Sequence record: NC_049849.1
DNA: 64,000 nucleotides
Strand: one strand, 5' to 3'
In this document: one piece after another, positions 1 through 64,000 of the stretch
How positions within the stretch are numbered: the first letter of the stretch is position 1
Layout: every line of letters begins with the position of its first letter
Made by a program: the position numbers and the translations under genes
Notes under the pieces: generated by a model
Told to the model about the DNA's origin: nothing
Databases searched by the model: none
Seen by the model: only the letters and a program-made list of their open reading frames with translations

Positions 1-5
1 TAATC

Positions 6-1064
6 ATGCAAGCAAAGATTGAATCGGCTTCGATTCAGGATGCGCTCAAGACGGTTCTCCGTCTAGCGGCCCCGGCTTCCGGTAACATCACCCTCGACGT
101 ACAAGACAAAATCTATCTGCGGTCGTTCGGTGAGCTGAATCAGTGCCACGTCAAGCTGCCCGGTACGCCCAAAGGCAAGGCATCGTTTTCGATCCCTGCT
201 ACTACCCTGCAAGATGCAGTCAAGGGTCGCAAGGAAGTCAGCCTCGAGTTCAAGAATACCATGCTGAATATCACGGCTGGTTCTTACAAGGCTGACTTGG
301 CGACCGTTGACGCCATCATGCTCGAAGCTCCGCAATCCGAAGGCAAGCCGGAGGTCGTCAAGATTTCCGGCGAGCAAGCTCAGTGGCTGAAGCAAGCTGT
401 GACCGCAGTGAGTCTCAAGCCTAACGTTATCGTGTCGGCGTTCATGCCGTGCGGTATCAAGCTGACGAAGAAAGGCGCGTATGTCGCTTGTTTCGATTCG
501 ACCCACATGGCATTCATCAAGTCGAAGGAAATCACGGGTGACTGCGAATTCGTGCTGCCGTTGGACACGGTGCAAGCTGTGCTCGATATCTTCGCGCACT
601 CCGACTTCACGATGGAAATCTCGACTTCGAACATCCGCGTTAAGAACAAGGTCGCTCAGGTGATCTTGGCTGTGCCGGAACTCGATCAAGGTCTGCCGAA
701 GCTGACTCAGGTTATCTCGACCTCTGAGGAAGCGATCGCTGCGAAGGGCAAGTCGATTGAAGTACCGCGGCAAGACCTGCTTGCATTCCTCGACAACAGC
801 CGAGCGGTTGCAATCAAGGAACGCGCTGAGATTGAATGCTCGGCGAAGGAAACGAAAGTGCAGTTCGCAATGAAGACTGCGAACGGCAATACCAAGGTCA
901 CTCTGGACTGCAAGGCTAAGGCCGTGTCGTTCAAGGTTGACTTTGAACAGTTTGACGAAGTGGTCCGCAAGTCTGGCGACGCCGTTAGCATCCGCGTGGT
1001 GAATGGTGCTTTCCTTCTTGCTCAGACTCCCAAGACGGTAATGATCGTTGGTTTGAATCAGTAG
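6..1064 (+). CDS. dnaN: DNA polymerase sliding clamp (beta-clamp-like)
   Basis: 352 aa, the size of a beta clamp. Three-domain alternating beta/alpha pattern; 'GIKLTKKGAYVACFDSTHMAF' resembles the DnaN ATDGHRL segment; replication context. Confidence 0.65.
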   Translation: MQAKIESASIQDALKTVLRLAAPASGNITLDVQDKIYLRSFGELNQCHVKLPGTPKGKASFSIPATTLQDAVKGRKEVSLEFKNTMLNITAGSYKADLATVDAIMLEAPQSEGKPEVVKISGEQAQWLKQAVTAVSLKPNVIVSAFMPCGIKLTKKGAYVACFDSTHMAFIKSKEITGDCEFVLPLDTVQAVLDIFAHSDFTMEISTSNIRVKNKVAQVILAVPELDQGLPKLTQVISTSEEAIAAKGKSIEVPRQDLLAFLDNSRAVAIKERAEIECSAKETKVQFAMKTANGNTKVTLDCKAKAVSFKVDFEQFDEVVRKSGDAVSIRVVNGAFLLAQTPKTVMIVGLNQ

Positions 1065-1073
1065 CATACACAA

Positions 1074-1445
1074 ATGATAGTCTCACAGAATCTCGATAGC
1101 GGTTTGTTCTACACGATGGATTGCGGATACCTGTTGCCCCTTCAAGACTTGACGCAGGGGCAAGAGCTCCGCTTTGAGCCTATGGCGGCGAACTCGTCCA
1201 TGCTTGAAATGGAAAAGGTGTTGATCGGTGATCAGGTGGTAGGCATGAACTTCAAGTCGGGGTTCCAGACTGTCAACAAGCATACCTACATCCTGGTAGC
1301 CAGTGCACAAGCGCAGAAGGCAGAGAACTACTCCGTACTCTTTCGTAGTGAAGACGTGGCGGTGTACAACTTCCCGAATCGCGGGTGCCTGGCCATCAGT
1401 ACCAAGTTGTCTCCGATGGTACGTACCTTTGTGAAGGAGCAATGA
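1074..1445 (+). CDS. hypothetical protein
   Basis: 123-aa ORF tightly packed in the operon, phage-like codon usage. Confidence 0.55.
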   Translation: MIVSQNLDSGLFYTMDCGYLLPLQDLTQGQELRFEPMAANSSMLEMEKVLIGDQVVGMNFKSGFQTVNKHTYILVASAQAQKAENYSVLFRSEDVAVYNFPNRGCLAISTKLSPMVRTFVKEQ

Positions 1446-1771
1446 TGTGCAATGACCAAACTGAAAATTACCCGGAACCGCTAGGGCATTTCCAAGAGGG
1501 TCAGTGGTGGATCAACGAGTTGGATGCGTGGGCCAAGCAGCCCGGAACTACCGATGATCAAAAGCGCGCAGTGGCAGTCGTGCATCACATGCTGCGCAGT
1601 GCTAGAGCTTATGAACTAGCGCATCCGAAACAAGACCTGAATCATACTCTTGCTGCCCTGCACCGTGCTCTGTACGTTGACCAGCTTTCGTTGCCAGCGG
1701 AATTGCAATTGACCGAAGAGCAATACTGGAAGCTGGTCGAAGATTACAACCGAGGTGTTAAGGATGAGTGA
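1442..1771 (+). CDS. hypothetical protein
   Basis: ATGA overlap with the upstream stop; start refined to 1442 within ORF 1385..1771. Confidence 0.55.
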   Translation: MMCNDQTENYPEPLGHFQEGQWWINELDAWAKQPGTTDDQKRAVAVVHHMLRSARAYELAHPKQDLNHTLAALHRALYVDQLSLPAELQLTEEQYWKLVEDYNRGVKDE

Positions 1772-2006
1772 TCCTGACAACACCGACCCCGGTCCTATCG
1801 TCAGCAGGCTGTTCAACAAGCACGAGACGCTGGAAGACTTCGCAGAGGAAATCGAGCGGCTGATGCTTGAAGAGCAGAACGATCCTACGCGTACCAAGCC
1901 GTGGACGGTCAGGAGCCGTACTGAAACGGCGGACCGCACCATTACGATCCTGGAAGACCCGAACGACCCCAACATTACAATGCGCATAGAACGCATGGAG
2001 CTCTGA
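1764..2006 (+). CDS. hypothetical protein
   Basis: Acidic 80-aa ORF coupled to both neighbours. Confidence 0.5.
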   Translation: MSDPDNTDPGPIVSRLFNKHETLEDFAEEIERLMLEEQNDPTRTKPWTVRSRTETADRTITILEDPNDPNITMRIERMEL

Positions 2007-2527
2007 TGGCAAGCCTAGTTGAAGTACTCAAGGCCGATCCTGAGTACAAGAAATTCCGGCGCATCTTCAAGACCATTAGTGGTCGCTTGAAGCTCGAGCG
2101 GGATCGCAAGGAAGTTACGGATATGCACTCAAGCCGTGAGATTCATTCGCTCTACGGCAAGGCGCAGTACAATCCGAACAAGCTGTACTCAGCACAAATG
2201 AATGATGCGCGTAATCGTGCGCGCATGACAAAGATTCGTCAGTCGATTGAAGAGCAGTATGATCTGCTGCATCGTGCGACCAAAGCCTTCCGGCAGTATG
2301 CGCTCGCGTACTACAAGGACGAGCTGAAGCCGTACTCGAATCAGCAGCAGCGCATGGCCGTTATCGAACGAGTCATGGTCAAGGCTTTGGACTTGGAGAG
2401 CGAGTGCGAGAACGTCATCAAGCACATCGACCGCTACATTCAAGACTTGGACCAAGCGAGCTACACGTACTCGAATACAACCAAGATTCTCGAACTCCTA
2501 CTGAACAACAAGGGTAAGACCATATGA
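2006..2527 (+). CDS. hypothetical helical protein
   Basis: 173 aa, predicted all-helical/coiled-coil, coupled start/stop. Confidence 0.6.
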   Translation: MASLVEVLKADPEYKKFRRIFKTISGRLKLERDRKEVTDMHSSREIHSLYGKAQYNPNKLYSAQMNDARNRARMTKIRQSIEEQYDLLHRATKAFRQYALAYYKDELKPYSNQQQRMAVIERVMVKALDLESECENVIKHIDRYIQDLDQASYTYSNTTKILELLLNNKGKTI

Positions 2528-2889
2528 GCGACCCCATCGTAATTTGGAAAGCTGGCGAGTCCGTGTTTACTCAAGGTATGATTCTGGATCATGACGTGGT
2601 GATGCCACGCGACAAGTTTGAAGCTATCGAATCCCAGTACACCGTGATTGAAGATGGCGACAACTTCTGGAAGTGGCCAGTGCGTGACTTCCTCGGCATG
2701 CTGTCTCTGGCTGCCAAGTGCAGACTGACGGGCTTGACTGACGATGAAGCTGTAGCAGTTTTCATGCAGTTCCCTGATAGCCTCCATAAGCGGTTCGTAT
2801 GGTTTCATACGCCATCCCGTAAATACGAGGCCAATAAGCACCTACTGAAATGCCAAGCTGAGATTGATGCCTACTCGGTACCAGCATAA
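2524..2889 (+). CDS. hypothetical protein
   Basis: ATGA-coupled 121-aa ORF. Confidence 0.55.
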   Translation: MSDPIVIWKAGESVFTQGMILDHDVVMPRDKFEAIESQYTVIEDGDNFWKWPVRDFLGMLSLAAKCRLTGLTDDEAVAVFMQFPDSLHKRFVWFHTPSRKYEANKHLLKCQAEIDAYSVPA

Positions 2890-2910
2890 CCACACTACTG
2901 GAAGATACAC

Positions 2911-2942
2911 AATGCCCGGCGCCTCGATTGGTCCCGGGCATT
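2911..2942 (+). terminator. stem-loop, possible intrinsic terminator
   Basis: AATGCCCGG ... CCGGGCATT inverted repeat in an intergenic gap, short T tail. Confidence 0.4.
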
Positions 2943-2955
2943 TGTCATTCGTGCA

Positions 2956-4530
2956 ATGGAAAAAATAGTCAAGATTTACAAGCGCGAGGCATTCCTCATC
3001 AAGAGCTCGCAAATCAAGCGAGACGTGCGGGAAGACATAGAACGCAACTTCACCTTCCGGTTCTATGAGCAGAAAGCGTGCGACAAGTGCGAGTTCGTAG
3101 CCGATAGGTTCGACGAGGATACGTGCGGCAGTTGTCCTGCGTATCTCGGCGGCGCCTTGATGGCCAAGAACATCAAGATCAAAGAGAACAAGTTCATTAC
3201 CACGCCGATTGGCAATCGCAAACTCCTAGTCAAGACTCTGGCAGAGCATGGGTACGAGGCCAAGTTCGTTTCCAAGCATCCGAAGAAAGAGGATACGGCG
3301 TTCAAGCGCCCCTTCAAGTTCACGGGTAAGCTGCGTGACTTCCAACCTGCAGCCGTGAGTGCGTTGATCGAAGGTCAACGCGGAGTACTGAAGGCTCGCC
3401 CACGTTCAGGCAAGACCGTTATGTCCACGGCTGCTATCTGCAAGGTCGGCAAGAAGACTTTGATCTTGGCCAGCCAGCACGATTGGTTGGTCGGCTTCTA
3501 TGAAACCTTCTGCGGTTCCAAGACTCAAGACCCATTGACTACAGCGCGGGGGTCTGGCGTCACGGCGGCCGAACGTCGAAAGTACTTCAAGGAGAAGAAG
3601 CGGGCCAACGTTGGCTTCTGCAAGACCTTGGAAGACTTCAAGCGTCATGACGTATGCTTGGCTACGGTGCAGACGTTTCGCAGCGAGGGTGGCCAGAAGC
3701 TGTTGCGCAAGATTCGTGATATGTTCCACGTCCTGGTCATTGACGAAGTACACTACTCGGCCGCTCCGAACTACGCTAAGGCTATCTCCAAGCTGAACGT
3801 CAAATACTGTTGGGGTTTGTCGGGTACTCCGACTCGCAAGGACCAACGGCATTCGATCATGCACAATCTGATTGGTCCGATCTTGTTTGAGCCGAAGATC
3901 GAATCGCTCAGACCTGCAATCGCATTGGTCAAGACAGACTTCACCGATCCGCGCAAACAGGCGCAGTGGTCCAGTCTCGTAAATAAACTAGAATCCGACC
4001 CTAAGCGGTTGAAGCTGATTGCCAAGTGGGCAGTGAAGGACATTGAGAACGGCCACATGGTGCTCCTGCCATTCGCACGTATCAAGGTCATCAAGGCCGT
4101 GGTCATGGCGATCAATAAGATCGCGGGTAAGAAAGTCGCCGAGGAGTTTCACGGCAGCGTTAAGAAGGAAAAGCGTACCGAGCTGATTGAGGCGGCCCGT
4201 AAGTACAAGGTCAAGTGCTTGGTAGGCCAGGCCAAGCTGCTGTCGACCGGCATCAACATCCCCCGCGCATCGTGCATCTATGACGTGACGTTCAGTTCCA
4301 ACAAAGAGAACTGCGAACAGCGCGTGGCGCGTATCCTCACTCCGTACGATGGAAAGCCCACGCCGTTGCTCCGCATCTTTATGGACAACACTGGTGTGCG
4401 GCGCGGATGTTTGCGAACAGAGTTCTGGCAGTGCATCAAGCCCAAGTTCAATCCGATATGGAAGGGCGACGATCAAGAGTTGTTCATCAACTACTTGTCG
4501 AACAAAGATAAGGACATGGAAAAATGGTAA
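2956..4530 (+). CDS. superfamily 2 DNA helicase (UvsW/XPB-like)
   Basis: Q-motif LRDFQ, Walker A ARPRSGKT, DEVH, SGT, LLSTGINIP, QRVARI; N-terminal CxxC...CxxC. Confidence 0.85.
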   Translation: MEKIVKIYKREAFLIKSSQIKRDVREDIERNFTFRFYEQKACDKCEFVADRFDEDTCGSCPAYLGGALMAKNIKIKENKFITTPIGNRKLLVKTLAEHGYEAKFVSKHPKKEDTAFKRPFKFTGKLRDFQPAAVSALIEGQRGVLKARPRSGKTVMSTAAICKVGKKTLILASQHDWLVGFYETFCGSKTQDPLTTARGSGVTAAERRKYFKEKKRANVGFCKTLEDFKRHDVCLATVQTFRSEGGQKLLRKIRDMFHVLVIDEVHYSAAPNYAKAISKLNVKYCWGLSGTPTRKDQRHSIMHNLIGPILFEPKIESLRPAIALVKTDFTDPRKQAQWSSLVNKLESDPKRLKLIAKWAVKDIENGHMVLLPFARIKVIKAVVMAINKIAGKKVAEEFHGSVKKEKRTELIEAARKYKVKCLVGQAKLLSTGINIPRASCIYDVTFSSNKENCEQRVARILTPYDGKPTPLLRIFMDNTGVRRGCLRTEFWQCIKPKFNPIWKGDDQELFINYLSNKDKDMEKW

Positions 4531-5201
4531 CGAAGAAGCAAGACTCCAAGGCTGCGAAGAAAGCAGTCAAGCAAGCGAAGCCCGAGAAGAAGACCGTGAA
4601 GCCTGCAGCGCCTGCGCACGTTGAGCTGCCGACCAAGATCGAAATCAAGACCAAGCACCCTCTGATCCCTGGCTACGTATTCCGGCAAGCTCCCTTCAAG
4701 TGGGACCCGATCATCTTTTCCCTTGAGTCGGAGAAGCTGAAGTCAGCGTTGATCGAACCCGCTGGTCAAGACGAATCGCTTGAGCTGTTCCTGAACAGTC
4801 CGATGGCTCCAATGCTCTACTCGGTGTCCGGTGCTCCTGATGATGCGAAAGCTTTGTACTTCGCAGCGTATCTCATGGCGCATCACATCAAGCACGTGCC
4901 GAACGCTAACCCGGTCTGGCATTCTCTGTATGGCGGCTTCAGCAATCCGCTACTCGACAAGGCGCGGGACGGAAACCTCTTGCCGTCCATGTTGATTCTC
5001 ACGAATCTTACTCCGACCTCTACGGGTTCGAAGCTGGAGAAGGCACGCGATCTGCTGACGCACTTCCAAAACATTCCGCGCATCGTGGTGTCGGCGGGTA
5101 TCGATCCTATCTCTTTCTTCGCCACGTCGCTGCACCTTCCGGTCAACGGCTTTGCATATTTCAGTGAAGCCCTCATCAAGTCACGAGTCGAGATTTACTA
5201 A
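4524..5201 (+). CDS. hypothetical; possible degenerate DnaC/IstB-like helicase loader with Lys/Ala-rich N-terminus
   Basis: Directly upstream of DnaB. Spacing SVSGAPDDAKA / MLILTNL / RIVVSAG mimics an AAA+ core lacking the catalytic residues. Confidence 0.4.
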   Translation: MVTKKQDSKAAKKAVKQAKPEKKTVKPAAPAHVELPTKIEIKTKHPLIPGYVFRQAPFKWDPIIFSLESEKLKSALIEPAGQDESLELFLNSPMAPMLYSVSGAPDDAKALYFAAYLMAHHIKHVPNANPVWHSLYGGFSNPLLDKARDGNLLPSMLILTNLTPTSTGSKLEKARDLLTHFQNIPRIVVSAGIDPISFFATSLHLPVNGFAYFSEALIKSRVEIY

Positions 5202-6551
5202 ATGAGTCGCGTCAAAGTTTCAAGTCCAAGAGTTGAGACCGCTGTACTACGTGGCATGTGCCACAAGGACTTGGCTGTCAGCGGTACTCTAGTGTCCAGC
5301 ATGGATACGTCGTACTTCAGTTCTGAAATCACGACGGAGATTTTTGAGTACATTCGTGAGGCGTTCCATCAAGACGGCAAGAGCCCGCGATACAAAGTCT
5401 TGTTGGAAGACCCCAGCCTAAGCAAGGCTGCTCGGCAGTACCTGCGTGACTCCGAAGGTTCGATTGACTCGAAGAGCGATGCAAAGAAGGCCATCAAGGT
5501 CCTGAGCAAGTATCGTCAAATTCGTGAGATTGCAAACCTCGCACACTACCTGTCTGATTCTATCCAAGAGGATAAGCCGGACATGGAAGAAATGATGGAC
5601 AAGGCAACGCAGATGCTGGCGACGGCACGCGCTACCAAGTCCAGCAAAGATGACTTCGTTCACTTTGGTAAGAAGTCGACTTCGAAAGAACTGGTCAATG
5701 AACTACTCTTCAGCAAGAAGTCTGAACGTGTGATTCCTTCGGGGTTCCAGACGTATGACTCAGTCTCTGGTGGGTTCTTGCGCGGGTCGCTGTTCACCAT
5801 CGGCGGTACGTCGGGTGGCGGTAAGTCGCAGCTGGCATCCTCTATGGCAGTCAGCTTCTGCGAGCGTGGGTTTCGAGTAGTAGTCGTGCCTCTTGAAATG
5901 GGCAAGAGCGACATGCTGGCTCGTATGATGGCCAAGGTCTGCAAATTCGACTCGGGTCGCTTGCTTAAAGAAGACCTGCCCCTCGACATTGCAAAGAAGC
6001 TGGCAAAGAAATTCGCCAAGTGGGAAGCCAAGTGTGCCGAGAATGGCGGACGTTATACGATCTACAAGCCGCCTGGCGATCCGTACATTGAGGATATCTA
6101 CGCCGCGGTAGCTCCCCTCAAAGCCGACGTTCGCGTCATCGACTATATCTCGTTGACCAAAGAGCGCCAAGGCGTTGACCAATGGAAGAAGCTCGGTCAG
6201 GATTCGCGTTACGGCAAGATTGATGCTGAAGCGAATCAATGCGTAAATATCCAGTTGTGTCAGATTAGCGAGGAAGGCAAGGTGAAGTACTCGTCGGCGA
6301 TCAAGGAACACTCCAGTGATGCTTGGTTCTTCGTTGCTACCGATGAGACGAAAGAGCAGGGCATCATTCGCATCACGCAGGAAAAGTCACGTAACGGCAA
6401 TGGCTTCCCGTTCACGCTGGGTATCTCTTATGAGCACTCGGACGTGTACGACTTGGAAGACTGGGACCAGAACCAACCACGCAACGCACTAGGTAACACT
6501 GAAGCTCAAGAGCAAGAGCTCAAAAACTTCAGCAATCAAGCGGACGTTTAA
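5202..6551 (+). CDS. dnaB: replicative DnaB-like helicase
   Basis: Walker A GGTSGGGKS, VPLEM, Walker B VIDYISL, QLCQI, ITQEKSRNG; N-terminal helical domain. Confidence 0.85.
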   Translation: MSRVKVSSPRVETAVLRGMCHKDLAVSGTLVSSMDTSYFSSEITTEIFEYIREAFHQDGKSPRYKVLLEDPSLSKAARQYLRDSEGSIDSKSDAKKAIKVLSKYRQIREIANLAHYLSDSIQEDKPDMEEMMDKATQMLATARATKSSKDDFVHFGKKSTSKELVNELLFSKKSERVIPSGFQTYDSVSGGFLRGSLFTIGGTSGGGKSQLASSMAVSFCERGFRVVVVPLEMGKSDMLARMMAKVCKFDSGRLLKEDLPLDIAKKLAKKFAKWEAKCAENGGRYTIYKPPGDPYIEDIYAAVAPLKADVRVIDYISLTKERQGVDQWKKLGQDSRYGKIDAEANQCVNIQLCQISEEGKVKYSSAIKEHSSDAWFFVATDETKEQGIIRITQEKSRNGNGFPFTLGISYEHSDVYDLEDWDQNQPRNALGNTEAQEQELKNFSNQADV

Positions 6552-9500
6552 ATGCTAGATAAACAGTTCAAGTACAAGATTCCTGACCACGACGAGAAGT
6601 CGTACCAGCTGTCATTGAGTCGCTGTTCCAACTGGAGCAGTGGCAAGGAGCGTACTCTGATCGTATTGCAGACCGTGCCGACTGAGAGTCTGTCGAGCGG
6701 TGTGCTGATGAGCAAAGGCTTGGTGGCGAACACCATCAAGAACTGCATCAACTTCTCGAAGGAGAATGCCAAGAAGCATTACGGTGTCAGCTTCAACAGC
6801 ACGTATGCGGTCGTTAACTTCAACAATCGCAAGCACATGCACCTCAAAGGCCAAGGCCGTCAGGATGCAGAGGTTGAGTTCGGCAAGCGGCTGAAGAGCA
6901 TCATCAAAGACTTGAAGCCGACGCGCATCTTGGTGTCTGGTGATATCGCAGCCGAGCAACTCCTTGCTATTGAAAACCTGGAGTTCAAGCGCGGCTGGAT
7001 TCACGACTACAAGGGCATGACTGTCGTCAATACGCTGGACTTGGATCAGCTGCTGGCGAAGGGCGGTGCTCTTGCAAACCTGCTGGGCTATTGGACGCGT
7101 CACCTTACCAATCTGATGATCGGTAAGAACCCGTTCGATCTGTCGAAGCTCAAGGCTACGGCAATCTATGTAGACACGATTGAGAAGTTTGACCGCATGA
7201 TGGTTCGGTTGAAGAAGGCATCCGAGATTGCCATCGACACTGAAACCAAGAACCTGTCAGTCCTGCATAACAAAATCTATACGATCCAGTTTGCGACTGA
7301 TATCAATCCCGACGAGGGATTCGTGCTGCCGCTATGGCATCCGAAGACTCCCTGGTCGAAAGAAGACCTCAAGTACATTCGCAAGACGCTGCGAGCATTC
7401 CTGTTGAACAAGCATCCGAATGATGCCATGTTTGTGTACTTCAATGGGATGTTTGACTTGCGCATCATGCGTCAGCAGTTCAAGATTCCGATTCTGCGTC
7501 AGCGCACTTGGGAAATCACAGCGGGCGAACACTTGCTCGATGAGAACACCAAGGACTTGAAGAACTGCGGCAAGAAGACGAAGATGAAAGGCTCGGGTTG
7601 CGGCCCTGGCGGTTTGCTGCACACCTATGCACGGTATGGCAACGACCACTACTTGACTGCGGACTTCTCGAAAGAGGAGCGCACGACCACGGGTAACATT
7701 GAACCGTCCGACAAGAACTTCCTGCTGTACGCGGCAACTGACGTTGTGGCATTGCTCGGCATTCGCAAGATGCAGCTCAAGGCAGCGGCCACATACGAAA
7801 TCGAGGGGAAGTCCTACAGGCCGTACTACGAGAAGCACGTCATTCACATGATGGGCTCGACGGCTCACCAGCTGTCGCACCTGATGAATGACGGCTCGTA
7901 CGTTGACACCAAGTACTTGAAGAAGTTGATCGGCAAGGCCTCGCCTCTGCTCAACGAAATCAACAAGGTGCTGGAGAAGATGCGCACGGTGCCGGCCTTC
8001 GTCGATGCCAACGCTCGCATTCTCGCAGCCAATGGCATCAAGGCCAAGTCGCTGTTCGGCGGTCCTGCTCAGTGGGCGTTCGCTCCGTCGAAGACTGCGC
8101 ATCTGCGCGTCCTATTCTTTGACGTGCTGGGGTTGGAATCTGTCGCAGAAACGAAGAGTGGTGCCCCTTCGACCGGCAAGGAATTCCTGAAGCACTACAA
8201 GTCTATTCCTGAAGTCGCGCTGTTCGCTGAATGGCAGAAGATGCAGAAGCTGCTTTCGACCTACGTGAAGGGCTGGGCTCGTCGCATGGGTAAGGACGAA
8301 GACTCATTGACCGATGACTTCATCCGCGCAGGCTATTCGTTCTTCGGCGTGAACACTGGTCGCTTGAACTCGCGTGATCCGAACTTCCAACAGATTCCGT
8401 CGCACGGCGATCTGGCGAAGATCATCAAGCGTCTGTTTATTGCGCCCAAGGGTCGACTCCTCATCCGTTATGACTATTCGGCACACGAAGTACGTGGCTG
8501 GTCGATCATTGCGAAGGACGAGGTACTGGCCAACGCATTCAGGGCAGGTCAGAAGCTGCGTCAGCAATGGATTCAAAGTCCGACTGACGAAGTGAAGAAG
8601 GAACTGAAGCAGAAGGGTGACATTCACATTCAGAACGTGTATCGATTCTGGAAGAAGTGGGTGGGCAAGGACGACCCGATGCGTCAAGCCGTTAAGGCTG
8701 TGGTGTTCGGCGTGCTGTACGGCAAGTCGGCAAAGAGCCTGGGTGTTGATATCGGCGCAGACGAGAAGGAAGCGCAAGCGATCATTGACAAGATGTTCTC
8801 TGAGTTCAAGATGGGTGCTCAGTGGACAAAGAAGATGAAGTCGTTGGCTGAGAACAAGTACTATGTGTACTCGATCATCGGCCGTCGTCGTAATCTCTAC
8901 GCAGGTCTGACTGGTGAGAAGGGAATCATTAGCCAGCAGATTCGTCGCGGGTCTAACGCTCCGATCCAAGGCTTCGCATCTGAAATCGGCATGAAGGCAG
9001 GCCGCATCATCACCGAGTACTACTATGATGACGTGCAAGCGCTGATGCAGAAGTTCGACCCTGACCTTGAGTACGAAGACATGGTGCTGCAAGCTAACCG
9101 CACGGTGCACGATGCGAACTACTACTCGGTGCCGTACTCGATGGTGATTCCATTTATCCACATGCTGCAGCACGGTGCGACGTACGGCGTGGCGCGACGC
9201 ATGGAGAAGGAGTTCGACTTCAAGTTCACGGTCGAGCCTGAAATCGAAATCGAAATCGGCGGACGTGACGACAAGACCTACAAGTGGGACTGGTCGTTGC
9301 CGAACCTGATTGAGTGCATCGAGAAGGCAGTGCATGACACGCACGACCTAGGTCAGCTTGATGGTACGCCGGCCGAGGTGATGGCGAAAATCATGGCTCC
9401 GTATCAAGACTCGAAAACTCGTAAATACCTGCAAGAGAAATATCCCCTGCTTGGTATCACGAAGCTTGAGCCGCAAATCAAATCGGCAGTACCTGACTAT

Positions 9501-9719
9501 CTCAAGCAGTTGGGTACGAAGGTAGATAAGATTTCGGCGCAGGTCGATGACTTGATTAAGCTCAACAAGAAAGCCAAGGACGGAATCTTGAAAGAGAAGG
9601 TCGATGGTAAGAAGGTTGAGCGAGACGTTGGCAAGGAACTGAAGCAGGCTGAAGCTAGTCATGCAGCAGCTCTTGACGATCATCGCAGGTTCAAAGCGTT
9701 GCAAAAGGAAATGGCATAA
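6552..9719 (+). CDS. polA: family A DNA polymerase with 3'-5' exonuclease and N-terminal UDG-like domain
   Basis: ExoI AIDTET, FNGMFDL, YAATD; TGRLNSRDPNFQQIP; motif A YDYSAHEVR; motif B RQAVKAVVFGVLYG; NAPIQG; motif C TVHDA. Confidence 0.92.
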   Translation: MLDKQFKYKIPDHDEKSYQLSLSRCSNWSSGKERTLIVLQTVPTESLSSGVLMSKGLVANTIKNCINFSKENAKKHYGVSFNSTYAVVNFNNRKHMHLKGQGRQDAEVEFGKRLKSIIKDLKPTRILVSGDIAAEQLLAIENLEFKRGWIHDYKGMTVVNTLDLDQLLAKGGALANLLGYWTRHLTNLMIGKNPFDLSKLKATAIYVDTIEKFDRMMVRLKKASEIAIDTETKNLSVLHNKIYTIQFATDINPDEGFVLPLWHPKTPWSKEDLKYIRKTLRAFLLNKHPNDAMFVYFNGMFDLRIMRQQFKIPILRQRTWEITAGEHLLDENTKDLKNCGKKTKMKGSGCGPGGLLHTYARYGNDHYLTADFSKEERTTTGNIEPSDKNFLLYAATDVVALLGIRKMQLKAAATYEIEGKSYRPYYEKHVIHMMGSTAHQLSHLMNDGSYVDTKYLKKLIGKASPLLNEINKVLEKMRTVPAFVDANARILAANGIKAKSLFGGPAQWAFAPSKTAHLRVLFFDVLGLESVAETKSGAPSTGKEFLKHYKSIPEVALFAEWQKMQKLLSTYVKGWARRMGKDEDSLTDDFIRAGYSFFGVNTGRLNSRDPNFQQIPSHGDLAKIIKRLFIAPKGRLLIRYDYSAHEVRGWSIIAKDEVLANAFRAGQKLRQQWIQSPTDEVKKELKQKGDIHIQNVYRFWKKWVGKDDPMRQAVKAVVFGVLYGKSAKSLGVDIGADEKEAQAIIDKMFSEFKMGAQWTKKMKSLAENKYYVYSIIGRRRNLYAGLTGEKGIISQQIRRGSNAPIQGFASEIGMKAGRIITEYYYDDVQALMQKFDPDLEYEDMVLQANRTVHDANYYSVPYSMVIPFIHMLQHGATYGVARRMEKEFDFKFTVEPEIEIEIGGRDDKTYKWDWSLPNLIECIEKAVHDTHDLGQLDGTPAEVMAKIMAPYQDSKTRKYLQEKYPLLGITKLEPQIKSAVPDYLKQLGTKVDKISAQVDDLIKLNKKAKDGILKEKVDGKKVERDVGKELKQAEASHAAALDDHRRFKALQKEMA

Positions 9720-9732
9720 GCCATTCCTCACT

Positions 9733-9764
9733 AGCGGGACTGCCTAAGCGGTGGTCCCGCTTTT
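9733..9764 (+). terminator. rho-independent terminator
   Basis: AGCGGGAC...GTCCCGCT stem followed by a T-run, just after the polA stop. Confidence 0.7.
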
Positions 9765-9780
9765 ACCCATTGAGGTGTTC

Positions 9781-10404
9781 ATGTTTGGCACAATCACCCT
9801 GGCGTCGAATGGCGGCCTGGAAGTTCTACCCATCTTTAAAAACCATCTGAGTGGCACACATAATCCGGGCCGTCAGAATGGAACCTGGGTCCTTGAAACT
9901 TATGACGAGTCGGCAGAGGTCTACCTACCGCAACGTGATAAGCACGTAACGATCTGGTGCAACGATCCCGAGCACTACTTCTGGACTGAGTACTTGCAGT
10001 CCCAAGAAGCGACGAAAGATACGCAACGCGCAAAGCTACAGAAGGTAGCGCGCAACTTGCCTGGAAACATCAACTACGCTGTACTCAATACCGAAGGCGA
10101 CCATGGGTCTATCTCGCTGTTGACTCCTGAGTACAATGGCGCCGCAATCGCCGTTTCGGTCGTCATCAGTCAGCGCTCAGCTCAGTTGCTGTGGTCGATC
10201 AGTGAAGACGAAGACTTGATCGAAAAGCTGCGCGCAAGCGATCCACGCATGTACTCGATCTACAGGTTCCCCGAAGTCCGCGGCGCCATGTTCATCAACA
10301 CTCTGGCCGTGTGCTCGAAGTGGTGGAAGTGGATGCAGACCTTTGAAGGTAATACGTTGAAGTGCTGCAATGCACTCGAGGTCATGCTGTGTAAGGAACG
10401 TTGA
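9781..10404 (+). CDS. hypothetical protein
   Basis: GAGG RBS before ATG 9781; 207 aa. Confidence 0.6.
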   Translation: MFGTITLASNGGLEVLPIFKNHLSGTHNPGRQNGTWVLETYDESAEVYLPQRDKHVTIWCNDPEHYFWTEYLQSQEATKDTQRAKLQKVARNLPGNINYAVLNTEGDHGSISLLTPEYNGAAIAVSVVISQRSAQLLWSISEDEDLIEKLRASDPRMYSIYRFPEVRGAMFINTLAVCSKWWKWMQTFEGNTLKCCNALEVMLCKER

Positions 10405-10405
10405 T

Positions 10406-11395
10406 ATGTCGGACTATCTAGACCGGCAAGACAAGCTGGCATTCGTTCTCGACCAGATGCGTCAGTACTCAGGTGAAGCCAAGCGCCTGTCTGGCTCTAC
10501 GATGATTCTCTGTCCGTTCCATGCGGACGCCACGCCGAGCTGTCGTATCTTTCACGGCTCTGATACGAAGTACCCTGGAGCATTCAAATGCTATGGATGC
10601 CCCGAAGGTGGCGGCTGGAACAAGATCGCCGAGCACATCGGACTGCAGCCGTACAAGCCTGGCAAGCCTACGACGAAATATGCGTTGGGCATCAATCTCG
10701 CGCTAGAGGATGATGAGCCGATTGACGATGCGTACTTCACGACTGAGCTGCCGAAGGGTAAGAAGTGGCGGTCGATCCCCACTAACTTCCTACGCAAAGT
10801 CGGGTGCAAGTTCTATCACTCCGAGAAGTACAACACCAAGTACCTGTTCATGCCAGTCATCGTGAATGGCGAAATGAAAGGCTTTGTGCGCGGGCGTCTC
10901 CGCAAGGAAGAAGGCAAGCCGTCGTATCTGAACTCTAAGACTGCATGGACTGCGACCTACGGGTTCTTTCCGTTTGACTTCGCAATCAAACGCGCAAAGA
11001 AGTACAAGCGCATCGTCTTGGTCGAGGGGCAACGCGATGCTCTGCGGCTTCTCATGATGGGCATTCCGGCCGTGGCTATTCTCGGGTCGCAGTCGTGGAC
11101 AGAGTACAAGGCGCAGCTGCTCGAGCTCTATGGCATTGAAGAATGTGTGCTGCTATTCGACGGCGATCCTGCAGGCATCAAAGCAACGAAGACCGCACTA
11201 ACGTTTCTGAAGCCGCACTACAAGTGCACGGTCATCAAGCTGTGGAAGCTCGAAGGTTCTCCGTATCACGAGTACAAGCAAATCAAGTCGAAGAAAAAGC
11301 GCAAGGCTTTCAAGAGCAAGCTTTGGGACCCGGGCAATTGCCCTGAATGGATTTTAGATCGAATCAAGGAGAAGTACTTTGCTAGCTCTGCTTAA
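10406..11395 (+). CDS. dnaG: DNA primase (DnaG-like, CHC2 zinc finger + TOPRIM)
   Basis: CPFH...CYGC zinc finger; TOPRIM LVEGQRDAL and FDGDPAG; start refined to 10406. Confidence 0.88.
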   Translation: MSDYLDRQDKLAFVLDQMRQYSGEAKRLSGSTMILCPFHADATPSCRIFHGSDTKYPGAFKCYGCPEGGGWNKIAEHIGLQPYKPGKPTTKYALGINLALEDDEPIDDAYFTTELPKGKKWRSIPTNFLRKVGCKFYHSEKYNTKYLFMPVIVNGEMKGFVRGRLRKEEGKPSYLNSKTAWTATYGFFPFDFAIKRAKKYKRIVLVEGQRDALRLLMMGIPAVAILGSQSWTEYKAQLLELYGIEECVLLFDGDPAGIKATKTALTFLKPHYKCTVIKLWKLEGSPYHEYKQIKSKKKRKAFKSKLWDPGNCPEWILDRIKEKYFASSA

Positions 11396-11780
11396 GACAG
11401 GCTGGTCCGCATTCAAAGGATTCTTGCCCAACCCGTGGCTCATCGTCGTGGTGTTCATCGCTTTGTGCACCGTGGGTCTCTACGGCTACCATTCTGGCTC
11501 TACCGCAATGGAAACTGCGAAGAATCTGGAAATCCAGAAAATCGTAAATAGCAGGAACATGGAGCGTGGCGATTGGAATACGCGACTGGCCAATCTGGAA
11601 ATCAAAACGTTTGACCAGTCTCTGTATTTCAAGAACCTGCAAATCACAAGCGCGGTCGAACGCGAGCGTATCGTTACCGAGTATGTGACGAAGTGGAAGA
11701 CTCAGCCGGCCAATCAAGACTGCGGTCTGCCAGCTGATGCGATCAGCGTGCTTAACTCTCTGCAAGAGGTTCGCAAATGA
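11379..11780 (+). CDS. inner-membrane spanin (Rz-like)
   Basis: Single N-terminal TM helix (WLIVVVFIALCTVGLYGY), periplasmic coiled region, C-terminal Cys; coupled to a lipoprotein gene. Confidence 0.7.
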   Translation: MLALLKTGWSAFKGFLPNPWLIVVVFIALCTVGLYGYHSGSTAMETAKNLEIQKIVNSRNMERGDWNTRLANLEIKTFDQSLYFKNLQITSAVERERIVTEYVTKWKTQPANQDCGLPADAISVLNSLQEVRK

Positions 11781-12082
11781 TGCGCCTACGCTTCGCACTG
11801 TTGTCTCTCGTTCTCGTGAACATTGTTCTTTTGGCCGGATGCGCACCCACTCCGCAAAAGCCTGACCAGTCGTTGATCCCAACCAACGAAGTCCGAGTCA
11901 GTCCCGATGCTCTTTTGCAATGTCGTAAATACGAGAAGTTAGAAGTGAGGAAATATACGCCGCCCGAAGTGGTGGAGATAATTTCCGGTCTCTACAATCT
12001 GATTGACGAGTGCTCAGATAAACAAAAAATCCTGTCTGAGTTCGTCAACGGTTTGAATTTGAAAAACGTAAATACCCAGTAG
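11777..12082 (+). CDS. outer-membrane spanin lipoprotein (Rz1-like)
   Basis: Signal peptide with lipobox LAG-C, Pro-rich start, two further Cys. Confidence 0.72.
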   Translation: MMRLRFALLSLVLVNIVLLAGCAPTPQKPDQSLIPTNEVRVSPDALLQCRKYEKLEVRKYTPPEVVEIISGLYNLIDECSDKQKILSEFVNGLNLKNVNTQ

Positions 12083-12131
12083 CCAGATTCCCTTCCCAAC
12101 TCTAGTCTGGTACAGACAATAGGAGAAAGAA

Positions 12132-13061
12132 ATGTCCGAAGCCCAAGTTAACGCCGCCTTTGATGATCTGACCGCCGGTGCCGTTTGGCAACGTGAGAAG
12201 AAAGGCAAGATCATTCAAGTGACGGTGTTGGGTGTCACCAACCTGCATCTGAAAGACGAGCAAGCGGAAAAGAATCCGCCGCAAGTCGTGTTCATCGACT
12301 CGAAGACTCGTATGTGCACCATGAACGTCGATCAGTTCCTGAAGGGTCGTGTGTTCTACAACGTCAACCCGATCGTTGAAAACAACCTCGAGTATCTGCT
12401 GATCGACCGCGGCATCGCCGACGAAGAAGCCGATTCCGAAGAAGACGAAGTTCAAGAACTCGAAGGTGATACTGGTGACGAGCTGCCTGACCTCGACCTG
12501 GGTGAAGACGCTGAAAGCGAAGAGCTGACCGACGGTTCGGTTAACGAAGAGCTGGACGAAGACCCCGTGCCGGTACAGTTCTTCAGCTCCAGCAATTCCA
12601 GCAAGCCCGCTATCGACGGCAGCGTTTTGGCCGCAGCTGTGATTTCCTACACGCAGCGCCCGAGCCCCGCGACCAATGAAATCGTGCATGAGTTCCTGGT
12701 CGATGCCGCGCAACTGAATGCCGAACAGCTCACGCAGTGCTTCAGCACCGCAGCTGCCAACGGTGGTCCGATCTACGGTGCCTTCATTCTCGGCGATGCG
12801 ATGTATCAGTGGGAGCGTTTCCTCGGCGTGTATCCGATGTACAGCGGCGCCGATCTGTTGCTGACCGTCGTCCTGGGTAGCGAAACGAGCTTCAACATTA
12901 CCGAAGTCCCGGCCGCTCCTGCAGTTCAAGTCCAGCCGGCTCCGGTCGCTGTCGAAGCTCCGGTGCAGCAAGCCCAGCAAGCTCCGGCTGAGCCCGAAGC
13001 TGAAATCCAAGTTGCTCAGTCGCCCAGCGCCGCTGCGGTAGCCGCGCAAATCGTTCAGTAA
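12132..13061 (+). CDS. hypothetical acidic protein
   Basis: AGGAG RBS, 309 aa, acidic linker and Ala/Pro/Gln tail, followed by a terminator. Confidence 0.7.
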   Translation: MSEAQVNAAFDDLTAGAVWQREKKGKIIQVTVLGVTNLHLKDEQAEKNPPQVVFIDSKTRMCTMNVDQFLKGRVFYNVNPIVENNLEYLLIDRGIADEEADSEEDEVQELEGDTGDELPDLDLGEDAESEELTDGSVNEELDEDPVPVQFFSSSNSSKPAIDGSVLAAAVISYTQRPSPATNEIVHEFLVDAAQLNAEQLTQCFSTAAANGGPIYGAFILGDAMYQWERFLGVYPMYSGADLLLTVVLGSETSFNITEVPAAPAVQVQPAPVAVEAPVQQAQQAPAEPEAEIQVAQSPSAAAVAAQIVQ

Positions 13062-13068
13062 TCTTTCG

Positions 13069-13098
13069 AGGGGCAGGCATTAACGTGTCTGCCCCTTT
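13069..13098 (+). terminator. rho-independent terminator
   Basis: AGGGGCAGGCAT-TAAC-GTGTCTGCCCCT stem-loop plus TT. Confidence 0.65.
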
Positions 13099-13104
13099 AC
13101 TCAT

Positions 13105-14109
13105 ATGCAAATCAAAACTTCCGATTACGTACTGGTTAAGCAGGCTAACGGCAAGCCGTTCCTGTTGAAGGCCGAGAAGGTAACGAGCGAAACGGTGACG
13201 GGTGTGGTGGTCAAGAACTGTCACATTCCCGGAAAGAAGCAAGTGCTGGACGTGCCGCGCAGTGACTGCTTTGCCAACATGGGTGACGAACCTGAGCCAG
13301 GCAAAGCCTACGGCGTAGACCTCGAAGTCTATCGTGGTCGCAAGGATCATCACGAGTTTGGTATTCAGAACTTCTTCTACAAGCCGAAGAAGGATGTTAC
13401 CAAGCAGTACCTCAAGATGTTGGACGTTGCCAGCAAGAAGCTGAAGGCCGCAGGCTTCGGCAAGATGCTGAACGACGAAATCATTTGGGAACTGTACAAG
13501 CACAAGGGTCAGAAGTGGGCAGGCTTCTACTACCCACGCAAGGGCGACACGATCCCGCCGCGCATCAAGCTGTACTTGGAAATCAACGGCGGTGTCGCCA
13601 AAGACTACATCGGTTACGTCTACCACGAGTTCGGGCATCACCTGCACAGCGCGTACCTGATGGAAAACACCAAGATGGACGCCAGGTGGATTCAGCTGTT
13701 CAATACGTCAGTCAAGGTCGTGAACATCAACAAGTCGCTGTGCGAGCAACTGCTGCAGGCTCTGCTTGATGGCGAAACTCGACCGTCCAAGTTCAAAGGC
13801 GACATTGAAGACGACGAGCTGAAGCTCGCGTATCAGTGGGTGCTGCGTACGATCCAGCAGAATCACGCAATTTCAGTACGCGAGCTCGACCGGTTGTTTG
13901 AAGCAGACTTCAAGTCCGATATCGAAGCGCTGTGGCCGAAGCATCACATCCGCAAGAAAGACTTGGAGCCCATCGTCTCCGACTACGCAACGACGAATTA
14001 CCGAGAGCTGTTTGCCGAGAGCTTCCGCATGTATATGGAAGGCATCAAGCTCCCGAAGAATGTTCATTCGCTGCTCGAGAAGACGCTCACCTACATCAAG
14101 AATCTGTAG
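13105..14109 (+). CDS. zincin metallopeptidase-like protein (anthrax lethal factor/PPEP-like)
   Basis: HEFGH zinc motif and downstream YATTNYRELFAESF third-ligand motif. Confidence 0.6.
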   Translation: MQIKTSDYVLVKQANGKPFLLKAEKVTSETVTGVVVKNCHIPGKKQVLDVPRSDCFANMGDEPEPGKAYGVDLEVYRGRKDHHEFGIQNFFYKPKKDVTKQYLKMLDVASKKLKAAGFGKMLNDEIIWELYKHKGQKWAGFYYPRKGDTIPPRIKLYLEINGGVAKDYIGYVYHEFGHHLHSAYLMENTKMDARWIQLFNTSVKVVNINKSLCEQLLQALLDGETRPSKFKGDIEDDELKLAYQWVLRTIQQNHAISVRELDRLFEADFKSDIEALWPKHHIRKKDLEPIVSDYATTNYRELFAESFRMYMEGIKLPKNVHSLLEKTLTYIKNL

Positions 14110-14110
14110 C

Positions 14111-14452
14111 ATGGCAGAAAACATCCTAGAGTATCTCTTTCAGACCAACATTGATGGCTTGCAGGAATCAGCGGGCTTTACGCTGAGGCAACAGGATGCT
14201 GATCTGTTGCGTCAGTTTTTCTTTATGGGCGCTTATAACGCAATCATGCTGCAGCGTACAGGGCTCAAAGGTCTGAACGCGGCAAAGCCCGACGAAGTAG
14301 CGTGCTACACGCAGAACCAAATGCTCGGTGAAATCTTTGACGTGATAGGTACTGAGGAAGGCATGGATGATGAGTACGAAGACGAAGAGCAAGACTCCGA
14401 CGAAGACGACGAAGAGCAAGAAGCCATTCCGCCAAACCGGAACCTACACTAA
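14111..14452 (+). CDS. hypothetical protein with acidic C-terminus
   Basis: Start refined to 14111, right after the upstream stop. Confidence 0.55.
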   Translation: MAENILEYLFQTNIDGLQESAGFTLRQQDADLLRQFFFMGAYNAIMLQRTGLKGLNAAKPDEVACYTQNQMLGEIFDVIGTEEGMDDEYEDEEQDSDEDDEEQEAIPPNRNLH

Positions 14453-14735
14453 GATCAAGCAGTCGTATCCGGCTACGTCGATCTGCAAGCGGTTGAAGTT
14501 CGGCGAGACTTCGATCAAAGGTATCAGGCCTGACGGGTCTGTTATCAAGATCAAGCTCAAGGACTTCATCATGGCTAAGCGCTCAGAGGACGGCGGCACT
14601 ATCATGGTGACGTATACGGTACGCTCGGATCAAGGCATGTATCTCGAGTTCGTTAAGCACATGAACGACGATATCAGCCAATACCGCCAGGGTACGACCT
14701 TGGTCTACATATCACGCAAGAGGGTAAAAGAATGA
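14367..14735 (+). CDS. hypothetical protein
   Basis: GAGGAAGG upstream; overlaps the previous gene by 86 nt, so the start is uncertain. Confidence 0.45.
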   Translation: MMSTKTKSKTPTKTTKSKKPFRQTGTYTKIKQSYPATSICKRLKFGETSIKGIRPDGSVIKIKLKDFIMAKRSEDGGTIMVTYTVRSDQGMYLEFVKHMNDDISQYRQGTTLVYISRKRVKE

Positions 14736-15301
14736 TTGTCAAACTTTTGGAACTGCTGCATATCTCGCACGAAGAATTTCTGCAGCGCTCGTGTTATACC
14801 GAAGCCGAGTTCAACAGCTGGGGTGAAATCAACGTGCCTCGCCAGGCGTATGTCATCGCAAATCTGATTGCTGCAAATCGCAACCTACAGCAAGCACAAC
14901 GTACGGTGATTCATATCGCAGCCGGCGACGAGAACTGGACGCCTTCGAGTGAAGAGCAGCAACAGTTGGCACGTGACTTCTTCAAGGCGATGAACGAGGG
15001 TACCCCCTTCACCACGCGTAACGGAGTCAAGGTCACGCCTGTGCAAGTCGGCGTCGTGAACAATCTGATTGTCGAACCGCGTGGTGATGAAGACACGCAA
15101 TACGGCAGTGAAGCAGAGCGCGCCATGGGTGGCACGGCGGGTGCCGGAACAGTCATCACTGCGGGCGACGAAACCTGGCAGCCAACGCAAGAGCAGCTCG
15201 AGCAACTCGTGAAAGAGTTCAAGGAAGCCGAGTACGATCCCAACGGCGGCTGGGTCCGTAAGCCGTACACTGTCATCAGCGACAAGAGCAACAACCCATG
15301 A
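14732..15301 (+). CDS. hypothetical protein, possible N-terminal HTH plus duplicated motif
   Basis: Internal repeat AGDENWTPSSEEQQQLARDF / AGDETWQPTQEQLEQLVKEF. Confidence 0.6.
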   Translation: MIVKLLELLHISHEEFLQRSCYTEAEFNSWGEINVPRQAYVIANLIAANRNLQQAQRTVIHIAAGDENWTPSSEEQQQLARDFFKAMNEGTPFTTRNGVKVTPVQVGVVNNLIVEPRGDEDTQYGSEAERAMGGTAGAGTVITAGDETWQPTQEQLEQLVKEFKEAEYDPNGGWVRKPYTVISDKSNNP

Positions 15302-16278
15302 AGCAATACCTTGACACCGTAGAATTCGTCATTGCCAACGGAGTACGGCAGTCTAACCGTACCGGCATCGACACCATTGCATTCCCTGGCGCTTCCATGC
15401 GCTTCGATCTGCGCGATGGGTTTCCTGCAGTCACGACCAAGAAGCTAGCCTTCAAGTCCGTCATCGGCGAAGGCATTGGGTTCTTGCGTGGCGTTGAGTC
15501 AGCCAAGGACTTCCGAGACCTCGGCTGCCAAGTCTGGAATCAGAACGCCAACGAGAATCAGCAGTGGTTGGACAATCCGTACCGCAAGGGTGAAGATGAC
15601 CTCGGCCCGGTCTACGGTTCGCAGTGGCGTCGCTGGAAAGGCACGAAGAAAATCTCGCGCTTTGACAAGAAAGCGAGTCGAGCGGCTATGGACTCGGGTT
15701 GGGAAATGGCTGGCGCCGATATCGCGGCTGAGGACGATCACCACTACTTCTTCTACGAGAAGGAAATCGACCAACTGCAGATGTGCTTGGACAAGCTGCG
15801 CAACAACCCGACCGATCGCCGCATTCTGTTCCACGGCTGGAACCCCGCGGTACTCGATCAAGTCGCACTCCCGGCATGCCATCTGCTGTATCAGTTTCTG
15901 CCGAACGTCGCACAGCGTGAGTTGTCCATGACTTGCTATATTCGTAGCAACGACTTGTTCCTCGGTGCACCGTTCAACATTGCAGAAGCTGCCTGGCTCC
16001 TGTCGTTGTTTGCTCGACTGTCTGGATTCACTCCGCGTTACTTGCAAATCTTTATCGGTGACGCACACGTATACGTCAACCACCTCGACGCATTCAAGCT
16101 TCAGCGCTCGCGTGAAGTCTACGCATCGCCGAAGCTGCAAATCTCTGATGAAGTTCCGACGCATACGCATCCGGCTGCTGAGAGCATTGACGAAGTAGCC
16201 AACCTCATTCGCCCCGAGCATTTCACTCTGGTCGACTATCTCCATCACGATCCCATCAAAGCCGACATGGCTGTTTAA
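15298..16278 (+). CDS. thyA: thymidylate synthase
   Basis: DLGPVYGSQWR, DRRILFHGWNP, ALPACHLLYQF, YIRSNDLFLGAPFNIA. Confidence 0.95.
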   Translation: MKQYLDTVEFVIANGVRQSNRTGIDTIAFPGASMRFDLRDGFPAVTTKKLAFKSVIGEGIGFLRGVESAKDFRDLGCQVWNQNANENQQWLDNPYRKGEDDLGPVYGSQWRRWKGTKKISRFDKKASRAAMDSGWEMAGADIAAEDDHHYFFYEKEIDQLQMCLDKLRNNPTDRRILFHGWNPAVLDQVALPACHLLYQFLPNVAQRELSMTCYIRSNDLFLGAPFNIAEAAWLLSLFARLSGFTPRYLQIFIGDAHVYVNHLDAFKLQRSREVYASPKLQISDEVPTHTHPAAESIDEVANLIRPEHFTLVDYLHHDPIKADMAV

Positions 16279-16290
16279 CTGAGAGCACTA

Positions 16291-16566
16291 ATGCAACCCT
16301 TTCACGACTTCGTACTCATCAAGATCATCGACACCACGACCAAGAGCGCAGGCGGTCTGTACATCGCTCAGCAATCCCGTTCGCCGTACAAGCGCGGTGA
16401 AGTGGTCAATCTCGGCCCGGGTGCTGTGAACTTCAACGGCGTCACCATTCCCATGCAGTCGCAGATTGGCGACGAAGTGGTTTTCAGCTCGGACGTTGAA
16501 ACCTTTACCGAGAACGGCGAAGAGTACACGCTCATCAAAGACGCCTTCATCCTGGCCAAGGTGTAA
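16291..16566 (+). CDS. groES: co-chaperonin GroES (Cpn10)
   Basis: PFHDFVLIK, mobile loop TKSAGGLYI, GEVVNLGPG, GDEVVF, GEEYTLI. Confidence 0.9.
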   Translation: MQPFHDFVLIKIIDTTTKSAGGLYIAQQSRSPYKRGEVVNLGPGAVNFNGVTIPMQSQIGDEVVFSSDVETFTENGEEYTLIKDAFILAKV

Positions 16567-16569
16567 GTC

Positions 16570-16914
16570 ATGATTGTCGGCCTCGACTTTGACGAAACCT
16601 ATACCCGCGATCCTGAAACCTGGGATAAGGTGATTGCGGTTCTCCGCGCAGCACGCCACACGGTCTACTGCGTGACCATGCGTTACCCAGGCCTGGAAGA
16701 GTCGCTCGAAGTATCGTCGCAGCTCAACGGCAAGGTCGACGCGTGCTTCTTCACCGGCCGCAAAGGCAAGCGCGACTTCATGTATGCACAAGGCATCAAC
16801 GTGCATGTGTGGATCGACGATATGCCCGACGCCATCATCATGGACTTTCACCCGCACAAGGTGAGCGAATCTGAAGGCCAAGGCCTGTGGGTTCCGGGTA
16901 GCTCTGCAACGTAA
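16570..16914 (+). CDS. HAD-family phosphatase
   Basis: Motif I LDFDET, motif II VTMR, motif IV WIDD. Confidence 0.7.
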   Translation: MIVGLDFDETYTRDPETWDKVIAVLRAARHTVYCVTMRYPGLEESLEVSSQLNGKVDACFFTGRKGKRDFMYAQGINVHVWIDDMPDAIIMDFHPHKVSESEGQGLWVPGSSAT

Positions 16915-16924
16915 TAGCGCAATA

Positions 16925-16933
16925 TCGTAAATA
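16925..16933 (+). promoter_or_regulatory. TCGTAAATA motif (candidate phage promoter) upstream of the deazaguanine cluster
   Basis: One of 16 exact copies on the + strand; intergenic; followed by a hairpin (16935-16961) and the queD RBS. Confidence 0.6.
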
Positions 16934-16934
16934 C

Positions 16935-16961
16935 AGGGATGTGGACTAGCTCCACGTCCCT
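16935..16961 (+). other. stem-loop (terminator or 5' stabilising hairpin)
   Basis: AGGGATGTGGA-CTAGC-TCCACGTCCCT. Confidence 0.5.
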
Positions 16962-16981
16962 ACTCACTTTTAAGGATTATC

Positions 16982-17428
16982 ATGGTCTGGCAATCTACCA
17001 AAACGTACGGTCATGAAGTTGGACTGAGCTGCGCATTCCGACAATGGCGCGCTCACTCGCATTGCCGTTTCGTTCATGGGTACGCACTGGCATTCAAGTT
17101 CGTCTTCGAGACTGAAGAGCTGGACAGCACGAACTGGGCAGTGGACTTCGGCGGCCTCAAGTCGTTGAAGCAAATGCTGCAAGACACGTTTGACCACAAG
17201 ACTGTTGTTGCCGAAGACGATCCCGAACTCGAATGGTTCAAGGAAGCAGAGAAGCGTGGCATCCTCGAACTGGTGGTACTGCCGCATGGTGGCTGCGAGA
17301 AGTTTGCAGAGTTCACGTATGAAGCCGCTGAGCAGTGGCTCAAGGATGCGGGCTTCAGTCCTCGTTGCCGACTGGTCTCTGTTGAAGTCTCCGAGCACGG
17401 CGCCAACTCCGCAATCTTCAAGCGTTAA
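16982..17428 (+). CDS. queD: 6-carboxy-5,6,7,8-tetrahydropterin synthase
   Basis: HSHCRFVHGY, VDFGGLK, FDHKT; T-fold size; Que cluster context. Confidence 0.9.
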   Translation: MVWQSTKTYGHEVGLSCAFRQWRAHSHCRFVHGYALAFKFVFETEELDSTNWAVDFGGLKSLKQMLQDTFDHKTVVAEDDPELEWFKEAEKRGILELVVLPHGGCEKFAEFTYEAAEQWLKDAGFSPRCRLVSVEVSEHGANSAIFKR

Positions 17429-17430
17429 TT

Positions 17431-18033
17431 ATGAAACCAATCATTCTTCTGTACGGTGGTGGCATCGACTCGACTACGCTACTGGCGCACCTGTCTAAGC
17501 ACCGTCGAGTATATGCAATGTTCTTTGCCTACGGTCAGAAGGCCGAAGCGTTGGAGCGCGAAGCCTGCAAGTATTTCTGCGAACGCTACCACGCTGAGTT
17601 CGTTGAAGTCAAGCTGCCCATTTCGGAACTCGCGGACTCCGCGATCCTGAACGGCGGTGCTCTGGCTGACAATCCCGCTATCAACATTGTTGATGGTCGC
17701 AACCTGACGTTCATTACCTTGGCTTCGATGTTCGCGGCCAAGGTAGACGTGACTGAGATTGCTGTAGGCTTCCATGTTGAGCCGGTAGCGCGCCCCTTCC
17801 CGGATGCGAGCCCCGAGTTCCTGGATGCAGTTAACACGATGCTGCCGCAAGCCTTCGTACACAAAGCTCAAGTCGTTGCTCCTTTCAAGGACATGACCCG
17901 CGCTGAAATCTTCCGATACGCGGATTCGATGGACTCAGAAATTCTGGCCCAAGCACATACGTGCTATGAAGACGTACCCGGTGGTTGCGGCAAGTGCAGC
18001 CACTGCCTAATCAAAGCAGAACTAACGGAGTAA
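17431..18033 (+). CDS. queC: 7-cyano-7-deazaguanine synthase
   Basis: PP-loop GGGIDS, FAYGQ, VDGRN, YPD-like FPDAS, zinc cluster TCY...CGKCSHC. Confidence 0.88.
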   Translation: MKPIILLYGGGIDSTTLLAHLSKHRRVYAMFFAYGQKAEALEREACKYFCERYHAEFVEVKLPISELADSAILNGGALADNPAINIVDGRNLTFITLASMFAAKVDVTEIAVGFHVEPVARPFPDASPEFLDAVNTMLPQAFVHKAQVVAPFKDMTRAEIFRYADSMDSEILAQAHTCYEDVPGGCGKCSHCLIKAELTE

Positions 18034-18036
18034 TCC

Positions 18037-19317
18037 ATGTGTGGCATCATCCTCGCAGCCGGTCCCAAGTATCTGTCCGGCGGATACATGAGCACTCAAC
18101 TGAGCCATCGTGGTCCTGACGCAGACACCGCAGGCGTGAACGGCAACGTATTCATTGCGCATCGTCGCTTGGCTATCGTTGACACTACATCGCTGAATGC
18201 TCAACAGCCACGATTTAAAGCGCAGCAGTACGCTTGCGTTTTCAACGGCGAGCTTTTCAACTACAAGAAACTGACGTGTGGTTCCGAGATTGAGCTGATT
18301 TCGGAACTGCTGTATGCTGGGCACGATCTGAGTCAGATACTCAATGGCTACTACGCCGTCGCCATGCACGATATCTCCCGCAATCGCATCACCCTGGCTC
18401 GCGATATCTTTGGCGTCATGCCTTTGTTCTATGCGAAGTACGAGGGTTCCTTCTTTGTCGCGTCTGAGCGCAAGGCAATGTATGCGCTGGTTCCCGAAGA
18501 CAAGATCAAGCCGGTGCCTGCTAACACTCGCATCGACTACTGCTTGAAGACTCGAAAGCTCACGTTCACCAAGTACACGCAGCCTTGGACGTTCAATCTG
18601 CCGGGCGTCATCTACGGCCCGTACGAAAGCCACACGGCTCAAGTCTTTCTCAATGCAGTGCGCGAAGTTGCACAGCATAGCGATAACGGATTCTCGGTTG
18701 CTCTATCCGGCGGCCTGGATTCGTCGTTGGTTCTGGCAGCGTGCCGTGGCTTGGGTCTGACGCCCACCGCGATTCTCACGACGTACATTGCAGAGACCGA
18801 AACCGAAGAAATGCGCAGCGCCAAGGCTCTGGTCAAGCACTTCAAGTGGGAGCATCTGCATAAGCTCATCAAACTCGAAGAGCCCGACTACGACCTGCGA
18901 CACTGGATCGAAACGCCGCCGAATCCGATTCGTGATTTTGCGTATCGTCGTCATGCTGCAGTTGCCAAGCACAGTCCGAGCAAAGTGATCCTGTGCGGTG
19001 AAGGTGCTGATGAGCTAGGCCTCGGCTATCCTCTAAATGGCGAGTTCAATACCCCGCTCGCACGATACATGAAGAAGGTTTCGCTGTTGAAGTCTCAAGC
19101 TACAATGACGCTCGATCGCGTTAACACGGCTGGTATGCAGTACTCGAAAGAATATCGCGTGCCGTTCCTACATATCCCATTTGTGCAGCACGCGTTGACT
19201 GTCGACCAAGTCGGCAAGACGCACTTCCGCAAGATGGCAACGTATCTTGGGATTCCTGACGGCATCCTACCGAATAACAAATACTCCGATGAAGAACGCA
19301 TCGGTCGAGCCCAATGA
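18037..19317 (+). CDS. asparagine synthetase B-like glutamine amidotransferase
   Basis: N-terminal Ntn nucleophile MCGI, HRGPD, HRRLAIVD, FNGELFN, ARDIFG; PP-loop SGGLDSS; GEGADEL. Confidence 0.85.
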   Translation: MCGIILAAGPKYLSGGYMSTQLSHRGPDADTAGVNGNVFIAHRRLAIVDTTSLNAQQPRFKAQQYACVFNGELFNYKKLTCGSEIELISELLYAGHDLSQILNGYYAVAMHDISRNRITLARDIFGVMPLFYAKYEGSFFVASERKAMYALVPEDKIKPVPANTRIDYCLKTRKLTFTKYTQPWTFNLPGVIYGPYESHTAQVFLNAVREVAQHSDNGFSVALSGGLDSSLVLAACRGLGLTPTAILTTYIAETETEEMRSAKALVKHFKWEHLHKLIKLEEPDYDLRHWIETPPNPIRDFAYRRHAAVAKHSPSKVILCGEGADELGLGYPLNGEFNTPLARYMKKVSLLKSQATMTLDRVNTAGMQYSKEYRVPFLHIPFVQHALTVDQVGKTHFRKMATYLGIPDGILPNNKYSDEERIGRAQ

Positions 19318-20735
19318 AAAACAAGAAACAAGTAGCGACTGTCGAGCATGTTGGCTACGACTTGATGCCCGCCGCTGTAGACTTCTTTGATACTTTTGAG
19401 AGTGTCGGAGTCAAGTACGGCAACAACAAGCAGAGCAAGTGGTGGACTCGCGATCTGCGCGATGGTGTCCATGTCTTCTATCTGCCGGATCGTACGCTCT
19501 ACCGTGGACGTGCCGGAGCGACTCAGTCGTGCATTGCCAGTGTTGAAGTCGATGAGTTCCTTGAGTACTCGTTGCTGAGCAATCCCGAGCTGTACTCTAG
19601 CTGGGGCCTGCGCTACGCAATGATTAGCCCGCCACATATGGGGTTCAAGCCGGCTCCGGTACGCAATCCGCATATCCGTTTGTTCGCGGACTCGGGTGGC
19701 TTCCAGATTCGCCAAGGCGTCACCGACTTCATTGATCCCAATACTCTGGTCGACTTCTACAACAAGACGACTGACATTGGTATCGGCCTTGACGTTCCTA
19801 TGCACCCGTTGCTGTATCCGAAGATGCTGCAGCGCATGGCGCATGTTACCTGCATGAACGGCGAGTACATCAAGAAGCAACTGAACCCTGGCGTCATGCT
19901 GTACGATCTGAACCACGGCATGGACTTGGTCGACCGCAAGGCTTTCCTCGACGTGACCGAAAAGTACGAGCCGCTCGATGGTATCTCGCTGGCTGGTACG
20001 TCGAGCAATGCGCGTGGTGAGTACGGCGTGTCTGCGCACATCGTTAACGGCGTGGTTGGTATCGCATATGTCCTGGCTCGTTCTGCCAAGCGTTATCGCA
20101 CGGCTCACATCCTGGGCACCACGACTCCGTTCTATATGTTCGTGTTCAACGTCATGACTCGCGGCAAGTTCTTTCCGCATATCACATCTGATAGTTCGAC
20201 GTACGCGCAAGCGGCAATCATGAATACGCACTTGATGGGCATCCCCGGCATCAACATGCTGCGACGGAATCCGATGCCGAAGACTGATCTGTCGACTCTG
20301 CCATGCAGCTGCCCTATCTGCCACATGACGAAGTACACGCAGTCGTACGTAATCAACAATCGGTCAAACATGATTCACAGCATCTGGTACTACGTTCAGA
20401 TGATGCGCTACACGGAGCACTTGGCTGACGAGTTCCTGGCAGGCCGTACCAAGGACTTGGAAATCCTGAAGGTGCTCGGACCCTCGACGTTTAGCCCTGT
20501 CCACATGAAGGGTACGATGCGATTCCTACGCGACCTGATCGAGCACGGCTACAACAAGGCTTATGCGAACAGCAAGGACTTCATTCACTCGATGCTGGGT
20601 AAGAAGACCACGACCAATCTCTTTGGTGGCGAGCGTTCGGCTGGAGTCTTACACGGTGATGCCGAACGTACGGACCGCATTCTCACCAGCTACGAAACGT
20701 ACCATAAGAAGACCGGAGTGAAGAAGCGCAAATGA
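19314..20735 (+). CDS. TGT/DpdA-family guanine transglycosylase
   Basis: ADSGGFQ, LDVP, HILG, SDSSTY (nucleophilic Asp), zinc site CSCPIC...H; lies inside the Que cluster. Confidence 0.8.
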   Translation: MKNKKQVATVEHVGYDLMPAAVDFFDTFESVGVKYGNNKQSKWWTRDLRDGVHVFYLPDRTLYRGRAGATQSCIASVEVDEFLEYSLLSNPELYSSWGLRYAMISPPHMGFKPAPVRNPHIRLFADSGGFQIRQGVTDFIDPNTLVDFYNKTTDIGIGLDVPMHPLLYPKMLQRMAHVTCMNGEYIKKQLNPGVMLYDLNHGMDLVDRKAFLDVTEKYEPLDGISLAGTSSNARGEYGVSAHIVNGVVGIAYVLARSAKRYRTAHILGTTTPFYMFVFNVMTRGKFFPHITSDSSTYAQAAIMNTHLMGIPGINMLRRNPMPKTDLSTLPCSCPICHMTKYTQSYVINNRSNMIHSIWYYVQMMRYTEHLADEFLAGRTKDLEILKVLGPSTFSPVHMKGTMRFLRDLIEHGYNKAYANSKDFIHSMLGKKTTTNLFGGERSAGVLHGDAERTDRILTSYETYHKKTGVKKRK

Positions 20736-21337
20736 AAGTAGAAATCAAAACGTTTGAAAACGTGTGGGGCTGCGCTGTATTCAACGCCGAGCTGCATCGG
20801 AAGATGAAGCATCATCATTTGGTGGTCGGCGTCGATACGCTATTCAGTTCCAAATACAAGCCGGTCAAAGGCAAGACCACAATCGTCATCGACAACTTTG
20901 CACGTCTGCGCAGTAGCGGCGTTCCTATCATCGGGTACGAAAAGTCTCCGACGCAGACCTGGGTGAAAGTTAAAGCTAGCTGGAAGAAGCCGAAGCCCAA
21001 CAAGCCCGAGATTAAGAAGCCGGTGTATCTGGCAGGCGAACTCAAGGTGCTGCTCCCTACGGTTCCGCTGATGCTCGAGTATCAAGCCGCCGTGACCTTG
21101 GAGCAGATGGAAGCTCTGGCCGAGAAGTACAGAGCTGAAATCGACAAGCCTAAGAAAGGCTCACACAAGTGGTTGCGTCGTTCGGTCAACAGCACGCTCA
21201 AGGTCCTGGCGCCTGAGAAGTATGACCCCAAGTTTAAAGAGAAGGCCGCAGCTGCTCCTAAGTCCAAGCTTGGTGCCAAGGCGAAGAAAGCGAAAGACGT
21301 AAATACAGAAGTCGCTAAGAGGAAGGGCAAGAAATGA
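20732..21337 (+). CDS. hypothetical Lys-rich protein within the Que cluster
   Basis: Coupled ATGA overlaps on both sides. Confidence 0.6.
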   Translation: MKVEIKTFENVWGCAVFNAELHRKMKHHHLVVGVDTLFSSKYKPVKGKTTIVIDNFARLRSSGVPIIGYEKSPTQTWVKVKASWKKPKPNKPEIKKPVYLAGELKVLLPTVPLMLEYQAAVTLEQMEALAEKYRAEIDKPKKGSHKWLRRSVNSTLKVLAPEKYDPKFKEKAAAAPKSKLGAKAKKAKDVNTEVAKRKGKK

Positions 21338-22182
21338 AAGACGTGATTGTCATTCAAAACGTCGACCGAGTAATTCGACCTAAGGACTATGAAACCCTCG
21401 GCGAGAAGATTCGAGTAACGTCGATCTTCCGTACGATTCAAGGCGAAGGTCCGTATACCGGATATCCTTCGGTCTTCGTTCGACTGTCGGGCTGCAACTT
21501 CGGTAACAAGGCAGAGGACTCCGCGTGCCGTTGGTGTGATACAGCCTTCCAGTTCGATCAAGGCTATGATTACACGGCAGAAGAACTCCTGGCTGCAGTG
21601 CAGAATCAGCCTGACTTCCACGCCTCTGACGTTGTAGTCATCACTGGTGGTGAGCCGACGCTGCAACACAATCTGCTGAAGTTCATGAAGCTGTGCCATG
21701 AGAACGACCTGTCTATGCAGATTGAGACCAACGGCACACAGCCCTCGTTCTACCAGCAGATAGAAGAGCTTGATGAAGAAGGAACCCTGCCTTATACTTT
21801 TGTAGCGAAGGGTACAGGTGTCTTGCACGTCGTGAGTCCCAAAGCGATTTACAAGGCCGGCAAGATTCCGCAACCTAGTCAGCATGTCCTGAAGGCTACC
21901 GCGTGTCTCAAGTTCGTCGTGTCATCTGATCCTGAGAGCCCGCATCACGAAGTGCCCGAGTGGTCGCGTAGTGCCCGCAACAAGTTCCGAAGCATACCCG
22001 TGTATGTTTCGCCCATGGCCGTTTACAAGCGAGCGTACGCTGGTGAAGTCTCATCCATTTGGGACCGAGACCTCATCGACCAAGAGCGCACGGCAGCTAA
22101 CTACGCGTATGCTGCACAGTACGCGATGGCTAATGGTTTCCTGCTATCACTCCAAACTCACTTGTTCACGTCGATACCATGA
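21334..22182 (+). CDS. queE: 7-carboxy-7-deazaguanine synthase (radical SAM)
   Basis: IFRTIQGEG, VFVRLSGC, CX10CX2C cluster motif, VITGGEP, IETNGT, SPK, LSLQTH. Confidence 0.9.
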   Translation: MKDVIVIQNVDRVIRPKDYETLGEKIRVTSIFRTIQGEGPYTGYPSVFVRLSGCNFGNKAEDSACRWCDTAFQFDQGYDYTAEELLAAVQNQPDFHASDVVVITGGEPTLQHNLLKFMKLCHENDLSMQIETNGTQPSFYQQIEELDEEGTLPYTFVAKGTGVLHVVSPKAIYKAGKIPQPSQHVLKATACLKFVVSSDPESPHHEVPEWSRSARNKFRSIPVYVSPMAVYKRAYAGEVSSIWDRDLIDQERTAANYAYAAQYAMANGFLLSLQTHLFTSIP

Positions 22183-22538
22183 ACAACCCCAATCCCTCCG
22201 TTGACGATATATTGTACCTTCTTCGTCGTGGCATCAACGGCGAGGTTGCCGTCACTTACAAAGACTACCCCTTATTCAAGGGACCGAGCCAGTTCATAAC
22301 GTACTTCGGTAACTGCACTGTCGTGTTTTTCGATGACGGCGGCGGATGCCTGAAGTATGTAGAGAGCGCAAGCGACGCGCACGGCAACGTCGCTGTGTAC
22401 TCCGATTGGCACAACGCTTGGCTCGAAGCTAACAAAGACGAAGAAGACGATTGGTTCCGCGATCCCATCGAACTGCTGAGCGACGCTGAATACATTGAAC
22501 TGCTGGACGTGCTCCAGCGCGCAACAAAGAAGGACTGA
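22179..22538 (+). CDS. hypothetical protein
   Basis: Coupled 119-aa ORF. Confidence 0.55.
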   Translation: MNNPNPSVDDILYLLRRGINGEVAVTYKDYPLFKGPSQFITYFGNCTVVFFDDGGGCLKYVESASDAHGNVAVYSDWHNAWLEANKDEEDDWFRDPIELLSDAEYIELLDVLQRATKKD

Positions 22539-22540
22539 AC

Positions 22541-23200
22541 ATGACTTACACTACCGATCACAAGACTGGCCTCGACGTTCGAGCACATCTGATTGAGCAA
22601 GGCGTAGAGACGCCGTTCACTCCGAAGAAGATTGACCAGACGCGCTTGCAAGTTCTGTTTGCAGAGCTGCACCGCGAGGTCGGTCTCGACTTGGCAGACG
22701 ATTCGATCGCTGAGACTCCGCGCCGCCTGGCCAAGCTGTACTCCACGCAAGAGTACTTCCGCGGTCTCGACTACGCGAACTTCCCGAAGGCCACGGTCGT
22801 GGACAACAAGATGGGCTACGACGAAATGGTGGTTGAGCGCAACATCATCGTCAACAGCCTTTGTGAGCATCACTGGCTGCCCATCATTGGCGGCGCTTTC
22901 GTCGCGTACATTCCCGAGAAGAAAGTCATCGGTCTGTCGAAGCTCAATCGCCTCGTTGACTTCTTCTGCCGACGCCCGCAGATTCAAGAGCGCCTGGTAG
23001 AGCAAATCTATCACGCTCTGTCGTTCCTGCTGGAGACTAAGAACGTCGCAGTCGTGATTGAAGCAGAGCATATGTGCGTCAAGACGCGTGGCGTTGAAGA
23101 TGCGTGCTCTGACACCGTGACTTCGAAGCTCGGCGGCAAGTTCCGCGATCCCGCTCTGCGTGCTGAGTTCCTTACTCTTGCCAAAGGACTGCGTGGATGA
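22541..23200 (+). CDS. folE: GTP cyclohydrolase I
   Basis: ETPRRLAK, SLCEHHWLP, VIGLSKLNR, RRPQIQERL, EAEHMC. Confidence 0.95.
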   Translation: MTYTTDHKTGLDVRAHLIEQGVETPFTPKKIDQTRLQVLFAELHREVGLDLADDSIAETPRRLAKLYSTQEYFRGLDYANFPKATVVDNKMGYDEMVVERNIIVNSLCEHHWLPIIGGAFVAYIPEKKVIGLSKLNRLVDFFCRRPQIQERLVEQIYHALSFLLETKNVAVVIEAEHMCVKTRGVEDACSDTVTSKLGGKFRDPALRAEFLTLAKGLRG

Positions 23201-23442
23201 AACGCCGCGACGATTTAGATAAAGTAATCAAGACTCTTTGCGATGGAAACCGGAGATTCAGTTTCGCGTTCACTCGCAACGTTGCGCAGATTCGCGCAGG
23301 TCTTGATCTTGCAGAGGACAAGCGCCCACGCCCGGTAACGGATGAAGAGCTGCTTAACTCGGTGCTTGAGCTATCACTCGAAGCCTCTGCCTATCTCGCC
23401 GCACAAGGCTTCGTCTATTACGAAGGACACAACAGTGACTGA
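23197..23442 (+). CDS. hypothetical protein
   Basis: Coupled 81-aa ORF. Confidence 0.45.
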   Translation: MKRRDDLDKVIKTLCDGNRRFSFAFTRNVAQIRAGLDLAEDKRPRPVTDEELLNSVLELSLEASAYLAAQGFVYYEGHNSD

Positions 23443-23582
23443 TGAAATGCGGGGCACGTTGCTCCTGTGGGTATCCAATCGTGGCCGGGTGAAACAGCCA
23501 GTGCCTAAACCAGTCGTCTCGGAAGCCCTGTGGCGCCTAGCTTTCAGCGGACAAAATTTAATAGTCCAAGGAGGTACACACG

Positions 23583-24002
23583 ATGCTAACATTCCCGCAA
23601 ATCATCAAGCGCACCACGAAAGATCGAATCGCCAGCGCAAAGTACGTAAAGATTCTCAAGACCAAGTCCGGCTATGACCAGCTAGGTCGGGGGTACATTG
23701 CAGCGCAAACCATGAGCACTCACGAGTTCGATTACTCGACGGGTAAGTGGTATCCTGCAAAGAACAAACCGATGTATCTGACCAAGGCAGTCTTCTTTGA
23801 CAACAAGCTGCACTGCCTTGTGTCTTGCAGCTGCCCTGACTTCCCCTATCGCTGGGAGTATGCACTGACGGCAAAAGACGCATCGGAGATTGAGTACTCT
23901 GACGGTTCTGCTCCGAACATCACCAACCCCACGCTCAGGCCCGGCGCCTGCAAGCATCTGGTTCGCTTGTATCTGCGTATTCAAAACAAGCTCAAGAAAT
24001 GA
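23583..24002 (+). CDS. SWIM zinc-finger protein
   Basis: GGAGG RBS; CSCPDF...CKH motif. Confidence 0.7.
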   Translation: MLTFPQIIKRTTKDRIASAKYVKILKTKSGYDQLGRGYIAAQTMSTHEFDYSTGKWYPAKNKPMYLTKAVFFDNKLHCLVSCSCPDFPYRWEYALTAKDASEIEYSDGSAPNITNPTLRPGACKHLVRLYLRIQNKLKK

Positions 24003-24289
24003 CAGTCGATATCAAAAACCTCAAAGCCGCTATCAAGGGACTACCCACTGAGCAGACGGACGTTAACCCGGTCGAGTCCGGTACGACTGTTCACGCGATG
24101 AAGCCTGACTACGAGCGCCACAACAATCCGCCTCAGGAGCAGCAGCGCAAGTCGTCGGTCAACATTGGGTGGATCACGGGCGGCATCAACACTGCACCGC
24201 AGCACAATGCCTCCCAGTATCTCGGCAACCTCACTGAAGCCGACAAGGCCCACCAACGCCTAGTCGAACACTTGAAGAACAAACAGTAA
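23999..24289 (+). CDS. hypothetical protein
   Basis: Coupled 96-aa ORF. Confidence 0.5.
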   Translation: MTVDIKNLKAAIKGLPTEQTDVNPVESGTTVHAMKPDYERHNNPPQEQQRKSSVNIGWITGGINTAPQHNASQYLGNLTEADKAHQRLVEHLKNKQ

Positions 24290-24290
24290 C

Positions 24291-25253
24291 ATGGCTAAGT
24301 ATCAGCACTCCGAAACATTCAGGGCACTGAAGTCTACCAAGGAAGAAATCGAAGGCAATCTCACCAGTGCACAGTATCTACAGACGCTGGACTACTTTCT
24401 GTGGAGTGCGCTGAATCCCATCGCGGCGGAGTGTCCTGATTTCTTCTACTCGATGATCGCCAAGTTCGTGAGTCTGCAAACGACGAAACCGAATACGAAG
24501 TTCACGAGTGGGGACAAGAAGCAGCTGCCGCTCATCTTGTTCAATGCCTTGATAAACAAGAACGCAGAGAAGCGATTCGAGTCTATTAAAAAGATGTATT
24601 GGAATCGCGGGCTACTCTTTGGTCTGATCCTGACCTTTCAGAAGCTGACCAACGAGTACCAAGCTCTGCACTCAGTCTTCAACGATGTTGACTTGACCAC
24701 TCGAGTCAATCGTATGCGTCAGATTGAGAAATCAGTCGGCGCGAAGAACCCAGCGTATCTCTACGCAACGATTCAGCAAGTGGCCTACTGGGACTCGAAG
24801 GCTCGCTGGTTCAAGTCGTTGATCGTACAGAAGTTCACGCGTATGGCGATGCTGCAAGCACAGCAGACCTACAAGGACTTCGACCACAAGGTTCCGCTGG
24901 ATGATGTATCACACGTCTACATGATGGTAGTCAACAAAGCCATTGATCGCTGTAACTCCAACATGGGAGTGATCACGACCTTTGTTCAGAATTGGTTGCC
25001 TACGGCTCGAGCAATCGTGCAGCAGATGGCATCCAAGTCTACCGATGAGTCATGGGACGAGCTGGCAGAAACCCTGGGTGACAGTTTAGAGCTCGGTGCT
25101 ACAATGCCGAACACTGACTCTGAAACCCTGCAGCAAATCTCTTACCTCGCACGACTGGCCGATCCACAAGGCTTGGTGCGTACCCACTTGCAAATCCCTC
25201 AATGGGTAGCGGCCAAATACCGCGCCCGCCTTCTCAATCTTGCTAAAGAGTAA
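24291..25253 (+). CDS. divergent sigma70-family factor (RpoD-like non-conserved region + region 2, no region 4)
   Basis: RMRQIEKSVG...KARWFKSLIVQKFTRMAMLQA...LDDV...NKAIDR...MGVITTFVQNWL aligns by eye with RpoD KLQQIEEETG...KARRAKKEMVEANLRLVISIA...LDLI...MKAVDKF...GYKFSTYATWWI. Confidence 0.6.
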   Translation: MAKYQHSETFRALKSTKEEIEGNLTSAQYLQTLDYFLWSALNPIAAECPDFFYSMIAKFVSLQTTKPNTKFTSGDKKQLPLILFNALINKNAEKRFESIKKMYWNRGLLFGLILTFQKLTNEYQALHSVFNDVDLTTRVNRMRQIEKSVGAKNPAYLYATIQQVAYWDSKARWFKSLIVQKFTRMAMLQAQQTYKDFDHKVPLDDVSHVYMMVVNKAIDRCNSNMGVITTFVQNWLPTARAIVQQMASKSTDESWDELAETLGDSLELGATMPNTDSETLQQISYLARLADPQGLVRTHLQIPQWVAAKYRARLLNLAKE

Positions 25254-25254
25254 A

Positions 25255-25983
25255 ATGAAAAACATTCGTGAACTGTTGGCCCTGCAGTACGCTACCAATG
25301 ACAAGCTGGCCCCTGGCTGGCTCGAACGCTCGGACGTGGACTTCTATTCCGCGATCCGCGATGAAGCAGGTGAACTAGCTGTCTCCGCAGGTTGGAAGCC
25401 GTGGTGGTCGAAGGCTGAGTCGAAGCTGGACCGCGACAACTGCAAGGTCGAAGTCGTTGACCTGCTGCACTTCCATATGTCGGCAGTGCTGCGTGAATGC
25501 TTCGAGCAGGAAGGCGACGAGCTGGAAGACCTGAGCGATGAAGCGCTGAAGCGTGAACTCATCGAGTCGGCCGCCGACAATTTCGAGTACGCCAACTACT
25601 CGAGCATCAACCCGGATCGTACGGACGTTCAGGCTGTCAATGACTACCTGGGTGACGTGCTGTGCATGGGCGCTATCTCTTCGGTCCCTCAGTTGATGGC
25701 TCTGGCTGAACGCTTTGGCATGATTGAGGCTGAGTTCGGTCTGCGCTACATCGCAAAGAATGCACTCAACAACTTCCGCAAGGCTCACAACTACAAGGGC
25801 GATATCGAAGGCATGCCTGCGTATCGCAAGATGTGGTTCGACGGCCAACAGGAAGACAACTACTACGTGACCGCGTATCTGAACAAGCAAGTCGAGAACG
25901 GTAAGACTCCGACCTATCAGCAGTTCTATGACGCAATGGAAGCCATGTATGTCGGAAATTACGACCCTACTCAATTTGCTTGA
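25255..25983 (+). CDS. dimeric (all-alpha) dUTPase
   Basis: AIRDEAGEL, WKPWW, VEVVDLLHF, YIAKNALNNFR. Confidence 0.8.
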   Translation: MKNIRELLALQYATNDKLAPGWLERSDVDFYSAIRDEAGELAVSAGWKPWWSKAESKLDRDNCKVEVVDLLHFHMSAVLRECFEQEGDELEDLSDEALKRELIESAADNFEYANYSSINPDRTDVQAVNDYLGDVLCMGAISSVPQLMALAERFGMIEAEFGLRYIAKNALNNFRKAHNYKGDIEGMPAYRKMWFDGQQEDNYYVTAYLNKQVENGKTPTYQQFYDAMEAMYVGNYDPTQFA

Positions 25984-26269
25984 TCGGCAAGTCAACACTG
26001 ACTACGTTGAAGGCCTTGAGCGCGCAGTCCAGACCAGCGATGCAATCAGGGCTGCTGTAGCCGACGGCTTAGACGTTGCGCAAGTCATGACTCAACACCT
26101 CGCGCGGCACACGCAGCACAAGGCGCAGAGTCTGCAAGCTGTTATTGAGACAACCCTGCTTGCACTCCAAGCACTGCAGGGTCTTGATGACTCGAATCAG
26201 AAAATCGTAAATAAGATCGTCGATGCACTAACGACTTCTATTGGTGCATCCAAACTGAGGAATAACTAA
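25949..26269 (+). CDS. hypothetical protein
   Basis: Helical 106-aa ORF; start refined. Confidence 0.5.
   Translation: MSEITTLLNLLDRQVNTDYVEGLERAVQTSDAIRAAVADGLDVAQVMTQHLARHTQHKAQSLQAVIETTLLALQALQGLDDSNQKIVNKIVDALTTSIGASKLRNN
26205..26213 (+). promoter_or_regulatory. TCGTAAATA motif upstream of the SSB gene
   Basis: Exact motif about 57 nt before ATG 26270. Confidence 0.55.
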
Positions 26270-27784
26270 ATGGCAAAGCAGAAAGGTACTGACCTCGACG
26301 GTTACAAGTCGGGCCGCAGCAATGACGACCGCAAGCGTCCTGAAGATATCGTTGACGTACTGAAGGTACCCGACAACGGTGACAAGTGGACCACGGTTCG
26401 TATGATTGGCATCCTCGCCACGTACGCTGGCTACTGGGTCACGACGACGAAGAAGGACGGCAAGGAAGGCACGTTCTACACGCCCAGCCCTTCGTACGAT
26501 CCCGAGTCGCAAGAGTTCGACCGTTCCAAGTATGACCCGTGGCTCGACGCAGCGGATCGTTTGAACACGCAAGATCGCCGAGTCATCAGCCCGCGCCGTG
26601 TGGCATACTCGAACGTCATTGTGCGCGCTGAGCAAAAGAAGGCGCCGAAGAAGAAGCCGAAGCCGACCAAGGCCGAGTTGAAGTCGGGCTTCAAGGATAA
26701 GGAATCGGAAACCTGGACGCCGGTCCGCGTTATGGCGTTCCCTTCGTCGTTGATGAACAAGATCATCAAGTTCAAGAACGCCAACATGGTCGAGACCAAG
26801 AAAGGCGAGAAGGGCTACCATGTCAACGATCCGAAGTACGGCTGCGATATCCGTATCTCCTACGACTCGAAGGCTTCCGGTACTGACAAGTACTCGGTGT
26901 TGATGGCTGATCGCAAGCCCATCACCGAAGAAGAATCCGAATACCTGCTGTACGATATCTCCGAACTGCAAACGGTGCCGGACGAAGCAGAGGTGAAGCG
27001 CGACTTCGAATCGTGGGCCAAGCGTAACGGCATCAAGCTCGGCAAGAACAAGTCGAAGGATGATGACGACGAAGAAGACGATATCGACGAGGACGAAGAC
27101 GACCTCGATGATGACGACGAGCCGAAGTCGAAAAAGAAGGGCAAGGGCAAGGGCAAGGCCGACAAGAAGTCGAAGGGCAAGAAGAAGTCCAAGTCTGATG
27201 ACGACGAAGACGAAGACGAGGATGAAGATGACCTCGACGACGAAGACGACGAAGACGAGGATGACGACGAACCCAAGTCGAAAAAGAAGGGTAAAGGCAA
27301 GCCCGCCAAGTCCAAGAAGTCGAAGGATGATGATGATGACGACGAAGACGAGGATGAAGATGAAGATGAAGATGACGACGATGATTCGGATGACGATGAT
27401 GAGGATGACTCTGACTCGGATGATGAAGACGATGACGACGATGACTCGGATGATGACGAGGACGATGATGAAGATGAGGATGACGACGACGAGCCCAAGT
27501 CGAAGAAGTCCAAGTCTAAGTCGAAAGGTAAACCCGCCAAGGGTAAGAAGAAGTCCAAGTCTGATGATGATGACGAAGACGATGATGACCTAGACGACGA
27601 TGACTCCGATGATGAGGACGAAGACGACGACGAAGATGAGGACGATGAGCCCAAGTCGAAGAAGTCGAAGAAAGCCAAGTCGAAGAGTAAGGAAAAGTCC
27701 AGCAAGAAGGGCAAGAAGTCGAAGGGTAAGAAGAAGTCCAAGTCGGATGATGACGAAGACGAAGACGACGACATTCCTTTCTAA
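26270..27784 (+). CDS. single-stranded DNA-binding protein (T4 gp32-like core) with long charge-block tail ending DDDIPF
   Basis: Core motifs TTVRMIG, YSNVIVR, VMAFPSSLMNKI, NDPKYGCDI resemble gp32; the C-terminal DDDIPF is identical to the bacterial SSB tip; gene lies upstream of recA. Confidence 0.7.
   Translation: MAKQKGTDLDGYKSGRSNDDRKRPEDIVDVLKVPDNGDKWTTVRMIGILATYAGYWVTTTKKDGKEGTFYTPSPSYDPESQEFDRSKYDPWLDAADRLNTQDRRVISPRRVAYSNVIVRAEQKKAPKKKPKPTKAELKSGFKDKESETWTPVRVMAFPSSLMNKIIKFKNANMVETKKGEKGYHVNDPKYGCDIRISYDSKASGTDKYSVLMADRKPITEEESEYLLYDISELQTVPDEAEVKRDFESWAKRNGIKLGKNKSKDDDDEEDDIDEDEDDLDDDDEPKSKKKGKGKGKADKKSKGKKKSKSDDDEDEDEDEDDLDDEDDEDEDDDEPKSKKKGKGKPAKSKKSKDDDDDDEDEDEDEDEDDDDDSDDDDEDDSDSDDEDDDDDDSDDDEDDDEDEDDDDEPKSKKSKSKSKGKPAKGKKKSKSDDDDEDDDDLDDDDSDDEDEDDDEDEDDEPKSKKSKKAKSKSKEKSSKKGKKSKGKKKSKSDDDEDEDDDIPF
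27050..27781 (+). repeat. intragenic low-complexity repeat: alternating Asp/Glu and EPKSKK-led Lys blocks
   Basis: Four GA(G/A)CC(C/G)AAGTCGAA(A/G)AAG units separated by GAY/GAR runs. Confidence 0.85.
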
Positions 27785-27809
27785 GCAGTCGTAGGTAATC
27801 CATAACTCG

Positions 27810-27851
27810 AGGGAGCCCCTTTACTCAAGGGCGCTCCCTTCGTTCGTTTTC
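27810..27851 (+). terminator. rho-independent terminator
   Basis: AGGGAGC-CCCTT / AAGGG-C-GCTCCCT stem followed by a T-rich tail. Confidence 0.6.
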
Positions 27852-27865
27852 AGGAAAATTTTTGC

Positions 27866-29467
27866 ATGGCAAAGAAAGAGAAAGACGCAAAAGCAAAGAA
27901 GACCAAGGTCAAGGCTGACGACAAGGAACTGAAGAAAGCCAAGAAGGCGGTCAAGGCTGTGATTGACGACGCTGAGAAGAAAACCAAGAAAGCCCTGAAG
28001 GCTGCAAAGGCAAAGAAGTCGAAGTCGCGGTCCGATGATGACGAAGTAGATGACGACGGCGACGAAGCTTCTGGTGAAGCGGGGTTCGATCCCTACGCGC
28101 ATATGAACTCCGACCTGGATGAAATCGAACGCCAGGTACAAGTTACATCGGGTCTCGAAGAAGACGCATTCCCCATGTCCACGGGTCTGCTGATGAAAGA
28201 CTTGATGCTGGGTGGTGGCATTCGCCCCGGCATGTACACGACTGCAGGTGGCGAGCAATCGACCAAGACCACTTCGGTTATCAACGACTTCGCGGCTGCT
28301 ACCCTCGCTGGTGTGCCGATCAAGTCGTGGTGGGACTACGAAGGTTCGACGGTCAACAGCCATCCGTACGTTGAGTCGATCATGCGAGCCAACGGCATCA
28401 AGAAAACGGCGCGTGATTTGTTTGGTGTGCGTGACTCTGCTACTGGCAAGTACATCGTCACTCCGATTATCCGTTTCCAAACGGAGTCGATTCTCGAAAA
28501 GTTCTTTGACTACTTTCACGGTATGCTCAAGCGTCTGCCGAACAAGCGACTGCTGGCGGGCAAGTGGTGGTACATCTATGAGGACTCGAAAGAGAACCAG
28601 AAGAAGTACGGCGAGTTCGCTTCAAAGAAGATGCCCAAGATGTACGGCAAGGGCATCTACATTCCTGTACCGAACGACGATGGGTCGCTGCAAGCTGTGG
28701 TCGGCGTTGACTCGTATCCGGCAATGAATCCTCTGCTGAACGATGAGGACGAGGCCAACGAAGGTCTGGCTCTGAATGCCCGTCGATTCTCCAAGCTGCT
28801 GCCCCGCGTGAAGGGCCTGCTGGTACAAAAGCGCGTGGCACTCCTCGGCGTGAATCAGTTGCGTGATATCCCGATGGCTCGATACGGTCCGACTCAGATG
28901 GAACCCGGCGGCAAGGCTTTGCAGTTCAACTCGGACGTGCGCCTCTGGAATTCCAGCCGTGCCCTGTCTGGTGTGCCGTACGGCAATCCGAAGGGTGAAG
29001 GCAAATTTGAGTTTGAAGATTCGATCACCGGCGAAGGCAAAGATCGCTACCGCTACATTCATCAGAAGATGGTGAAGAATAAGCTGAGTCAGGAAATCCC
29101 CGAAGTGTGGTATCGCCTGTGGGTCGAAGACGTGAACGGCGAAGCGCAGGGGTATGACCCGGTGTGGGATACGATCTACTACTTGTTTGTCACGGGTCAG
29201 GTCTCGGGTAAGCGTCATGCCATGACGTTGAACTTGGAGAAGCTCGGCGCAGCCAAGAAGTCTACGAGCTGGAAGGAACTCAAGCTGTGGGTTCTCGGTA
29301 GCAAGGACGACAAGAAAAAGATCAGTGAGCGCTTGGGCTACAAGCCAATGGACCTTCGCAAGTTCTGCTTCTCGCAGATGAAGAAGGGCACGAGCAAGGA
29401 GTTGTACTTTGCCCAACAAAATAAAAACGCGAAAAACAAGGATTCATCCGACGATTCGGAAGACTGA
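27866..29467 (+). CDS. recA: RecA/UvsX-like recombinase with Lys-rich N-terminal extension
   Basis: STGLLMKDLMLGGGIRPG, variant P-loop GEQSTKTT, VGVDSYPAM, GVNQLR, PGGKALQFNSDVRL. Confidence 0.85.
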   Translation: MAKKEKDAKAKKTKVKADDKELKKAKKAVKAVIDDAEKKTKKALKAAKAKKSKSRSDDDEVDDDGDEASGEAGFDPYAHMNSDLDEIERQVQVTSGLEEDAFPMSTGLLMKDLMLGGGIRPGMYTTAGGEQSTKTTSVINDFAAATLAGVPIKSWWDYEGSTVNSHPYVESIMRANGIKKTARDLFGVRDSATGKYIVTPIIRFQTESILEKFFDYFHGMLKRLPNKRLLAGKWWYIYEDSKENQKKYGEFASKKMPKMYGKGIYIPVPNDDGSLQAVVGVDSYPAMNPLLNDEDEANEGLALNARRFSKLLPRVKGLLVQKRVALLGVNQLRDIPMARYGPTQMEPGGKALQFNSDVRLWNSSRALSGVPYGNPKGEGKFEFEDSITGEGKDRYRYIHQKMVKNKLSQEIPEVWYRLWVEDVNGEAQGYDPVWDTIYYLFVTGQVSGKRHAMTLNLEKLGAAKKSTSWKELKLWVLGSKDDKKKISERLGYKPMDLRKFCFSQMKKGTSKELYFAQQNKNAKNKDSSDDSED

Positions 29468-30110
29468 ATCCCGTGAGGTGAATCTTCACGAGTTGCTCTC
29501 GGAACCAGCTACTCTGGTATCGGAGTTCGAGCCCCTGCCAAAGAGAAAGGTGAAGCCGAGATTCAAATCGGCTTTCTTCTTTCGGCTGGGCGACAAACAC
29601 GATGCAGAGCGTAAGCGTAGGGCCGAACTGAAACCCGCAGTTATCCAAGTGGCTAACGAAGCTGTGGTGGTCAGGTCGGAGTCCTACAAAGACGAGCTGG
29701 GTCCGCGAGTAGACAATGAAGCGAGCTCGGTCAGAGAATTTCTTCTGACCGAGTTTGCGATCAAGAGTACAGCGGCGGATACAGGAATGCTGCAGGCTGT
29801 TGAGGTACTGAAGAATGTCTCCGGGTCCGAAGTAGAGGAATCTATTCAGCGTCGCTTTGAACAGCTACGGCACAAGGCGATGACGATTCGACTAGCTCGG
29901 TACCTGGCTGATCACTTCGGCCTTGAAGAGTCTGACGTTGACCTGCTGCTCGATGCAGTTACGCCCCCTAAGCCAGCGAATATCATATTCCCTAGCCTAT
30001 CAGAAGTAACGCCGGACTCTCCGGTCGGTGCAGCAAATGAAAAATCAAGATCAGCTACTAAGTCTGTTTCCAGGCCTGGTGCCAAGCGACTTCGTACCCC
30101 AGCAAAGTAA
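29409..30110 (+). CDS. hypothetical protein upstream of terL
   Basis: 233-aa ORF overlapping both neighbours; start uncertain. Confidence 0.45.
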   Translation: MPNKIKTRKTRIHPTIRKTESREVNLHELLSEPATLVSEFEPLPKRKVKPRFKSAFFFRLGDKHDAERKRRAELKPAVIQVANEAVVVRSESYKDELGPRVDNEASSVREFLLTEFAIKSTAADTGMLQAVEVLKNVSGSEVEESIQRRFEQLRHKAMTIRLARYLADHFGLEESDVDLLLDAVTPPKPANIIFPSLSEVTPDSPVGAANEKSRSATKSVSRPGAKRLRTPAK

Positions 30111-32145
30111 AAAGAAGAAAAAGAAGAAGCGCGACTTAACCGAGGCCGAACGCATCGCTGAAGAGGTTGCAGAAGCTCAAGCTAAAGCAAAAGCCTTTGA
30201 TGACGAGCATGGCACGGACTTCGATATCGTGAAGCTCATGGACGAGGCAGTCGACCCATTGACCGGCACCTTGCGTGACCTCAAGATCGACGACCGGGAC
30301 TTGCCAGTGGCTAAGAACTACTGGGACTGGAGCTTCAACTTCGTAGGCGGCTCGACGCAGCCTTGGTCGCGTCAGATGTGGGCAATGCTGAAGTTCTTCG
30401 GCGAGATATGCCCAGTCTGCTCTGACAAGAAATGGTTCCGTGATGTGATGAACGTGCCGAAGGATTACCCGAGCAAGGACCTGCCCGAGCGACTGGTCAT
30501 GCTTGAGTACGGCGTGTGCCCCAAATGCAAACGGCATCGTCGGCAGCTGATTAAGAAAGGCCGCATGAACGACTACACTGAGTACGTTGGCGTGTGGGGT
30601 CAGCGGTCAGGCAAATCCGTTACTGCAGTGAACGCGGCTGGATATCACGGCCATCGATTTCTCAAGTTCCCAAAGCTGCCGGGTCTCACTCCTGGTATGG
30701 CCGAGGCAACGAACTTGACTGCGACGTTTACGGCACCGACTGCAGGACAGGCTTCAGCCGTTCTGTGGGAACCGTTCCTGAACGTTGTAGAGGAGTGCAA
30801 GTGGTATCAAGACTACTTCAAACTCCTAGACCACTACGGCAACAAGTATGGCATCGAGCTATACGCAAAGAAGAAAGAGTTCATCAAGTTCTTCAATAAG
30901 AAGATTCACTTTCAGCTTGCGAGTCCGAACAAGACTACACTCCGGGGTGCTACACGTATCCTAGGTTTGATCGACGAGCTGGGCCTGTTTCGCATTCCTG
31001 ATTCAGAGGACGGCGAAGACGACAAGGAACGCGCCAACGCTGACGAAGCACACAAGTCGCTAACCAACTCGTTGCTGACGATGCAGAACTCATACAAAGA
31101 ACTGTTGAGCCGTGGATTCTTCCATTGCCCTAACGGTTTGATGATGAGCGTTTCATCGCCCTTCAGTGACCGAGACAAGGTCATGCGGCTGCTGGCTGAA
31201 GCAGAAGGCGACATTGGTTCGAAGCTCATCTTTGGTACGCAGCTTGCGACGTGGGAAGTCAACCCGAACATTGAGAAGACTGACCCCATCATTGCTCTGG
31301 CCTACGAGAAGAATCCCGATAAGGCCGACCGTGACTTTGGTGCACGGCCACCGCGCATTGAGTCTCCGTTCATTCACGTTAACACTGTGAAAGAGGGAAT
31401 CTTCGTCGGCACGAAGAACACGCACGAACTCGAGCATGCCATTCAAGGCGGCAAGCTTTACGGTACGTTGCGTCGTGTGGCGAATACGGGTGCTGCTACT
31501 CTAATGTCTCTGGACGCTGGCGAAGTCAACAACTCATTCTCTATGACGTTGTTTACGCTGGACACCAAGACGATGAAGCCTGCGCTTCAGACTCTGGTCG
31601 AGGTAATGCCGCGTGAGGGATATCGCATCGACCACAACCTGGTGTACGAGAACATCATTCTGCCGCTGGCTAAAGAATGCAACTCGCACGTCATCATTGC
31701 GGACCGATGGAACTCGCTAGATATCCTGAGCCGGCTGACTGCTGACTTGACCTGGGACCCTATCGTGCAACAGATTACGCCGCGTCGTAAGGACTTCGAT
31801 GCAGTGCGCACAATGCTAGAGAACGACGGTATCACATGCCCGTTGCCAGAGATTCCATTGCACTCGTTCATCAACAAGTCGGTGGAAGACTATCGGCAGT
31901 TTTTCGTAAATAAGCCGATAGCACATTTGGCGCATCAGATGACGACGATTCGAGACGACGGACCCGGCAAGTGCCCAGTCAAAGGCCACCGATATACCGA
32001 CGACTCGTTCCGTGCATTCGCGCTAGGTGCGGCACGCATTCACACTCCCAAGTTTGTGGAGAAGCTGCAAAAGGCAATGACCTTAAAGAGTCGAGGCCCG
32101 ATGCCCGCAGCAGTCTACATATCAAGAGGCGGAATTCGCAGGTGA
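30028..32145 (+). CDS. terL: terminase large subunit
   Basis: Walker A WGQRSGKS, Walker B GLIDELG, SVSSP coupling motif, RNase H-like nuclease SLDAG...ADRWN...DDSF; N-terminal CPVC...CPKC. The start may be 30037. Confidence 0.82.
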   Translation: MQQMKNQDQLLSLFPGLVPSDFVPQQSKKKKKKKRDLTEAERIAEEVAEAQAKAKAFDDEHGTDFDIVKLMDEAVDPLTGTLRDLKIDDRDLPVAKNYWDWSFNFVGGSTQPWSRQMWAMLKFFGEICPVCSDKKWFRDVMNVPKDYPSKDLPERLVMLEYGVCPKCKRHRRQLIKKGRMNDYTEYVGVWGQRSGKSVTAVNAAGYHGHRFLKFPKLPGLTPGMAEATNLTATFTAPTAGQASAVLWEPFLNVVEECKWYQDYFKLLDHYGNKYGIELYAKKKEFIKFFNKKIHFQLASPNKTTLRGATRILGLIDELGLFRIPDSEDGEDDKERANADEAHKSLTNSLLTMQNSYKELLSRGFFHCPNGLMMSVSSPFSDRDKVMRLLAEAEGDIGSKLIFGTQLATWEVNPNIEKTDPIIALAYEKNPDKADRDFGARPPRIESPFIHVNTVKEGIFVGTKNTHELEHAIQGGKLYGTLRRVANTGAATLMSLDAGEVNNSFSMTLFTLDTKTMKPALQTLVEVMPREGYRIDHNLVYENIILPLAKECNSHVIIADRWNSLDILSRLTADLTWDPIVQQITPRRKDFDAVRTMLENDGITCPLPEIPLHSFINKSVEDYRQFFVNKPIAHLAHQMTTIRDDGPGKCPVKGHRYTDDSFRAFALGAARIHTPKFVEKLQKAMTLKSRGPMPAAVYISRGGIRR

Positions 32146-32148
32146 CAT

Positions 32149-33192
32149 ATGTTTGAAGCAGTATCAGTAGGTGACATGCACTTTGACGGCGCCTGGGCGA
32201 ACATGGTCGAGAACCACGCTCAGATGCTGGTCAATGAAATCCGCCGCGGTCCGGTCAAGTACGCAACGACCAAGGGCATTCGCCATATCATCCTCAAGGG
32301 TGACGTGTGCAATAAGCCCAGGCTTTCGTACGAGTCGTACCTGGCCTTGCTCAAGCTGTTTCTGAAATACTCAAAGCTCGAGTGGCATTTGATCCCCGGC
32401 AATCACGAAATGTTTAGCGTCGATCCCACGGTCGGTCATTCGCTAGATATCTTCAAGCCGTTGATTAAAGAGGGGCTGCTTCCTAACGTCCATGTGTATG
32501 ACACAGTGACCGATGTAGAGATTGATGGTGCAGCCTTGCGCTTCCTGCCATGGCCGCATCAGAAGTTCTCTAAGTCACGACTGAACATTGCACACGTTGA
32601 AGTGCGCGGTGCCAAGTCTGACTCAGGCAAAGTCTTTGACAAGGCCAAGAATGAATCGGATGCCGTGGCTATTGTTGGTCACCTGCATACGCCACACACT
32701 GTACGCAATACGCACTACGGTGGTACGATCATTCAGCAGAGCTTTGGTGAGAAGGCAAAGAAGGGATTCCTTCACGTTCAGTGGAACGGGCCCGATGACT
32801 ATGAGATTGACTATGTGCCGCATGTGCCCGAGTACAGTCTGCATACCATTGTGGTCGAATCGAAGAAAGACCTGAAGCGCATTCCGACGGACACCAAGAA
32901 GCTGGTACGGTTGGTGATAGAGAATGGCGCCGACGTGGATAACACCATGTGGGCCGGATTCTCAAACGTCATCAAGACCACGCCGTTCAAGTCGCAGGCC
33001 GATCTACAGGCCGTGCTTGATTCCGAAATGACCGATGGCAGTAGTTTGTCGATCAACACCGATGACTACTTTAAGGCTTGGCTCCAGCTCAAACAGCTTG
33101 ACGCCAAGGACGAGAAACGAATTATCAAGAGACGCTATAGGGCTATCAATGGGAGCAACCTGTATAGTAATCAAACGCGAGCTAGTAGTTAG
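32149..33192 (+). CDS. SbcD/Mre11/gp47-like metallophosphoesterase nuclease
   Basis: GDMH, GDVC, GNHE, AHVE, GHLH motifs. Confidence 0.82.
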   Translation: MFEAVSVGDMHFDGAWANMVENHAQMLVNEIRRGPVKYATTKGIRHIILKGDVCNKPRLSYESYLALLKLFLKYSKLEWHLIPGNHEMFSVDPTVGHSLDIFKPLIKEGLLPNVHVYDTVTDVEIDGAALRFLPWPHQKFSKSRLNIAHVEVRGAKSDSGKVFDKAKNESDAVAIVGHLHTPHTVRNTHYGGTIIQQSFGEKAKKGFLHVQWNGPDDYEIDYVPHVPEYSLHTIVVESKKDLKRIPTDTKKLVRLVIENGADVDNTMWAGFSNVIKTTPFKSQADLQAVLDSEMTDGSSLSINTDDYFKAWLQLKQLDAKDEKRIIKRRYRAINGSNLYSNQTRASS

Positions 33193-33376
33193 CCAATGCC
33201 CACTCCCTGACGGTGCTTGCTTCTTCAAGCATCGTGAAAACGGATTTTGTAAATATACAGAGACAGACGGCATGACTGTAAACCAGTTGGCCGACCTTGT
33301 TGGTACGACCCGAATAGACGAGGCACAGTACCAATCAATTCAAACCAATATCAGATCAAAGATGGAAAACCTATGA
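33149..33376 (+). CDS. small Cys-rich / HTH-like protein
   Basis: C..CPL...C...C followed by MTVNQLADLVG; start uncertain. Confidence 0.35.
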   Translation: MGATCIVIKRELVVSQCPLPDGACFFKHRENGFCKYTETDGMTVNQLADLVGTTRIDEAQYQSIQTNIRSKMENL

Positions 33377-34050
33377 AAGAACTTACTCTCTCCGAAATCC
33401 TGGCCTTTCCCGCGAACTCTCCGCTGTGGGTGTTGAACACGACCAACAGCTCCGAAGTCGCGCAAGCAGGCGAACTGCTGATCCCGGTCCCGCGTCGTCA
33501 TGGCAACGGCTCCGACGTTATCGCGGTGCCGATGAGCTGGCTGCCGTATGACTTGACGATGGACGCCGAACGCGAACTGATCGTCAATGCCTCCGAGTTC
33601 CGCAAGGCGCTGCACAATGGAAACCTGGTCGTGATCCCGCAAGAGGAAGCCGACAAGCTGCTGGGGGATTCGGAAGCTCGCGGTGAACGCAAGCGCCTGC
33701 TGGACAAGAAGCGTCAGATCGACATTGCACATGCCAAGGCTATCAGCGGTGGCGACAAGGAAGAGTCGGGCAAGCCGGCTACCAATCCTGAACGTGCGAA
33801 GCGTGACCCCAATCTCGGACCGAACGAAATTCAACCGGGCATCACTCACCAATTCAAGGCATGGGTTGAGCGTCTGAATCTCCTGGCCGATGACTCGGTC
33901 AAGTCCGAAATCCGCCTGCGTCGCAATTTCACATTCAAGGAACTGCGCTTCGCCATGGCCGGCTTGAACAACAAGCCGCAAGCTCAAAACGCCCTGCAAG
34001 ATATCCTCCACGCCAAGAAGGCGAAGAAGGCCGCGAAGGGCGGGAAGTAA
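33373..34050 (+). CDS. hypothetical protein
   Basis: 225 aa, strong codon bias, followed by a terminator. Confidence 0.65.
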   Translation: MKELTLSEILAFPANSPLWVLNTTNSSEVAQAGELLIPVPRRHGNGSDVIAVPMSWLPYDLTMDAERELIVNASEFRKALHNGNLVVIPQEEADKLLGDSEARGERKRLLDKKRQIDIAHAKAISGGDKEESGKPATNPERAKRDPNLGPNEIQPGITHQFKAWVERLNLLADDSVKSEIRLRRNFTFKELRFAMAGLNNKPQAQNALQDILHAKKAKKAAKGGK

Positions 34051-34076
34051 TAACGCGACCTGACAAAGGTCAAAAT

Positions 34077-34109
34077 CCCAGTGTTGTATTTTCGCAACAC
34101 TGGGTTTTT
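34077..34109 (+). terminator. rho-independent terminator
   Basis: CCCAGTGTTG / CAACACTGGG stem plus TTTTT. Confidence 0.75.
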
Positions 34110-34123
34110 CCATTTGTAAGACG

Positions 34124-34132
34124 TGATAAAAT
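34124..34132 (+). promoter_or_regulatory. possible extended -10 sigma70 promoter (TGnTAAAAT)
   Basis: TGATAAAAT ahead of the small-gene cluster; no good -35. Confidence 0.35.
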
Positions 34133-34181
34133 TCCTATGCGGGATAATCCGTCCCGGATTCTGTGAAAGTGAGAAACGAAA

Positions 34182-34433
34182 ATGTTGATTACAAACGAGC
34201 GCGCTTTGGCAATCCTCGCAATGTGCGATGCAGCATTGAACGCGGGCCTAAGCGTTATCAAAGCGGCTTTTCCGGGCGATGACGGAATCACGGTAGAGGT
34301 CAGCTGGGCTTCTGATGCGGGACACGGAAGCATTCACGTCAGCGCAGTCAGCCGGCGTGGCGTTCGCGTGGCGCGTCCGGGTACTGGGGACTTCCGAGTG
34401 CCGCAATTCCGCGCAAAGTTCACTGAGCAGTAA
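34182..34433 (+). CDS. small hypothetical (early-type)
   Basis: A-rich leader, 83 aa. Confidence 0.55.
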   Translation: MLITNERALAILAMCDAALNAGLSVIKAAFPGDDGITVEVSWASDAGHGSIHVSAVSRRGVRVARPGTGDFRVPQFRAKFTEQ

Positions 34434-34444
34434 GAGCAGTACTC

Positions 34445-34460
34445 GAGGGCTCCGGCCCTC
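34445..34460 (+). repeat. GAGGGC-TCCG-GCCCTC hairpin, copy 1
   Basis: Identical 16-mer at 34762. Confidence 0.75.
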
Positions 34461-34491
34461 GTTTGCAAATGTTCGATAAGGAAAAATCGAA

Positions 34492-34749
34492 ATGTTGATT
34501 AAACGGACGCAGGCATCCGCATTCGCCGGAATGGTAGCCGCGGTGGCGAAACAGAAAGACAGCGGCAACGTTGTCCAGGTGCAATACGCGCATCCTGACG
34601 GGTTTGATGTTGAACTCCGATGGGTCGACTCTAGCGCGTGTCATGGCGGCGTGGTACGCGTCGTTGTGTCTGACGAGAACGTTCAGTGGCAGCATCCAGA
34701 ATGCGGATTCGTTCCACTCGACGTATTCAAGCATCGCTATCAAGTCTAG
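34492..34749 (+). CDS. small hypothetical (early-type)
   Basis: AAGGAAAAATCGAAATG leader. Confidence 0.6.
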   Translation: MLIKRTQASAFAGMVAAVAKQKDSGNVVQVQYAHPDGFDVELRWVDSSACHGGVVRVVVSDENVQWQHPECGFVPLDVFKHRYQV

Positions 34750-34761
34750 TACGCAGTGACC

Positions 34762-34777
34762 GAGGGCTCCGGCCCTC
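34762..34777 (+). repeat. GAGGGC-TCCG-GCCCTC hairpin, copy 2
   Basis: Identical to 34445; followed by a T-run. Confidence 0.75.
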
Positions 34778-34824
34778 TTTTTAACACTTCAATTCACGCA
34801 AACCCACGATTAGGAAAAATCGAA

Positions 34825-35286
34825 ATGTTCACCATCAAAAACGCAGACACCGAAATCGCTTATGGCGTCGTTCGCATGAGCAAGATTCAGTTCGAGGCGG
34901 TCAAGGAATTCATGCACTCGCAATCAAACATCGTGAAGTTCCCTGGCTTGGTCACGTTGGTCGCTCAAGGTTCGGGTTACTATCGACTGCTGCCGAACTT
35001 CGGTGACCCCAAGTCGACCGAGCGCGTCAAGGGTGCCATGAAACTCATCGGCCGCGCCATCAAGGACTTTCAGGCTGACGTTGCGGCGGACATTCGCCGG
35101 GTGCAACATATGAAGACGACCGGCGCGCAGACCGTTGCCTATGTCGGCGACAAGAACTGGAACACGGGCAACTACCAAACCGTGCATCGCCCGGCTGCGC
35201 ATCAGCCGAAGAAGCCGCGGCCGATTGTGCAAACGGACATTAACAAGCTGGCATCACGCTTTCGCGTTAAAGGGGTATACGCATGA
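34825..35286 (+). CDS. hypothetical protein
   Basis: AGGAAAAATCGAAATG leader; start refined. Confidence 0.6.
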   Translation: MFTIKNADTEIAYGVVRMSKIQFEAVKEFMHSQSNIVKFPGLVTLVAQGSGYYRLLPNFGDPKSTERVKGAMKLIGRAIKDFQADVAADIRRVQHMKTTGAQTVAYVGDKNWNTGNYQTVHRPAAHQPKKPRPIVQTDINKLASRFRVKGVYA

Positions 35287-35795
35287 ATACGTACACTTTG
35301 GTTCTACTTCTCGTTTCTCTCATCACTGCCTTCTGGCAAGGCATGCGCCGAAAGAGCATCGAGCGCTACGCCAATCGAATGCGGGAGCGCAACAGTATTC
35401 TGCAATGTCAGCTGGACTCGTTGAAAGAATCTTATGTCGTGCGCAGTTCGCAACGGCGCGAGCGTGAGCTTTGTTCCATTGTGACGTGCTTTCATAGTAT
35501 GCACATGCTGGACAAGGATTACCCGAACAGTCAGCTGCACCTGGATGTGAAAGACGCATTGAGCGGAGCACGTCTGGCAAACTTTGAGCATGACGGTATT
35601 CAAGGCACTTGCTACTACAGCGCCGAGCGCGATATGTGGGAAGGTCGCGTACTGCTCGAAGATGAAAACCTGCAGTACTACGCGCTGACTATCGAAGGCG
35701 CAGAGAAAGAATTTCACGGAAAACTAGGGGCACGAGAACATGACCTCAAGAAAGAAGCTGATCGCGGAGCGGGATCGTCAACGGAAGAAGCTTGA
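35283..35795 (+). CDS. hypothetical membrane-anchored protein
   Basis: N-terminal hydrophobic helix. Confidence 0.5.
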   Translation: MNTYTLVLLLVSLITAFWQGMRRKSIERYANRMRERNSILQCQLDSLKESYVVRSSQRRERELCSIVTCFHSMHMLDKDYPNSQLHLDVKDALSGARLANFEHDGIQGTCYYSAERDMWEGRVLLEDENLQYYALTIEGAEKEFHGKLGAREHDLKKEADRGAGSSTEEA

Positions 35796-36168
35796 CGCCG
35801 AACGCGAACAGGCAGCGCTGCAAGCAAACTATGAGCGCCTGGCTACTATGTCGGGCGGCTTTGCTAGAGGCGGCGCTGCCAAGACCGGCTTGAAAGACAA
35901 GCAAAAGAGGTTTGATGCGGCTGCACGTTTCGGAGTACGCTATTCAGAAGATGAAGGCGTAAAGATGAAAGCGCAGCCTTCGGTACCCAAAGTAAAAGCA
36001 GCACCGCAGTACGAATCCCATATGCTCGAGCGTGAGCATGAAGCCTTGGAGCAGACACGCAAACTCAAAGCGCGCGTCGGCATCGCGGGCAACAAGATGG
36101 GCCTTCAATACCTTACCGACTCTGACCTCGAAGACGAGAAGAAGGGTCTGCTACGCCGTCGTTCATAA
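35740..36168 (+). CDS. hypothetical basic protein
   Basis: 142-aa ORF. Confidence 0.5.
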   Translation: MTSRKKLIAERDRQRKKLDAEREQAALQANYERLATMSGGFARGGAAKTGLKDKQKRFDAAARFGVRYSEDEGVKMKAQPSVPKVKAAPQYESHMLEREHEALEQTRKLKARVGIAGNKMGLQYLTDSDLEDEKKGLLRRRS

Positions 36169-36183
36169 CTAGGAAATCTGACA

Positions 36184-37455
36184 ATGGAAAAGTCAACTCG
36201 CATCAATTGGTCTGTCGAAGAACAGAACCTGGTCGCTGGTCGTTTGTTTGTTCTGTGGAATGTTACCGGCGACAAGCCGACGATGAACCGGCTGTTGGAT
36301 CAAGCACAACGAGAAGTGCTGCCATCCAATCGTTGGCGCAATACGTTGTCTCCCAGCTCGTGCCTTAACGTCATGGCCCGATTCAACAAGCTTGCGGGGT
36401 TCCCCGTGGGCAAAGATCACTCGTCGCGCAAGCGCGTTATGAGCTACGCTTGGACGAAGGAAGAGTGCGAAGTGGTCGCGGACTTCGCTTGCGAAATCAT
36501 AACCAGCGATGGTCTGACGATCATCGGGGCAATCAATCAAGCTCAGTCGATCCTGGGCAAGACCAACAAGAAAGTCATTCGGCAAGCCAACGACGTGCGC
36601 TCCTATGCAGAGCATATGGCTCCGGTGTTCATCAAGCGCGGCTTTGGAAAAGAATGGCAGACGGTTGCCGACGTGCTGAACCCTGACCGCGATCCACTGT
36701 CGGAGCGCAAGGCAGTCGAAAACTGGCCGGGTGTGCGAAGTGAGCCTATTGAAGTACGGACGTTGCCGCCGGTCGAAGATGAGACGGTGCTTGCTCATCC
36801 GGGTGAGCCTCTGCCGGTCAATCAAATGCCGGAATCCATCGAGGCTCCGAAGCCTGCTCAAGTCAATCAAGACTTGGTCATGGCGATGGTGGAAGCGATG
36901 CGCCCGCAATTCGATGCGCTGGTGAAGAATGCAGCCAAAGCTGCGTTTATGCAGTTGACTGCGAGCGTGCCAGCGCTTATGGATGAAATGTTCCAGGAAC
37001 TTGCTGGCTCTCCCGGCATTGCCGTTGCGCGAATTCCGAACACTCCGGCAGCCGAGTCTTCACCAGCGAAAAAGCGTGGGCGTCCGCGTGGAATTGCGAA
37101 CAAGCCGAAGCCGGTCTACGAAGGCCCGACCAAAGCTCCTGACATTTCTACGGTCGAACGTCAGGACGTAGTGATTGCAGGATTCCGCGGCGCACATCTG
37201 TCTCCCATTTGGGATTACTTGGAACTGCGCTATGTCGAAGACAGCCGCGAACTCCTGCATGAAGTCGACACGAATACCATTCTCATCCATATGACGGATG
37301 GCAGCTTCACGGTGACGAAGGAAGCACGCGATGCAGCCGGTACCTATCACGCATGCCGCATGCCGGTTCACAATCTGAAGACCCTGTTGACCCGTCTGAA
37401 CAATGGCGCAGCGCTCGAAGCTGCCAAGAAGTCTGTCCGCACGTTCTCTGAATAA
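36184..37455 (+). CDS. putative DNA-binding protein: two Myb-like W[ST]xEE repeats and an AT-hook
   Basis: WSVEEQNLV...QAQ, WTKEECEVV...QAQ, KKRGRPRG. Confidence 0.6.
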   Translation: MEKSTRINWSVEEQNLVAGRLFVLWNVTGDKPTMNRLLDQAQREVLPSNRWRNTLSPSSCLNVMARFNKLAGFPVGKDHSSRKRVMSYAWTKEECEVVADFACEIITSDGLTIIGAINQAQSILGKTNKKVIRQANDVRSYAEHMAPVFIKRGFGKEWQTVADVLNPDRDPLSERKAVENWPGVRSEPIEVRTLPPVEDETVLAHPGEPLPVNQMPESIEAPKPAQVNQDLVMAMVEAMRPQFDALVKNAAKAAFMQLTASVPALMDEMFQELAGSPGIAVARIPNTPAAESSPAKKRGRPRGIANKPKPVYEGPTKAPDISTVERQDVVIAGFRGAHLSPIWDYLELRYVEDSRELLHEVDTNTILIHMTDGSFTVTKEARDAAGTYHACRMPVHNLKTLLTRLNNGAALEAAKKSVRTFSE

Positions 37456-37465
37456 GGAAACTGAA

Positions 37466-37717
37466 ATGCCGATTCTTCAAGGTCCCAGCGTTCCCGGTAC
37501 TGGTTACAAGCCTGTCATTGGCTTTCGGTACATGGTGGCAATCTCTGAAGGTCAGAAGACCGTGGCGTTTCCGGTCCGCAACCCCGAACCTGCTATCTCA
37601 ATCTACAAGAAGCCGAAGCTGAATCTGATTCTCTCGGTCAAGGTGCTGGTCAACAGCCTCGCATACGCAGCTCTGGTGGCTGTCATCGGCTTCTCTATTT
37701 TTAAGGCATTCGCATAA
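37466..37717 (+). CDS. small membrane protein
   Basis: AAGGAAA RBS; C-terminal TM helix. Confidence 0.55.
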   Translation: MPILQGPSVPGTGYKPVIGFRYMVAISEGQKTVAFPVRNPEPAISIYKKPKLNLILSVKVLVNSLAYAALVAVIGFSIFKAFA

Positions 37718-37974
37718 TGGCAAAACCTATTCCTGAAATCGGCGGCTTGATTGCTCTTCAGTCGAATCTGATTGAGCACATGGGCGCAAACCAGACGCCG
37801 GTCTATCGTGTGCGCTACAACAAGGACACCGACACCTGGGAAGCTGTGGTCGGCTCGCGTGGCGGATTCCTGCTGTTCCTGAATTCGCAACCGGAGCCTG
37901 AGCACAACTTTCTCCGCGTTTCTTCAATCATCAAGACGGGCAATGGCGCATGGGCCGATCCAGTAACGATCTAA
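37717..37974 (+). CDS. hypothetical protein
   Basis: TAATG coupling. Confidence 0.55.
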   Translation: MAKPIPEIGGLIALQSNLIEHMGANQTPVYRVRYNKDTDTWEAVVGSRGGFLLFLNSQPEPEHNFLRVSSIIKTGNGAWADPVTI

Positions 37975-38621
37975 ATCTTCACTCCAGTCCAAGCCTCGCT
38001 CATCTGTCCGAGTACGAGTATCAGAAGGCAATGTGCCTGCGTGAACGTTCGAAGTACACGAAAGCCATTGCCACTACGACTGCGGTGTTGCGTAAGTACG
38101 AGCAGCCGCACGAAGATGCGCTCAAGACCATCAAGGAACTGCGTACGCAAATCCGCGAGAACACGAAGGGTATGCCTACCGATCCGTTCGAGGACACGCT
38201 GTACATGGGCATGGCAGCGTCTCAGCGTGAGACTGATGCAGCGAAGGCAATCTGCAAAGGCCTGTACAAGGTGCTGGCGCAGAAGCTCCACCCGGACAAG
38301 GGCGGCGATCCTGAATTGTTCGCAGAGATTCACCAAGCCTACAAGCAGTACGATATCGACTTCTTGCGCATACAGTACACGCTGCTGGAGTCTGAGTCGA
38401 GCTTGAACTGGAAAATCTCTGAAGGCGTTGCCTTCTGGCACGCGCAGTGGGAGCGTGCCGCGCAGGACTTCAAAATCCTGCAAGAGTCAAAGTGGTTCAC
38501 GGTCGTGCGGTTCCATATGACTGGACAGCAGGCTTTGGCCGAGAAAGCTATGGCCGAAACTCTCAAACATCGAATCTTTGAACTCCGCTCCGAGTTCAAT
38601 CACCTGGTGACGAAGAAATGA
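37950..38621 (+). CDS. J-domain (DnaJ-like) protein
   Basis: YKVLAQKLHPDKGGDPELFAEIHQAY with the HPD triad; start uncertain. Confidence 0.75.
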   Translation: MGRSSNDLNLHSSPSLAHLSEYEYQKAMCLRERSKYTKAIATTTAVLRKYEQPHEDALKTIKELRTQIRENTKGMPTDPFEDTLYMGMAASQRETDAAKAICKGLYKVLAQKLHPDKGGDPELFAEIHQAYKQYDIDFLRIQYTLLESESSLNWKISEGVAFWHAQWERAAQDFKILQESKWFTVVRFHMTGQQALAEKAMAETLKHRIFELRSEFNHLVTKK

Positions 38622-38650
38622 AAGCGAAAGGAATGAAAGCGAAAGGAATG
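38618..38650 (+). repeat. 15-bp tandem duplication ATGAAAGCGAAAGGA x2 + ATG
   Basis: Seen directly at the gene start; gives three in-frame ATGs. Confidence 0.8.
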
Positions 38651-40348
38651 ACCGAGTACCGCATCGAGGTTCGCAACGATCCAGAGTGCTACTATATCAA
38701 ATCGCAAAGCCTGAACGCGCTGATCGAAGAACTGCAGCACGAAAGCCATGTGCATGGATTCACGCTGGAAGAAATCACGCGCATCACTCACGCGGGCAAC
38801 GACATCACGCTGTGGCCTGTGAACACCAAGGCCGAGCAGAAGACCGTGAAGAAGCCCCGCGCTAAGAAAGCAAAGAATTCCACGGGCAAAGCCTTTCAAG
38901 TCTACACAGGCTCGGAAGAAATTCTCACGTTCTACTTCGACTCAATAGAAGCGATGGTCGAGACGCTGGCAGAGTCTGAAGGTATCCGTATGGAAGCGCC
39001 GGAGCGCAGCATCCACATTCACGATGTGGATCACATCACGGAAAAAGACACGGGCACTGTGGTCTGGAAGTATGAAGACCTGTGCCATACTTTGCGGTAC
39101 GTCACAGGTGTCAAGACTTACGATCTGGTGACGTACAATACGCTGCCCCGCCTTCTCAAGGTACTCAGTACCAGCGGCTACGAGGCGATACACGCAGTAG
39201 TCACCCCGGAAAACACGGCTTGGATCAAGAACAAGGGCAAGATCGTGTGGAAGAATAACTCTTTGACGAAGACTCAACAGAAAGCAATGAAGAAGGCCAA
39301 GCCCAAAGCTGTGAAGTCGCCGAAGCTCCAACAATTCCAGGTGCATCTGAACTACGCCGACGAAGTTCTGGATTACTCTTTCAAAGACTCAGCCAGTCTG
39401 CTGAAGTACCTCAAGGCTCCGGACTCCGACTTGGACTTCTCTCTGGAAGATATCAAGTACATCACGCTCGCAGATTCGGATGAAGTGATCTGGAAGCCTA
39501 GTGCTCCAAAGGCTGCCAAGCCCAAGGCAAAGAAGGAAGCCCCGACTCACATTTTGTACTACCATGATGCGTTGGCCGTGCATCGTGAAGTCAAGGGCGT
39601 AGCGATTCAAGCTACTCTGAAGTCGATTCTCAGCGACATTGAAACGCACGGCGTGCTGATGATCCACGGCCACACCATCCATATGTCGGGCCTGCTGTGG
39701 GTCGAAGCCGAAGACACTGGTGAAGTCGTGTGGGGCGCACGGCCTGAAAATCCGCCGGTGCGAAAGCTGGAGCCGCACGAAGAAGAGTACTATGTATATC
39801 ACTACAACGACAATGGCGACCTCCAGTCGGAGTACACCAAAGAGTCGTTGGCCGTTTTGCTTGCTCGCATCGGAGGTACCGACGCCCTCACCGTTGGGCA
39901 GAAGCTGATCGAAGTGCGCAATATCTCGCATGTCGGAGAAGTTGTCAGCGGCAAAACTGTGTGGACGAATCGCGTTCAGAACTTCACCATCCACACGGAA
40001 GCTGGCGACAACTTCGTGATTCAGAAGTACTCGTTGAAAGAATTGCTGCAAGAGCTGCGCAGCGAGCGGGGTCTGGATTACTGCGTATACACGTACTGGA
40101 TCAGCGAAATTCAAATGATCTGCGCCGAGGACGGTAAGGTGCTGTGGAAGGCTGAGCCGATGACTGCAGAGAATCAAGTGCCGGTCTCGAAGGAATCAAT
40201 GGCCATGACTGACGCAGCACTCGGTATCGTGCGCTTGCCGTCGATTGCGCTCTACACGGAAACCTATACGCTGTTGAAGAAACGCGCAGACGAAGCAGGC
40301 ATGATTATGACCGCGTACATCAGACAGGTGTTGGAAAAAGCCAAGTAA
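38618..40348 (+). CDS. multi-repeat protein with a C-terminal ribbon-helix-helix-like domain
   Basis: About 7 degenerate ~65-70-aa modules ending (D/E)xGxV[VIL]W; C-terminus SIALYTETYTLLKKRADEAGMIMTAYIRQVL. Confidence 0.65.
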   Translation: MKAKGMKAKGMTEYRIEVRNDPECYYIKSQSLNALIEELQHESHVHGFTLEEITRITHAGNDITLWPVNTKAEQKTVKKPRAKKAKNSTGKAFQVYTGSEEILTFYFDSIEAMVETLAESEGIRMEAPERSIHIHDVDHITEKDTGTVVWKYEDLCHTLRYVTGVKTYDLVTYNTLPRLLKVLSTSGYEAIHAVVTPENTAWIKNKGKIVWKNNSLTKTQQKAMKKAKPKAVKSPKLQQFQVHLNYADEVLDYSFKDSASLLKYLKAPDSDLDFSLEDIKYITLADSDEVIWKPSAPKAAKPKAKKEAPTHILYYHDALAVHREVKGVAIQATLKSILSDIETHGVLMIHGHTIHMSGLLWVEAEDTGEVVWGARPENPPVRKLEPHEEEYYVYHYNDNGDLQSEYTKESLAVLLARIGGTDALTVGQKLIEVRNISHVGEVVSGKTVWTNRVQNFTIHTEAGDNFVIQKYSLKELLQELRSERGLDYCVYTYWISEIQMICAEDGKVLWKAEPMTAENQVPVSKESMAMTDAALGIVRLPSIALYTETYTLLKKRADEAGMIMTAYIRQVLEKAK

Positions 40349-40357
40349 TCGTAAATA
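40349..40357 (+). promoter_or_regulatory. TCGTAAATA motif
   Basis: Intergenic, 24 nt before ATG 40381. Confidence 0.6.
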
Positions 40358-40380
40358 TCAATTTCACAAGGCGCATTTGA

Positions 40381-40683
40381 ATGAATCCCAACACCAAGCT
40401 CAGTCTGCCGATAATTGAGTTGTATGTTGCACAGTTCACGTACACGGTACTCCCTTCGGGGCGCGCTATCGTGTGCGAGGCTACGTTGAACAACGGCCAC
40501 TGCGTTCACGGCATTGCCAATGTGATCGACATTGAAAACTTCGATCAAGCGGCCGGTGAAAGCGCTGCAAAGCGTAAGGCGCTGGACGCAGTCGCCGAGT
40601 ACGCGGCCTACGACATGCAGACGCAGATTAGCCGCATCCGCATGGGTGTGACGCCTGATACCCTGGGCGTTCTGAAGAAGTAA
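40381..40683 (+). CDS. N4 gp49/Sf6 gp66-family protein, Tad1-like (candidate anti-Thoeris/CBASS sponge)
   Basis: IVCEATLNNGHCVHG...DIENFDQAAGESAAKRKAL...Y matches the family pattern C.L.NGF.V.G.S...D..NFD..IG...A. Confidence 0.55.
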   Translation: MNPNTKLSLPIIELYVAQFTYTVLPSGRAIVCEATLNNGHCVHGIANVIDIENFDQAAGESAAKRKALDAVAEYAAYDMQTQISRIRMGVTPDTLGVLKK

Positions 40684-40688
40684 CACAC

Positions 40689-40763
40689 GGGCCTGTAGCT
40701 CAAGGGTAGAGCAGTCGACTCATAATCGGTTGGTTGCGGGTTCGAACCCCGCCGGGCCTACCA
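40689..40763 (+). tRNA. tRNA-Ile2 (anticodon CAT, lysidine type; Met not excluded)
   Basis: Full cloverleaf, anticodon loop CTCATAA, TTCGAAC T-loop, encoded CCA; anticodon arm resembles bacterial ileX. Confidence 0.88.
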
Positions 40764-40783
40764 AACATACACAAGGAACAGTG

Positions 40784-41161
40784 ATGCTTTTAACTGGCAA
40801 GACCGTAGACGGCAAGGACGTGGAGTGGAACGTACTGGGTGTGCAGAAGCATGCCCTGTACAAAGCATGGCTGCGTTGCAAGGATGAGAACTCGATCATC
40901 TACGTGTGGACGGAAATGCAGAAGGATCGCAAGCCCTTCTTTCGTTTCAATGCTGAAGTAGCTCTGCTCTACTGCCCTGGTGACTACAAGCTGGCAGCGA
41001 CATTCGAAGTGGACGGCTACAAGATTCATGTGCTGAAGAAGCAGAGCGTGCCGATCCCTTACATGCGCGTCAAAGAGGAGCAAGACAAGGGCGCACCAAG
41101 ATCAAGCAGTGGTTCAATCGCATTGAGCGTATCGAGTCCGACGACAAGGAGTAACCCGTGA
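40784..41161 (+). CDS. hypothetical protein
   Basis: AAGGA RBS; start refined. Confidence 0.55.
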   Translation: MLLTGKTVDGKDVEWNVLGVQKHALYKAWLRCKDENSIIYVWTEMQKDRKPFFRFNAEVALLYCPGDYKLAATFEVDGYKIHVLKKQSVPIPYMRVKEEQDKGAPRSSSGSIALSVSSPTTRSNP

Positions 41162-41376
41162 GCGAGACCACGCAAGAAGCCCTCAAGAAAGTCATGGAGC
41201 ATATGCAATCTCTCAGCAGTGAAGAGCTTCATGCTCAGCTGGCTGAGTACTCGAACGACCCGATGACTTTGGCTTTTAAAGAAGCCGGCGAGTTCATGGA
41301 GTGGCTCAACGAGAAAGCCGAGGCTGATCCTGAGTTCCGGGAAAAGCTGCGTTTGCTATCTGCGCAATCGGAGTGA
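41158..41376 (+). CDS. hypothetical protein
   Basis: GGAG RBS, GTG start. Confidence 0.5.
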   Translation: MSETTQEALKKVMEHMQSLSSEELHAQLAEYSNDPMTLAFKEAGEFMEWLNEKAEADPEFREKLRLLSAQSE

Positions 41377-41466
41377 GAAATGATCTACTGGGTTAAGCAC
41401 GGCGTCATGACGATGCCGCACTGGATAATGCACTGATATCCTGTCGGTGCCAGTGCGGCCAAGGAT

Positions 41467-41739
41467 ATGGCCGTGCGAGAATCAAACAAAGCAGTACGAA
41501 TGGCAGAAAATGCCCGCATCAAAAACAAGCGCAAACGCTACTGGGGTGGAGATAACGACCCGCGCCGTGCAGGCAAAGCGTATCAAACCCCCAAGGCTTG
41601 CGCTTGTTGGATGTGCCAAAACCCTAGGCGTTCTTATACGGACGACACTCCGCGTGGTATGACCCACCAGGAAGCGTCTGACCATGAGTTCGCAAATCTC
41701 TTTACTGGATATCTTGATGACCGTGATTCAAACGAATGA
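41467..41739 (+). CDS. hypothetical basic protein
   Basis: AAGGA RBS; CACWMC motif. Confidence 0.5.
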   Translation: MAVRESNKAVRMAENARIKNKRKRYWGGDNDPRRAGKAYQTPKACACWMCQNPRRSYTDDTPRGMTHQEASDHEFANLFTGYLDDRDSNE

Positions 41740-42055
41740 AGCCGCTTTTGGCGGCGACGTTCTGACTCAAAACATTCCTGTGGTCGTTCGCTTCAGCGCT
41801 CCGTGGTGTGGCCCCTGCCGCAGCTACGCGCCGATGTTCGACAAGGCAGCTACTGAGCTGCAAGGCAAGGTCCGTTTTGTTCTCGTCGAAGCCGACGACA
41901 ATCCGGGTCTGACGCAGCAATTCAATGTGCGCGGCCTGCCGACCACGCTGTTCTTCAGCCAGGGTGAAGTCAAGGCTGCAGTCACCGGCGTCATGACTTC
42001 GCTGCAGCTCAACGAGCGCCTGGCTCGTGAGTTTCCCGAAATCGTAAATACCTGA
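41717..42055 (+). CDS. trxA: thioredoxin
   Basis: FSAPWCGPC active site, cis-Pro loop RGLPT. Confidence 0.92.
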   Translation: MTVIQTNEAAFGGDVLTQNIPVVVRFSAPWCGPCRSYAPMFDKAATELQGKVRFVLVEADDNPGLTQQFNVRGLPTTLFFSQGEVKAAVTGVMTSLQLNERLAREFPEIVNT

Positions 42056-42078
42056 CACGACAACAATACGAGGTCCCC

Positions 42079-42306
42079 GTGTACGAAGGCAAACAGTTAT
42101 CGAAAGTTCCTTTTGATGAAGTCCAACTCGGGGACTTCGTTCAGTCCCACGCTACGCGCAACATCGGAGTCATTACCGCAAAGATTCCGAAAGAGCGCGC
42201 ACGGCTCGCAGAGGACGGCGAGTTGATTATCAAGTGGGAATCGAATCGTCAGTCGTGGGCGTATCACTACCATTTTGATCGCGTTACCTACAGAGGACAC
42301 AAATGA
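42079..42306 (+). CDS. hypothetical protein
   Basis: GAGG RBS, GTG start. Confidence 0.5.
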   Translation: MYEGKQLSKVPFDEVQLGDFVQSHATRNIGVITAKIPKERARLAEDGELIIKWESNRQSWAYHYHFDRVTYRGHK

Positions 42307-42518
42307 GCAGTCCCAATCAAGTCTTGCTTGACCGGTATCAGGAACTCCACAACATGATGGTGCTAGTCACTGCTCAAATTCAGAAGGCTGACATTGACTG
42401 GCGGCATCTTGCGGCAGCAGGCATTACGGTGGTCGCAGTTTCGCAATTGCGCAAGGCCGAACCTACGTTGTCGCTCGGCCAGGCACTTGAAAAGGTGCGC
42501 GCTTTTCAGAAATCGTAA
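42303..42518 (+). CDS. hypothetical protein
   Basis: Coupled 71-aa ORF. Confidence 0.5.
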   Translation: MSSPNQVLLDRYQELHNMMVLVTAQIQKADIDWRHLAAAGITVVAVSQLRKAEPTLSLGQALEKVRAFQKS

Positions 42519-42521
42519 ATA
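42513..42521 (+). promoter_or_regulatory. TCGTAAATA motif upstream of tRNA-Arg
   Basis: Exact motif 20 nt before the tRNA. Confidence 0.6.
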
Positions 42522-42540
42522 CATCAAGTAGCAAACATGA

Positions 42541-42617
42541 GTCGCGTTAGCTCAGTGGATTAGAGCAACAGCCTTCTAAGCTGTGGGTCATTGGTTCGAA
42601 TCCAATACGCGATGCCA
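42541..42617 (+). tRNA. tRNA-Arg (anticodon TCT)
   Basis: Full cloverleaf GTCGCGT/ACGCGAT, anticodon loop CTTCTAA, TTCGAAT, CCA end. Confidence 0.93.
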
Positions 42618-42641
42618 ACAATCTCAATTTCAGAGACCTGA

Positions 42642-42887
42642 ATGAACGAACTTAATCTGGTTCAGAAGCGCATCGCCAAAGTCATCGCTGACTATGCCGG
42701 CATCGCCGAAGAGCACATTTCGGCTGATGCAGACTTCGAAGCGTTTGATCTTGATAGCCTTGATGAGGTCGAAATCATCATGGAAGTCGAAGATGAGTTC
42801 ATGATTGAAATTCCCGACGACGAGCTGAGCAACGTTCGCACGATTGCGCAGCTGGCCGATATTGTTTCTGCAAAGGAATATTCGTAA
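42642..42887 (+). CDS. acpP: acyl carrier protein
   Basis: Acidic 81 aa; DLDSLDEVEIIMEVEDEFMIEIPD with the phosphopantetheine Ser. Confidence 0.9.
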   Translation: MNELNLVQKRIAKVIADYAGIAEEHISADADFEAFDLDSLDEVEIIMEVEDEFMIEIPDDELSNVRTIAQLADIVSAKEYS

Positions 42888-43190
42888 ATGGAAAGAATGC
42901 CGGAGCTCTCCGAGAACGCAGCACTCCTGATCGCTAGTTTAGAGGCTTCGGTGCTGTATCGTGCCAGTATCGCGGATGCACAAAGTTTCGATGGCACCCG
43001 CGCTACTGATTTCGTAAATAAAGACAGACGGGCTTTGATAAAGTACGTTGCGGCTCTCGAAACCCAAGCAGCGAAGCAGGCAAATCCTGATGCGCAGATT
43101 GCGAAGATGAAAGAGCAACTCAAGAAGCTGCGTAAGAAAAACAAAGAGCTACGTGCAGTAGCACCCGGACGTTCATACATTCTCAAATAG
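42888..43190 (+). CDS. hypothetical coiled-coil protein
   Basis: TAAATG coupling. Confidence 0.5.
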   Translation: MERMPELSENAALLIASLEASVLYRASIADAQSFDGTRATDFVNKDRRALIKYVAALETQAAKQANPDAQIAKMKEQLKKLRKKNKELRAVAPGRSYILK

Positions 43191-43204
43191 GACTTACCCT
43201 ACCC

Positions 43205-44011
43205 ATGAAGAAAGCAAAGAAAGACCCCGGCGCTCTGCTGAAGAAAAAGAAGAAGGCAGCCGCCGAAGTCGAAACCACGACCAAGAAAAAGAAGGTCGAT
43301 GGCAAGGCCGACAAGGCAGTGAAGATCAAGAAGTCGGTTGATGACGCCAAGAAGCTGAAGAAGGCCGAGAAGGTTACCAAGGGTAATCCTGAAGGCAAGA
43401 AGAGCAAGGCCGACAAGGGATTGACTCCTCTGCAAAAGGCGCAGCTGGCGAAGAAGAATGGTACGGCCAAGCCGAAGGCCAAGCGCAAGCCGTTGCCTAC
43501 GTGGAAGGCTCCCTCTGATCTGAAGCGCTACGCATTCGAGATTCGCTTCACGACCGAGAAGGACGGCATGCCTGGTTCGACCATCAAGGTCACGCGCTAT
43601 CAAGGCAAGATCGAAGCAGACAAGGACCCGCGTAAGATGTGGGACCTGGCGACCTACGATCCGCAAACGGTCATCGGTATCGCAGCACGTCTGTCTCTGA
43701 CGCTGTTCCATGCAACGGGCAAGCCTTCGAGCAAGGGCGTTCCGTCGCGTCTGCAAGGCAAGACTGAGTACATCTTGCACGGCGCCGTCGGCCCGACCAA
43801 GGAAGGCAAGATCAAGGCTGCAATCGCCAAGGTCTTCGTCGAGCAAGCGAACAAAAAGGGTAAGGTCGTTCTGGTCGAACTCGACAAGAAAGATTACCAG
43901 ACCAAAAAGATTCGCAAGGTCAACAAGTACTTTGCGGGTGCATTCGCCAACGTGATCGCCGAAGCTCCGAAGCATGAGCGCAAGCGTCGCAAGGAAGCGG
44001 ACGACGAATAA
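43205..44011 (+). CDS. hypothetical protein with Lys-rich N-terminal third
   Basis: 268 aa, strong codon bias. Confidence 0.7.
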   Translation: MKKAKKDPGALLKKKKKAAAEVETTTKKKKVDGKADKAVKIKKSVDDAKKLKKAEKVTKGNPEGKKSKADKGLTPLQKAQLAKKNGTAKPKAKRKPLPTWKAPSDLKRYAFEIRFTTEKDGMPGSTIKVTRYQGKIEADKDPRKMWDLATYDPQTVIGIAARLSLTLFHATGKPSSKGVPSRLQGKTEYILHGAVGPTKEGKIKAAIAKVFVEQANKKGKVVLVELDKKDYQTKKIRKVNKYFAGAFANVIAEAPKHERKRRKEADDE

Positions 44012-44340
44012 TGCTCAGCAGCGTTCAAATCCTCTACCTGATTACGGGGCACACCGTCATCGCCAAGGTTAGCGAAGCCTACAAGACTTCTGCTATCCTC
44101 GGCGGCGACAAGCAGGTTGATCCTGACAGCATCACGCTGGAACGTCCTGTGCAAGTCACTCTGGTTCCGCATCAAGGTCAAACGATCCCGATGCCGCAGC
44201 CCTTCGGTGGTCTGTTGACCGCAGCGACGGCACGCGAAGAGTTCCAGATTTTGCGGTCTCATGTGGTTGTGTCTGTTGATGCACCCAAGGAAGTCGAAGA
44301 CCTGCATATGGAGTGGACTTCGAAAATCGCTATGCGGTAA
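44011..44340 (+). CDS. hypothetical, possible Sm/LSm-like beta-barrel
   Basis: ILYLITGHTVIAKV...ITLERPV...ILRSHVV pattern. Confidence 0.45.
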   Translation: MLSSVQILYLITGHTVIAKVSEAYKTSAILGGDKQVDPDSITLERPVQVTLVPHQGQTIPMPQPFGGLLTAATAREEFQILRSHVVVSVDAPKEVEDLHMEWTSKIAMR

Positions 44341-44356
44341 TTCCTGAAATCCAAAA

Positions 44357-44445
44357 TCGTAAATAGTAGGGTAAGCAGGGAAGTCTGCAGTCTTCCCTGT
44401 AGTACAGAATAAGTTTGCGAGTTCTGAATTCAGAAATCGTAAATA
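44357..44445 (+). promoter_or_regulatory. tandem TCGTAAATA motifs with a hairpin and a 14-bp palindrome
   Basis: Motifs at 44357 and 44437; CAGGGAAG/CTTCCCTG hairpin 44376-44399; TTCTGAATTCAGAA 44422-44435. Confidence 0.65.
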
Positions 44446-44515
44446 CATGGACAAGCGATGACCGTGAGCTTTGAATCGGTCGCATCATCCCAAACCTATA
44501 GGACAGAAACACATC

Positions 44516-45403
44516 ATGGCAAAGAACGCAAAGGCAGCAGGCAAGAAGGCGGCTGGTAAGAAGGCCGCTGGCAAGAAGCAAGTCGAGAAGAAGGTCACGA
44601 AGGCTGCTGGCAAGAAGGGCCCGGCCCCCAAGAAGCAAGCTGCGAAGAAGACGGTTGCCAAGAAGACCGTAGCCAAGAAGACGGCAGCGAAGACCCCGAA
44701 GGCTGCCAAGGCTCCACGTGGTGCGAAGGGTGGCAAGCAAGCTGTGGCAGCGTCGCAAGTTCAAGTCAACAACGGCATGCTGATGGTTCAGGTCGTCAAG
44801 AGCATCGTTGGCGACAAGATCAAGGTCACGGCCGAGTACTTCGAAGTCGACGGCGTGAAGATTCCGCGCGCTCTGGTCATCGCAGTTGCCGGCAAGGAAG
44901 TGATCTATCGCGCTTCGATCAACCTGGGCACGATTCAAGACGCCAAGACGATCAAGGGCAATCTGGTCTACACGACTGAACTGGGTCAGGTCATGATTCT
45001 GGATTCGTCGGTCGCTTCCATCGTGATCGGCAACGGTGCAGCCGCCGGTGGTGAAGCCGAAGTCGAAGAGTCGGACAGCGAAGAGTCGGATACCGAAGAC
45101 GGTGACGACGAGTCGGACAGCGACGATGAAGACGAAGCTGATTCGGATGATGAAGATTCGGACGAAGACGACGAAGACTCGGATGACGAGGACTCCGACG
45201 AAGACGACGAAGATTCTGATGATGAAGATTCGGACGAAGACTCCGATGACGAGGACGACGAAGACTCGGACGAGGATGATGAGGATTCCGACGACGAAGA
45301 CGAAGACTCCGACGACGAAGACTCGGATGATGAAGACGACGAAGACGACGAAGATTCGGACGATGACGAAGAAGACTTCGACGACGAAGATGACGACGAG
45401 TAA
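44516..45403 (+). CDS. polyampholyte protein: histone-like K/A N-terminus, small beta core, ~100-aa Asp/Glu/Ser tail
   Basis: AKAAGKKAAGKK..., then DSDDEDSDEDDE repeats; start refined to 44516. Confidence 0.8.
   Translation: MAKNAKAAGKKAAGKKAAGKKQVEKKVTKAAGKKGPAPKKQAAKKTVAKKTVAKKTAAKTPKAAKAPRGAKGGKQAVAASQVQVNNGMLMVQVVKSIVGDKIKVTAEYFEVDGVKIPRALVIAVAGKEVIYRASINLGTIQDAKTIKGNLVYTTELGQVMILDSSVASIVIGNGAAAGGEAEVEESDSEESDTEDGDDESDSDDEDEADSDDEDSDEDDEDSDDEDSDEDDEDSDDEDSDEDSDDEDDEDSDEDDEDSDDEDEDSDDEDSDDEDDEDDEDSDDDEEDFDDEDDDE
45060..45400 (+). repeat. intragenic acidic tandem repeats (DSDDE/DSDEDDE)
   Basis: Recurrent GA(T/C)TC(G/C)GA(T/C)GA(T/C)GAA units. Confidence 0.85.
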
Positions 45404-45413
45404 GCAGTAAGGT

Positions 45414-45447
45414 AAAAGGTTGACGGGTTAAAATCCGTCAACCTTTT
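45414..45447 (+). terminator. rho-independent terminator (bidirectional-looking)
   Basis: AAAAGGTTGACGG / CCGTCAACCTTTT perfect 13-bp stem. Confidence 0.8.
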
Positions 45448-45463
45448 CGTCATTGAGGAAACT

Positions 45464-45754
45464 ATGGATTCCGAAAAAGACCATTTGGCGTTGTACAGTC
45501 ACGACTGCTTGTCGTGCGGGCACCTGGTTCAAGGCGCGCCGACCAAGCACACGAAGTGCCACGCTACCAAGGGTAACAAGCTCTGTCCTGCCAACGACGT
45601 GGTGATAGTCATTACCGGCAAGATCGACCAGTTGGTTGCCAAACTCAAGAAGGCGCGTAAAGCAAAAGACGCGCAGGCAGAAGCCAAGCTGTGGTCCAAG
45701 GTTGTCAAGGAACCGGCCGCAGTACAGCAGCGTATCTACGACCTGCTGGCATAA
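45464..45754 (+). CDS. small Cys-rich protein
   Basis: CLSC...C...C; GAGG RBS. Confidence 0.6.
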   Translation: MDSEKDHLALYSHDCLSCGHLVQGAPTKHTKCHATKGNKLCPANDVVIVITGKIDQLVAKLKKARKAKDAQAEAKLWSKVVKEPAAVQQRIYDLLA

Positions 45755-45766
45755 CAGGAGCGTTAA

Positions 45767-46441
45767 TTGGAAAAAGCAGATATCGGACTTATCAAGTATC
45801 GGCAGTGGTTGATCCCGGCTGGTGGCAAGTCCTATCAGAAGCTGGTTGACCTTGGCTTCCCGATTACTCGGATTCACGAAGACAGCCAAGAGCTTCTGAG
45901 CTACGCCCTAAAGAAAAAGGGTATGACCGCAAAGGTCACGAAGTTTCAAAAGGTCCTGTCCAAGTTTCAGGACGAAGTGTGCGAATGGTGGATGAGTCGT
46001 GATCCTGAACGCCGCGAGTGCCGGTTCGAAAAGAAGGCCTGGGTGTTCAAGACCACGAAGAAAAGCGCGAGCGTCAAAGGCTTGAAGGACGCAGAGCGCC
46101 TGAAAAGCAAGCTCGAAGACTTTCTGCGACGCTGGGGTTTCATCGCAACAGCAACGGTATCCGAAGCGCACGGTCTGGTGAAGGTGCAATGCGCTATCGC
46201 ATTCTCCGAGAAGCCTCCGGTCATCACGGTCAAGGACACGCCGAACGAAGCGCCGCGCAAAATCCTGCAATTCGGATTCACGCGGTTTGTGTCGTGGACG
46301 ATTCACGGCAAGTTCCATTGGCGGTTGGAAACGCAGACTGGAACCGAGTGGGTGTTCTTGAAAGAGGGCAGCTGCCTGGTCACCGAAGTGTGCGATCCTA
46401 CCGAGCATCTTAAGTCTCTCATGGAGGTCTTCAATGTCTAA
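45767..46441 (+). CDS. hypothetical protein
   Basis: AGGAG RBS, TTG start. Confidence 0.55.
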   Translation: MEKADIGLIKYRQWLIPAGGKSYQKLVDLGFPITRIHEDSQELLSYALKKKGMTAKVTKFQKVLSKFQDEVCEWWMSRDPERRECRFEKKAWVFKTTKKSASVKGLKDAERLKSKLEDFLRRWGFIATATVSEAHGLVKVQCAIAFSEKPPVITVKDTPNEAPRKILQFGFTRFVSWTIHGKFHWRLETQTGTEWVFLKEGSCLVTEVCDPTEHLKSLMEVFNV

Positions 46442-46643
46442 CGAAGCGAAGCCTGACGAAGACGTGCCCGGCAAGGGTTGGATGTGCTACGAGTCGCCGG
46501 AGATTGTGGGCATCGTTCACTCCAAGCTTTCCGGTACAGGCAAGACTGAGGTGTCTGTCTACAATCGGAACACTGGCGAAACGCGATACGTTGAACATGG
46601 CAGCGCCGAGTGGCACGAGAAAATGCGCGCCTTGGGCGGCTAA
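46434..46643 (+). CDS. hypothetical protein
   Basis: GGAGG RBS. Confidence 0.55.
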   Translation: MSNEAKPDEDVPGKGWMCYESPEIVGIVHSKLSGTGKTEVSVYNRNTGETRYVEHGSAEWHEKMRALGG

Positions 46644-46659
46644 CTAACGAAGGAATCTA

Positions 46660-48678
46660 ATGGCAAGGAAATCAGCCAAGCAAGAGGGCTTCGTCATTGC
46701 AGAGGGGTTGGATGGTATCCGTCTCAATCCCGCAATGTACCTCGGGGCACGCGGCCCTCATATGGTGCATCGCTGCATCAAAGAAGCCTTCGATAACTCC
46801 TACGACGAGCACGTAGCAGGTCGCAATGACACCATTGAGGTTGTCATGGACTTGGACCGCAATCTGTACGCGGTGGCCGATAAAGCGGGCGGCATCCCGA
46901 CCGACTACAAGAAGTTGCAGGACGGTACGAAAGAAACGATCATGACGGCTGCGTTCACGCGAGCGCACGCCGGTGGCAAGTTCAACGACAAGTCGTACAA
47001 GACTTCGGCAGGCACCCACGGCGTGGGCGTTGCAGCAGTCAATGCGGTGTGTGAGAAGATGGTCGTTTTCTCGAACTACAATGACAAGCTGGTCCGTCAG
47101 GAGTTCTCTAAGGGCAAGATCATCGGCAAGAAAGACCCGGTCGGTGTGAAGGCGATTGACAAGGACTTCCAAGGCTTGCTGTTGGAGAAGACTTCGAAGT
47201 ACGGCACCATCGTTTTCTTCGTGCCCGATCAAGAAATCGTTTCGGTCGATGCAGCGCGTGGCAAAGAGCTGCCGAAGAAGTACGAGAAGGCTGTGGCTGA
47301 GCCTGCATGGATTGGCAACTGGCTGCGCAACATTGCTGACCTGTACCCCGGATTGATTATCAAGTATTCGATCATGAAGAAGGGTCAGCGCAAGGACTTC
47401 ACCTTCCTGAACAAGAAAGGTATCGAAGTCATCCCGCGCAAGATGGCAGAGAAGAATGAGTTGGGTCTGATGGCGAAGCCGATGACTCACAAGTCGGACT
47501 TCATCACGTTGTCGATTCAGTGGTCCGATCATACTGATACCGATATGTTCCTGTCGTTTGTGAACGCAAGCCCGACCATCGAGCACGGCACACATATGCA
47601 AGGCTTGCGTGACGCGATGTTCCAGGCGGTCAAGCCGTTCGCGCCGACACCGAAGAAGAATCAGAAGGGTTCGGGGTTCTCGGGCAACGATCTGCTGATT
47701 GGTCTGCTCGGTATGTTTGAATGGCGTATGCACGGTGCCACGTACACGTCGCAGATTAAGGACAAGCTGGACTCCAAGGTCGACCGCGAAGTCTACAATG
47801 AACTCCTGCCGGTCTTCGAAGCCTACTTCAAGAAAAACCCTGGCGTCCCGAAGACGTTGGTCAAGCGAGCACTTGTCGTAAATAAAGGACGTGAAGAGCT
47901 GGCACGTACGGTCAAGCAGTTGGCTGATGTGAAGAAGACGCAGCGCGGTTCGGTGCTCCCGCCCAGCTTGGCTGTTGCAGAGAAGGCGGACCCGCGTCGG
48001 CGTGAGCTGTTCATTGTTGAAGGCGACTCGGCAGCGAAGACTGCGATTGATGCACGGAACTCTGACTACCAAGAGGTGTTGGCAGCAGGCGGTAAGCCTC
48101 TGAACGTGCTGAAGGCTACGCTCCCGCAAATCCTGAAGCATGAAGGCATTCAAGAGCTCATCATTTCGCTGGGCGCTGATATGAAGACCTTCAACCCGAA
48201 GGACGAGAAGCCGCAGATTTCGAGCGAGGGGTTGCGTGCCGCGCACATCATTCTGCTGGTCGATCCGGACCCCGACGGTGGACACATTGCAGTTCTCTAT
48301 CTCGCAGCGATCTATCGTTTGCTGCCAGGTCTGTTGAAGCAGGGGCGTGTGTGGTGCGTCGATGCTCCTCTGTTCGCGGGGCTGAAAGACGGCACCGTCT
48401 ACGGCGCACCAACGCTGGATGACTGCGTCAAGAAGCTGCCGAAGGGCATGACTGCAAAGGACGTGGTCCGCATCAAGGGCTGGGGTGAAGTCGATGAGAA
48501 CTGGCTGGAGCCTCTGGCGTTCGATCCAAAGAAGCGCCGACTGATCCAGATTAATCCGTTTGCTGACGCCGAGAAGGAAAAGTATTTCCGCAACATCGTT
48601 GCAGAAGATGCCAGCTACCGCCGACAACTCCTAGGTTTGGGTGACGATGATGCTCAAGAAGAAAGTCAAGAAAGTTAA
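46660..48678 (+). CDS. gyrB: type IIA topoisomerase subunit B (GyrB/ParE-like)
   Basis: EAFDNSYDE, DKAGGIP, HAGGKF, GTHGVG, ELFIVEGDSA, GGKPLN, DPDPDGGHI. Confidence 0.93.
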   Translation: MARKSAKQEGFVIAEGLDGIRLNPAMYLGARGPHMVHRCIKEAFDNSYDEHVAGRNDTIEVVMDLDRNLYAVADKAGGIPTDYKKLQDGTKETIMTAAFTRAHAGGKFNDKSYKTSAGTHGVGVAAVNAVCEKMVVFSNYNDKLVRQEFSKGKIIGKKDPVGVKAIDKDFQGLLLEKTSKYGTIVFFVPDQEIVSVDAARGKELPKKYEKAVAEPAWIGNWLRNIADLYPGLIIKYSIMKKGQRKDFTFLNKKGIEVIPRKMAEKNELGLMAKPMTHKSDFITLSIQWSDHTDTDMFLSFVNASPTIEHGTHMQGLRDAMFQAVKPFAPTPKKNQKGSGFSGNDLLIGLLGMFEWRMHGATYTSQIKDKLDSKVDREVYNELLPVFEAYFKKNPGVPKTLVKRALVVNKGREELARTVKQLADVKKTQRGSVLPPSLAVAEKADPRRRELFIVEGDSAAKTAIDARNSDYQEVLAAGGKPLNVLKATLPQILKHEGIQELIISLGADMKTFNPKDEKPQISSEGLRAAHIILLVDPDPDGGHIAVLYLAAIYRLLPGLLKQGRVWCVDAPLFAGLKDGTVYGAPTLDDCVKKLPKGMTAKDVVRIKGWGEVDENWLEPLAFDPKKRRLIQINPFADAEKEKYFRNIVAEDASYRRQLLGLGDDDAQEESQES

Positions 48679-50263
48679 GAAGGCCACCGGCCTACGGATG
48701 AGCGCAGTAGATGCGACTGAGGTTACAGTCAACGTTGACAAGATGCTCGCGGCCAACGTCGATAAGATCGCGGCTGATGAGTTCGCAGCACGTGCACTTC
48801 GGACTTACGGTTCGTACGTGGTCGAGGATCGCGCAATCCCTGACTACCGCGATGGGTTGAAGCCCAGTCACCGTGCGATCATTTGGGCGTTGGACGGCAT
48901 CAACCTGCGTCCGAATGCCAAGCACAAGAAGTCGGCACGGGCCGTCGGCGATGCAATGGGCAAGTTCCATCCGCACGGCGACTCTGGTCTATATACCGCA
49001 ATGGAAACGCTGGTCAATACGATCCCGCCATCCATTGACGGTCAAGGCAACTGGGGCACGCCGATCAACATGGCGGCAGCGCAGCGGTACACCGAGGCCA
49101 AGATGAGCAAGTTCACTCACTTGTTCCTGTTGGACAAAGAGTACCTGCAAGTCGTGCCGAAGGTTCAGAACTATTCGGGTGATGAAGTCTGGCCGGTCTA
49201 TCTGCCTGCGTTGCTTCCCTACATTCTGTTCAACGGGGGCACTCCGCCTCCCGCGTATGGCGTGAAGGCAGGCAATCCGTCGTTCAGTTTCGACTCGGTG
49301 TCGAAGATCGTTACCGCAATGCTGCGTGGCGAGAAGTACGACGCCAAGCGACTGTCGAAGGAACTGCAGCTGTTCCACAACTTCGGATGCGAGCCGGTCA
49401 TCACGAAGGATGAGTACTTGCAGTTCATGGCGACTGGCAAGGGTTCAGTGAAGTATCGTGGCGTCGTGAACACTGATCCGAAAAAGAAGATCATTCACAT
49501 CACGACGTTTGTACCGAACGGGTTTGCATCGACCAACGGCATTGAGAAAGCGCTGAACAACATTGCCGAACTGAAGGGCGTCAAGCGTGCGTTCTCCAAG
49601 CAAGGTAAGAAGTCGCCAGGCTCTGGTCCGTACGGCGCGCTGTACGTGATTGAATGTCAGAAGTCGATCAAGGACTCCGAGTTTCAAAAGATCGTCGAGA
49701 AGGTCAAGCAGCAAGTCACCAACTCGGTGCCGTATCGACTGGGCGTGACGGTTCGTTCCAAGACTGAAGAAACCGAATTCAAGTATCTGAACTTCGTGCA
49801 GTTCTTCCAGGCATGGGTGAACTATCGAGTGAAGCTTGAGGTGCGGCTCATCAAGCACTTGATCGCCAAGGTGGAGCGTGAGCTCTACATCAATCGCGTG
49901 TATCTCTACGCGGTTGAGCACATGAAGGAAATTCTTGCGGCGTTGCCCAAGGTGTTGGTCAAGGATGATCCGAACACTGCACTGAGCAAGGCACTCAAGA
50001 TTCCGCTCGAAGATGCGACCATCATCCTCGACCGAAAGGTACGACAACTCGCAAAGCTGGAAGCCGCGGCGCTGAAGGCAAAGATCAAGGAGCTAGAGAC
50101 CGAACTCAAGACCCTAAAGACTGACTTGAAGAAGCCCGGAGAACGCGCAGCACGCGATACAGAGCAGCGCGTGGCGTCGTATCTGAAGGCACCGGACTCC
50201 ACGAACTCGGGTATCCCGGTTGTTGTAAAAACGCAACAAACGAAGAAAATCAAGAAATCGTAA
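48641..50263 (+). CDS. gyrA: type IIA topoisomerase subunit A (GyrA/ParC-like, no C-terminal pinwheel)
   Basis: RAIPDYRDGLKP, KKSARAVG, HPHGD, catalytic AAQRYTE; the start may be 48647 or 48650. Confidence 0.92.
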   Translation: MTMMLKKKVKKVKKATGLRMSAVDATEVTVNVDKMLAANVDKIAADEFAARALRTYGSYVVEDRAIPDYRDGLKPSHRAIIWALDGINLRPNAKHKKSARAVGDAMGKFHPHGDSGLYTAMETLVNTIPPSIDGQGNWGTPINMAAAQRYTEAKMSKFTHLFLLDKEYLQVVPKVQNYSGDEVWPVYLPALLPYILFNGGTPPPAYGVKAGNPSFSFDSVSKIVTAMLRGEKYDAKRLSKELQLFHNFGCEPVITKDEYLQFMATGKGSVKYRGVVNTDPKKKIIHITTFVPNGFASTNGIEKALNNIAELKGVKRAFSKQGKKSPGSGPYGALYVIECQKSIKDSEFQKIVEKVKQQVTNSVPYRLGVTVRSKTEETEFKYLNFVQFFQAWVNYRVKLEVRLIKHLIAKVERELYINRVYLYAVEHMKEILAALPKVLVKDDPNTALSKALKIPLEDATIILDRKVRQLAKLEAAALKAKIKELETELKTLKTDLKKPGERAARDTEQRVASYLKAPDSTNSGIPVVVKTQQTKKIKKS

Positions 50264-50273
50264 ATCGTAAATA
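50258..50273 (+). promoter_or_regulatory. overlapping double TCGTAAAT(A) motif upstream of the histone-like gene
   Basis: TCGTAAATCGTAAATA at the gyrA stop. Confidence 0.6.
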
Positions 50274-50402
50274 TCCTGTATAATCGTCATGCGCAGTTTG
50301 CGACATTTTGAAACGCAAATTCCGCATGGCACAATTTCATTTCGTTCAATCGAACGAATCTATCCCGCGAATCATTCGCACCTTCCCTCTAGGAAAAATA
50401 AA

Positions 50403-50864
50403 ATGTCGAACATCGTTAAGCAAGTCGCCGAAGTCACGAAAGCTGCCAAGGCTCTGGAAAAGCAACTGAAGGCCGCTACCAAGCGCGCCGACAAGGCTGA
50501 GAAGACTGTCGAGAAGCTGGAAGCAAAGCTCGAAGGCAAGAGCGGCAAGGCTGCGAAGAAGACCAAGGCCGAAAAGCCCGCGAAGGCTGCCAAGGTCAAG
50601 AAGGAAAAGGCCGAGAAGCCCGCCAAGGCCAAGAAGGAAAAGGCTGGCAAGGCTGAGAAGGTTGCCAAGAAGGAAAAGGTCGCCAAGGTCAAGAAGGCTG
50701 ACAAGGCCGCGAAGCCTGCGAAGGGTGACAAGAAGGCCAAGGCTGACAAGGCCGGTAAGGCTGAGAAGGCGAACAAGAAGGCCGACAAGGCAGCCAAGGC
50801 TGGCAAGAAGGAAAAGAAGTCCAAGAAGAACGATGATGACGACTCGTTCACGCTGGGCAACTAA
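50403..50864 (+). CDS. histone H1-like Lys/Ala-rich protein with N-terminal coiled coil
   Basis: Repeated EKPAKA/KAGKAEK units; AGGAAAA RBS; start refined. Confidence 0.75.
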   Translation: MSNIVKQVAEVTKAAKALEKQLKAATKRADKAEKTVEKLEAKLEGKSGKAAKKTKAEKPAKAAKVKKEKAEKPAKAKKEKAGKAEKVAKKEKVAKVKKADKAAKPAKGDKKAKADKAGKAEKANKKADKAAKAGKKEKKSKKNDDDDSFTLGN

Positions 50865-50870
50865 GTAAAC

Positions 50871-50904
50871 AAGGGGTGGAGGCGATAGAGTCTCCACCCT
50901 TTTT
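50871..50904 (+). terminator. rho-independent terminator
   Basis: GGGTGGAG / CTCCACCC stem plus TTTTT. Confidence 0.75.
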
Positions 50905-50926
50905 GTCATTTAACGAGGACGCGCCA

Positions 50927-51895
50927 ATGAGCAAACGTGAAATTTCCAACTTTGACAAACTCCAAGCGAAGCAGGGTCTTGCTGCTAAGAACCTTTCGCA
51001 GATGAGCAAGATTTCTGACTACGGCACGAGCACCGAGACCGAAGACAAGTTCCTGGCTGCTAATCGTACGAAGGCAGAAGCCACGTTGACCAAGCTGCGC
51101 AAGACCCGCGCATTCGTTCAGGCAACTCTTACCAAGGTATCGACATTGCCTCTGCTGGAAAGCAAGCATGAGCGCATGATCGTCCTGTCCGGCGTTCACA
51201 AGAAACTGGAAGCCGCACGAGCACAACCGCTACCCACTTCGGTGCGTGGCAAGTTCAATATGTTCTGCAATGAAGTCGCGAGTTTGAAGGACGGTGTGTT
51301 TTCGGAAATCGTGGACAAGCGCGAAATGACAGTACTCGGTGGAACCGAACTGCTGGCTACCATCGACAACTCGATCAGCCGGCAAGAAGCGCGCCTGCAA
51401 CAAGCCGATGTGACTGCCGCGTCTGAGCATGACACCGAGAAGGCGTACCAACGAGCCGCAGAAATCATCAACAACAATCGCAAGGAAGCAGATCGTCTTG
51501 ATTCGATCAAGAACCGTGAGTTCGTCGTGGCTCGTGCGCCCATCGTTGCGATGACTCAAACCCCGCTGTCGGTTGCAAAGCTGAAGCACGCAGGCATTGC
51601 GGCTGAGGACGTTTCGGGATATCCGATGGTTCGCAACCAGTTGGTCCTGGGTATCAACAAGGAAGCGCTGGAAAGCCCGACCTCGAAGCGCAAGATGAAA
51701 CCCGAAGACGCTGCAGCCGAACTGCTGAAGTCGATCAGCGCTTCCATGAATGAGAAGGTTCAGTTCGTCACCGAGAAGCCGTACCCGTACAAAGGTGCGC
51801 TGTGGTACTGGATCGGAACCACGTACGAAATCAATGCACTGATGAAGGCTGCCGGCGGACGCTTGGTGATGAATCGCTGGGGCTTTGCATTCTAA
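50927..51895 (+). CDS. hypothetical protein
   Basis: GAGG RBS; 322 aa; start refined. Confidence 0.65.
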   Translation: MSKREISNFDKLQAKQGLAAKNLSQMSKISDYGTSTETEDKFLAANRTKAEATLTKLRKTRAFVQATLTKVSTLPLLESKHERMIVLSGVHKKLEAARAQPLPTSVRGKFNMFCNEVASLKDGVFSEIVDKREMTVLGGTELLATIDNSISRQEARLQQADVTAASEHDTEKAYQRAAEIINNNRKEADRLDSIKNREFVVARAPIVAMTQTPLSVAKLKHAGIAAEDVSGYPMVRNQLVLGINKEALESPTSKRKMKPEDAAAELLKSISASMNEKVQFVTEKPYPYKGALWYWIGTTYEINALMKAAGGRLVMNRWGFAF

Positions 51896-51905
51896 GGGGT
51901 ACGGC

Positions 51906-52433
51906 ATGGTATTGAATCATTTGTTTGTCACTCCTACAGTCGAGACGCTGAAGCACCTTACGGACATGATGGCCGCAACGCCCATCCACGGCCTCGATCT
52001 TTCGAACTTGCGTGTCACCCTGTTCATCAGCCCGGATGAAATCGAAGCCGAGCCCACCAAGGTGTACAGCGCTACTCCGGGATCGTTGGTGCTGCAGCAT
52101 GATGCAGAAGTTGATGGAACGTCGTTGGTCATGCCTCTCGCCAGTGACTCCATGTATATGGCGAATCGTCAGCTTCAGGAAGGCGGCACCGAGCCCGCAT
52201 TTTTTGGTGGTTGGTATCTCCCGTACATGAAGCTGGTACGAGCACTGCCTCCTATGCGCCGCAACATCCGTGCTTGGATCAACTCCATCAGCACGACGCT
52301 GTACACGTATCAAGAGCCTCTGTATTTCACGAATGAACAAGTCGTGGCAGAGGAGTTCACTGCAATCCCCGACTATTACTACATGGTCGATACGATGCGC
52401 GCTGCCGGTATCGAAACGAAGAATATGCTATGA
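51906..52433 (+). CDS. 2H-phosphoesterase-fold protein (T4 57B/Acb1-like), catalytic histidines apparently lost
   Basis: LRVTL and YLPYMKL at the positions of the two HxT motifs; DGTSLVMPLAS segment is similar to 57B DGSVLVLVLDS. Confidence 0.5.
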   Translation: MVLNHLFVTPTVETLKHLTDMMAATPIHGLDLSNLRVTLFISPDEIEAEPTKVYSATPGSLVLQHDAEVDGTSLVMPLASDSMYMANRQLQEGGTEPAFFGGWYLPYMKLVRALPPMRRNIRAWINSISTTLYTYQEPLYFTNEQVVAEEFTAIPDYYYMVDTMRAAGIETKNML

Positions 52434-52900
52434 TCTTCGCCACGATCACGCTCCCACATTGCTGGGTGTGCGGCGCACGCTTTAATGACCTGCCGGACAA
52501 TCCGGGTAGCGCGATGCGAGAAGAGCATCACGTCGTACCAAGGGCAGCCGGTGGGGCAGACGGTCCAACCGTGAGCCTGTGTGAGACACATCACCAGATG
52601 CTCCACAAAGTTTCAGCTGGTAAGGAACCCCGGCGCTATTTATTCCACCCATTGATTCAGGCATTACCCAGCAAAGAGCAGCAACAAAAGGTCGTCTATT
52701 TGGCCACCGTTGCACACAACGCCTTCGCTGCTACCAAGGACGATCCCAACAAGAAGCGCAGAGTTGAGGTCGGGCTTGATGCACAAACTCAGCAGATGCT
52801 AGACCAGCTGCGAGCGATCTACAAGAAAGGTAACGAGGCACTGCTCAAGCACGCCTTGGCCGAACTACACAAGCGCCATTTCCTAAAGAGGACACAATGA
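52430..52900 (+). CDS. HNH endonuclease
   Basis: CWVC...EEHHVVPRAAGG...SLCETHHQMLH. Confidence 0.8.
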   Translation: MIFATITLPHCWVCGARFNDLPDNPGSAMREEHHVVPRAAGGADGPTVSLCETHHQMLHKVSAGKEPRRYLFHPLIQALPSKEQQQKVVYLATVAHNAFAATKDDPNKKRRVEVGLDAQTQQMLDQLRAIYKKGNEALLKHALAELHKRHFLKRTQ

Positions 52901-53622
52901 AAGAGCAAGAAGTGCAGGTTGAAGAAACTAACGCCGTCAAGGCAAAGAAAGATGCGCCCCGCTGCTCGGAGTGCATCCACTTCAAGAACCACGCACTGAA
53001 GGGCAACAAGATGGTATGCTCAAAGCTGGGCATCCGTGGATTCGCCGAAGCACCGAAGGGTTGCTACACGCCAGATGTTACCAAGCTGTGCGGGAACTCC
53101 GATCAGTTCATTCAGCTGGCCGCTCTGTTGTCGTCCTACACGCCCGCAGAGAAACGCATCGTTGCCGCTCTGCTGCGTCAGCGTAAGAACGACTTGAAGT
53201 TCGGGCAGAAGTTGTACTTCCGCGCAGTCGGCGGCGACTATCTCTCGAACTACCTTTCCGGTTTCTATCTCTCGCGCACACGCTCGAAGGAAATCATTCT
53301 GTGCGGTGATGCGGATCGACGTAAGCGCGGCCACATGGTCACGGCTATCTTTCAAGATACGTTCGAACTCATGACGGCCAAGGAATGGAAGATCAAGCGT
53401 GCCGCATTGATCGACGCCAATCGCATCGAAGACCCGAAGCAGCCGCTGCGTAAGTTCAAGCCGCAGCAGACGAAGGAAGTTCAGGCGCTGATGAACTACC
53501 AGCCGCCGACGTTGGATACCGAACAGTCATTCCTGGACGCGCACTCCGAGAAGCGTAGCAAGGGCGGTAAGAAGAAAGCAGAGCTCACGTCGTTCAAGGT
53601 TCGCAAGGGTGGTGCTAGTTGA
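52897..53622 (+). CDS. hypothetical zinc-binding protein
   Basis: CSECIHF...C...C. Confidence 0.6.
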   Translation: MKEQEVQVEETNAVKAKKDAPRCSECIHFKNHALKGNKMVCSKLGIRGFAEAPKGCYTPDVTKLCGNSDQFIQLAALLSSYTPAEKRIVAALLRQRKNDLKFGQKLYFRAVGGDYLSNYLSGFYLSRTRSKEIILCGDADRRKRGHMVTAIFQDTFELMTAKEWKIKRAALIDANRIEDPKQPLRKFKPQQTKEVQALMNYQPPTLDTEQSFLDAHSEKRSKGGKKKAELTSFKVRKGGAS

Positions 53623-53623
53623 T

Positions 53624-53893
53624 ATGGCATATGATCCAAGACCGGACACCATGGAGTTTATGCAGCAAGTGCGGGCGTTGGAGGCGCAGCAGAAGTATCT
53701 GAGTCCGTCGCAGGCGGGCTTTCCAGCAGTAACAAGAAGCAAGACTCAAGGAACCGAGTCGTTGATTGTCATCGAGCGACGTATGTACGGCTGCTCCGAC
53801 TGGCATCCATTTCATTCCACACATAGCAGTAAAGATGCAGAACGCATCCTCGGCAGCAACAACTCAACCTTTGAGTACAGGTTAAGAGAATGA
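53624..53893 (+). CDS. hypothetical protein
   Basis: Coupled small ORF. Confidence 0.45.
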   Translation: MAYDPRPDTMEFMQQVRALEAQQKYLSPSQAGFPAVTRSKTQGTESLIVIERRMYGCSDWHPFHSTHSSKDAERILGSNNSTFEYRLRE

Positions 53894-54816
53894 AGCTACA
53901 TGAAAAGCTGGGCATCACACCAAAAGAGTTGGTGTCCAGTTTCGATTACCTCTTTAGGTTCATCGACAATAAGACGTTCAAGGCCCAGGTGAACGACGGC
54001 TTTAACGTTAAGAAGCGCATTGATGCTTGCGGCTACATGCTGAAGAACTGCAAGCTCTATGCCTATGCGTGGCACTGCCACAAGCAGGGTCTCATCACCC
54101 GGCCGAAGGCAGCAGAGTTCGAAATCGAAGAATGCGACGTTGCAATGCTACGCAAGCTCGACCTGTCGCGCATACCGGCTCACTTCCAACCCTTCGCGTT
54201 GCGTGAGTTCGATGCGTACCTAGCAGAATTTCTCACGTCATCAGACTTGAGTTCGGTGCTAGGCAAGTTCATTACGAAGAAGATGACTTTTCTCATCAAG
54301 TCGTATGGACAGACCCGCGAAGCATTGAAGTCGGCAATGGTCGAGGCAGCGATCTATAACATCTATCGCTGCTTCCCCTACTACGATTCATACCTTCACT
54401 TCTGCAACATTGGAAAAGGGGCGTCAGAGAAATACGGACATTCTCTCATCAAGCATTTCACGGCAAAGAAGAATCAAGTTCTGCAAAAGAACGCGGACGG
54501 CACGCACGAATCGCGCATGGTCCCGATCGCTGCAGTAGAACATATGCTCGAGTCTCCGAATGAGACTAAGCAGACAATTAAAGATGTGCTCGAAGGCATC
54601 AAGCTCAAGCCTCGAGTGCGTTTGTTTTTCCAACTCATGGCTGGCGAGCACGACCAAGGCTTTTCCGAATATCTTGGCGTGAACAACTCGGACGCGGCCG
54701 ACACCATGAAGTATTCGCACTACCGAGCTAGGGTACAGAAATATCTCGGCGTGACGCATACTCAAGTCAACAACCTCTTGGAACGTTTAAGGAACAAAGT
54801 AAATGGCAATGCCTAA
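53890..54816 (+). CDS. putative sigma-like/HTH transcription factor
   Basis: Region-2-like helix run (KFITKK...TREALKSAMVEAA) and region-4-like C-terminus (QKYLGVTHTQVNNLLERLRNK). Confidence 0.45.
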   Translation: MKLHEKLGITPKELVSSFDYLFRFIDNKTFKAQVNDGFNVKKRIDACGYMLKNCKLYAYAWHCHKQGLITRPKAAEFEIEECDVAMLRKLDLSRIPAHFQPFALREFDAYLAEFLTSSDLSSVLGKFITKKMTFLIKSYGQTREALKSAMVEAAIYNIYRCFPYYDSYLHFCNIGKGASEKYGHSLIKHFTAKKNQVLQKNADGTHESRMVPIAAVEHMLESPNETKQTIKDVLEGIKLKPRVRLFFQLMAGEHDQGFSEYLGVNNSDAADTMKYSHYRARVQKYLGVTHTQVNNLLERLRNKVNGNA

Positions 54817-55228
54817 CACCCGTGAGTGCTCTGGTGGTATCGTTCTCCGTCAGAAGCGTGGTGAGCTGCGTGTACTGATGGTCAAGTCCACACGCAACAA
54901 GAAGTGGACATTCCCGAAAGGCGGAATGGAGCCTGAGCTTTCGGCGACCGAAAACGCGGTCAAAGAAATCTTTGAAGAGGCTGGGGTTGTTGTCTGCCCC
55001 GATCAGATGGTTGGCCGCTATGACTATGTAAAAGACGGCACATTGCAAATGGTGTATCTGTTCCTCATGCGTCCAGTGCTGCAGGTTGATGATTACCCGG
55101 AAGCGTTGATCCGCCGCCGCAAGTGGATGCGCATTGATGCGGCGTGCGCTTCTTTGTGCGATACGCAATCGGCGCTGTTGCAGCGCGCTGTGAACTCTTA
55201 TGAGAATCCATTCGGCGCGGCGCTCTAA
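54803..55228 (+). CDS. Nudix hydrolase
   Basis: WTFPKGGMEPELSATENAVKEIFEEAGV Nudix box. Confidence 0.88.
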   Translation: MAMPNTRECSGGIVLRQKRGELRVLMVKSTRNKKWTFPKGGMEPELSATENAVKEIFEEAGVVVCPDQMVGRYDYVKDGTLQMVYLFLMRPVLQVDDYPEALIRRRKWMRIDAACASLCDTQSALLQRAVNSYENPFGAAL

Positions 55229-55238
55229 AGAAAGCTGA

Positions 55239-55306
55239 GCGCGGCGTGTTCGGTACATTGGTACACGGTTTTCGTTTCGCCTCATGTACCGAACAGCGCG
55301 CCGCGC
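55239..55306. repeat. long inverted repeat (8+12 bp stem, 3-nt bulge, 25-nt loop)
   Basis: GCGCGGCG-TGTTCGGTACAT ... ATGTACCGAACA-GCG-CGCCGCGC. Confidence 0.8.
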
Positions 55307-55321
55307 TTGCGAAGATTTTTC

Positions 55322-55351
55322 TTGCACGTTTTTATTGAGCGCCCCTATAAT
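55322..55351 (+). promoter_or_regulatory. host sigma70-type early promoter
   Basis: TTGCAC-N18-TATAAT with an upstream T-tract. Confidence 0.7.
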
Positions 55352-55392
55352 TGTTTTGTTCGCAATGAAGCGAACATCAAACAAGGAACAAA

Positions 55393-55623
55393 ATGCAAAA
55401 CGAAAATGCGCGCAACGTGATTTTGAACATCGCACGTACGGCGAATGTTCGCTATGACGGACGAGACGAAGATGGCAACGAATGCTTCCTCGTCGGATTC
55501 GTAGAATTGGCATCTGTCATCGCCCTGCTCGAAGCTTCGGGCTATGGATACGCGGATATCGAAATTGATCTGCAGCAGCCGATCAGCGGCGGCGTATATC
55601 TCCGCGTGTACGTCGAAGGATAG
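55393..55623 (+). CDS. early hypothetical protein
   Basis: AAGGA RBS; first gene after the promoter. Confidence 0.6.
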   Translation: MQNENARNVILNIARTANVRYDGRDEDGNECFLVGFVELASVIALLEASGYGYADIEIDLQQPISGGVYLRVYVEG

Positions 55624-55826
55624 CCTGTAAAATCAGGACGCACGGGCGACGTTTTCGGACGTGCGCCCGCGTGTCATTTCTGCGACGTCAGAAAATTGAC
55701 GGTTGCCGGTTTCTCTCGGCCTGGAGCGGTGTTGTATCTACGCAACACCGGTCTTTACAGTCGGTTTTCGTGATATCATATCTACATGGGGAATCGGTCC
55801 CCGAAATCTGAAAAGGAACATTCAGA

Positions 55827-56150
55827 ATGCAACGCGTCCAAATGATCTACACGGCAGGCACGGAAACGGAACAGTGGGAGCAAGATATCCTGCGCATCAT
55901 TTCCGAGAACGTCAAAATCGAGCTGTCCCTCTACGTGCATATGATGCAAGGAAACGGGATGCCGATCACGAAGGTTCAGGCGCAGGCGATCAACGCGGCG
56001 CTCGTGAATGCGAATCTCGAATTCACGACGTTTCAAGATGACGACGTAATCCGCAATTTCTATCACGCGCCGAAGAGCCCGCTGTCTCTGTATCTCACGT
56101 CCGACGATATCGCATCCGATGATTGGACGGTCGGATTCAACGAAGGTTGA
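55827..56150 (+). CDS. early hypothetical protein, paralog A
   Basis: QAQAINAAL and D.W.xGF shared with the next gene. Confidence 0.7.
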   Translation: MQRVQMIYTAGTETEQWEQDILRIISENVKIELSLYVHMMQGNGMPITKVQAQAINAALVNANLEFTTFQDDDVIRNFYHAPKSPLSLYLTSDDIASDDWTVGFNEG

Positions 56151-56177
56151 ACGCACGGCAGGACAACGCAAGACACT

Positions 56178-56193
56178 GAGCCCTTCGGGGCTC
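56178..56193 (+). other. GAGCCC-TTCG-GGGCTC tetraloop hairpin
   Basis: Intergenic; related hairpins at 56612, 34445 and 34762. Confidence 0.65.
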
Positions 56194-56235
56194 GTTTGTA
56201 TTTCTCAATTCGGATTTTTGATAAAGGAAAATATC

Positions 56236-56589
56236 ATGGCATCGCAAACGAAAATCATCATCGGCGCAAAAATGGAACTGTACGACTGGGCGGCCGACAT
56301 GCTCCGCGTCATCGCAGAGAACGTTGCCCACAATGTTGAGCTGACGTTGAATGTCCGCAACATGGGATCGAGCGATGGCGAGTTCATCAGCAAGCTGCAA
56401 GCCCAGGCGATCAACGCAGCGCTCATCACGCGGTACGCATTTGAAGATGAGGACGACCCCGAATGCGGAATCGCTCAACGCAGTTTCTTCGCAGACAACG
56501 GCGTGGGTTGCGGCATCTACATCTTCAGCGAAGATGGCTATGACACCGACGAATGGTGCATCGGATTCTTCGGCGATTCGGACGAGTAA
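56236..56589 (+). CDS. early hypothetical protein, paralog B
   Basis: AAGGAAAA RBS; paralog of 55827..56150. Confidence 0.7.
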   Translation: MASQTKIIIGAKMELYDWAADMLRVIAENVAHNVELTLNVRNMGSSDGEFISKLQAQAINAALITRYAFEDEDDPECGIAQRSFFADNGVGCGIYIFSEDGYDTDEWCIGFFGDSDE

Positions 56590-56653
56590 CACCCGGTAGC
56601 AAAATCACCCAGCCCTTCGGGGCATTTTCAACGTTAGACAAGGAGCAGTCAAC

Positions 56654-56956
56654 ATGAAAGCCAACGCCAAGCAAGCTAAGAAGGTTCTCCGCGCCATCGG
56701 TATCGACGCAACCGCGACCTGGTCGCAGCACGGTCGCCTTCTGATGGAAACGGAAACCCTGAGCATGAAAGCCATTCGTGCGAAAGCTCAGGAGCTGAAG
56801 GACGTTCTCGGATTCAAAGATGTATTCGATCAAACGAACTGGGGCGCCAAGCAGGTCGTTGTTAAGAGCGGGCATCGCGCCGTCGTGTTCACGCGCTACA
56901 ACGGGTGCCCTGCAATGCACATCGAATTTCAAGACGGCGCAGCGCTCGTCTTCTAA
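56654..56956 (+). CDS. early hypothetical protein
   Basis: AAGGAG RBS. Confidence 0.6.
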   Translation: MKANAKQAKKVLRAIGIDATATWSQHGRLLMETETLSMKAIRAKAQELKDVLGFKDVFDQTNWGAKQVVVKSGHRAVVFTRYNGCPAMHIEFQDGAALVF

Positions 56957-56995
56957 TCAATCAGCAACAGAAATCTCTGACAAGGAAAAGTCATC

Positions 56996-57553
56996 ATGAA
57001 CGCAACTTCCAAGCTCGTCGCTCTCACCCAAGCACTCGCACACGTCGGACAGCTGAAAGGGCAGCTCGAAGACATTGCCGACGAATGCGGCGTGGATTCA
57101 GAGGCGCTGTCCCAGGCATTGCAGGACTTCTACAACGCGGTAGTCGACAAGAAGCAGCAGGCGCGTGCCGCGTCTATCGAATCGGTCAAGGCGCTGAAGT
57201 CGTTGTCTGAGACGGGCACCAATCGCCAAGCCGGTCCGCGTGCCAAGAAGCGCCGCATTGATGAGAACGTGTCCGCGAATCTTGCGGAAGCAATCAAGAC
57301 GTTCAAGGCACATACCACATACATTCGTATGTATCGAGCGCCTCTGCAATCGAACAAATACGGCATCGGCAATGTCCGTGTGAAGTTCTACGGCGCTTAT
57401 ATCAATCAGGTTTCACTAGTCGGCAAGCTCGCAAAGCTGGGATTCAAGATGGTGACCCAAGCGAACGTCGAAAACTTTCAATGCGCCAGCCTCATGTTGG
57501 TAGCCAAGTCGTTCAAAACGGCTGACACGGGCTGGATCGCAATCACGAAGTAA
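56996..57553 (+). CDS. early hypothetical protein
   Basis: AAGGAAAA RBS. Confidence 0.6.
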   Translation: MNATSKLVALTQALAHVGQLKGQLEDIADECGVDSEALSQALQDFYNAVVDKKQQARAASIESVKALKSLSETGTNRQAGPRAKKRRIDENVSANLAEAIKTFKAHTTYIRMYRAPLQSNKYGIGNVRVKFYGAYINQVSLVGKLAKLGFKMVTQANVENFQCASLMLVAKSFKTADTGWIAITK

Positions 57554-57602
57554 GCCGCACATTCCGGCCTCTAGTACAACCCTTACAAGCTACACAAGAA
57601 TC

Positions 57603-58091
57603 ATGGCACGCTACCAATCGAAACTCACGCTCGCAGGTACCAAGCTCATCATCGCGGGTCTTCAATTGAAGATCAAGCAGGAGCCGAAAAAGAAAGTCGA
57701 TCTGCAAATTTCGGAAAAGACGATGAAGCAGATTGTTGACGTACCCGAAGGTAAGCTGCGCCGCCAGCTGCTCAAGATGTTCAAGCAGTCGGTGGCGATG
57801 TATCGCCCGAAGCACCAAGGCATCATTGTCGAGATTCGCCATGACCATGTTCGCGTGGCAGAGGTGATCACCGAAGCAGCGCGTGAAGCTCTGTTGTCTA
57901 TGGAGTGGAAGGGTAAACGTCAATCGACGGATACGGCGGAACATTGCCGCATCGCCGATGCGATGGACACGATTAAGGCGTACAATCTGTACCCCGAGCT
58001 GAAGTGCGGTTGCTGCGGCAAGGTCGCCGATAAGCGTAGCCTGTTGGCATTTAACGGAATCTGCGGACGCCAAGCGTGCCGCGCAAACTAA
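57603..58091 (+). CDS. hypothetical protein with C-terminal zinc ribbon
   Basis: CGCC...C...C. Confidence 0.6.
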   Translation: MARYQSKLTLAGTKLIIAGLQLKIKQEPKKKVDLQISEKTMKQIVDVPEGKLRRQLLKMFKQSVAMYRPKHQGIIVEIRHDHVRVAEVITEAAREALLSMEWKGKRQSTDTAEHCRIADAMDTIKAYNLYPELKCGCCGKVADKRSLLAFNGICGRQACRAN

Positions 58092-58102
58092 GGAGCACTA
58101 CA

Positions 58103-58375
58103 ATGCAAATCACCAAGGTTGAGTTTTCGGTTGCGGCGGGCAAGTACGACCTGGACGAGAAGAACTACAAATACTGCGACACGTTCAAGTCGTTCGACGA
58201 AGCGCAGGAAGCGGCCAAGACGTGCGCGGGCTACCACTTTATCGAAGTGGAAATGTACGAGTACTGGGAGGCGGGTGGCGCTGAATACATGCGCCGCACC
58301 GACATGGACAACGGCGAACAGCGACGCTTCTACAAGAAAGGCGTTATCTGGATCGCGGACGGGGAGCTGGAATGA
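58103..58375 (+). CDS. hypothetical protein
   Basis: AAGGAG RBS; start refined. Confidence 0.6.
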   Translation: MQITKVEFSVAAGKYDLDEKNYKYCDTFKSFDEAQEAAKTCAGYHFIEVEMYEYWEAGGAEYMRRTDMDNGEQRRFYKKGVIWIADGELE

Positions 58376-59010
58376 TGCGCGCATTGATCGCAGTAGTTAT
58401 GGCGCTCGCGGGGGCTTCGGCCCTTGCGGGTCCTGGGCAAGATTGCCAATTCGTCATGAGCGGCGACATGCTGGTGCCGCTTTGCAAAGCGGCTGAGCCG
58501 AAGTACAACGACAACTACCAGGTGCCGAAATTCAGCCTGCGTATGTCCTACAACGACTACGCGTGGTGGAAGGTACAGATGGTGACAGCGGTCGACGTTG
58601 CGAGCCCGTCGCGTCGTATGCAACTCATTCAAGAGTTCGACCGCAACGTTCGAGCGTGGGACACTCAAATGAATCGTGAGTTGCAGGCGATCAACGACAA
58701 GATCGAATCGAAGCCCGCGATGCAAGAGTGCCGCAAGGCAGTACAGGACATGGCGCGCATCGTTGATATGCGCGATAGCTTGAAGGCGCCAGGCGACGTT
58801 GTAGAAGTTCTAGGTGCTGGCAAGAATGATGCGCAGCGCGTGGTGCTTGCACGTCAGACAACGTTGGCATTCAACGAGCATTACGCCAACAAGTATTCTC
58901 TGGTGAACGCCATGAATACGTCATGCGACATGCACGGCAACGCTCGTGTCGCCGTTGACTATCTCATTCAAGGCGTTCAGAACTATATCCCCACAAAGGT
59001 AATCAAATGA
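58372..59010 (+). CDS. predicted exported protein
   Basis: Signal peptide MMRALIAVVMALAGASALA; four Cys. Confidence 0.6.
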   Translation: MMRALIAVVMALAGASALAGPGQDCQFVMSGDMLVPLCKAAEPKYNDNYQVPKFSLRMSYNDYAWWKVQMVTAVDVASPSRRMQLIQEFDRNVRAWDTQMNRELQAINDKIESKPAMQECRKAVQDMARIVDMRDSLKAPGDVVEVLGAGKNDAQRVVLARQTTLAFNEHYANKYSLVNAMNTSCDMHGNARVAVDYLIQGVQNYIPTKVIK

Positions 59011-59213
59011 AGAAGCAAGACACCGGATTGGTTGTAATCGACTTTCGCAACCCCAACTTCTTTGAGTGGGGCGCGAACTGGGCACGTATGGGCGAGCCGG
59101 AATCCGAAGTCCATCGCCTGATGGATGAGCAGTGGGAATACGAGCAGTACTCGACCGAAGACCGTGACGAGTTCTGGCGCGGCTACCACGCTACCAAGGA
59201 GCAGCAAGCATGA
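59007..59213 (+). CDS. hypothetical protein
   Basis: Coupled small ORF. Confidence 0.5.
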   Translation: MKKQDTGLVVIDFRNPNFFEWGANWARMGEPESEVHRLMDEQWEYEQYSTEDRDEFWRGYHATKEQQA

Positions 59214-59482
59214 CGGAACAACAACTGCAGGCCCTGACCGAAAAGCAAGATCGCATCTACCACAAGACGATTCAGCGCACGGCAGAGATTGCCGCGATTC
59301 AAGGACACATCACGTACTGGCAGACAGTGCTGATGACTGGAGCGTACCGCGACATGAACACTTTCCACCTCAATGGTGATCCCCTTTCCGACAAGGAAAA
59401 ACGCGATAAAGCGCTCGGCATCATTCAAAATCACGTAGACCGGCTACAGGGTATCTCGGACTACGAACTCGGCTGCATCTAA
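59210..59482 (+). CDS. hypothetical protein
   Basis: AAGGAG RBS, coupled. Confidence 0.55.
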   Translation: MTEQQLQALTEKQDRIYHKTIQRTAEIAAIQGHITYWQTVLMTGAYRDMNTFHLNGDPLSDKEKRDKALGIIQNHVDRLQGISDYELGCI

Positions 59483-59512
59483 AACAAGAAATCGACTGAC
59501 AAGGAAAAGTCA

Positions 59513-60094
59513 ATGAAGGCCCAACTCATCTTTCGCCGCTTCGCATTGGTCGCTATCGGAGCGTTCACCGCATTCTGTTTCATCCAACATGATCGCGCAG
59601 TCAAGACGCCGAGTGCTCCGTATGAATGGTTGACCAAGCTCAATCAGGTGCAGAAGTATCCGGTGGCTGATATCGAACTCGCCGCCGAGCAGCTGTACTC
59701 GATGGAAGACTTGCAGTGCCTGGCCAAGAACGTCTTTCATGAAGCCGGCGTTGAAACGGACAACGGCAAAATTGCCGTCGCGCAAGTCACGCTCAATCGC
59801 GTGGCTGCTGGTCGCTGGGGCGATTCGATTTGCGACGTGGTGTACAGCCCCGCGCAGTTCAGCTGGACGCTCCAGCCGCACAAGGTCAAAGAGGAACCGA
59901 AAGGTGAGCTGTGGGAATCGTCGTTGCAAGCCGCTGTGCGCGTCCTGCAAGGCGAGCGCAACGATGAGTTGGCCGAGTCCCTGTTCTATTACAACCCGGA
60001 CAAGGTCCGCAGAACTCCAGCTTGGGCCAGCAAGAAGTACATGATTGGCAAGGTCGACTCTCACATTTTCTTTACACAGGATCGCAAGAAATGA
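59513..60094 (+). CDS. SleB/CwlJ-like cell wall hydrolase (Hydrolase_2) with N-terminal anchor
   Basis: CLAKNVFHEA...AVAQVTLNRV...ICDVVY..AQFSW; LFYYNP; W. Confidence 0.85.
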   Translation: MKAQLIFRRFALVAIGAFTAFCFIQHDRAVKTPSAPYEWLTKLNQVQKYPVADIELAAEQLYSMEDLQCLAKNVFHEAGVETDNGKIAVAQVTLNRVAAGRWGDSICDVVYSPAQFSWTLQPHKVKEEPKGELWESSLQAAVRVLQGERNDELAESLFYYNPDKVRRTPAWASKKYMIGKVDSHIFFTQDRKK

Positions 60095-60447
60095 GTGCTC
60101 TTACGAAATTGAAAGAGGTTCGTCAGCTTCTGGCAGAGCCAAGTGCCTGGCGCCAGGACAACTATGCGGGCTTCCGTCAGGAGGACGGAACAATCTCCGC
60201 CTGCTCGACCGAATCGCCGAACGCCAACTGCTTCTGCATTCTTGGTGCACTGATTCGCGTAGGCGTTGAGGACGGCACCGCGAAGGACGCAGTCATAACC
60301 CAAGCGATCCGGTTCGGTATTGATATTTTGTACCCGCAGTACTGCACGATATCGGAATTCAACGACGCGCCTGGCCGTACGCACAAAGAAGTACTTGAAG
60401 TGCTCGACGTTGCAGAGCAGCGCCTTCAGGTACTCGGAATCATCTGA
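60091..60447 (+). CDS. paralog family member 1 (C[FW]C[IM]LGA / FNDxPxRTH; DUF6197-like)
   Basis: Motifs shared with three downstream genes; start refined. Confidence 0.75.
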   Translation: MSALTKLKEVRQLLAEPSAWRQDNYAGFRQEDGTISACSTESPNANCFCILGALIRVGVEDGTAKDAVITQAIRFGIDILYPQYCTISEFNDAPGRTHKEVLEVLDVAEQRLQVLGII

Positions 60448-60465
60448 CATTAAGGAACAGCAGAT

Positions 60466-60780
60466 ATGAACAAGCAGTCATTTCTGAGCCGCTTCGGCTT
60501 CTCTTTGCTTATGTGTGTTTTGGTTGGCACTGCCAGCGTGGTCGGCATCGCGGTAACCGACGCAAAAGCCAAACCCAAGGAGGACGCCAAGCCCTATCTT
60601 GGTACGCACGTCGGAAACGTGGGCTACTCCAGCATTGAACTGTGGACGGCGCAGCTTCCCGACGGAACCAACTGCGTTGTCACCATCAACGCGTCCAAAA
60701 ATCACGGCCTCGTCCACAAGACGGCCAAGGACCCTGGCGTTTCCTGCGACTTCTCGCAATCTCTCAAGGTTCAACAATGA
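60466..60780 (+). CDS. membrane-anchored hypothetical protein
   Basis: N-terminal TM helix; AAGGA RBS. Confidence 0.55.
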   Translation: MNKQSFLSRFGFSLLMCVLVGTASVVGIAVTDAKAKPKEDAKPYLGTHVGNVGYSSIELWTAQLPDGTNCVVTINASKNHGLVHKTAKDPGVSCDFSQSLKVQQ

Positions 60781-61139
60781 AGAGCACACTCGAACACCTC
60801 AAGGCGGCCCGCGCCGTTCTCGCCGAGCCTATCAACTGGCACCAAGGTGACTTCGCAGCCCATCGCGCAGAAGATGGTACGATCACGCCGACGGATTCCG
60901 AACACCTGCAAGGACGCGCACCCAACTGCTGGTGCATCCTCGGCGCGTTGCGTAAAACCGATAAGTACGACAACGGCGAAGCGGATCAAGCGTTGCGCGC
61001 CGCTATGTTTGAGCTCTTCGGCACACGCAAAATCGTGGCGTTCAACGATCAGCCGGGGCGTACGCACAAAGATGTACTCGCCGTGTTTGATCGCGCCATC
61101 GCCCATGAACAACAATGGCAGCAAGGACAACAGCAATGA
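60777..61139 (+). CDS. paralog family member 2
   Basis: WHQG, NCWCILGAL, FNDQPGRTH; start refined. Confidence 0.75.
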   Translation: MKSTLEHLKAARAVLAEPINWHQGDFAAHRAEDGTITPTDSEHLQGRAPNCWCILGALRKTDKYDNGEADQALRAAMFELFGTRKIVAFNDQPGRTHKDVLAVFDRAIAHEQQWQQGQQQ

Positions 61140-61492
61140 CTGACAAGACCCCACTAGAAGTTCTGAAAGACATACGCGAGACCTTGAGCGACCCTGAGCA
61201 TTGGCGCCAGGGCGACTATCAAGGGCATCGCATCGGCGGCGTGACATTCGATCTATGCCATGCAGCCGTTCAAGGTCGCGCACCCAACTGCTGGTGCATC
61301 CTCGGTGCCATGTTGAAGAGCACCTATGTGCGCGGCTTGGTGGTCGAAAAGAAACTTGAGCAAGCAGTCAATCACTTCCACCCGCGCTTCAACTCAGTCG
61401 CGGCCTTCAACGATGAGCCCGGTCGGACGCACGAAGAGGTACTGCAAGTGATTGACTACGCCATTCAACGTGAGCAGGAGCAAGCGCAATGA
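61136..61492 (+). CDS. paralog family member 3
   Basis: WRQG, NCWCILGAM, FNDEPGRTH. Confidence 0.75.
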   Translation: MTDKTPLEVLKDIRETLSDPEHWRQGDYQGHRIGGVTFDLCHAAVQGRAPNCWCILGAMLKSTYVRGLVVEKKLEQAVNHFHPRFNSVAAFNDEPGRTHEEVLQVIDYAIQREQEQAQ

Positions 61493-61881
61493 GCAAGACC
61501 ACACTAGAAATTCTGAAGGAAGCGCGTCAGCTTCTGGAAAAGCCTGAGTCGTGGATCAAGGGCTACTATGCAGCCAAGCGCGAGTCTGATGGTCGCATCC
61601 AGGTCCTCATCAGCGAAGAAATCGACGGCGGAAAAGGCGTGGTCGTCCGGGCAGTAGGAGGCACTGATCCTCGTGCTGATTGCTTCTGCATGTTGGGCGC
61701 GTTGCAACGTGCAGGTGCGTTGGAGCGCAACAGCGAAGCCGAAGCCGTGCTGCGTGACGCCATCAAGATCAAGATCGGTTTTCACGATCAGGTACATTCG
61801 TTCAACGACTCGCCGCAGCGTACACACGACGAAGTACTGGCAGTGTTCGATATCGCAATTCAACAGGAGCAGCTGAAATGA
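61489..61881 (+). CDS. paralog family member 4
   Basis: WIKG, DCFCMLGAL, FNDSPQRTH. Confidence 0.75.
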   Translation: MSKTTLEILKEARQLLEKPESWIKGYYAAKRESDGRIQVLISEEIDGGKGVVVRAVGGTDPRADCFCMLGALQRAGALERNSEAEAVLRDAIKIKIGFHDQVHSFNDSPQRTHDEVLAVFDIAIQQEQLK

Positions 61882-62090
61882 GTTTCAAACTTGTAGTTCG
61901 CATCGAAGTTCAGAACGAAGAAGGCGAAGTCGTTGATGCGCGTGGTTACGCGACGCATCCGAAAATGAAAGGCTGGTCGCCGTTGCAGACCACGAAGCAG
62001 ATGCGTGAGTTCGCGCACATCGGAAACGCGCATGAGGCCATGAACCACATGCACAAGGTCGTCGGCGCAGTTGCCGATATCATCGGTTAA
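61878..62090 (+). CDS. hypothetical protein
   Basis: AGGAG RBS, coupled. Confidence 0.5.
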   Translation: MSFKLVVRIEVQNEEGEVVDARGYATHPKMKGWSPLQTTKQMREFAHIGNAHEAMNHMHKVVGAVADIIG

Positions 62091-62137
62091 GCAGTACCCA
62101 ATCCAACCTCACAACATCAACAAGGACAACATACATC

Positions 62138-62896
62138 ATGGCAAACAAGAACCGCGGTGCTCGTGCTCAGGACTTCAAGCAGGGCCGTACCATGTACCTT
62201 GCGTACTTCGGCGAACTGCAAGTCGTTCACATCCTCGGCCGGCCTTACAACCGAGGTGGCGGCTCGATCATGAGCGCAGTCGACGTTATGAAGGTCGACT
62301 ACAAAGGCCGCTATGAGAGGGACACTCTGTTCCTCGGTGATCGCGGCGTGCCGGGTTTCGCATACGATCAGCGCCCGAATGAAATCTTTCTGTCGCGTGG
62401 GGCGTGCGAGCGCAACCTCGAACGTATCAAGGAGTACCGCGATGAGTTGTGCACTCGAATCTCAAACGACATGCCCCTATCGTGGATGGATTATCCCGAC
62501 TACGACGACTGGCATGAGCCGTCGCCCGACGAGCAGGTACGGAATGTCCTGAGCCGCATGGCAAGTGTCGGCACGCGTGAAGGCTACTTGCACGAAGTGC
62601 CCGAGCGCCTCTATGAAAACTTCACCATGAGCGATCACAGTACCACGTACGTCTGCCGCAAGCTCGAGTCTGACTGCATCGCCATTGACTACAAGCGCGA
62701 CGACGCCACGGGTGACTGCAAAGACGTGCATGAGTTCTACACGTTGCAGAAAGGTATGTGGCGTCGAATTCTCGAAGGCCGTTTCCATGATCGCAAAAGC
62801 CCGACGGCCTCGAAAGACTTCTGCAAGTTCCCGGTCGCGCACGAAATCAACGAGCTGCTGAAAGGCCTCGTCACCTACGCAATGGAGAGGAACTAA
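62138..62896 (+). CDS. hypothetical protein
   Basis: AAGGA RBS; 252 aa. Confidence 0.6.
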   Translation: MANKNRGARAQDFKQGRTMYLAYFGELQVVHILGRPYNRGGGSIMSAVDVMKVDYKGRYERDTLFLGDRGVPGFAYDQRPNEIFLSRGACERNLERIKEYRDELCTRISNDMPLSWMDYPDYDDWHEPSPDEQVRNVLSRMASVGTREGYLHEVPERLYENFTMSDHSTTYVCRKLESDCIAIDYKRDDATGDCKDVHEFYTLQKGMWRRILEGRFHDRKSPTASKDFCKFPVAHEINELLKGLVTYAMERN

Positions 62897-62897
62897 C

Positions 62898-63257
62898 ATG
62901 CCGTATCGCAATATGACTTCTCACAACATTGCAGTCGACGCAATCGAGCAGGCGCTGCGGCACTTGATCCAGTCGCAACGCGGATTCACGTTCGACTTCA
63001 AGAACGGCAACGGCTTGCAGATCAAGCGGCAGCTTTCGCACTACGCGCAGTTCAAGCCTGGGTACGAAGTGATTGTGCAGTTCCTCGAACATCGTGCCGA
63101 TGACGGGTGCTACGTCGTGTGCGCAGTCGAGCACTTCTCGTTGGCGAATCAGGAGTCGGCCATCGAGGCGTTCATGACGCGACTGATGGGGCCGAATCCA
63201 CACCGCGCTACCGACCTCGGTCAATCGGTCGAGTCCTTCTTCGTGAGGAAAGAATGA
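62898..63257 (+). CDS. hypothetical protein
   Basis: GAGG RBS. Confidence 0.55.
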   Translation: MPYRNMTSHNIAVDAIEQALRHLIQSQRGFTFDFKNGNGLQIKRQLSHYAQFKPGYEVIVQFLEHRADDGCYVVCAVEHFSLANQESAIEAFMTRLMGPNPHRATDLGQSVESFFVRKE

Positions 63258-63535
63258 GCAGTCGGCCCAACTGGAGCGGTGTCCGCGTGCTGGTAACGCC
63301 TACGGAACGCCTGAATCACTACTCCAAGGTCGCGGTAGCATTGCAGGATGCAAGCGACGCCCTTGGTAAGGCAATCGCCATGTGCAGTGATTCGTGCGGC
63401 GATTCTATCCACGGTACGGACTGGGGCACCTACAGAAAGATGGTGACCACCAAACTTCGCGTTGAAGAATTACATCGTAAATACAGGGAGCGCGCAGAGC
63501 GTGCCCTGAAGAAACAACATCAACAAGGAAAGTAA
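63254..63535 (+). CDS. hypothetical protein
   Basis: Coupled; start refined. Confidence 0.5.
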   Translation: MSSRPNWSGVRVLVTPTERLNHYSKVAVALQDASDALGKAIAMCSDSCGDSIHGTDWGTYRKMVTTKLRVEELHRKYRERAERALKKQHQQGK

Positions 63536-64000
63536 ATGAAGCTCCGCATTGGTCAATTCGACGCCAACGAGGCCATCACGCATAACCTGCGCACGCTGGC
63601 AGCGTTTGGTACAACGACTCGCAAAATTCGCAGAGGCTTGCAATTTGCATCGGCGCCGCTCGACCAAGTAGGCACGGTCACGCTTGTACTGCTGGACAAT
63701 CAGCAAGCCACGGAGTATCAGTGGCGCAAGGCTCGCGAGTCGGCCGTCAAGTTCCTCAAGGCTCTCAGCGACGAACTCGGGTCGCTGCTGCAGTGGGTGG
63801 GAATGCCCGCGCCGACTCCTGATTCGCAATGGTATGAACGCGAAGCCGAGGCGCGTGTACGAGTGCAGTTCACGTCGGACAAGCCGCAGCGTCAGCTGGA
63901 GCTGATGGTCACCCCCATGACCACGGACTTCGTAGAGACCGCTACGATGGCTCAGCTGGTAACGTACGTGTACATGACGCTGAACGTTGCGCATGAGTTC
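63536..64000 (+). CDS. hypothetical protein, 3'-truncated by the window end
   Basis: AAGGAAAG RBS; frame open from ATG 63536 to the end (155 codons); absent from the ORF track. Confidence 0.55.
   Translation, partial: MKLRIGQFDANEAITHNLRTLAAFGTTTRKIRRGLQFASAPLDQVGTVTLVLLDNQQATEYQWRKARESAVKFLKALSDELGSLLQWVGMPAPTPDSQWYEREAEARVRVQFTSDKPQRQLELMVTPMTTDFVETATMAQLVTYVYMTLNVAHEF

Follow-up and report, generated by a model that had tools for sequence, protein, structure and literature searches.

The repeated 9-mer in the Motura genome

The window analysed here, bases 1–64000 of Achromobacter phage Motura (NC_049849.1), a jumbo phage with a genome of 221 kb, carries genes that all lie on the + strand and 16 exact copies of the 9-mer TCGTAAATA, 16 of 16 on that same strand, whereas dinucleotide shuffles gave 0.15 on average and never more than 2. 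The initial annotation had listed these 16 copies and none on the − strand of the window, and each was recovered at its position. Its six near-copies (6241, 12066, 21297, 33247, 42882 and 50258) likewise proved real, each on the + strand with one mismatch, and are joined by two further one-mismatch copies at 2817 (CCGTAAATA) and 7024.

Seven of the 16 exact copies end 15–56 nt upstream of the next start codon or tRNA, which confirms the reported nearness to genes, and precede queD, SSB, gp053, gp341, tRNA-Arg, an ORF starting at 50289 and gp301. The copy at 16925–16933 is intergenic, 48 nt upstream of the queD start (16982), and is followed by a hairpin (16935–16961); the one at 26205–26213 lies at the 3′ end of gp036, 56 nt upstream of the SSB start (26270), and that at 40349–40357 is intergenic, directly past the gp052 stop, with the gp053 start (40381) 23 nt further on. 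The copy at 42042–42050 occupies the final codons of a thioredoxin-domain gene, 28 nt upstream of a GTG start (42079; gp341), and at 42513–42521 the TAA of the motif is itself the gp340 stop codon, 19 nt before tRNA-Arg (42541). Just past the gp330 stop, the intergenic copy at 50265–50273 overlaps the near-copy at 50258 and is followed 15 nt on by an ATG (50289); the start is annotated at 50403. The copy at 63475–63483 lies at the gp302 3′ end, 52 nt before the gp301 start (63536).

The other nine copies are more distant, being intragenic or 70–150 nt upstream of a start. They include the intergenic copies at 44357–44365, past gp336 and followed by a hairpin (44377–44398), and at 44437–44445, where an in-frame TTG (44471) follows after 25 nt and the gp335 ATG (44516) after 70 nt. 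Within genes, copies were found at 3977–3985 in the helicase gene gp007 (2956–4530), 538 nt from the next start; at 9419–9427 in gp010 (6552–9719), 300 nt from the gene end; at 11542–11550 in gp013; at 11923–11931 in gp014, with gp015 200 nt downstream; at 31904–31912 in the large terminase gene gp040, with gp041 236 nt downstream; at 43012–43020 in gp338, with gp337 184 nt downstream; and at 47876–47884 in the topoisomerase II large-subunit gene gp331. Of the near-copies, ACGTAAATA at 21297–21305 lies 28 nt upstream of the queE start (21334), so that the motif named before queE is present, although as a near-copy and not as an exact one. ACGTAAATA recurs at 12066–12074 at the gp014 end, 57 nt before the gp015 start (12132), TTGTAAATA lies at 33247–33255 in the gp041/gp042 gap, GCGTAAATA at 6241–6249 within gp009, and CCGTAAATA, absent from the initial list, at 2817–2825 at the gp006 end, with gp007 130 nt downstream, all on the + strand.

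The whole genome contains 31 copies of TCGTAAATA, of which 29 are + strand copies in non-structural blocks of + genes. The k-mer count on both strands that had been proposed as a check, with the coding strand assigned by gene block, gave 30 sense copies and 1 antisense copy, and TCGTAAATA is the most over-represented sense-strand 9-mer of Motura (30 vs 0.26 expected, log10 P −50). Antisense copies were at chance level, and depletion of the motif on that strand was not significant; a significant depletion would have favoured a promoter acting at the DNA level.

Placement, codon use and shape of the motif

Genome-wide, 15 of 29 copies fell outside full containment in a coding sequence, against a non-coding background of 6% (P = 1.5e-11), corresponding to an 8-fold enrichment in intergenic gaps, and 15 of 29 ended ≤60 nt from the next start, against a background of 12% (P = 2e-7). 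About half of the copies are intragenic, some of them >500 nt from the next start, and the distance from motif to start codon spans 4 to >700 nt. At positions 107518, 195831 and 203059 of Motura and 2168, 103056 and 199975 of the related phage phiRSL1, a start codon or Shine–Dalgarno sequence lies 4–10 nt past the motif, so that a transcription start 5–9 nt downstream would give no normal leader there. Copies inside ORFs had been proposed to impose less-used codons, which applies to the 11 of 14 intragenic copies genome-wide that are read in the frame xTC-GTA-AAT-A, GTA being the rarest Val codon (13%) and AAT the minor Asn codon (32%) of Motura; the proposal thus stands in part.

A sequence logo of the copies extended the motif to 12 nt, A-W-W-T-C-G-T-A-A-A-T-A, with information confined to positions −4 to +8. 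No −35 element was seen at about 17 nt spacing, and positions −41 to −5, counted from the core, carried no information at all; with this zone empty, the motif, if a promoter, would be of the −10-only type. Its hexamer TAAATA ends in an A, where sigma70-type −10 boxes have a key T. Folding energies upstream and downstream matched the background, giving no excess of secondary structure near the motif, and Rfam matches comprised two tRNAs, with no family at the motif itself. An intrinsic terminator or structured RNA element is not supported, as no conserved stem-loop is linked to the motif.

Two motifs and their gene classes

The genes associated with TCGTAAATA function in replication, recombination, and nucleotide and 7-deazaguanine metabolism, together with tRNAs and many small non-structural genes. 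The structural region of Motura (112–194 kb) holds 2 of the 31 copies, and the motif is almost missing from about 80 kb of structural genes, as is its core GTAAATA from about 60 kb in phiRSL1. Genes of the structural region carry a second motif, AATTTNATA, 20–47 nt upstream of their starts. The two motifs split the Motura genome into two putative regulatory classes, and we assign the TCGTAAATA class as putatively middle or early-middle, not late, because it serves non-structural genes and is nearly missing from structural and late blocks.

Orientation of the core in related phages

As all genes of the window lie on the + strand, a strand-specific motif cannot be distinguished there from one co-oriented with genes, and we therefore used phiRSL1 as a test. 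In its whole genome, 34 of 34 copies of GTAAATA lie on the coding strand (1.4 expected), the + blocks holding 14 of them and the − blocks 20. The outcome named initially as the mark of a Chi-like or packaging signal, an equal frequency on both strands, was thus not observed, and the motif changes strand together with the genes. Within three phiRSL1 regions that separate divergent genes (103984/104083, 110483/110613 and 204433/204970), GTAAATA stands shortly upstream of the first gene of four non-structural units. The corresponding head of the Motura + block at 194 kb has a one-mismatch copy, CCGTAAATA, at 193874, 37 nt before the first ATG; this divergent-region unit head is filled by the one-mismatch copy only, not by exact TCGTAAATA.

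The core is sense-only and enriched in phiRSL1, BCSR5, BcepSauron and PhiXhv-16, four metagenomic relatives have the same sense bias, and four phages (Motura, phiRSL1, BcepSauron and BCSR5) have it at the same position upstream of SSB. Vibrio phage GR7B contains TGTAAATA 8 times vs 1.2 expected, its GTAAATA copies not being sense-only (12 + and 8 −). For Pseudomonas phage Lu11, a member of the related jumbo-phage group (PMC7412058), the GenBank record JQ768459 annotates AAAACTGTAAATA as 'putative middle/late promoter'; these features are in silico annotations for which we found no experimental support. TCGTAAATA is accordingly a real signal, but of an expected kind, since relatives share the core word: an in silico promoter class with a GTAAATA core is already known from the Lu11 annotation, and the Motura motif adds another member.

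A −10-only promoter class as the probable reading

The strand-specific, −10-only promoter element of a phage class put forward in the initial annotation is well supported by position and comparison. In Motura the AT-rich non-template hexamer is co-oriented with genes at 30 of 31 copies, in phiRSL1 at 34 of 34, and the motif stands at transcription-unit heads in the divergent phiRSL1 regions. On this basis, TCGTAAATA is probably the core of a 12-nt promoter element on the non-template strand, defining a phage-specific class for non-structural genes, and most likely a promoter signal for replication and metabolism genes. As we found no mapped transcription start in the literature for any phage of this clade, the promoter function rests on position and conservation.

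Mechanistically, host core RNA polymerase equipped with a phage-directed specificity factor would recognise and melt the AT-rich TAAATA as a −10-type element and begin transcription roughly 5–9 nt past the motif; copies lying inside genes would drive the genes downstream of them as internal promoters. The annotations of Motura and phiRSL1 include no RNA polymerase gene, and phiRSL1 was described as lacking its own RNA polymerase and depending on that of the host (PMC5468394). Understood in this way, the motif provides a map of about 30–40 candidate transcription starts in the non-structural half of this 221 kb phage, whose annotation is poor, and also corrects a few of its gene starts.

A divergent sigma70-family protein as candidate reader

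The most obvious specificity factor would be the phage sigma70-family protein gp034 (24291–25253, + strand). The protein has no Pfam match; it matches PHROG 17569 'RNA polymerase sigma factor' with an E value of 6e-56. Its AF2 model (pLDDT 87) gave, in a Foldseek comparison with the PDB, a top 50 consisting almost entirely of sigma70 or sigma70 fragments, most of them the sigma chain in RNAP holoenzyme structures. The predicted fold thus identifies gp034 as a divergent sigma70-family protein, and sigma is conserved across this phage clade (PMC7412058).

Which motif gp034 would read is a separate matter. The genes gp032-gp033-gp034 are headed by gp032, which is preceded at a distance of 19 nt by a copy of the second motif (AATTTAATA, 23555–23563, + strand), outside the TCGTAAATA class; the AATTTNATA class hence precedes the sigma operon as well as structural genes. 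Upstream of the sigma operon stands the second motif in three phages (Motura, phiRSL1, BcepSauron) and GTAAATA in two (BCSR5 and one metagenomic relative), which leaves the link between factor and motif ambiguous. The initial view of the 24291 protein as a sigma factor reading TCGTAAATA is thus borne out for the sigma70 fold, whereas its assignment to this particular motif is unsupported, with two motif classes competing. We consider gp034 as the reader of TCGTAAATA quite possible, if slightly short of probable, because the AATTTNATA class is a rival target for the same factor. Conservation of the core reaches from Achromobacter to Vibrio phages with the divergent sigma in common, so that one specificity assignment would extend to the whole jumbo-phage sigma family.

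Alternative explanations

In a wider version of the promoter reading, GTAAATA and AATTTNAT would form a two-class, −35-less promoter code of a whole clade of jumbo phages lacking RNA polymerase (Motura, phiRSL1, BCSR5, BcepSauron, Lu11, PhiXhv, GR7B and many metagenomic ones). Its unusual form, in which GTAAATA is no ordinary −10 box and the host polymerase, reprogrammed by gp034 or an unrecognised factor, initiates at the motif edge, would account for those sites at which motif and ribosome-binding site adjoin. We regard this wider reading as unlikely.

The motif might also act in RNA, UCGUAAAUA being either cleaved or processed by an endoribonuclease of phage or host, or read as an A/U-rich translation signal, and so punctuating polycistronic transcripts between genes. 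Restriction to the transcribed sense strand, clustering at gene ends and starts, and antisense copies at chance level without depletion all agree with this, and copies abutting a Shine–Dalgarno sequence or 4–10 nt from a start codon suit it better than a −10 box. However, the divergent unit heads of phiRSL1, where no upstream same-strand transcript is expected and a promoter is required, carry the motif; it marks one functional class only, a different motif occupying equivalent sites before structural genes, which is a temporal promoter pattern; no structure is associated with it; and distances of 4 to >700 nt do not fit a translation signal. An RNA-level role is therefore quite unlikely.

Decidedly improbable is a promoter without the sigma-type −10 mechanism, with its start inside the motif or at the motif end and an unrecognised phage-encoded polymerase or initiation factor as reader. 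A ribosome-binding site directly abutting the motif would fit such a start, the regions scanned showed no enrichment of sigma70-type promoters, and rifampicin given before infection, which also blocked a T7-like control phage, leaves room for a later phage polymerase (PMC5468394). Against it stands the lack of an annotated RNA polymerase gene in Motura and phiRSL1 (PMC5468394). A conserved sigma70-fold protein is present, moreover, and the hexamer is identical to that of the sigma-family-dependent T4 late box.

Another proposal places the signal in elongation, as a pause or loading site (ops-like or sigma-dependent) on the non-template strand where a phage factor would modify the transcribing RNA polymerase. 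Sequences resembling −10 boxes cause sigma-dependent pausing, the motif is sense-strand specific and −10-box-like, and many copies lie in long genes where a new promoter seems superfluous. Known loading sites, however, number one per operon leader, whereas the genome has 31 copies, 8-fold enriched in intergenic gaps, found at divergent-unit heads and conserved before SSB in four phages; we consider this reading very improbable. A DNA signal unrelated to transcription (Chi-like, nicking, packaging or priming) and oriented by genome rather than genes would explain why nearly all Motura copies lie on one genome strand, but is extremely improbable and largely refuted, as the phiRSL1 core follows the gene strand throughout all blocks (34 of 34), structural blocks of both phages are nearly devoid of it, and copies concentrate in gaps upstream of genes.

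Comparison with known promoter systems

Taken as a promoter element for non-structural genes, the Motura motif shares its core GTAAATA with the 16-nt Lu11 'putative middle/late promoter' (JQ768459; AAAA-CTGTAAATA-). Both have A-rich bases just upstream of the core, and both follow gene orientation 40–60 nt before non-structural genes, Motura displaying the same order of an A-rich run, two bases and GTAAATA. The two differ in that CT precedes the core in Lu11 (AAAA-CT-GTAAATA) and TC in Motura (A-W-W-T-C-GTAAATA), and in that Lu11 also tolerates GTAAATG/T.

T4 late promoters (TATAAATA) are read by gp55 together with gp33 and the gp45 sliding clamp. The analogy drawn initially holds for the form, one short AT-rich box that lacks a −35 element and ends in the identical 3′ hexamer TAAATA, and both phages supply a sigma-family protein, Motura also encoding a sliding clamp and clamp loader. 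It fails in that TATAAATA has 0 copies in the Motura genome and in that the T4 box serves late genes, whereas the Motura motif serves non-structural genes, with 2 of 31 copies in late blocks and AATTTNATA there; the candidate reader in Motura, gp034, is a 320-aa sigma70-like protein. The 0 copies of TATAAATA and the near-absence of the motif from virion and lysis genes do not fit a T4-type late promoter.

Bacillus phage SPO1 uses a sigma cascade of gp28 (middle) and gp33/34 (late). As proposed for Motura, it is a host-RNAP-dependent phage with its own sigma and separate compact promoter classes per gene set; SPO1 promoters, however, have −35 and −10 boxes, whereas neither Motura class shows a −35 box, and in Motura one sigma has been recognised so far. 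Extended −10 or '−10-only' promoters (TGnTATAAT), such as those of the middle and late classes in Thermus phage P23-45, resemble the Motura motif in the absent −35 element and the conserved bases directly upstream of the hexamer, although in Motura the conserved G lies one position nearer the hexamer, which is TAAATA instead of TATAAT.

Abundance and strand bias of TCGTAAATA in Motura

The window proved identical to bases 1–64000 of Achromobacter phage Motura (NC_049849 / MN094788), a jumbo myovirus of the genus Moturavirus with a genome of 221,431 bp, which we examined whole as five pieces (L001–L005). All annotated genes of the window lie on the + strand; − strand gene blocks in Motura occur only in the structural region, at about 112–154 kb and 176–193 kb. 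The initial annotation had reported 16 copies of the 9-mer TCGTAAATA (core GTAAATA) in the window, all of which we located, each in its place and on the + strand, against a shuffle mean of 0.15. The near-copies it had listed were equally real, and further ones lie at 2817 and 7024. The whole genome holds 31 exact copies, 29 of them on the + strand within + strand gene blocks. One of the remaining two (147567) is on the − strand in a − strand gene, and the other (177517, −) is antisense to two small TTG-start ORFs. The annotation places these ORFs, gp127 and gp126, on the + strand at 177074–177682 (L004 27074–27682) in a region otherwise on the − strand, and the same locus carries ATG-start ORFs on the − strand (177347–177691 and 177134–177346); if the latter are the real genes, the 177517 copy is also on the coding strand.

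Against an order-3 Markov background, TCGTAAATA was by far the most over-represented coding-strand 9-mer (30 copies versus 0.26 expected, log10 P about −50), with a single antisense copy in the same count. With a maximal-order Markov model the motif stayed hidden, its signal being shared by its sub-words, and the order-3 model was used instead. The hexamer TAAATA is otherwise rare in Motura, with 48 copies on both strands, 36 of which are on the + strand within + gene blocks. Antisense depletion of GTAAATA or TAAATA, which would indicate selection against spurious promoters, was not significant in Motura or in the related phage phiRSL1, as the expected counts are already about 1–3. The other commonest 9-mers were coding words of acidic repeats (GACGAAGAC and its shifts, up to 36 copies), which likewise dominate in the relatives Lu11, phiRSL1 and BcepSauron. 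The product of gp335 (44516–45403) showed a weak, sub-threshold match to the histone-H1-like HC2 family.

Anatomy and placement of the motif

A logo of 35 CGTAAATA sites contained information over 12–13 positions only, reading A-W-W-T-C-G-T-A-A-A-T-A, with C weakly favoured next. No conservation was detected from −41 to −5 around these sites, and therefore there is no −35 box. Using an ORF-derived gene set close to the RefSeq table, 15 of the 29 sense copies were not fully within a CDS, compared to 6% of background positions (P 1.5e-11), and 15 of 29 ended at most 60 nt from the next start codon or tRNA, compared to 12% (P 2e-7). Directly downstream are queD, the SSB gene, tRNA-Arg, a PF13876-family gene, the gene of an acidic-and-basic repeat protein and many small genes, whereas queE is reached via a near-copy, not an exact copy. 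Set against the motif and the ribosome-binding sites, some annotated starts look misplaced: the gp329 ORF opens at ATG 50289 (end 50864) but is annotated from 50403, and in gp265 an ATG in the same frame, which has a good Shine-Dalgarno sequence, follows 30 nt after the annotated start (80799).

Taken from the sequence, TCGTAAATA is probably a promoter element of the −10 type, which has no −35 box and serves non-structural genes as a phage-specific class. Transcription would begin a few bases past the motif at these putative sites, by host core polymerase equipped with a specificity factor of the phage. The other half of the copies is intragenic, a caveat on this reading. Within genes, 11 of 14 copies are in the frame xTC-GTA-AAT-A. 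Of the Val codons GTA is the rarest (13%), and AAT is the minor Asn codon (32%), which points to the DNA word, and not the protein, as the object of selection.

A start codon or ribosome-binding site lies 4–10 nt past the motif at Motura 107518, 195831 and 203059 as well as at phiRSL1 2168, 103056 and 199975, and the genes there could not use a transcription start 5–9 nt downstream. These abutting sites keep alive two other explanations, that the word is an RNA-level signal instead of a promoter or that the promoter initiates at the motif edge, both of which we regard as improbable. Folding energies up- and downstream of the motif were at background, with no excess of secondary structure, and an Rfam search over the window returned two tRNAs only. 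A link of the motif to hairpins, terminators or loop display was rejected based on these background energies and the small number of loop-embedded cases.

GTAAATA in related phages and its orientation with transcription in phiRSL1

In the GenBank record of Pseudomonas phage Lu11, features of 16 nt are labelled "putative middle/late promoter". Their sequence, AAAA-CTGTAAATA-, shares the core and the A-rich lead with the Motura motif but has the two bases before the core swapped. Around the sigma gene of the relatives, the coding strand was enriched in GTAAATA, and only Vibrio phage GR7B also had copies on the opposite strand. The 5′ flank differs by relative, being CGCA-GTAAATA in phiRSL1, GTA-GTAAATA in BCSR5 and BcepSauron, and ATCCT-GTAAATA in Xanthomonas phage PhiXhv-16, while GR7B has the form TGTAAATA (8 copies versus 1.2 expected), mostly 30–60 nt before start codons. 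Four metagenomic contigs with sigma homologues of 46–55% identity were enriched as well. In Motura, phiRSL1, BcepSauron and BCSR5 the motif lies 47–70 nt before the SSB gene.

Equal frequency on both strands, which the initial annotation had named as the sign of a Chi-like signal, was checked in phiRSL1 (genome minus the last ~0.5 kb), where non-structural genes occupy both strands. GTAAATA occurred 34 times there (about 1.4 expected), in every case on the coding strand (+ blocks, 14; − blocks, 20), and only once in the structural modules. Hence, the word tracks transcription direction and not genome strand, and a Chi-like, packaging or nicking signal was rejected as very improbable.

In a divergent intergenic region, each outward-facing unit must have a promoter. 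In three such regions of phiRSL1 the leading non-structural genes (ORF170, ORF178, ORF295, ORF296) have GTAAATA a short way upstream, and the tail-fibre and holin genes are preceded by AATTTGAT. Likewise, at the head of the Motura 194 kb + block, CCGTAAATA, a copy with one mismatch, lies 37 nt upstream of the first ATG in the gp113 frame, and the divergent late gene gp114 carries AATTTCATA. The annotated start of gp113 (194034) also looks misplaced, as its ORF opens at ATG 193920. No published experimental start mapping for the motif strings or for phiRSL1 or Lu11 promoters was found in the literature searched.

A second motif precedes structural and lysis genes

Only 2 of the 31 TCGTAAATA copies lie in the 112–194 kb region, comprising head, tail, baseplate and lysis genes. 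The gaps before structural and lysis genes carry another compact word, (C/A)AATTT(C/A/T)ATA (forms AATTTNATA and AATTTNAT), located 20–47 nt upstream of where the tail sheath, ATPase, prohead protease, holin-region and minor tail genes start. Besides the copy at 23555–23563, before the gp032–gp033–sigma operon, it occurs at Motura 105856+, 116600−, 122055−, 123747−, 131247−, 154535−, 158869+, 168200+, 189615−, 193504−, 202763+ and 206603+. The word is strand-specific and mainly found before structural and lysis genes, and we consider it a candidate late promoter class. The two-class pattern is also present in phiRSL1, with AATTTGAT before structural and lysis genes, and BcepSauron has AATTTGAT in matching places. 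The scarcity of TCGTAAATA in the structural region of Motura and the presence of the other motif there, a division repeated in phiRSL1 with GTAAATA and AATTTGAT, assign the TCGTAAATA class to non-structural genes.

The analogy to T4 late promoters drawn initially was thus not borne out in timing. The T4 late box shares TAAATA and the lack of a −35 element with the TCGTAAATA motif, which differs from the T4 late family in two defining features, consensus and gene class. Among known systems, the putative promoters annotated in silico in Lu11 come closest; our analysis adds the clade-wide conservation, the candidate late-class companion motif and a linked divergent sigma factor. Scans for sigma70-type consensus sequences, aimed at an early promoter class, gave fewer matches than shuffles in the regions covered.

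gp034 as a candidate specificity factor

The gp034 protein (24291–25253, +) had no match in Pfam, its profile found no sigma factor among PDB sequences, and a single-sequence scan of viral contigs returned Motura itself only. It matched PHROG 17569 "RNA polymerase sigma factor" with an E-value of 6e-56. The AlphaFold model, built on 37 homologues, reached a mean pLDDT of 87, and its best 50 Foldseek matches in the PDB were nearly all sigma70 or fragments thereof, most being the sigma chain of RNA polymerase holoenzymes (probability 0.93–1.0, mostly 1.0; E-values 6e-3 to 0.15). Together, the PHROG match and the predicted fold indicate that gp034 is a divergent sigma70-family protein. GenBank MN094788 names it 'DNA-directed RNA polymerase subunit alpha' and RefSeq 'RNA polymerase sigma factor'; the comparison of the modelled fold supports the sigma name. 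The PaBG orthologue has also been read as a sigma factor confined to this phage group, for which a possible second sigma-like gene is mentioned (PMC7412058).

phiRSL1 is devoid of RNA polymerase genes, and rifampicin before infection abolishes its growth, as it does for the T7-like control phage (PMC5468394). Since that control was blocked too, the host polymerase is needed at least early, and a phage polymerase could act later. In Motura (23555), phiRSL1 and BcepSauron it is the AATTTNAT word that stands before the sigma operon; in BCSR5 and the metagenomic contig L020 it is GTAAATA. Among sigma-bearing genomes, conservation of GTAAATA is wider than that of the other motif, which weakly favours the initial assignment of gp034 to the TCGTAAATA class; we retain it as a tentative prediction.

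Stem-loops, terminators and base modification

A few GTAAATA copies lie exactly in a hairpin loop, at phiRSL1 44797 (12 bp arms), phiRSL1 195473 (5–6 bp) and Motura 112855 (−; 5 bp), and may represent overlapping terminator and promoter arrangements. Four intergenic stem-loops have AGGGA...TCCCT arms (window 16935–16961, 27810–27839 and 44377–44398; genome 87916–87935); three of them begin 1–11 nt downstream of a TCGTAAATA copy, and the remaining one, which has a T-run, lies after the SSB gene. Convergent block junctions carry near-identical bidirectional terminators, with a GC stem GCCCC-N-GGGGC between an A-run and a T-run, in a form conserved between Motura (111959–112044, 175706–175761) and phiRSL1 (88207–88262, 131876–131919).

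A 7-deazaguanine DNA-modification cluster spans 16982–23200 of the window and comprises queD, queC, asparagine-synthetase-like, tRNA-guanine-transglycosylase-like (DpdA-type), queE and GTP cyclohydrolase genes. If G residues of the phage are modified, the only G in the motif may itself carry the modification in vivo.

Follow-up and report, generated by a model that had tools for sequence, protein, structure and literature searches.

A QueC/AsnB-like gene pair in the 7-deazaguanine operon of Achromobacter phage Motura

Introduction

Which base does a phage make when its 7-deazaguanine operon carries an AsnB-like amidotransferase gene next to queC, and by what chemistry? The operon considered here lies in a 64-kb window (the whole stretch of DNA analysed) that corresponds, at 100% identity, to the first 64 kb of the genome of Achromobacter phage Motura. 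A deazaguanine synthesis and insertion system was noted in Motura, in outline, by Iyer et al. 2021 (PMC7824862). The pathway is already known; the AsnB-like step and its product are what is undescribed. In this study, we tentatively propose that GTP is turned by the operon's enzymes into a 7-deazaguanine that takes the place of guanine in the phage DNA, that QueC and the AsnB-like enzyme work as a two-gene unit, and that G+ is the favoured base.

Results

Organization of the operon

The operon consists of eight tightly packed genes for making a 7-deazaguanine base, all on the + strand between 16982 and 23200. Their coordinates agree with those in an earlier note on this DNA, and the coupling that it described is borne out by junctions of −4 to +3 nt (+2, +3, −4, −4, −4, −4, and +2 nt in order). 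Position 23200 is not the operon end, because the next ORF overlaps folE by 4 nt and the coupling runs on. The operon also has its own upstream motif, as the earlier note held: the promoter-like TCGTAAATA lies at 16925..16933 (+), 49 nt before the queD ATG. The window has 16 exact matches to it where 0.15 would be expected, and every one is on the + strand. An A-rich run precedes many of these copies. Between TCGTAAATA and the queD ribosome-binding site, a hairpin with an 11-bp stem (16935..16961, +) is the best terminator-like match within 14–27 kb, and similar hairpins come after the TCGTAAATA copies at 44357 and 63475.

The three early enzymes are recognizable by homology. QueD (6-carboxytetrahydropterin synthase, PTPS fold; 148 aa, 16982..17428) matches Pfam PTPS (E = 1.2e-15) and PHROG 2389, QueD-like (E = 4.6e-42), with an NCBIfam QueD match under the cut-off. 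QueE (7-carboxy-7-deazaguanine synthase, radical SAM; 282 aa, 21334..22182) matches Pfam Radical_SAM and PHROG 2076, QueE-like (E = 6.7e-44), and has the cluster cysteines C54-x10-C65-x2-C68; its score of ~72 bits to the NCBIfam QueE models is below the cut-off and ranks above other radical-SAM families. FolE (GTP cyclohydrolase I; 219 aa, 22541..23200) reaches 264 bits against NCBIfam NF006824 (cut-off 202 bits) and E = 7.8e-57 in Pfam. Together, these enzymes would convert GTP to 7-carboxy-7-deazaguanine (CDG).

Two further ORFs had been proposed as possible tailoring or accessory factors; of the two, only the first is conserved. orf201 (20732..21337), which follows the transglycosylase gene and ends in a Lys-rich C-terminal tail, is conserved, with 10 homologue clusters and 39% identity to the same-position ORF in the close relative L007; its AF2 model (pLDDT 87.9) matches no PDB fold (best E = 3.1), and small-phage loci with the AsnB-like/QueC pair do not have it. 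orf119 (22179..22538) is an orphan, with only a sub-threshold match to DUF7693, no homologue in sequenced phages besides Motura itself, and an unrelated ORF in its place in L007.

The AsnB-like enzyme

The AsnB-like ORF (AsnBL; 426 aa, 18037..19317) encodes an Ntn glutaminase domain and an AsnB-type PP-loop synthetase domain (Pfam GATase_7 and Asn_synthase), and against E. coli AsnB (1ct9) its family profile reaches E = 1.6e-55. The protein falls in a separate subfamily of short sequences that comprises about 48 protein clusters and whose members score 480–122 bits, whereas ordinary AsnB scores at most 112 bits. The gene stands directly 3′ of a queC in 11/11 loci having upstream sequence, with other que genes nearby. 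Among the best 80 loci from 185,579 species genomes, que genes were found only at the single subfamily member; the remaining 79, all AsnB-like loci of cellular genomes, had none. Because of this co-occurrence in relatives, on which the earlier note had made its reading depend, the comparison supports assignment of the subfamily to the deazaguanine pathway.

Residue conservation was scored over 31 sequences. The Ntn nucleophile Cys2 is present in 30/31; in the Asn-Gly-Glu at 70–72, Gly and Glu are invariant and Asn is kept in 30/31. The SGGLDS PP-loop, Arg361, Lys394, and Lys415 are conserved, and the Gly-Glu-Gly-Ala-Asp-Glu stretch is invariant except for its Ala (29/31). In human ASNS, Asp-400 is part of the pocket for the amino group of aspartate (PMC6748925). 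The equivalent position in the AsnB-like family is Thr, Asn, or Ser in 31/31 and never Asp, while Asp360, Gly366, Ala222, and Phe69 are family-specific invariant residues, with an aromatic residue at 373 and 416. Collectively, the enzyme looks catalytically complete and not aspartate-specific.

The partner QueC

The QueC ORF (200 aa, 17431..18033; Pfam QueC, E = 1.1e-36) encodes the special subtype that accompanies the AsnB-like gene. Compared with the solved structures 2pg3 and 3bl5, Motura QueC keeps the four zinc cysteines. In all eight paired QueCs, however, the PP-loop begins with GGG instead of SGG, and the PDC-motif Cys and the YGQRH His are both changed to Ala. Across the 21 phage sequences and two solved structures compared for the Cys and His, the PDC cysteine is kept in 6/6 stand-alone phage QueCs and both PDB QueCs (five of these eight have the exact YGQRH), whereas both residues are missing in the five Gat-QueCs examined, that of the dG+ phage 9g included. 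By these alignments, the paired QueCs form a subtype of their own, with two positions at which they are like the dG+ type; in overall similarity, they are no nearer to Gat-QueC than to ordinary QueC.

Proposed tailoring step and its product

In an hhalign comparison, both domains of phage 9g Gat-QueC align collinearly with the AsnB-like family (probability 88%). Moreover, the jumbo phages PhiXhv-12 and Ep032, which have the same transglycosylase clade, carry Gat-QueC in place of the AsnB-like gene. Because of both observations, the AsnB-like gene more likely replaces a known tailoring step than opens a new route. The earlier statement that Gat-QueC is absent is thus true of the fusion and needs qualifying with respect to its parts. 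Family profiles found no TGT-like, AsnB-like, or QueC paralogue elsewhere in the window, so neither an ArcS-type TGT paralogue nor a fused Gat-QueC was recognised there.

We propose that the special QueC and AsnBL form a unit of two genes that depends on glutamine and ATP and stands in for Gat-QueC: one PP-loop site would adenylate the C7 carbonyl, and the Ntn domain would hydrolyse glutamine to ammonia. The product would lie beyond the amide, with the amidine (archaeosine base, G+) favoured. In the DNA, dG+ would be the most likely product, and dPreQ0 or dADG is possible. There are precedents for such chemistry. As reported, Gat-QueC together with DpdA gives dG+ (PMC6884629). CmoY, an asparagine-synthetase homologue, modifies the carboxylate of a DNA base, 5-carboxymethylcytosine (PMC12783734), and PesC, an AsnB homologue, is a nitrile synthetase with chemistry beyond the amide. 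If the proposal is true, the pair would be a fourth solution to this step, ATP- and glutamine-dependent, beside fused Gat-QueC, ArcS, and QueF-L. Some points count against the dG+ reading. ATP is not required for adding ammonia to a nitrile, and yet the AsnB-like family has an invariant PP-loop; the Cys/His substitutions common to paired QueC and Gat-QueC have no known mechanistic meaning. Furthermore, carboxylate is the starting substrate of the characterised AsnB-family reactions considered here, CmoY and PesC included, which favours CDG-to-ADG conversion by AsnBL and leaves the amidine step unexplained.

The strongest competitor, which we regard as doubtful, is a split glutamine-dependent route to preQ0, in which AsnBL converts CDG to ADG, the special QueC dehydrates ADG to the nitrile, and the DNA carries dPreQ0; a known base would then be made by a new enzyme. 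Carboxylate adenylation followed by ammonia attack defines the AsnB reaction, and all residues required for it are kept. CDG is the normal substrate of QueC, and the pathway has only two carboxylate intermediates, CDG and the QueD product 6-carboxytetrahydropterin. Ordinary QueC uses ATP in two steps (PMC10484667), a number that fits the two ATP-using enzymes here, and loss of one half-reaction could explain why the PP-loop differs in the paired QueC. However, all nitrile-forming QueCs examined have the PDC cysteine, which the paired QueCs lack, as do the QueCs of the dG+ type and QueC* of the dADG type. QueF, which requires preQ0, is seen in none of the AsnB-like loci, and the related jumbo phages have Gat-QueC at this point.

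The amide itself is an end product in Campylobacter phage CP220 and Pantoea phage MED16, as dADG. It would be so here, which we consider distinctly unlikely, if AsnBL supplied ammonia from glutamine or made ADG and the QueC variant were unable to form the nitrile. Amide formation is the reaction of AsnB enzymes, and the paired QueCs share the loss of the PDC cysteine with Campylobacter QueC*, from a phage group reported with dADG; nevertheless, one PP-loop enzyme would be redundant, whereas both have intact ATP motifs in 11/11 loci.

A deazaguanine derivative new to DNA, with a C7 side chain built by AsnBL, perhaps with orf201, ranks marginally lower still. Some invariant residues of the pocket are peculiar to the subfamily, AsnB homologues can use nucleophiles such as the glycine of CmoY (PMC12783734), and orf201 is conserved beside the transglycosylase and has no known fold. 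In contrast, the family shows next to no variation in the glutaminase nucleophile or the oxyanion residues, so the donor is probably ammonia, and ammonia with CDG, ADG, or preQ0 gives known bases only; the small-phage loci with the pair also have no orf201. The earlier suggestion of a possibly new base was therefore overstated: the nucleophile and PP-loop point to ammonia transfer onto an adenylated carbonyl and thus to ADG, preQ0, or G+, and glutamine-derived ammonia as the donor makes a truly new base an unlikely possibility.

The transglycosylase and its target

The TGT-superfamily transglycosylase (473 aa, 19314..20735), presumed to have the DpdA role, has no Pfam match when its ORF is searched alone. 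Its family nevertheless has the full catalytic and zinc signature (invariant D126-S-G-G, D160, D293-S, and C331/C333/C336/H355), and the AF2 model (pLDDT 88) matches TGT structures at E = 1e-11. The family profile matches arcTGT (1iq8, E = 1.8e-11) and bacterial DpdA (7ui4, E = 1.2e-3), and 9g DpdA1 is matched at 72% probability. The enzyme belongs to a clade of jumbo-phage proteins separate from the DpdA subfamilies described so far, and the earlier view of it as a DNA transglycosylase is credible on residues and modelled fold.

DNA rather than tRNA is the likely target. Every virus known to carry these synthesis genes uses them for DNA modification (PMC10516641). Replication genes surround the Motura transglycosylase, and in small phages the AsnB-like/QueC pair adjoins DpdA1-type genes (phmmer against 9g DpdA1, E = 4.7e-20 to 4.9e-6). 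Queuosine is carried by GUN-anticodon tRNAs, and the only tRNAs in the window are Met(CAT) and Arg(TCT). That the TGT-like enzyme acts on tRNA, or that AsnBL is an ordinary asparagine synthetase, a metabolic gene merely located within the operon, is very improbable: the transglycosylase is nearer to tRNA enzymes (arcTGT; human QTRT1, E = 1e-11) than to DpdA by profile and fold, GenBank annotates it as tRNA-guanine transglycosylase, and PaBG, a phage of the same group, has an unlinked asparagine synthase, but the subfamily occurs only beside QueC and has no Asp at the aspartate-pocket position, the window tRNAs are not of the GUN type, the viral precedent is for DNA, and the DpdA1 of 9g, the type that the small-phage pair adjoins, has been shown to insert its base into DNA. 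Under the favoured dG+ reading, the enzyme would act on replicated DNA, inserting the base or a precursor of it as a shield against restriction, with tailoring before or after insertion.

Comparison with known systems

The closest parallel is the dG+ system of phage 9g (FolE, QueD, QueE, Gat-QueC, and DpdA1). Motura follows its pathway logic with the same early enzymes (FolE, QueD, and QueE), likewise pairs a class-II glutaminase with QueC chemistry, has a TGT-family enzyme predicted to act on DNA as that of 9g does, and shows, in QueC, the two losses of the Gat-QueC QueC domain. In contrast, Motura has two separate genes instead of a fusion, its glutaminase has an AsnB-type PP-loop domain of its own (AsnB E = 1.6e-55; Gat-QueC probability 88%), and its 473-aa transglycosylase is distant from DpdA1. 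The dPreQ0 systems of Escherichia phage CAjan and Mycobacterium phage Rosebush have FolE, QueD, QueE, QueC, and a transglycosylase in common with Motura; however, CAjan QueC has the SGG PP-loop, YGQRH, and YPDC and no amidotransferase partner. The CP220-type dADG system (QueC*, DpdA3) is similar in a QueC without the PDC cysteine (seen in the related phage CC_R7) and in a very divergent transglycosylase, missed in earlier searches, whereas its QueC* retains the SGG loop and the histidine and has no AsnB-like partner, and phiST DpdA3 matches the Motura transglycosylase model weakly (E = 5.4e-4, TM 0.34).

In the bacterial Dpd restriction-modification island (DpdA, DpdB, DpdC), a TGT-family enzyme likewise inserts preQ0-derived bases into DNA, but no DpdB- or DpdC-like protein was recognised, bacterial DpdA (7ui4) matches the Motura family profile at just E = 1.2e-3, and the Motura transglycosylase has no match of any kind in PADLOC. 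Finally, asparagine synthetase B, CmoY, and PesC share with AsnBL the two-domain architecture, Ntn cysteine, PP-loop, and Glu/Asp cluster, whereas Motura AsnBL is about 100–130 residues shorter than AsnB and the AS-like tailoring enzymes, lacks the Asp-400 equivalent, and is set apart by its own invariant residues and its strict linkage to QueC.

The deazaguanine operon of phage Motura

The region from 16982 to 23200 matches Achromobacter phage Motura (MN094788.1 / NC_049849.1; genome 221,431 bp; host Achromobacter animicus) with 100% identity and at the same coordinates, so the window corresponds to the initial 64 kb of that phage. The earlier note had read eight ORFs here, in the order queD, queC, an AsnB-like gene, a TGT-like gene, orf201, queE, orf119, and folE, and ORF calls confirmed all of them on the plus strand. 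Searches against Pfam, NCBIfam, and PHROGs identified QueD (PTPS fold), QueC, QueE, FolE, and a protein that combines GATase_7 and Asn_synthase domains. In GenBank, three of the genes already carry names: asparagine synthetase B, tRNA-guanine transglycosylase, and QueC. The successive junctions measure +2, +3, −4, −4, −4, −4, and +2 nt, and no gene in the region is broken. Since the ORF 3′ of folE overlaps it by 4 nt, the coupled block extends past 23200. QueE is a radical SAM protein with cluster cysteines C54-x10-C65-x2-C68; it matches the PHROG QueE-like family over residues 22–278 (E=6.7e-44) and falls below the cut-offs of the NCBIfam QueE models, while FolE lies above its equivalog cut-off (NF006824, 264.2 bits vs. 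202 bits). Collectively, these results confirm the feature, its pathway belongs to a known kind, and the deazaguanine synthesis and insertion system of Motura was already noted by Iyer et al. in 2021 (PMC7824862).

The operon is flanked by genes for thymidylate synthase (15298–16278) and dUTPase (25255–25983). Among the GenBank product names for Motura 64–114 kb, no pathway-related gene was found. Outside the window, a further Motura stretch (L027, 74267–77092) carries genes for homospermidine synthase and glutathionylspermidine synthase; the polyamine enzymes of Motura have been treated elsewhere (PMC9992855). A 334-aa ORF at 13105–14109 (+) has a sub-threshold Pfam match to an ATLF metalloprotease-type domain over residues 280–332 (23.2 bits vs. 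a 27.4-bit cut-off), which is probably only a zinc-protease-like motif.

Upstream motif

The operon has its own upstream motif, as the earlier note had claimed: a copy of TCGTAAATA lies 49 nt 5′ of queD. Sixteen exact copies occur in the window, all on the plus strand, against 0.15 expected; they are located at 3977, 9419, 11542, 11923, 16925, 26205, 31904, 40349, 42042, 42513, 43012, 44357, 44437, 47876, 50265, and 63475. The motif is often preceded by an A-rich run, and several copies fall within long ORFs. It may serve the phage's own transcription machinery as a promoter. A hairpin with an 11-bp stem (16935–16961) is located 3′ of the operon's copy. Hairpins of the form CAGGGA...TCCCTG directly follow the motif at three sites, namely, at 16935–16961, after 44357, and after 63475, and 5′-UTR structures or terminators are candidate roles. 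The window contains two tRNA genes, Met(CAT) at 40689–40763 (+) and Arg(TCT) at 42541–42617 (+), and the latter begins 20 nt 3′ of one copy of the motif.

The AsnB-like enzyme and its linkage to QueC

In a collection of 5.8 billion proteins, the 426-aa AsnB-like protein (18037–19317) stands at the head of a group of its own that comprises about 48 clusters, nearly all from phage-like contigs, with lengths of 410–460 aa and scores from 480 to 122 bits; ordinary asparagine synthetases (500–650 aa) score 112 bits or less in the same search. Motura is the only sequenced phage isolate carrying a gene of this subfamily. In six of six contigs spanning 55% to 31% identity, the AsnB-like gene starts at or a few bases from the QueC stop codon, and FolE, QueD, or QueE is encoded nearby. 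A scan of viral contigs revealed four further loci with the same arrangement, and none of seven longer AsnB-like genes from that scan has que genes. Among the best 80 loci from a cellular scan of one genome per species (185,579 species), there is one subfamily member, scoring 386 bits against at most 237 for the others; this locus, unlike the other 79, lies between an upstream QueC and a downstream QueE. The earlier note had made co-occurrence with que genes in relatives a test of its reading; because the contig, viral, and cellular scans all tie the subfamily to que genes, the association is both present and specific to this subfamily.

Based on an alignment of 31 sequences, the catalytic residues of asparagine synthetase B are retained. 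The glutaminase nucleophile Cys2 and Asn70 are each present in 30 of 31 sequences, and Gly71, Glu72, Asp123, the SGGLDS PP-loop, Glu322, Asp325, and Glu326 are invariant. Additionally, the Gly-Glu-Gly-Ala-Asp-Glu stretch (Ala in 29 of 31), Arg361, Lys394, and Lys415 are kept, and the family profile matches Escherichia coli AsnB (1ct9) over residues 18–420 with E=1.6e-55. The invariance of the PP-loop and of the synthetase residues speaks against a mere ammonia-donating subunit. The position of human Asp-400 (E. coli Asp-384), which forms part of the aspartate pocket (Zhu et al., PMC6748925), is occupied by Thr in 18 sequences, Asn in 11, and Ser in two, and never by Asp (0/31); among the pocket residues named by Zhu et al., the first two and the arginine are kept. 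An invariant Asp lies two residues past this position, and several other positions are invariant in this subfamily alone. Moreover, the asparagine synthase cut-offs are widely missed (TIGR01536, 159 vs. 267 bits; NF006949, 140 vs. 499 bits). On account of these scores and the loss of Asp at the Asp-400 position, we rejected an ordinary asparagine synthetase. Conserved residues predict an active amidotransferase that uses glutamine and ATP and that probably has an acceptor other than aspartate.

The partner QueC

The QueC of Motura has the QueC fold, as judged by its Pfam match (E=1.1e-36) and by four zinc cysteines that align with those of 2pg3 and 3bl5. Where canonical QueCs carry SGGxDS, YGQRH, and YPDC, the Motura protein reads GGGIDS, YGQKA, and FPDA, and its score is below the equivalog cut-off (TIGR00364, 116.6 vs. 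150.3 bits). The comparison drew on 21 sequences from phages and on both solved QueC structures. The six stand-alone phage QueCs, including that of CAjan (dPreQ0), and the two solved proteins all have the SGG PP-loop and YPDC (8/8), with an exact YGQRH in five of the eight. In five fused Gat-QueCs, including that of 9g (dG+), Ala replaces the His of YGQRH and Asn replaces the Cys of PDC. In Campylobacter phage CC_R7, whose protein is taken as the QueC* of the CP220 group (dADG), this Cys is replaced by Thr. All eight QueCs paired with an AsnB-like protein have a GGG loop start and Ala at both the Cys and His positions. Hence, every QueC type tied to a non-nitrile product is without the Cys, and the His-to-Ala change is common to the paired type and the dG+ type. 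Across these sequences, the residue losses stand in correlation with the product and do not constitute a mechanism. Overall similarity groups the paired QueCs neither with Gat-QueC nor with ordinary QueC.

Relation to Gat-QueC

The Motura arrangement is not a Gat-QueC fusion: there are two genes, and the AsnB-like protein carries a PP-loop domain of the AsnB type. Against Pfam QueC, this protein reaches only E=0.0083. PHROG 10428, whose members have the length of Gat-QueC, was hit by the Motura QueC and not by the AsnB-like protein. By hhalign, the AsnB-like family shows a remote collinear similarity (probability 88%, E=2.8e-6) to the 9g Gat-QueC that spans both the glutaminase and the PP-loop domain. 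The transglycosylase clade of Motura is also present in Xanthomonas phage PhiXhv-12 and Erwinia phage Ep032, which encode a full-length Gat-QueC elsewhere in the genome; thus, Gat-QueC and the QueC/AsnB-like pair look like alternatives among these jumbo phages. Where small phages carry the pair, it has a DpdA1-type gene (DSGA motif) as a neighbor. These genes were missed by Pfam and by a TGT-motif pattern search and were detected by single-pass phmmer with the 9g DpdA1 (E from 4.7e-20 to 4.9e-6). Since the pair is found beside both DpdA1 and the jumbo-clade enzyme, it is, as read from gene neighborhoods, a portable module that accompanies two different kinds of DNA transglycosylase.

The transglycosylase clade

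The 473-aa TGT-like protein (19314–20735), taken alone, had no match in Pfam, PHROG, or PADLOC, and a family alignment was required to recognize its nature. A large protein collection yielded 55 relatives, 36 of which were aligned. Seven of these 36 match Pfam TGT, none matches DUF6610, the DpdA4 family (PMC10516641), and PHROGs gave three weak matches. Across the alignment, D126-S127-G128-G129, D160, and D293-S294 are invariant, as are C331, C333, C336, and H355 of the zinc site. These residues correspond to the pair of catalytic aspartates, the substrate-binding aspartate, and the zinc site of TGT enzymes, and the conserved aspartate motifs align with the archaeosine tRNA-guanine transglycosylase 1iq8. 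The family profile matches 1iq8 at E=1.8e-11 and the DNA-guanine transglycosylase 7ui4 (bDpdA) at E=1.2e-3. Furthermore, the AlphaFold model (pLDDT 88.2, pTM 0.89) has a TIM-barrel fold and matched TGT structures at E=1.3e-11.

Among predicted viral structures, the closest are proteins of 446, 529, and 531 aa (TM 0.75–0.78), sizes that agree with the homologues in jumbo phages BCSR5, a GR7B-type Vibrio phage, and NCTB. Protein R9TGF0 of phage nt-1 is a much weaker match (fold E=4.4e-9, TM 0.44), as are DpdA1-like viral proteins annotated as queuine tRNA-ribosyltransferase; the 259-aa phiST protein M4SLA5, presumably the DpdA3 of that phage, gave E=5.4e-4 and TM 0.34. Against the 9g DpdA1, hhalign returned a probability of 72% over 164 columns. 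Comparisons of sequence and fold place the protein in none of the described subfamilies (bDpdA and DpdA1–4). Because the Pfam, PADLOC, DpdA1, bDpdA, and viral-structure matches are weak or absent, we treat it as a TGT-superfamily enzyme whose jumbo-phage clade, on these pairwise and profile comparisons, falls outside the DpdA subfamilies described so far. Members of the clade are encoded by Burkholderia phage BCSR5, Vibrio phages GR7B and GR11A, several P. putida jumbo phages, phage NCTB, and Xanthomonas/Erwinia phages, and the usual neighbors are primase, sigma factor, and RecA genes.

Several relatives differ in gene content. In BCSR5 (L002, 3123–11803), a PIG-L-type deacetylase and a GT1 glycosyltransferase lie beside the same transglycosylase clade, a PAPS-reductase-like PP-loop protein stands in place of QueC, and an Acb2/Tad1 hairpin-domain protein of the anti-CBASS/Thoeris sponge family (10189–10509) lies within the que cluster. 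The same deacetylase and glycosyltransferase types adjoin Gat-QueC in PhiXhv-12 (L032, 6001–9235); these neighbors hint at a further deazaguanine derivative, perhaps a sugar-bearing one. QueE is interrupted by an insertion in two relatives (L007, 12159–14021; L006, 10302–12224), giving a 620-aa protein with Hint/intein matches in the first and a 640-aa protein that matches NUMOD3 in the second. The jumbo phage GR11A, which has the same clade, encodes two adjacent QueC paralogues (L033, 5031–6597), one canonical and one divergent that is without the PDC and YGQRH motifs. In Vibrio GR7B, Pseudomonas putida Illi-2, and NCTB (L003, L004, and L005), the clade is present with no que genes within 7 kb.

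Orf201 and orf119

The two small ORFs, which the earlier note had offered as possible tailoring or accessory factors, differ in their conservation. A counterpart of orf201 (20732–21337), 39% identical, lies directly 3′ of the transglycosylase in a related contig (L007). An exhaustive search found homologues in 10 clusters of 150–177 aa, where a word-indexed protein search had returned orf201 alone; its Lys-rich tail is specific to Motura. The model is confident (pLDDT 87.9) and has no match in the PDB (best E=3.1), so no function is assigned. As orf201 was not found in the small-phage loci carrying the pair, gene content suggests that, if it is part of the system, it goes with the jumbo-phage transglycosylase and not with the QueC/AsnB-like pair. 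Orf119 (22179–22538) has a sub-threshold DUF match and nothing else. Other sequenced phages lack a relative of it, and L007 has no counterpart at the corresponding position; orf119 is an orphan, and we see no reason to regard it as a tailoring factor.

Possible products of the pair

The conserved two-gene unit has two intact ATP sites and one intact glutaminase, and it is always accompanied by a pathway producing 7-carboxy-7-deazaguanine (CDG) and by a transglycosylase. QueC adenylates CDG and uses ammonia to give the amide ADG, then adenylates ADG to give the nitrile preQ0 by elimination (PMC10484667). AsnB-family enzymes couple carboxylate adenylation to glutamine-derived ammonia; one member, PesC, proceeds to a nitrile, and another, CmoY, acts on a DNA-base carboxylate (PMC12783734). 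If ammonia is the donor, the pathway could end in ADG, in preQ0, or in the amidine G+ (the archaeosine base).

We tentatively favor G+, to which the unit would convert CDG by means of ATP and glutamine-derived ammonia. Three considerations point this way: both ATP-dependent enzymes are retained throughout, so that an end at the amide is less likely; the partner QueC is without the residues of nitrile-forming QueCs, both positions matching the dG+-type loss; and related phages use Gat-QueC in this role. The main alternative is that preQ0 is reached by a split route, with the AsnB-like protein performing the carboxylate-to-amide step. It is the better fit to AsnB precedent, but given the altered QueC residues we hold it to be doubtful. 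The amide dADG, one of the products open to an ammonia donor, is improbable as the end product in view of the invariable retention of two ATP-dependent enzymes. A new deazaguanine derivative, made by a different route as the earlier note had proposed, seems a long shot. Likewise, it is improbable that three things hold jointly: that the pair makes a C7 side chain unrecorded in DNA, that the jumbo-phage-specific transglycosylase is a sixth DpdA subfamily, and that orf201 is an accessory factor. Tailoring may take place either on the free base or on DNA, and the same two options stand for Gat-QueC (PMC6884629).

DNA or tRNA as the target

Sequence gives pointers both to DNA and to tRNA as the substrate of the transglycosylase. 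In favor of tRNA, profile and fold place the enzyme nearer to tRNA transglycosylases than to the solved or characterized DpdAs. A non-DNA role for the system is nevertheless very unlikely, since the same QueC/AsnB-like module adjoins DpdA1 in small phages, replication genes surround the Motura transglycosylase, and the window has Met and Arg tRNAs only, with none of the queuosine type. Moreover, viruses known to carry these modifications all encode DpdA and modify their own DNA after replication (PMC10516641), a published finding that also argues for DNA.

Comparison with known systems

Three elements appear to be undescribed: the strictly linked pair of QueC subtype and AsnB-like protein, orf201, and, as a candidate DpdA, the transglycosylase clade of jumbo phages. 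The main texts of PMC6884629 and PMC10516641 mention neither Motura nor an asparagine-synthetase-like enzyme, and a search of full-text literature found no paper tying such a protein to phage deazaguanine. The QueC subtype is a possible predictor of the base carried by a phage. As Pfam, PHROGs, and PADLOC miss both the pair and the transglycosylase clade, annotation pipelines and surveys of modified DNA under-count them, which is relevant to the choice of restriction enzymes, sequencing chemistries, and CRISPR tools for such phages.

DNA modifications based on 7-deazaguanine form an expanding set of anti-restriction chemistries in phages, with eight bases known so far. The step from CDG or preQ0 to the amide or amidine is already filled by unrelated enzymes, namely, ArcS, Gat-QueC, and QueF-L, and the conserved QueC/AsnB-like pair would add to these an ATP- and glutamine-dependent solution.

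Follow-up and report, generated by a model that had tools for sequence, protein, structure and literature searches.

The deazaguanine operon of phage Motura

The window analyzed here, a 64,000-nucleotide stretch of sequence record NC_049849.1, belongs to Achromobacter phage Motura (MN094788.1). Its deazaguanine operon lies at positions 16982-23200, where asnBL, the gene that concerns us, shares a strand with folE, queD and queE as well as queC and dpdA; all features described below are on the plus strand. Just 5' of queD, a terminator-like hairpin with an 11-bp stem followed by a T-run (16935..16961) likely forms the boundary ahead of the operon. The first gene is queD (16982..17428), encoding a 6-carboxytetrahydropterin synthase of the PTPS fold (Pfam PTPS, E 1.2e-15), and the second is a variant queC encoding 200 aa (17431..18033), referred to here as queC-prime, that was assigned by Pfam (QueC, E 1.1e-36) and by comparing its motifs with those of reference QueCs. 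Downstream of asnBL is a gene for a 473-aa dpdA-like homologue of DNA/tRNA-guanine transglycosylases (19314..20735) that carries DSGGFQ along with a zinc site of the form CxCxxC...H. This protein has no Pfam match and only weakly matches the NCBIfam arcTGT model, and a profile built from 7 homologues matches arcTGT 1IQ8 (E 4.3e-11) across 288 residues. There follow a hypothetical protein of 201 aa whose C-terminus is rich in Lys (20732..21337) and that is conserved solely in L002, the nearest relative, the radical-SAM CDG synthase gene queE (21334..22182; Pfam Radical_SAM, E 1.5e-11, and annotation), a small protein with a weak Pfam match to DUF7693 (22179..22538), and folE for GTP cyclohydrolase I (22541..23200; Pfam GTP_cyclohydroI, E 7.8e-57).

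The open reading frame at 18037..19317 encodes 426 aa (QDH83433.1) and is annotated in the Motura record as "asparagine synthetase B protein". Pfam, NCBIfam, a structure model and residue mapping together predict that the product, AsnBL, is a truncated AsnB-type glutamine-dependent amidotransferase. A preliminary description, made from the DNA sequence, had placed the gene between queC and the transglycosylase, and the flanking genes bear this out: asnBL starts after a 3-nt gap that follows queC, with GGAG located 9 nt 5' of the ATG, and ends in an ATGA stop/start overlap with the transglycosylase gene. In Motura, asnBL is a translationally coupled member of an operon with the order queD-queC'-asnBL-dpdA-x-queE-x-folE. 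A second terminator-like match, at 18708-18726, is merely the PP-loop coding sequence of asnBL.

AsnBL consists of a class-II (Ntn) glutaminase domain at approximately residues 1-190 (18037..18606), recognized by Pfam GATase_7/GATase_6 (GATase_7, E 2.6e-19) and by residue mapping, and a PP-loop ATP-pyrophosphatase, or synthetase, domain at approximately residues 197-426 (18625..19314), recognized by Pfam Asn_synthase (E 1.9e-20) and again by residue mapping. All of the motifs reported earlier are present, namely MCG at residues 1-3, HRGPD at 24-28, SGGLDSS at 224-230 (nt 18706-18726) and GEGADEL at 321-327 (nt 18997-19017), and they are accompanied by LDRVN (nt 19111-19125), YRVPFL (nt 19153-19170) and NNKYSDEE (nt 19273-19296), which contains the catalytic Lys415 that is equivalent to AsnB K449. 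The cysteines of AsnBL (2, 67, 81, 169, 236 and 320) make no CxxCxxC, in agreement with the reported lack of QueC-type zinc cysteines, and the QueC Pfam model, with a cut-off of 22 bits, reaches no more than 16.1 bits (E 0.008) on this protein. The synthetase domain is indeed short. Whereas AsnB is about 550 aa in total, its alignment with AsnBL reaches the Lys449 equivalent and AsnB residues ~460-553 are missing, as the AsnBL chain stops approximately 10 residues past the catalytic lysine. The Asn_synthase match spans profile positions 3-138 of 354 only, and alignment with ASNS halts at residue 431 of 561.

An intact AsnB-type enzyme in a phage-only family

The AlphaFold model of AsnBL (pLDDT 92, pTM 0.91) adopts the AsnB fold, and the top Foldseek match is E. 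coli AsnB 1CT9 with a TM of 0.83. Cys2, R44, N70-G71-E72 and E84 of the glutaminase site correspond to Cys1, R49, N74-G75-E76 and D98 of AsnB. Each of these positions is kept in 45-46 of the 46 family members, with Glu replacing AsnB D98. The synthetase site is retained to the same extent (45-46 of 46) for the PP-loop and, by the numbering of E. coli AsnB, for G347, E348, D351, E352, Y357, R387, E398, R400, K429 and K449; invariant among these are AsnBL S224-S229, E322, K394 and K415, which represent the PP-loop, E348, K429 and K449. The family also has invariant residues of its own, namely H214, N296, R305, C320, D360 and, at position 416, an aromatic one, and Cys320 takes the place of active-site Ser346 of AsnB in 43 of 46 members. 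Median pI is 8.55 for the family versus 6.8 for other AsnB-like proteins, and this basic character could hint at a nucleic-acid substrate.

Given that AsnB and ASNS are its top matches in both structure and sequence, and that the record itself is annotated as such, AsnBL might be thought an asparagine synthetase of the ordinary kind, an auxiliary metabolic enzyme located in the operon by chance. In ASNS, the acidic cluster E348, D351 and E352 binds the aspartate alpha-amino group (PMC6748925). The same cluster is retained in AsnBL, so that the sequence gives no sign of an altered substrate pocket. The likeness to AsnB/ASNS (1CT9 and human ASNS 6GQ3) covers the two-domain fold, the Ntn Cys, the glutamine-binding residues, the PP-loop, E348, D351, Y357, R387, K429 and K449. 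However, identity is only 22-24%, the C-terminus is truncated, and AsnBL scores below the cut-offs of both NCBIfam equivalogs (159 bits against 267.1 for TIGR01536, and 139.6 bits against 499 for NF006949). In addition, the AsnBL proteins form a clade apart from all other AsnB-like proteins in our tree (SH-aLRT 100), with a sharp score gap at the edge of the family, from 132 to 112 bits in one database and from 291 to 254 bits in a second. The family is rare and confined to phages: approximately 35 clusters were found among 1.8 billion representatives, and nearly all matches in a scan of metagenome contigs were generic AsnB. A scan of genome contigs gave ordinary AsnB paralogues of ≤31% identity plus a single member of the family from an "Acidimicrobiia MAG", which is the lone match in a cellular-genome record and lies on a contig bearing terminase, Mu-F and capsid genes, indicating that this is a phage contig. 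Family members are 393-469 aa long among the best 120 matches and best 150 representatives, and no QueC-AsnBL Rosetta-stone fusion occurs among these same sequences. Since queC also lies beside the gene at every independent locus, as described below, the claim that AsnBL is not an ordinary asparagine synthetase is strongly supported, a housekeeping AsnB is rejected, and chance residence of a metabolic enzyme seems to us the most improbable explanation of all.

A variant QueC is the invariant neighbor

The canonical QueC signature used for comparison was taken from PMC13329287. In QueC-prime the PP-loop reads GGGIDS and not SGGxDS (nt 17455-17472), YGQKAEALE stands in place of YxQxHxxE such that His is replaced by Ala (nt 17530-17556), and FPDA stands in place of YPDC (nt 17797-17808), with the zinc cysteines CY..CGKCSHC remaining intact (nt 17962-18006). 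The variation is not peculiar to Motura: all 11 of the AsnBL-partner QueCs examined have GGG[IL]DS, Ala in place of His39, and no Cys134, whereas stand-alone QueCs that make preQ0 retain both His39 and Cys134. Such features are consistent with sub-functionalization of the partner QueC. Because it has lost both residues, QueC-prime amounts to a natural experiment on the residues by which QueC may handle ammonia.

At 15 of 15 independent phage loci, whose proteins share 31-55% identity, queC is located immediately 5' of asnBL on the same strand, and in most of these the stop and start codons overlap. FolE, QueE, QueD or DpdA is encoded nearby in most of the 15. The placement of dpdA differs by locus: asnBL overlaps dpdA in Motura and L002, in L003 and L007 dpdA lies 5' of queC, and in other loci phmmer did not find dpdA near asnBL. 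No Pfam match to QueF, ArcS, QueF-L or other tailoring genes was found within ~6-8 kb on each side of asnBL, the scan for Motura being of the operon only. The best explanation that we can offer for the invariant neighbor, albeit a tentative one, is that AsnBL is an obligate partner of QueC-prime.

One form that such a partnership could take is for AsnBL to act as a glutaminase subunit only, passing ammonia to QueC-prime within a complex while its synthetase domain serves as a scaffold or allosteric module. The strict adjacency of the two genes, with usually overlapping stop and start codons, suggests stoichiometric co-expression, QueC requires ammonia, and QueC-prime is without the residues that stand-alone QueCs retain. 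Nevertheless, the residues for adenylation and for stabilizing the acyl-AMP (the equivalents of the PP-loop, E348, K429 and K449) are invariant in 46 sequences at 31-55% identity, a pattern unexpected for a mere scaffold, and the lack of fusions between QueC and AsnBL in the sequences surveyed also argues against this reading, which we regard as improbable.

Loss of the two QueC residues is also seen in Gat-QueC, the enzyme of phage 9g and its relatives and of some Crenarchaeota, which yields G+ in place of preQ0. Ala at position 39 together with loss of Cys134 is common to QueC-prime and the QueC domain of 120 of 120 Gat-QueC homologues examined. Like AsnBL, Gat-QueC has an N-terminal GATase_7-type glutaminase (that of 9g also matches GATase_7) followed by a PP-loop ATP-pyrophosphatase, and is found in clusters with FolE, QueD, QueE and DpdA. 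In the suggestion that AsnBL might amidinate preQ0 to G+ as Gat-QueC does, the comparison is one of analogy only: the class-II Gat plus PP-loop architecture is shared (hhalign probability 98.4% over 317 columns in both domains), but AsnBL is not a Gat-QueC orthologue. BLASTP against 9g Gat-QueC aligns just 47 residues around the PP-loop, and AsnBL has neither a QueC domain nor a zinc motif. The C-terminal domain of Gat-QueC is a QueC (PF06508) with C(x)8CxxCxxC, whereas that of AsnBL is of the Asn_synthase type, and clusters with Gat-QueC have it in place of QueC, whereas the AsnBL loci keep a separate queC at 15 of 15.

A strict rule by which loss of His39 and Cys134 marks a glutaminase partner is broken by two kinds of exception. 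In some phage contigs (L203, L206 and L207), what follows QueC-prime is another PP-loop enzyme of the QueC family, a tandem that fits two ATP-dependent half-reactions split between two enzymes. In one lineage (L210-212) a QueC-prime-type gene occurs alone, and QueC-prime may therefore be self-sufficient. The correlation persists but is not absolute.

A candidate reaction for AsnBL

It is most likely that AsnBL puts a glutamine nitrogen onto the phage 7-deazaguanine base that is used to disguise the DNA. That AsnBL is an amidotransferase dedicated to this pathway is strongly supported by the finding that members of a rare, phage-only family are always encoded directly 3' of a variant queC, and by scores under the AsnB equivalog cut-offs. 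As to the reaction itself, the one we favor, with less than firm confidence, is that AsnBL, as an amidotransferase dependent on glutamine and ATP, turns CDG into ADG ahead of QueC-prime. The Ntn domain would hydrolyze glutamine, and the ammonia would pass through an AsnB-type tunnel to the synthetase site, where the PP-loop domain would adenylate 7-carboxy-7-deazaguanine (CDG, the product of QueE) at its C7 carboxylate, probably as the free base and not in DNA. Attack of ammonia on the acyl-adenylate would give 7-amido-7-deazaguanine (ADG), and the step would stand in for the ammonia-dependent first half-reaction of canonical QueC. QueC-prime would then use ATP for the second step, in which ADG is either dehydrated to preQ0 or given a second ammonia to form the amidine G+, and the TGT-family DpdA would swap the resulting base into DNA.

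Three reactions had been put forward in the preliminary description: conversion of CDG to ADG, supply of ammonia to QueC, and amidination of preQ0. We rank the first of these highest and pure ammonia supply lowest, the reason in both cases being that no AsnB residue for adenylation varies within the family. To our knowledge, all characterized AsnB-family enzymes adenylate a carboxylate, and CDG and CPH4 are the sole carboxylates that we know of in the 7-deazaguanine pathway. The fold is shared (TM 0.69-0.77) with the hydroxyamidotransferase TsnB9 (7YLZ), beta-lactam synthetase (1JGT) and carbapenam synthetase (1Q15), each of which adenylates a carboxylate other than that of aspartate. The latter two synthetases cyclize their substrates and no longer have glutaminase activity; in AsnBL the glutaminase site is intact, and ammonia is thus the expected nucleophile. 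Canonical QueC (EC 6.3.4.20, preQ0 synthase) likewise has a PP-loop, and its own first half-reaction is CDG to ADG by way of an acyl-adenylate; in a profile alignment (hhalign), its essential Tyr131 aligns with AsnB Tyr357. It differs from AsnBL in using free ammonia with no glutaminase domain, in binding zinc, and in dehydrating the amide onward to the nitrile. That QueC uses ammonia and proceeds via ADG has been described (PMC13329287). The fact that canonical QueC already performs the same conversion counts against the assignment to AsnBL, as do the solitary QueC-prime of L210-212, the retained aspartate-binding acidic cluster and the basic pI.

Alternatively, AsnBL itself may form the amidine, making it a non-orthologous archaeosine (G+) synthase and Motura DNA a carrier of dG+. 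Two routes can be envisaged, and even taken together we consider them unlikely: AsnBL could O-adenylate the ADG amide and displace the adenylate with glutamine-derived ammonia, as in GMP-synthetase-type chemistry, or it could add ammonia to the preQ0 nitrile. The architecture shared with Gat-QueC, the known phage G+ determinant (PMC6884629), speaks for amidine formation, as do the loss of His39 and Cys134 in both QueCs, the lack of Pfam matches to ArcS, QueF and QueF-L among the scanned neighbors, and the family-specific Cys320. Yet exchange among Ser, Thr and Cys at position 346 is a conservative swap, and the His39/Cys134 correlation has the exceptions given above. Furthermore, we know of no AsnB-family enzyme that activates an amide or a nitrile, and ATP is not required for a nitrile to take up ammonia, whereas the ATP site of AsnBL is invariant. 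A related proposition, that QueC-prime and AsnBL together evolved independently as a fourth way of making dG+ in DNA, or as a way of making an uncatalogued 7-deazaguanine derivative, is to our minds somewhat unlikely.

A search of the literature yielded no description of the AsnBL family or of its proposed step, and CmoY was the sole relevant item on AsnB proteins in phages. CmoY is an AsnB homologue of the 5-carboxymethylcytosine pathway of Synechococcus phage S-B43 that amidates or ligates a nucleobase carboxylate; the characterized enzyme uses glycine as substrate and acts on DNA, and one CmoY cluster, in which the glutaminase domain is kept, has been predicted to take its ammonia from glutamine (PMC12783734). 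As with AsnBL in our preferred reading, a phage AsnB-family enzyme has been recruited for a carboxylate on a modified nucleobase, although in CmoY the pathway is that of the cytosine C5-carboxymethyl group. We found no close sequence kinship between the two, and a tblastn search of phages with AsnBL gave only Motura at >60% identity. CmoY provides a precedent for AsnBL acting at the level of DNA, with DpdA inserting CDG and AsnBL then amidating dCDG to dADG. The basic pI of the family and the overlap of asnBL with dpdA in Motura and L002 are in keeping with this order of events. On the other hand, the conserved neighbor is queC and not dpdA, which is variously 5' of queC or not found by phmmer, and a queC gene would have no use in such a pathway. 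We consider amidation in DNA very unlikely, and conversion of free CDG to ADG continues to be the reaction that we favor.

7-Deazaguanine modifications in DNA shield phages against restriction enzymes and, when tested in vitro, also against CRISPR-Cas9, and the list of 7-deazaguanine enzymes encoded by a phage serves as a code from which the base that it carries is predicted. The AsnBL family is absent from that code, and under current rules its phages would be scored as having QueC and therefore dPreQ0. Should AsnBL render the pathway dependent on glutamine, it would show how phages cover a very large nitrogen demand: each copy of the 221,431-bp Motura genome contains ~59,000 G, taking the ~53% G+C of the window as genome-wide. 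If instead AsnBL makes G+, it would be the fourth non-orthologous archaeosine synthase, and ATP-activated conversion of an amide or nitrile to an amidine by an AsnB-family enzyme would be chemistry new to the superfamily; phages would then repeatedly have divided the two ATP-dependent half-reactions of QueC between tandem PP-loop enzymes. Either way, AsnBL and QueC-prime represent a directly testable enzyme-partner pair.

AsnBL in the Motura deazaguanine operon

The window corresponds to nt 1-64000 of the 221-kb jumbo Achromobacter phage Motura (MN094788.1). In it, the genes from queD to folE are all co-oriented and tightly packed, with a strong terminator-like hairpin (16935-16961) located 5' of queD. 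On the plus strand, queD (16982-17428) is followed by a variant queC (17431-18033), the AsnB-like amidotransferase gene asnBL (18037-19317), the TGT-family transglycosylase gene dpdA (19314-20735), a gene for a 201-aa hypothetical protein (20732-21337), queE (21334-22182), a small DUF7693-like ORF (22179-22538) and folE (22541-23200). The asnBL ATG, which has a GGAG 9 nt upstream, lies 3 nt after queC, and the stop codon of asnBL overlaps the start codon of dpdA (ATGA); the gene order therefore bears out the initial placement of asnBL between queC and the transglycosylase. The latter has no match in Pfam; a profile of seven homologues matches the archaeosine tRNA-guanine transglycosylase 1IQ8 (E 4.3e-11, 288 residues), and the family retains DSGGFQ and the CxCxxC...H zinc site. 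Just upstream of the operon, at 15298-16566, are a phage GroES and a 326-aa thymidylate synthase whose residues 2-326 match a 266-position Pfam profile, implying approximately 60 extra residues. A dUTPase is found at 25255-25983 and, together with the thymidylate synthase, places the deazaguanine genes within a nucleotide-metabolism region. Beyond it, at 26270-27784, is an annotated ssDNA-binding protein of 504 aa. Nearly all of its C-terminal half is taken up by stretches of poly-Asp/Glu that alternate with Lys-rich KSKKKGKGK repeats, and this composition shows up as a spike in both AT and GC skew at 26-28 kb.

The product of asnBL is a 426-aa protein annotated as 'asparagine synthetase B protein'. 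All of the motifs named in the preliminary description are found where stated (MCG at residues 1-3, HRGPD at 24-28, SGGLDSS at 224-230 and GEGADEL at 321-327), and the QueC-type zinc cysteines are missing as claimed, the six cysteines being scattered with no CxxCxxC motif. Pfam matches are to GATase_7 (E 2.6e-19) and to the first 138 positions only of Asn_synthase (E 1.9e-20); the QueC profile gives E 0.008, under the Pfam cut-off. An AlphaFold model with 46 homologues as input is confident (pLDDT 92, pTM 0.91), and its closest structures are E. coli AsnB 1CT9 (TM 0.83) and human ASNS; TsnB9, beta-lactam synthetase and carbapenam synthetase rank next. Together, the motifs, Pfam matches and structural matches confirm the earlier observation. 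The synthetase domain is indeed short, as AsnBL is without AsnB residues about 460-553. However, mapping onto E. coli AsnB, with sequence and numbering from the 1CT9 alignment, indicates that it ends approximately 10 residues past K415 (AsnB Lys449) and is therefore a minimal yet complete AsnB core.

In the same AsnB numbering, the glutaminase site is kept (Cys1, Arg49, Asn74-Gly75-Glu76 and Asp98, as Glu), as is the synthetase site (the PP-loop, Gly347, Glu348, Asp351, Glu352, Tyr357, Arg387, Glu398, Arg400, Lys429 and Lys449), both in 45-46 of 46 relatives. To our knowledge, every AsnB-family enzyme characterised so far activates a carboxylate by adenylation and channels ammonia from glutamine to it through a tunnel. 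That AsnBL acts purely as an ammonia supply is improbable, because its adenylation site is invariant.

A phage clade tied to queC

AsnBL does not belong with the housekeeping AsnB proteins. Its scores, 159 bits for TIGR01536 (cut-off 267) and 139.6 bits for NF006949 (cut-off 499), are below both thresholds. A search of 5.8 billion proteins returned approximately 47 full-length relatives, which are 409-462 aa long and 31-55% identical, past which scores fall sharply to ordinary AsnB proteins of 500-650 aa. Likewise, a profile search of 1.84 billion representatives gave approximately 35 clusters (393-469 aa) at 291 bits or more, with the next matches at 254 bits or less. In a maximum-likelihood tree the family forms one clade with SH-aLRT 100 against all other AsnB-like sequences. 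Residues invariant in the family and not found in other AsnB-like proteins include N296, R305, C320 (AsnB Ser346), D360, H214 and an aromatic at 416. Motura is the sole member among isolated phages and BFVD. The only match in a 'bacterial' MAG is on the 37.8-kb contig L028/L216 (JBFKVA010000014.1, labelled as an Acidimicrobiia MAG), which carries genes for terminase, a Mu-F-like protein, capsid, QueC, AsnBL, a QueE-like protein and a large D12 methyltransferase, and looks like phage DNA placed in a bacterial bin. Ordinary asparagine synthesis is thus a very improbable role for AsnBL, although it keeps the acidic cluster to which the amino group of aspartate binds in ASNS, and an altered substrate therefore cannot be proved from the sequence by itself.

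In all 15 independent loci with upstream DNA (Motura, L002, L003, L004, L005, L007, L013, L014, L015, L016, L028/L216, the P0037 contig, L197, L199 and L215, the last having the most divergent AsnBL), queC is directly 5' of asnBL on the same strand. Its stop overlaps the asnBL start or lies within approximately 20 nt of it in 14 of them, the gap in L013 being 200-360 nt. The position of dpdA varies: it follows asnBL in Motura and L002, precedes queC in L003 and L007, and was not found near asnBL by phmmer in other loci. Given this constant queC adjacency and variable dpdA position, the functional tie of AsnBL is to QueC and not to the DNA-insertion step. An action of AsnBL on 7-carboxy-7-deazaguanine already in DNA (dCDG), for which the basic median pI of the family speaks (8.55, versus 6.8 for other AsnB-like proteins), is disfavoured by this synteny and appears quite improbable. 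No QueF or ArcS was found within about 6-8 kb each side of each homologue or, in Motura, within the operon.

Several of these loci have features of their own. Directly 3' of AsnBL in L208/L013 (5321-5851, or L013 9305-9835), an ORF of 176 aa has a C-terminus that resembles QueC only in the latter's zinc-ribbon end (Pfam profile positions 170-207 of 210); the ORF may be what is left of a QueC, or a small partner protein with a zinc ribbon. The QueE homologue of L003 (9275-11224) is 640-649 aa, compared to 282 aa in Motura; the extra length and a weak NUMOD3 match point to the insertion of a homing-endonuclease or intein-like element. In the divergent locus L197, a HAD/PNKP-like phosphatase (2464-2928) lies between AsnBL and FolE with overlapping stops and starts. 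The jumbo-phage relative Burkholderia phage BCSR5 (L010) has a DpdA/QueD/QueE/FolE cluster, with dpdA at 8986-10326, in which phmmer detected neither QueC nor AsnBL. Upstream of dpdA, at 6033-8973, are a group-1 glycosyltransferase, a PIG-L-like deacetylase and a weak PAPS-reductase-like PP-loop protein, and this cluster may make a different, further hypermodified deazaguanine; a gene similar to the last is present in L002 (6203-6865).

The variant QueC and Gat-QueC

Canonical QueC is defined by SGGxDS, YxQxHxxE, VPxRN, YPDC and a zinc motif, with Y35, R99, Y131 and Y189 essential (PMC13329287). All 11 AsnBL-adjacent QueCs examined (QueC-prime) have instead GGG[IL]DS, YGQ[KV]AxxxE, in which His39 is replaced by Ala with one residue more, and [FY]xDA, in which Cys134 is gone; the essential Tyr/Arg/aromatic/Tyr set and the zinc site are kept in each. 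His39 and Cys134 are present in stand-alone QueCs of E. coli and of CAjan, Rosebush and phiSM, phages with measured dPreQ0 or dPreQ1, and also in QueC* of the dADG-phage CPt10. Both are missing from Gat-QueC, the glutaminase-QueC fusion of 9g, PaMx25 and Quinobequin, and from 120 of 120 close homologues examined (YG[SC]RA, YPDN). Loss of the two residues thus correlates with a class-II glutaminase partner, fused or adjacent, although not absolutely. A reciprocal scan of IMG/VR found QueC-prime followed by a second QueC-family PP-loop protein without AsnBL (L203/204, L206 and L207), QueC-prime alone in one lineage (L210-212), and Gat-QueC followed by a second QueC paralogue (L209 and L214).

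The tandem PP-loop genes are at 3639-4331 in L203/L204, 3563-4297 in L206 and 2375-3109 in L207, the second QueC being divergent. In L209 (1114-2691 and 2968-3666) and L214 (1128-2720 and 3001-3711) the second QueC is approximately 300 nt downstream of Gat-QueC, and small HAD-like ORFs lie between the two. These arrangements suggest that phages commonly split or duplicate the QueC step; we found no discussion of tandem QueC-superfamily genes in phages in the searchable literature. In two syntenic phage contigs the gene at the QueC position is not the same: L210 (2986-3708) has a stand-alone 240-aa QueC-prime, whereas the L213 version (2347-3675) is 442 aa long and extended by 218 residues at its N-terminus. 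No glutaminase domain was matched by Pfam in this extension, which begins MSG rather than MCG, so that a correctly called start would mean that there is no Cys nucleophile.

Gat-QueC of phage 9g is the known determinant of dG+ (PMC6884629) and consists of GATase_7 joined to a genuine QueC domain that has the zinc cysteines. AsnBL was rejected as its orthologue, as their BLASTP alignment covers only 47 residues around the PP-loop, whereas Motura QueC and the QueC domain of Gat-QueC share 27% identity when aligned. Nevertheless, profile-profile comparison matched AsnBL and Gat-QueC with 98.4% probability over 317 columns covering both domains, indicating that the families are remote homologues of the same architecture. 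The main rival explanation, that AsnBL itself forms the amidine as a Gat-QueC analogue, is a possibility we consider rather unlikely.

Proposed role of AsnBL

QueC makes preQ0 from CDG via 7-amido-7-deazaguanine (ADG), each of the two steps being ATP-dependent and the nitrogen coming from free ammonia (PMC13329287). CDG is the obvious carboxylate of the 7-deazaguanine pathway, AsnBL lacks none of the residues for hydrolysing glutamine and for adenylation, and QueC-prime has lost residues kept by ammonia-using QueCs. The best-supported explanation, which we favour tentatively, is that AsnBL would amidate CDG to ADG with glutamine nitrogen, and that QueC-prime would perform the second ATP-dependent step, giving preQ0 or, with a second ammonia, archaeosine (G+). 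The recurrence of tandem PP-loop enzymes in other phage clusters fits such split half-reactions. CmoY is a precedent, being an AsnB homologue that acts on a nucleobase carboxylate in phage DNA modification and retains the glutaminase domain in one clade (PMC12783734).

A full-text literature search for asparagine synthetase-like enzymes in the phage deazaguanine context returned only the CmoY paper as relevant. Neither of the two main phage 7-deazaguanine papers (PMC6884629, PMC10516641) mentions Motura or any asparagine-synthetase-like enzyme, the word 'asparagine' is absent from the 2026 QueC-family survey (PMC13329287), and a jumbo-phage survey notes only the presence of a deazaguanine system in Motura. 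Within the searchable literature the AsnBL family is therefore undescribed; in it, a distinct clade confined to phages has been recruited from a known enzyme superfamily into a pathway that is likewise known.
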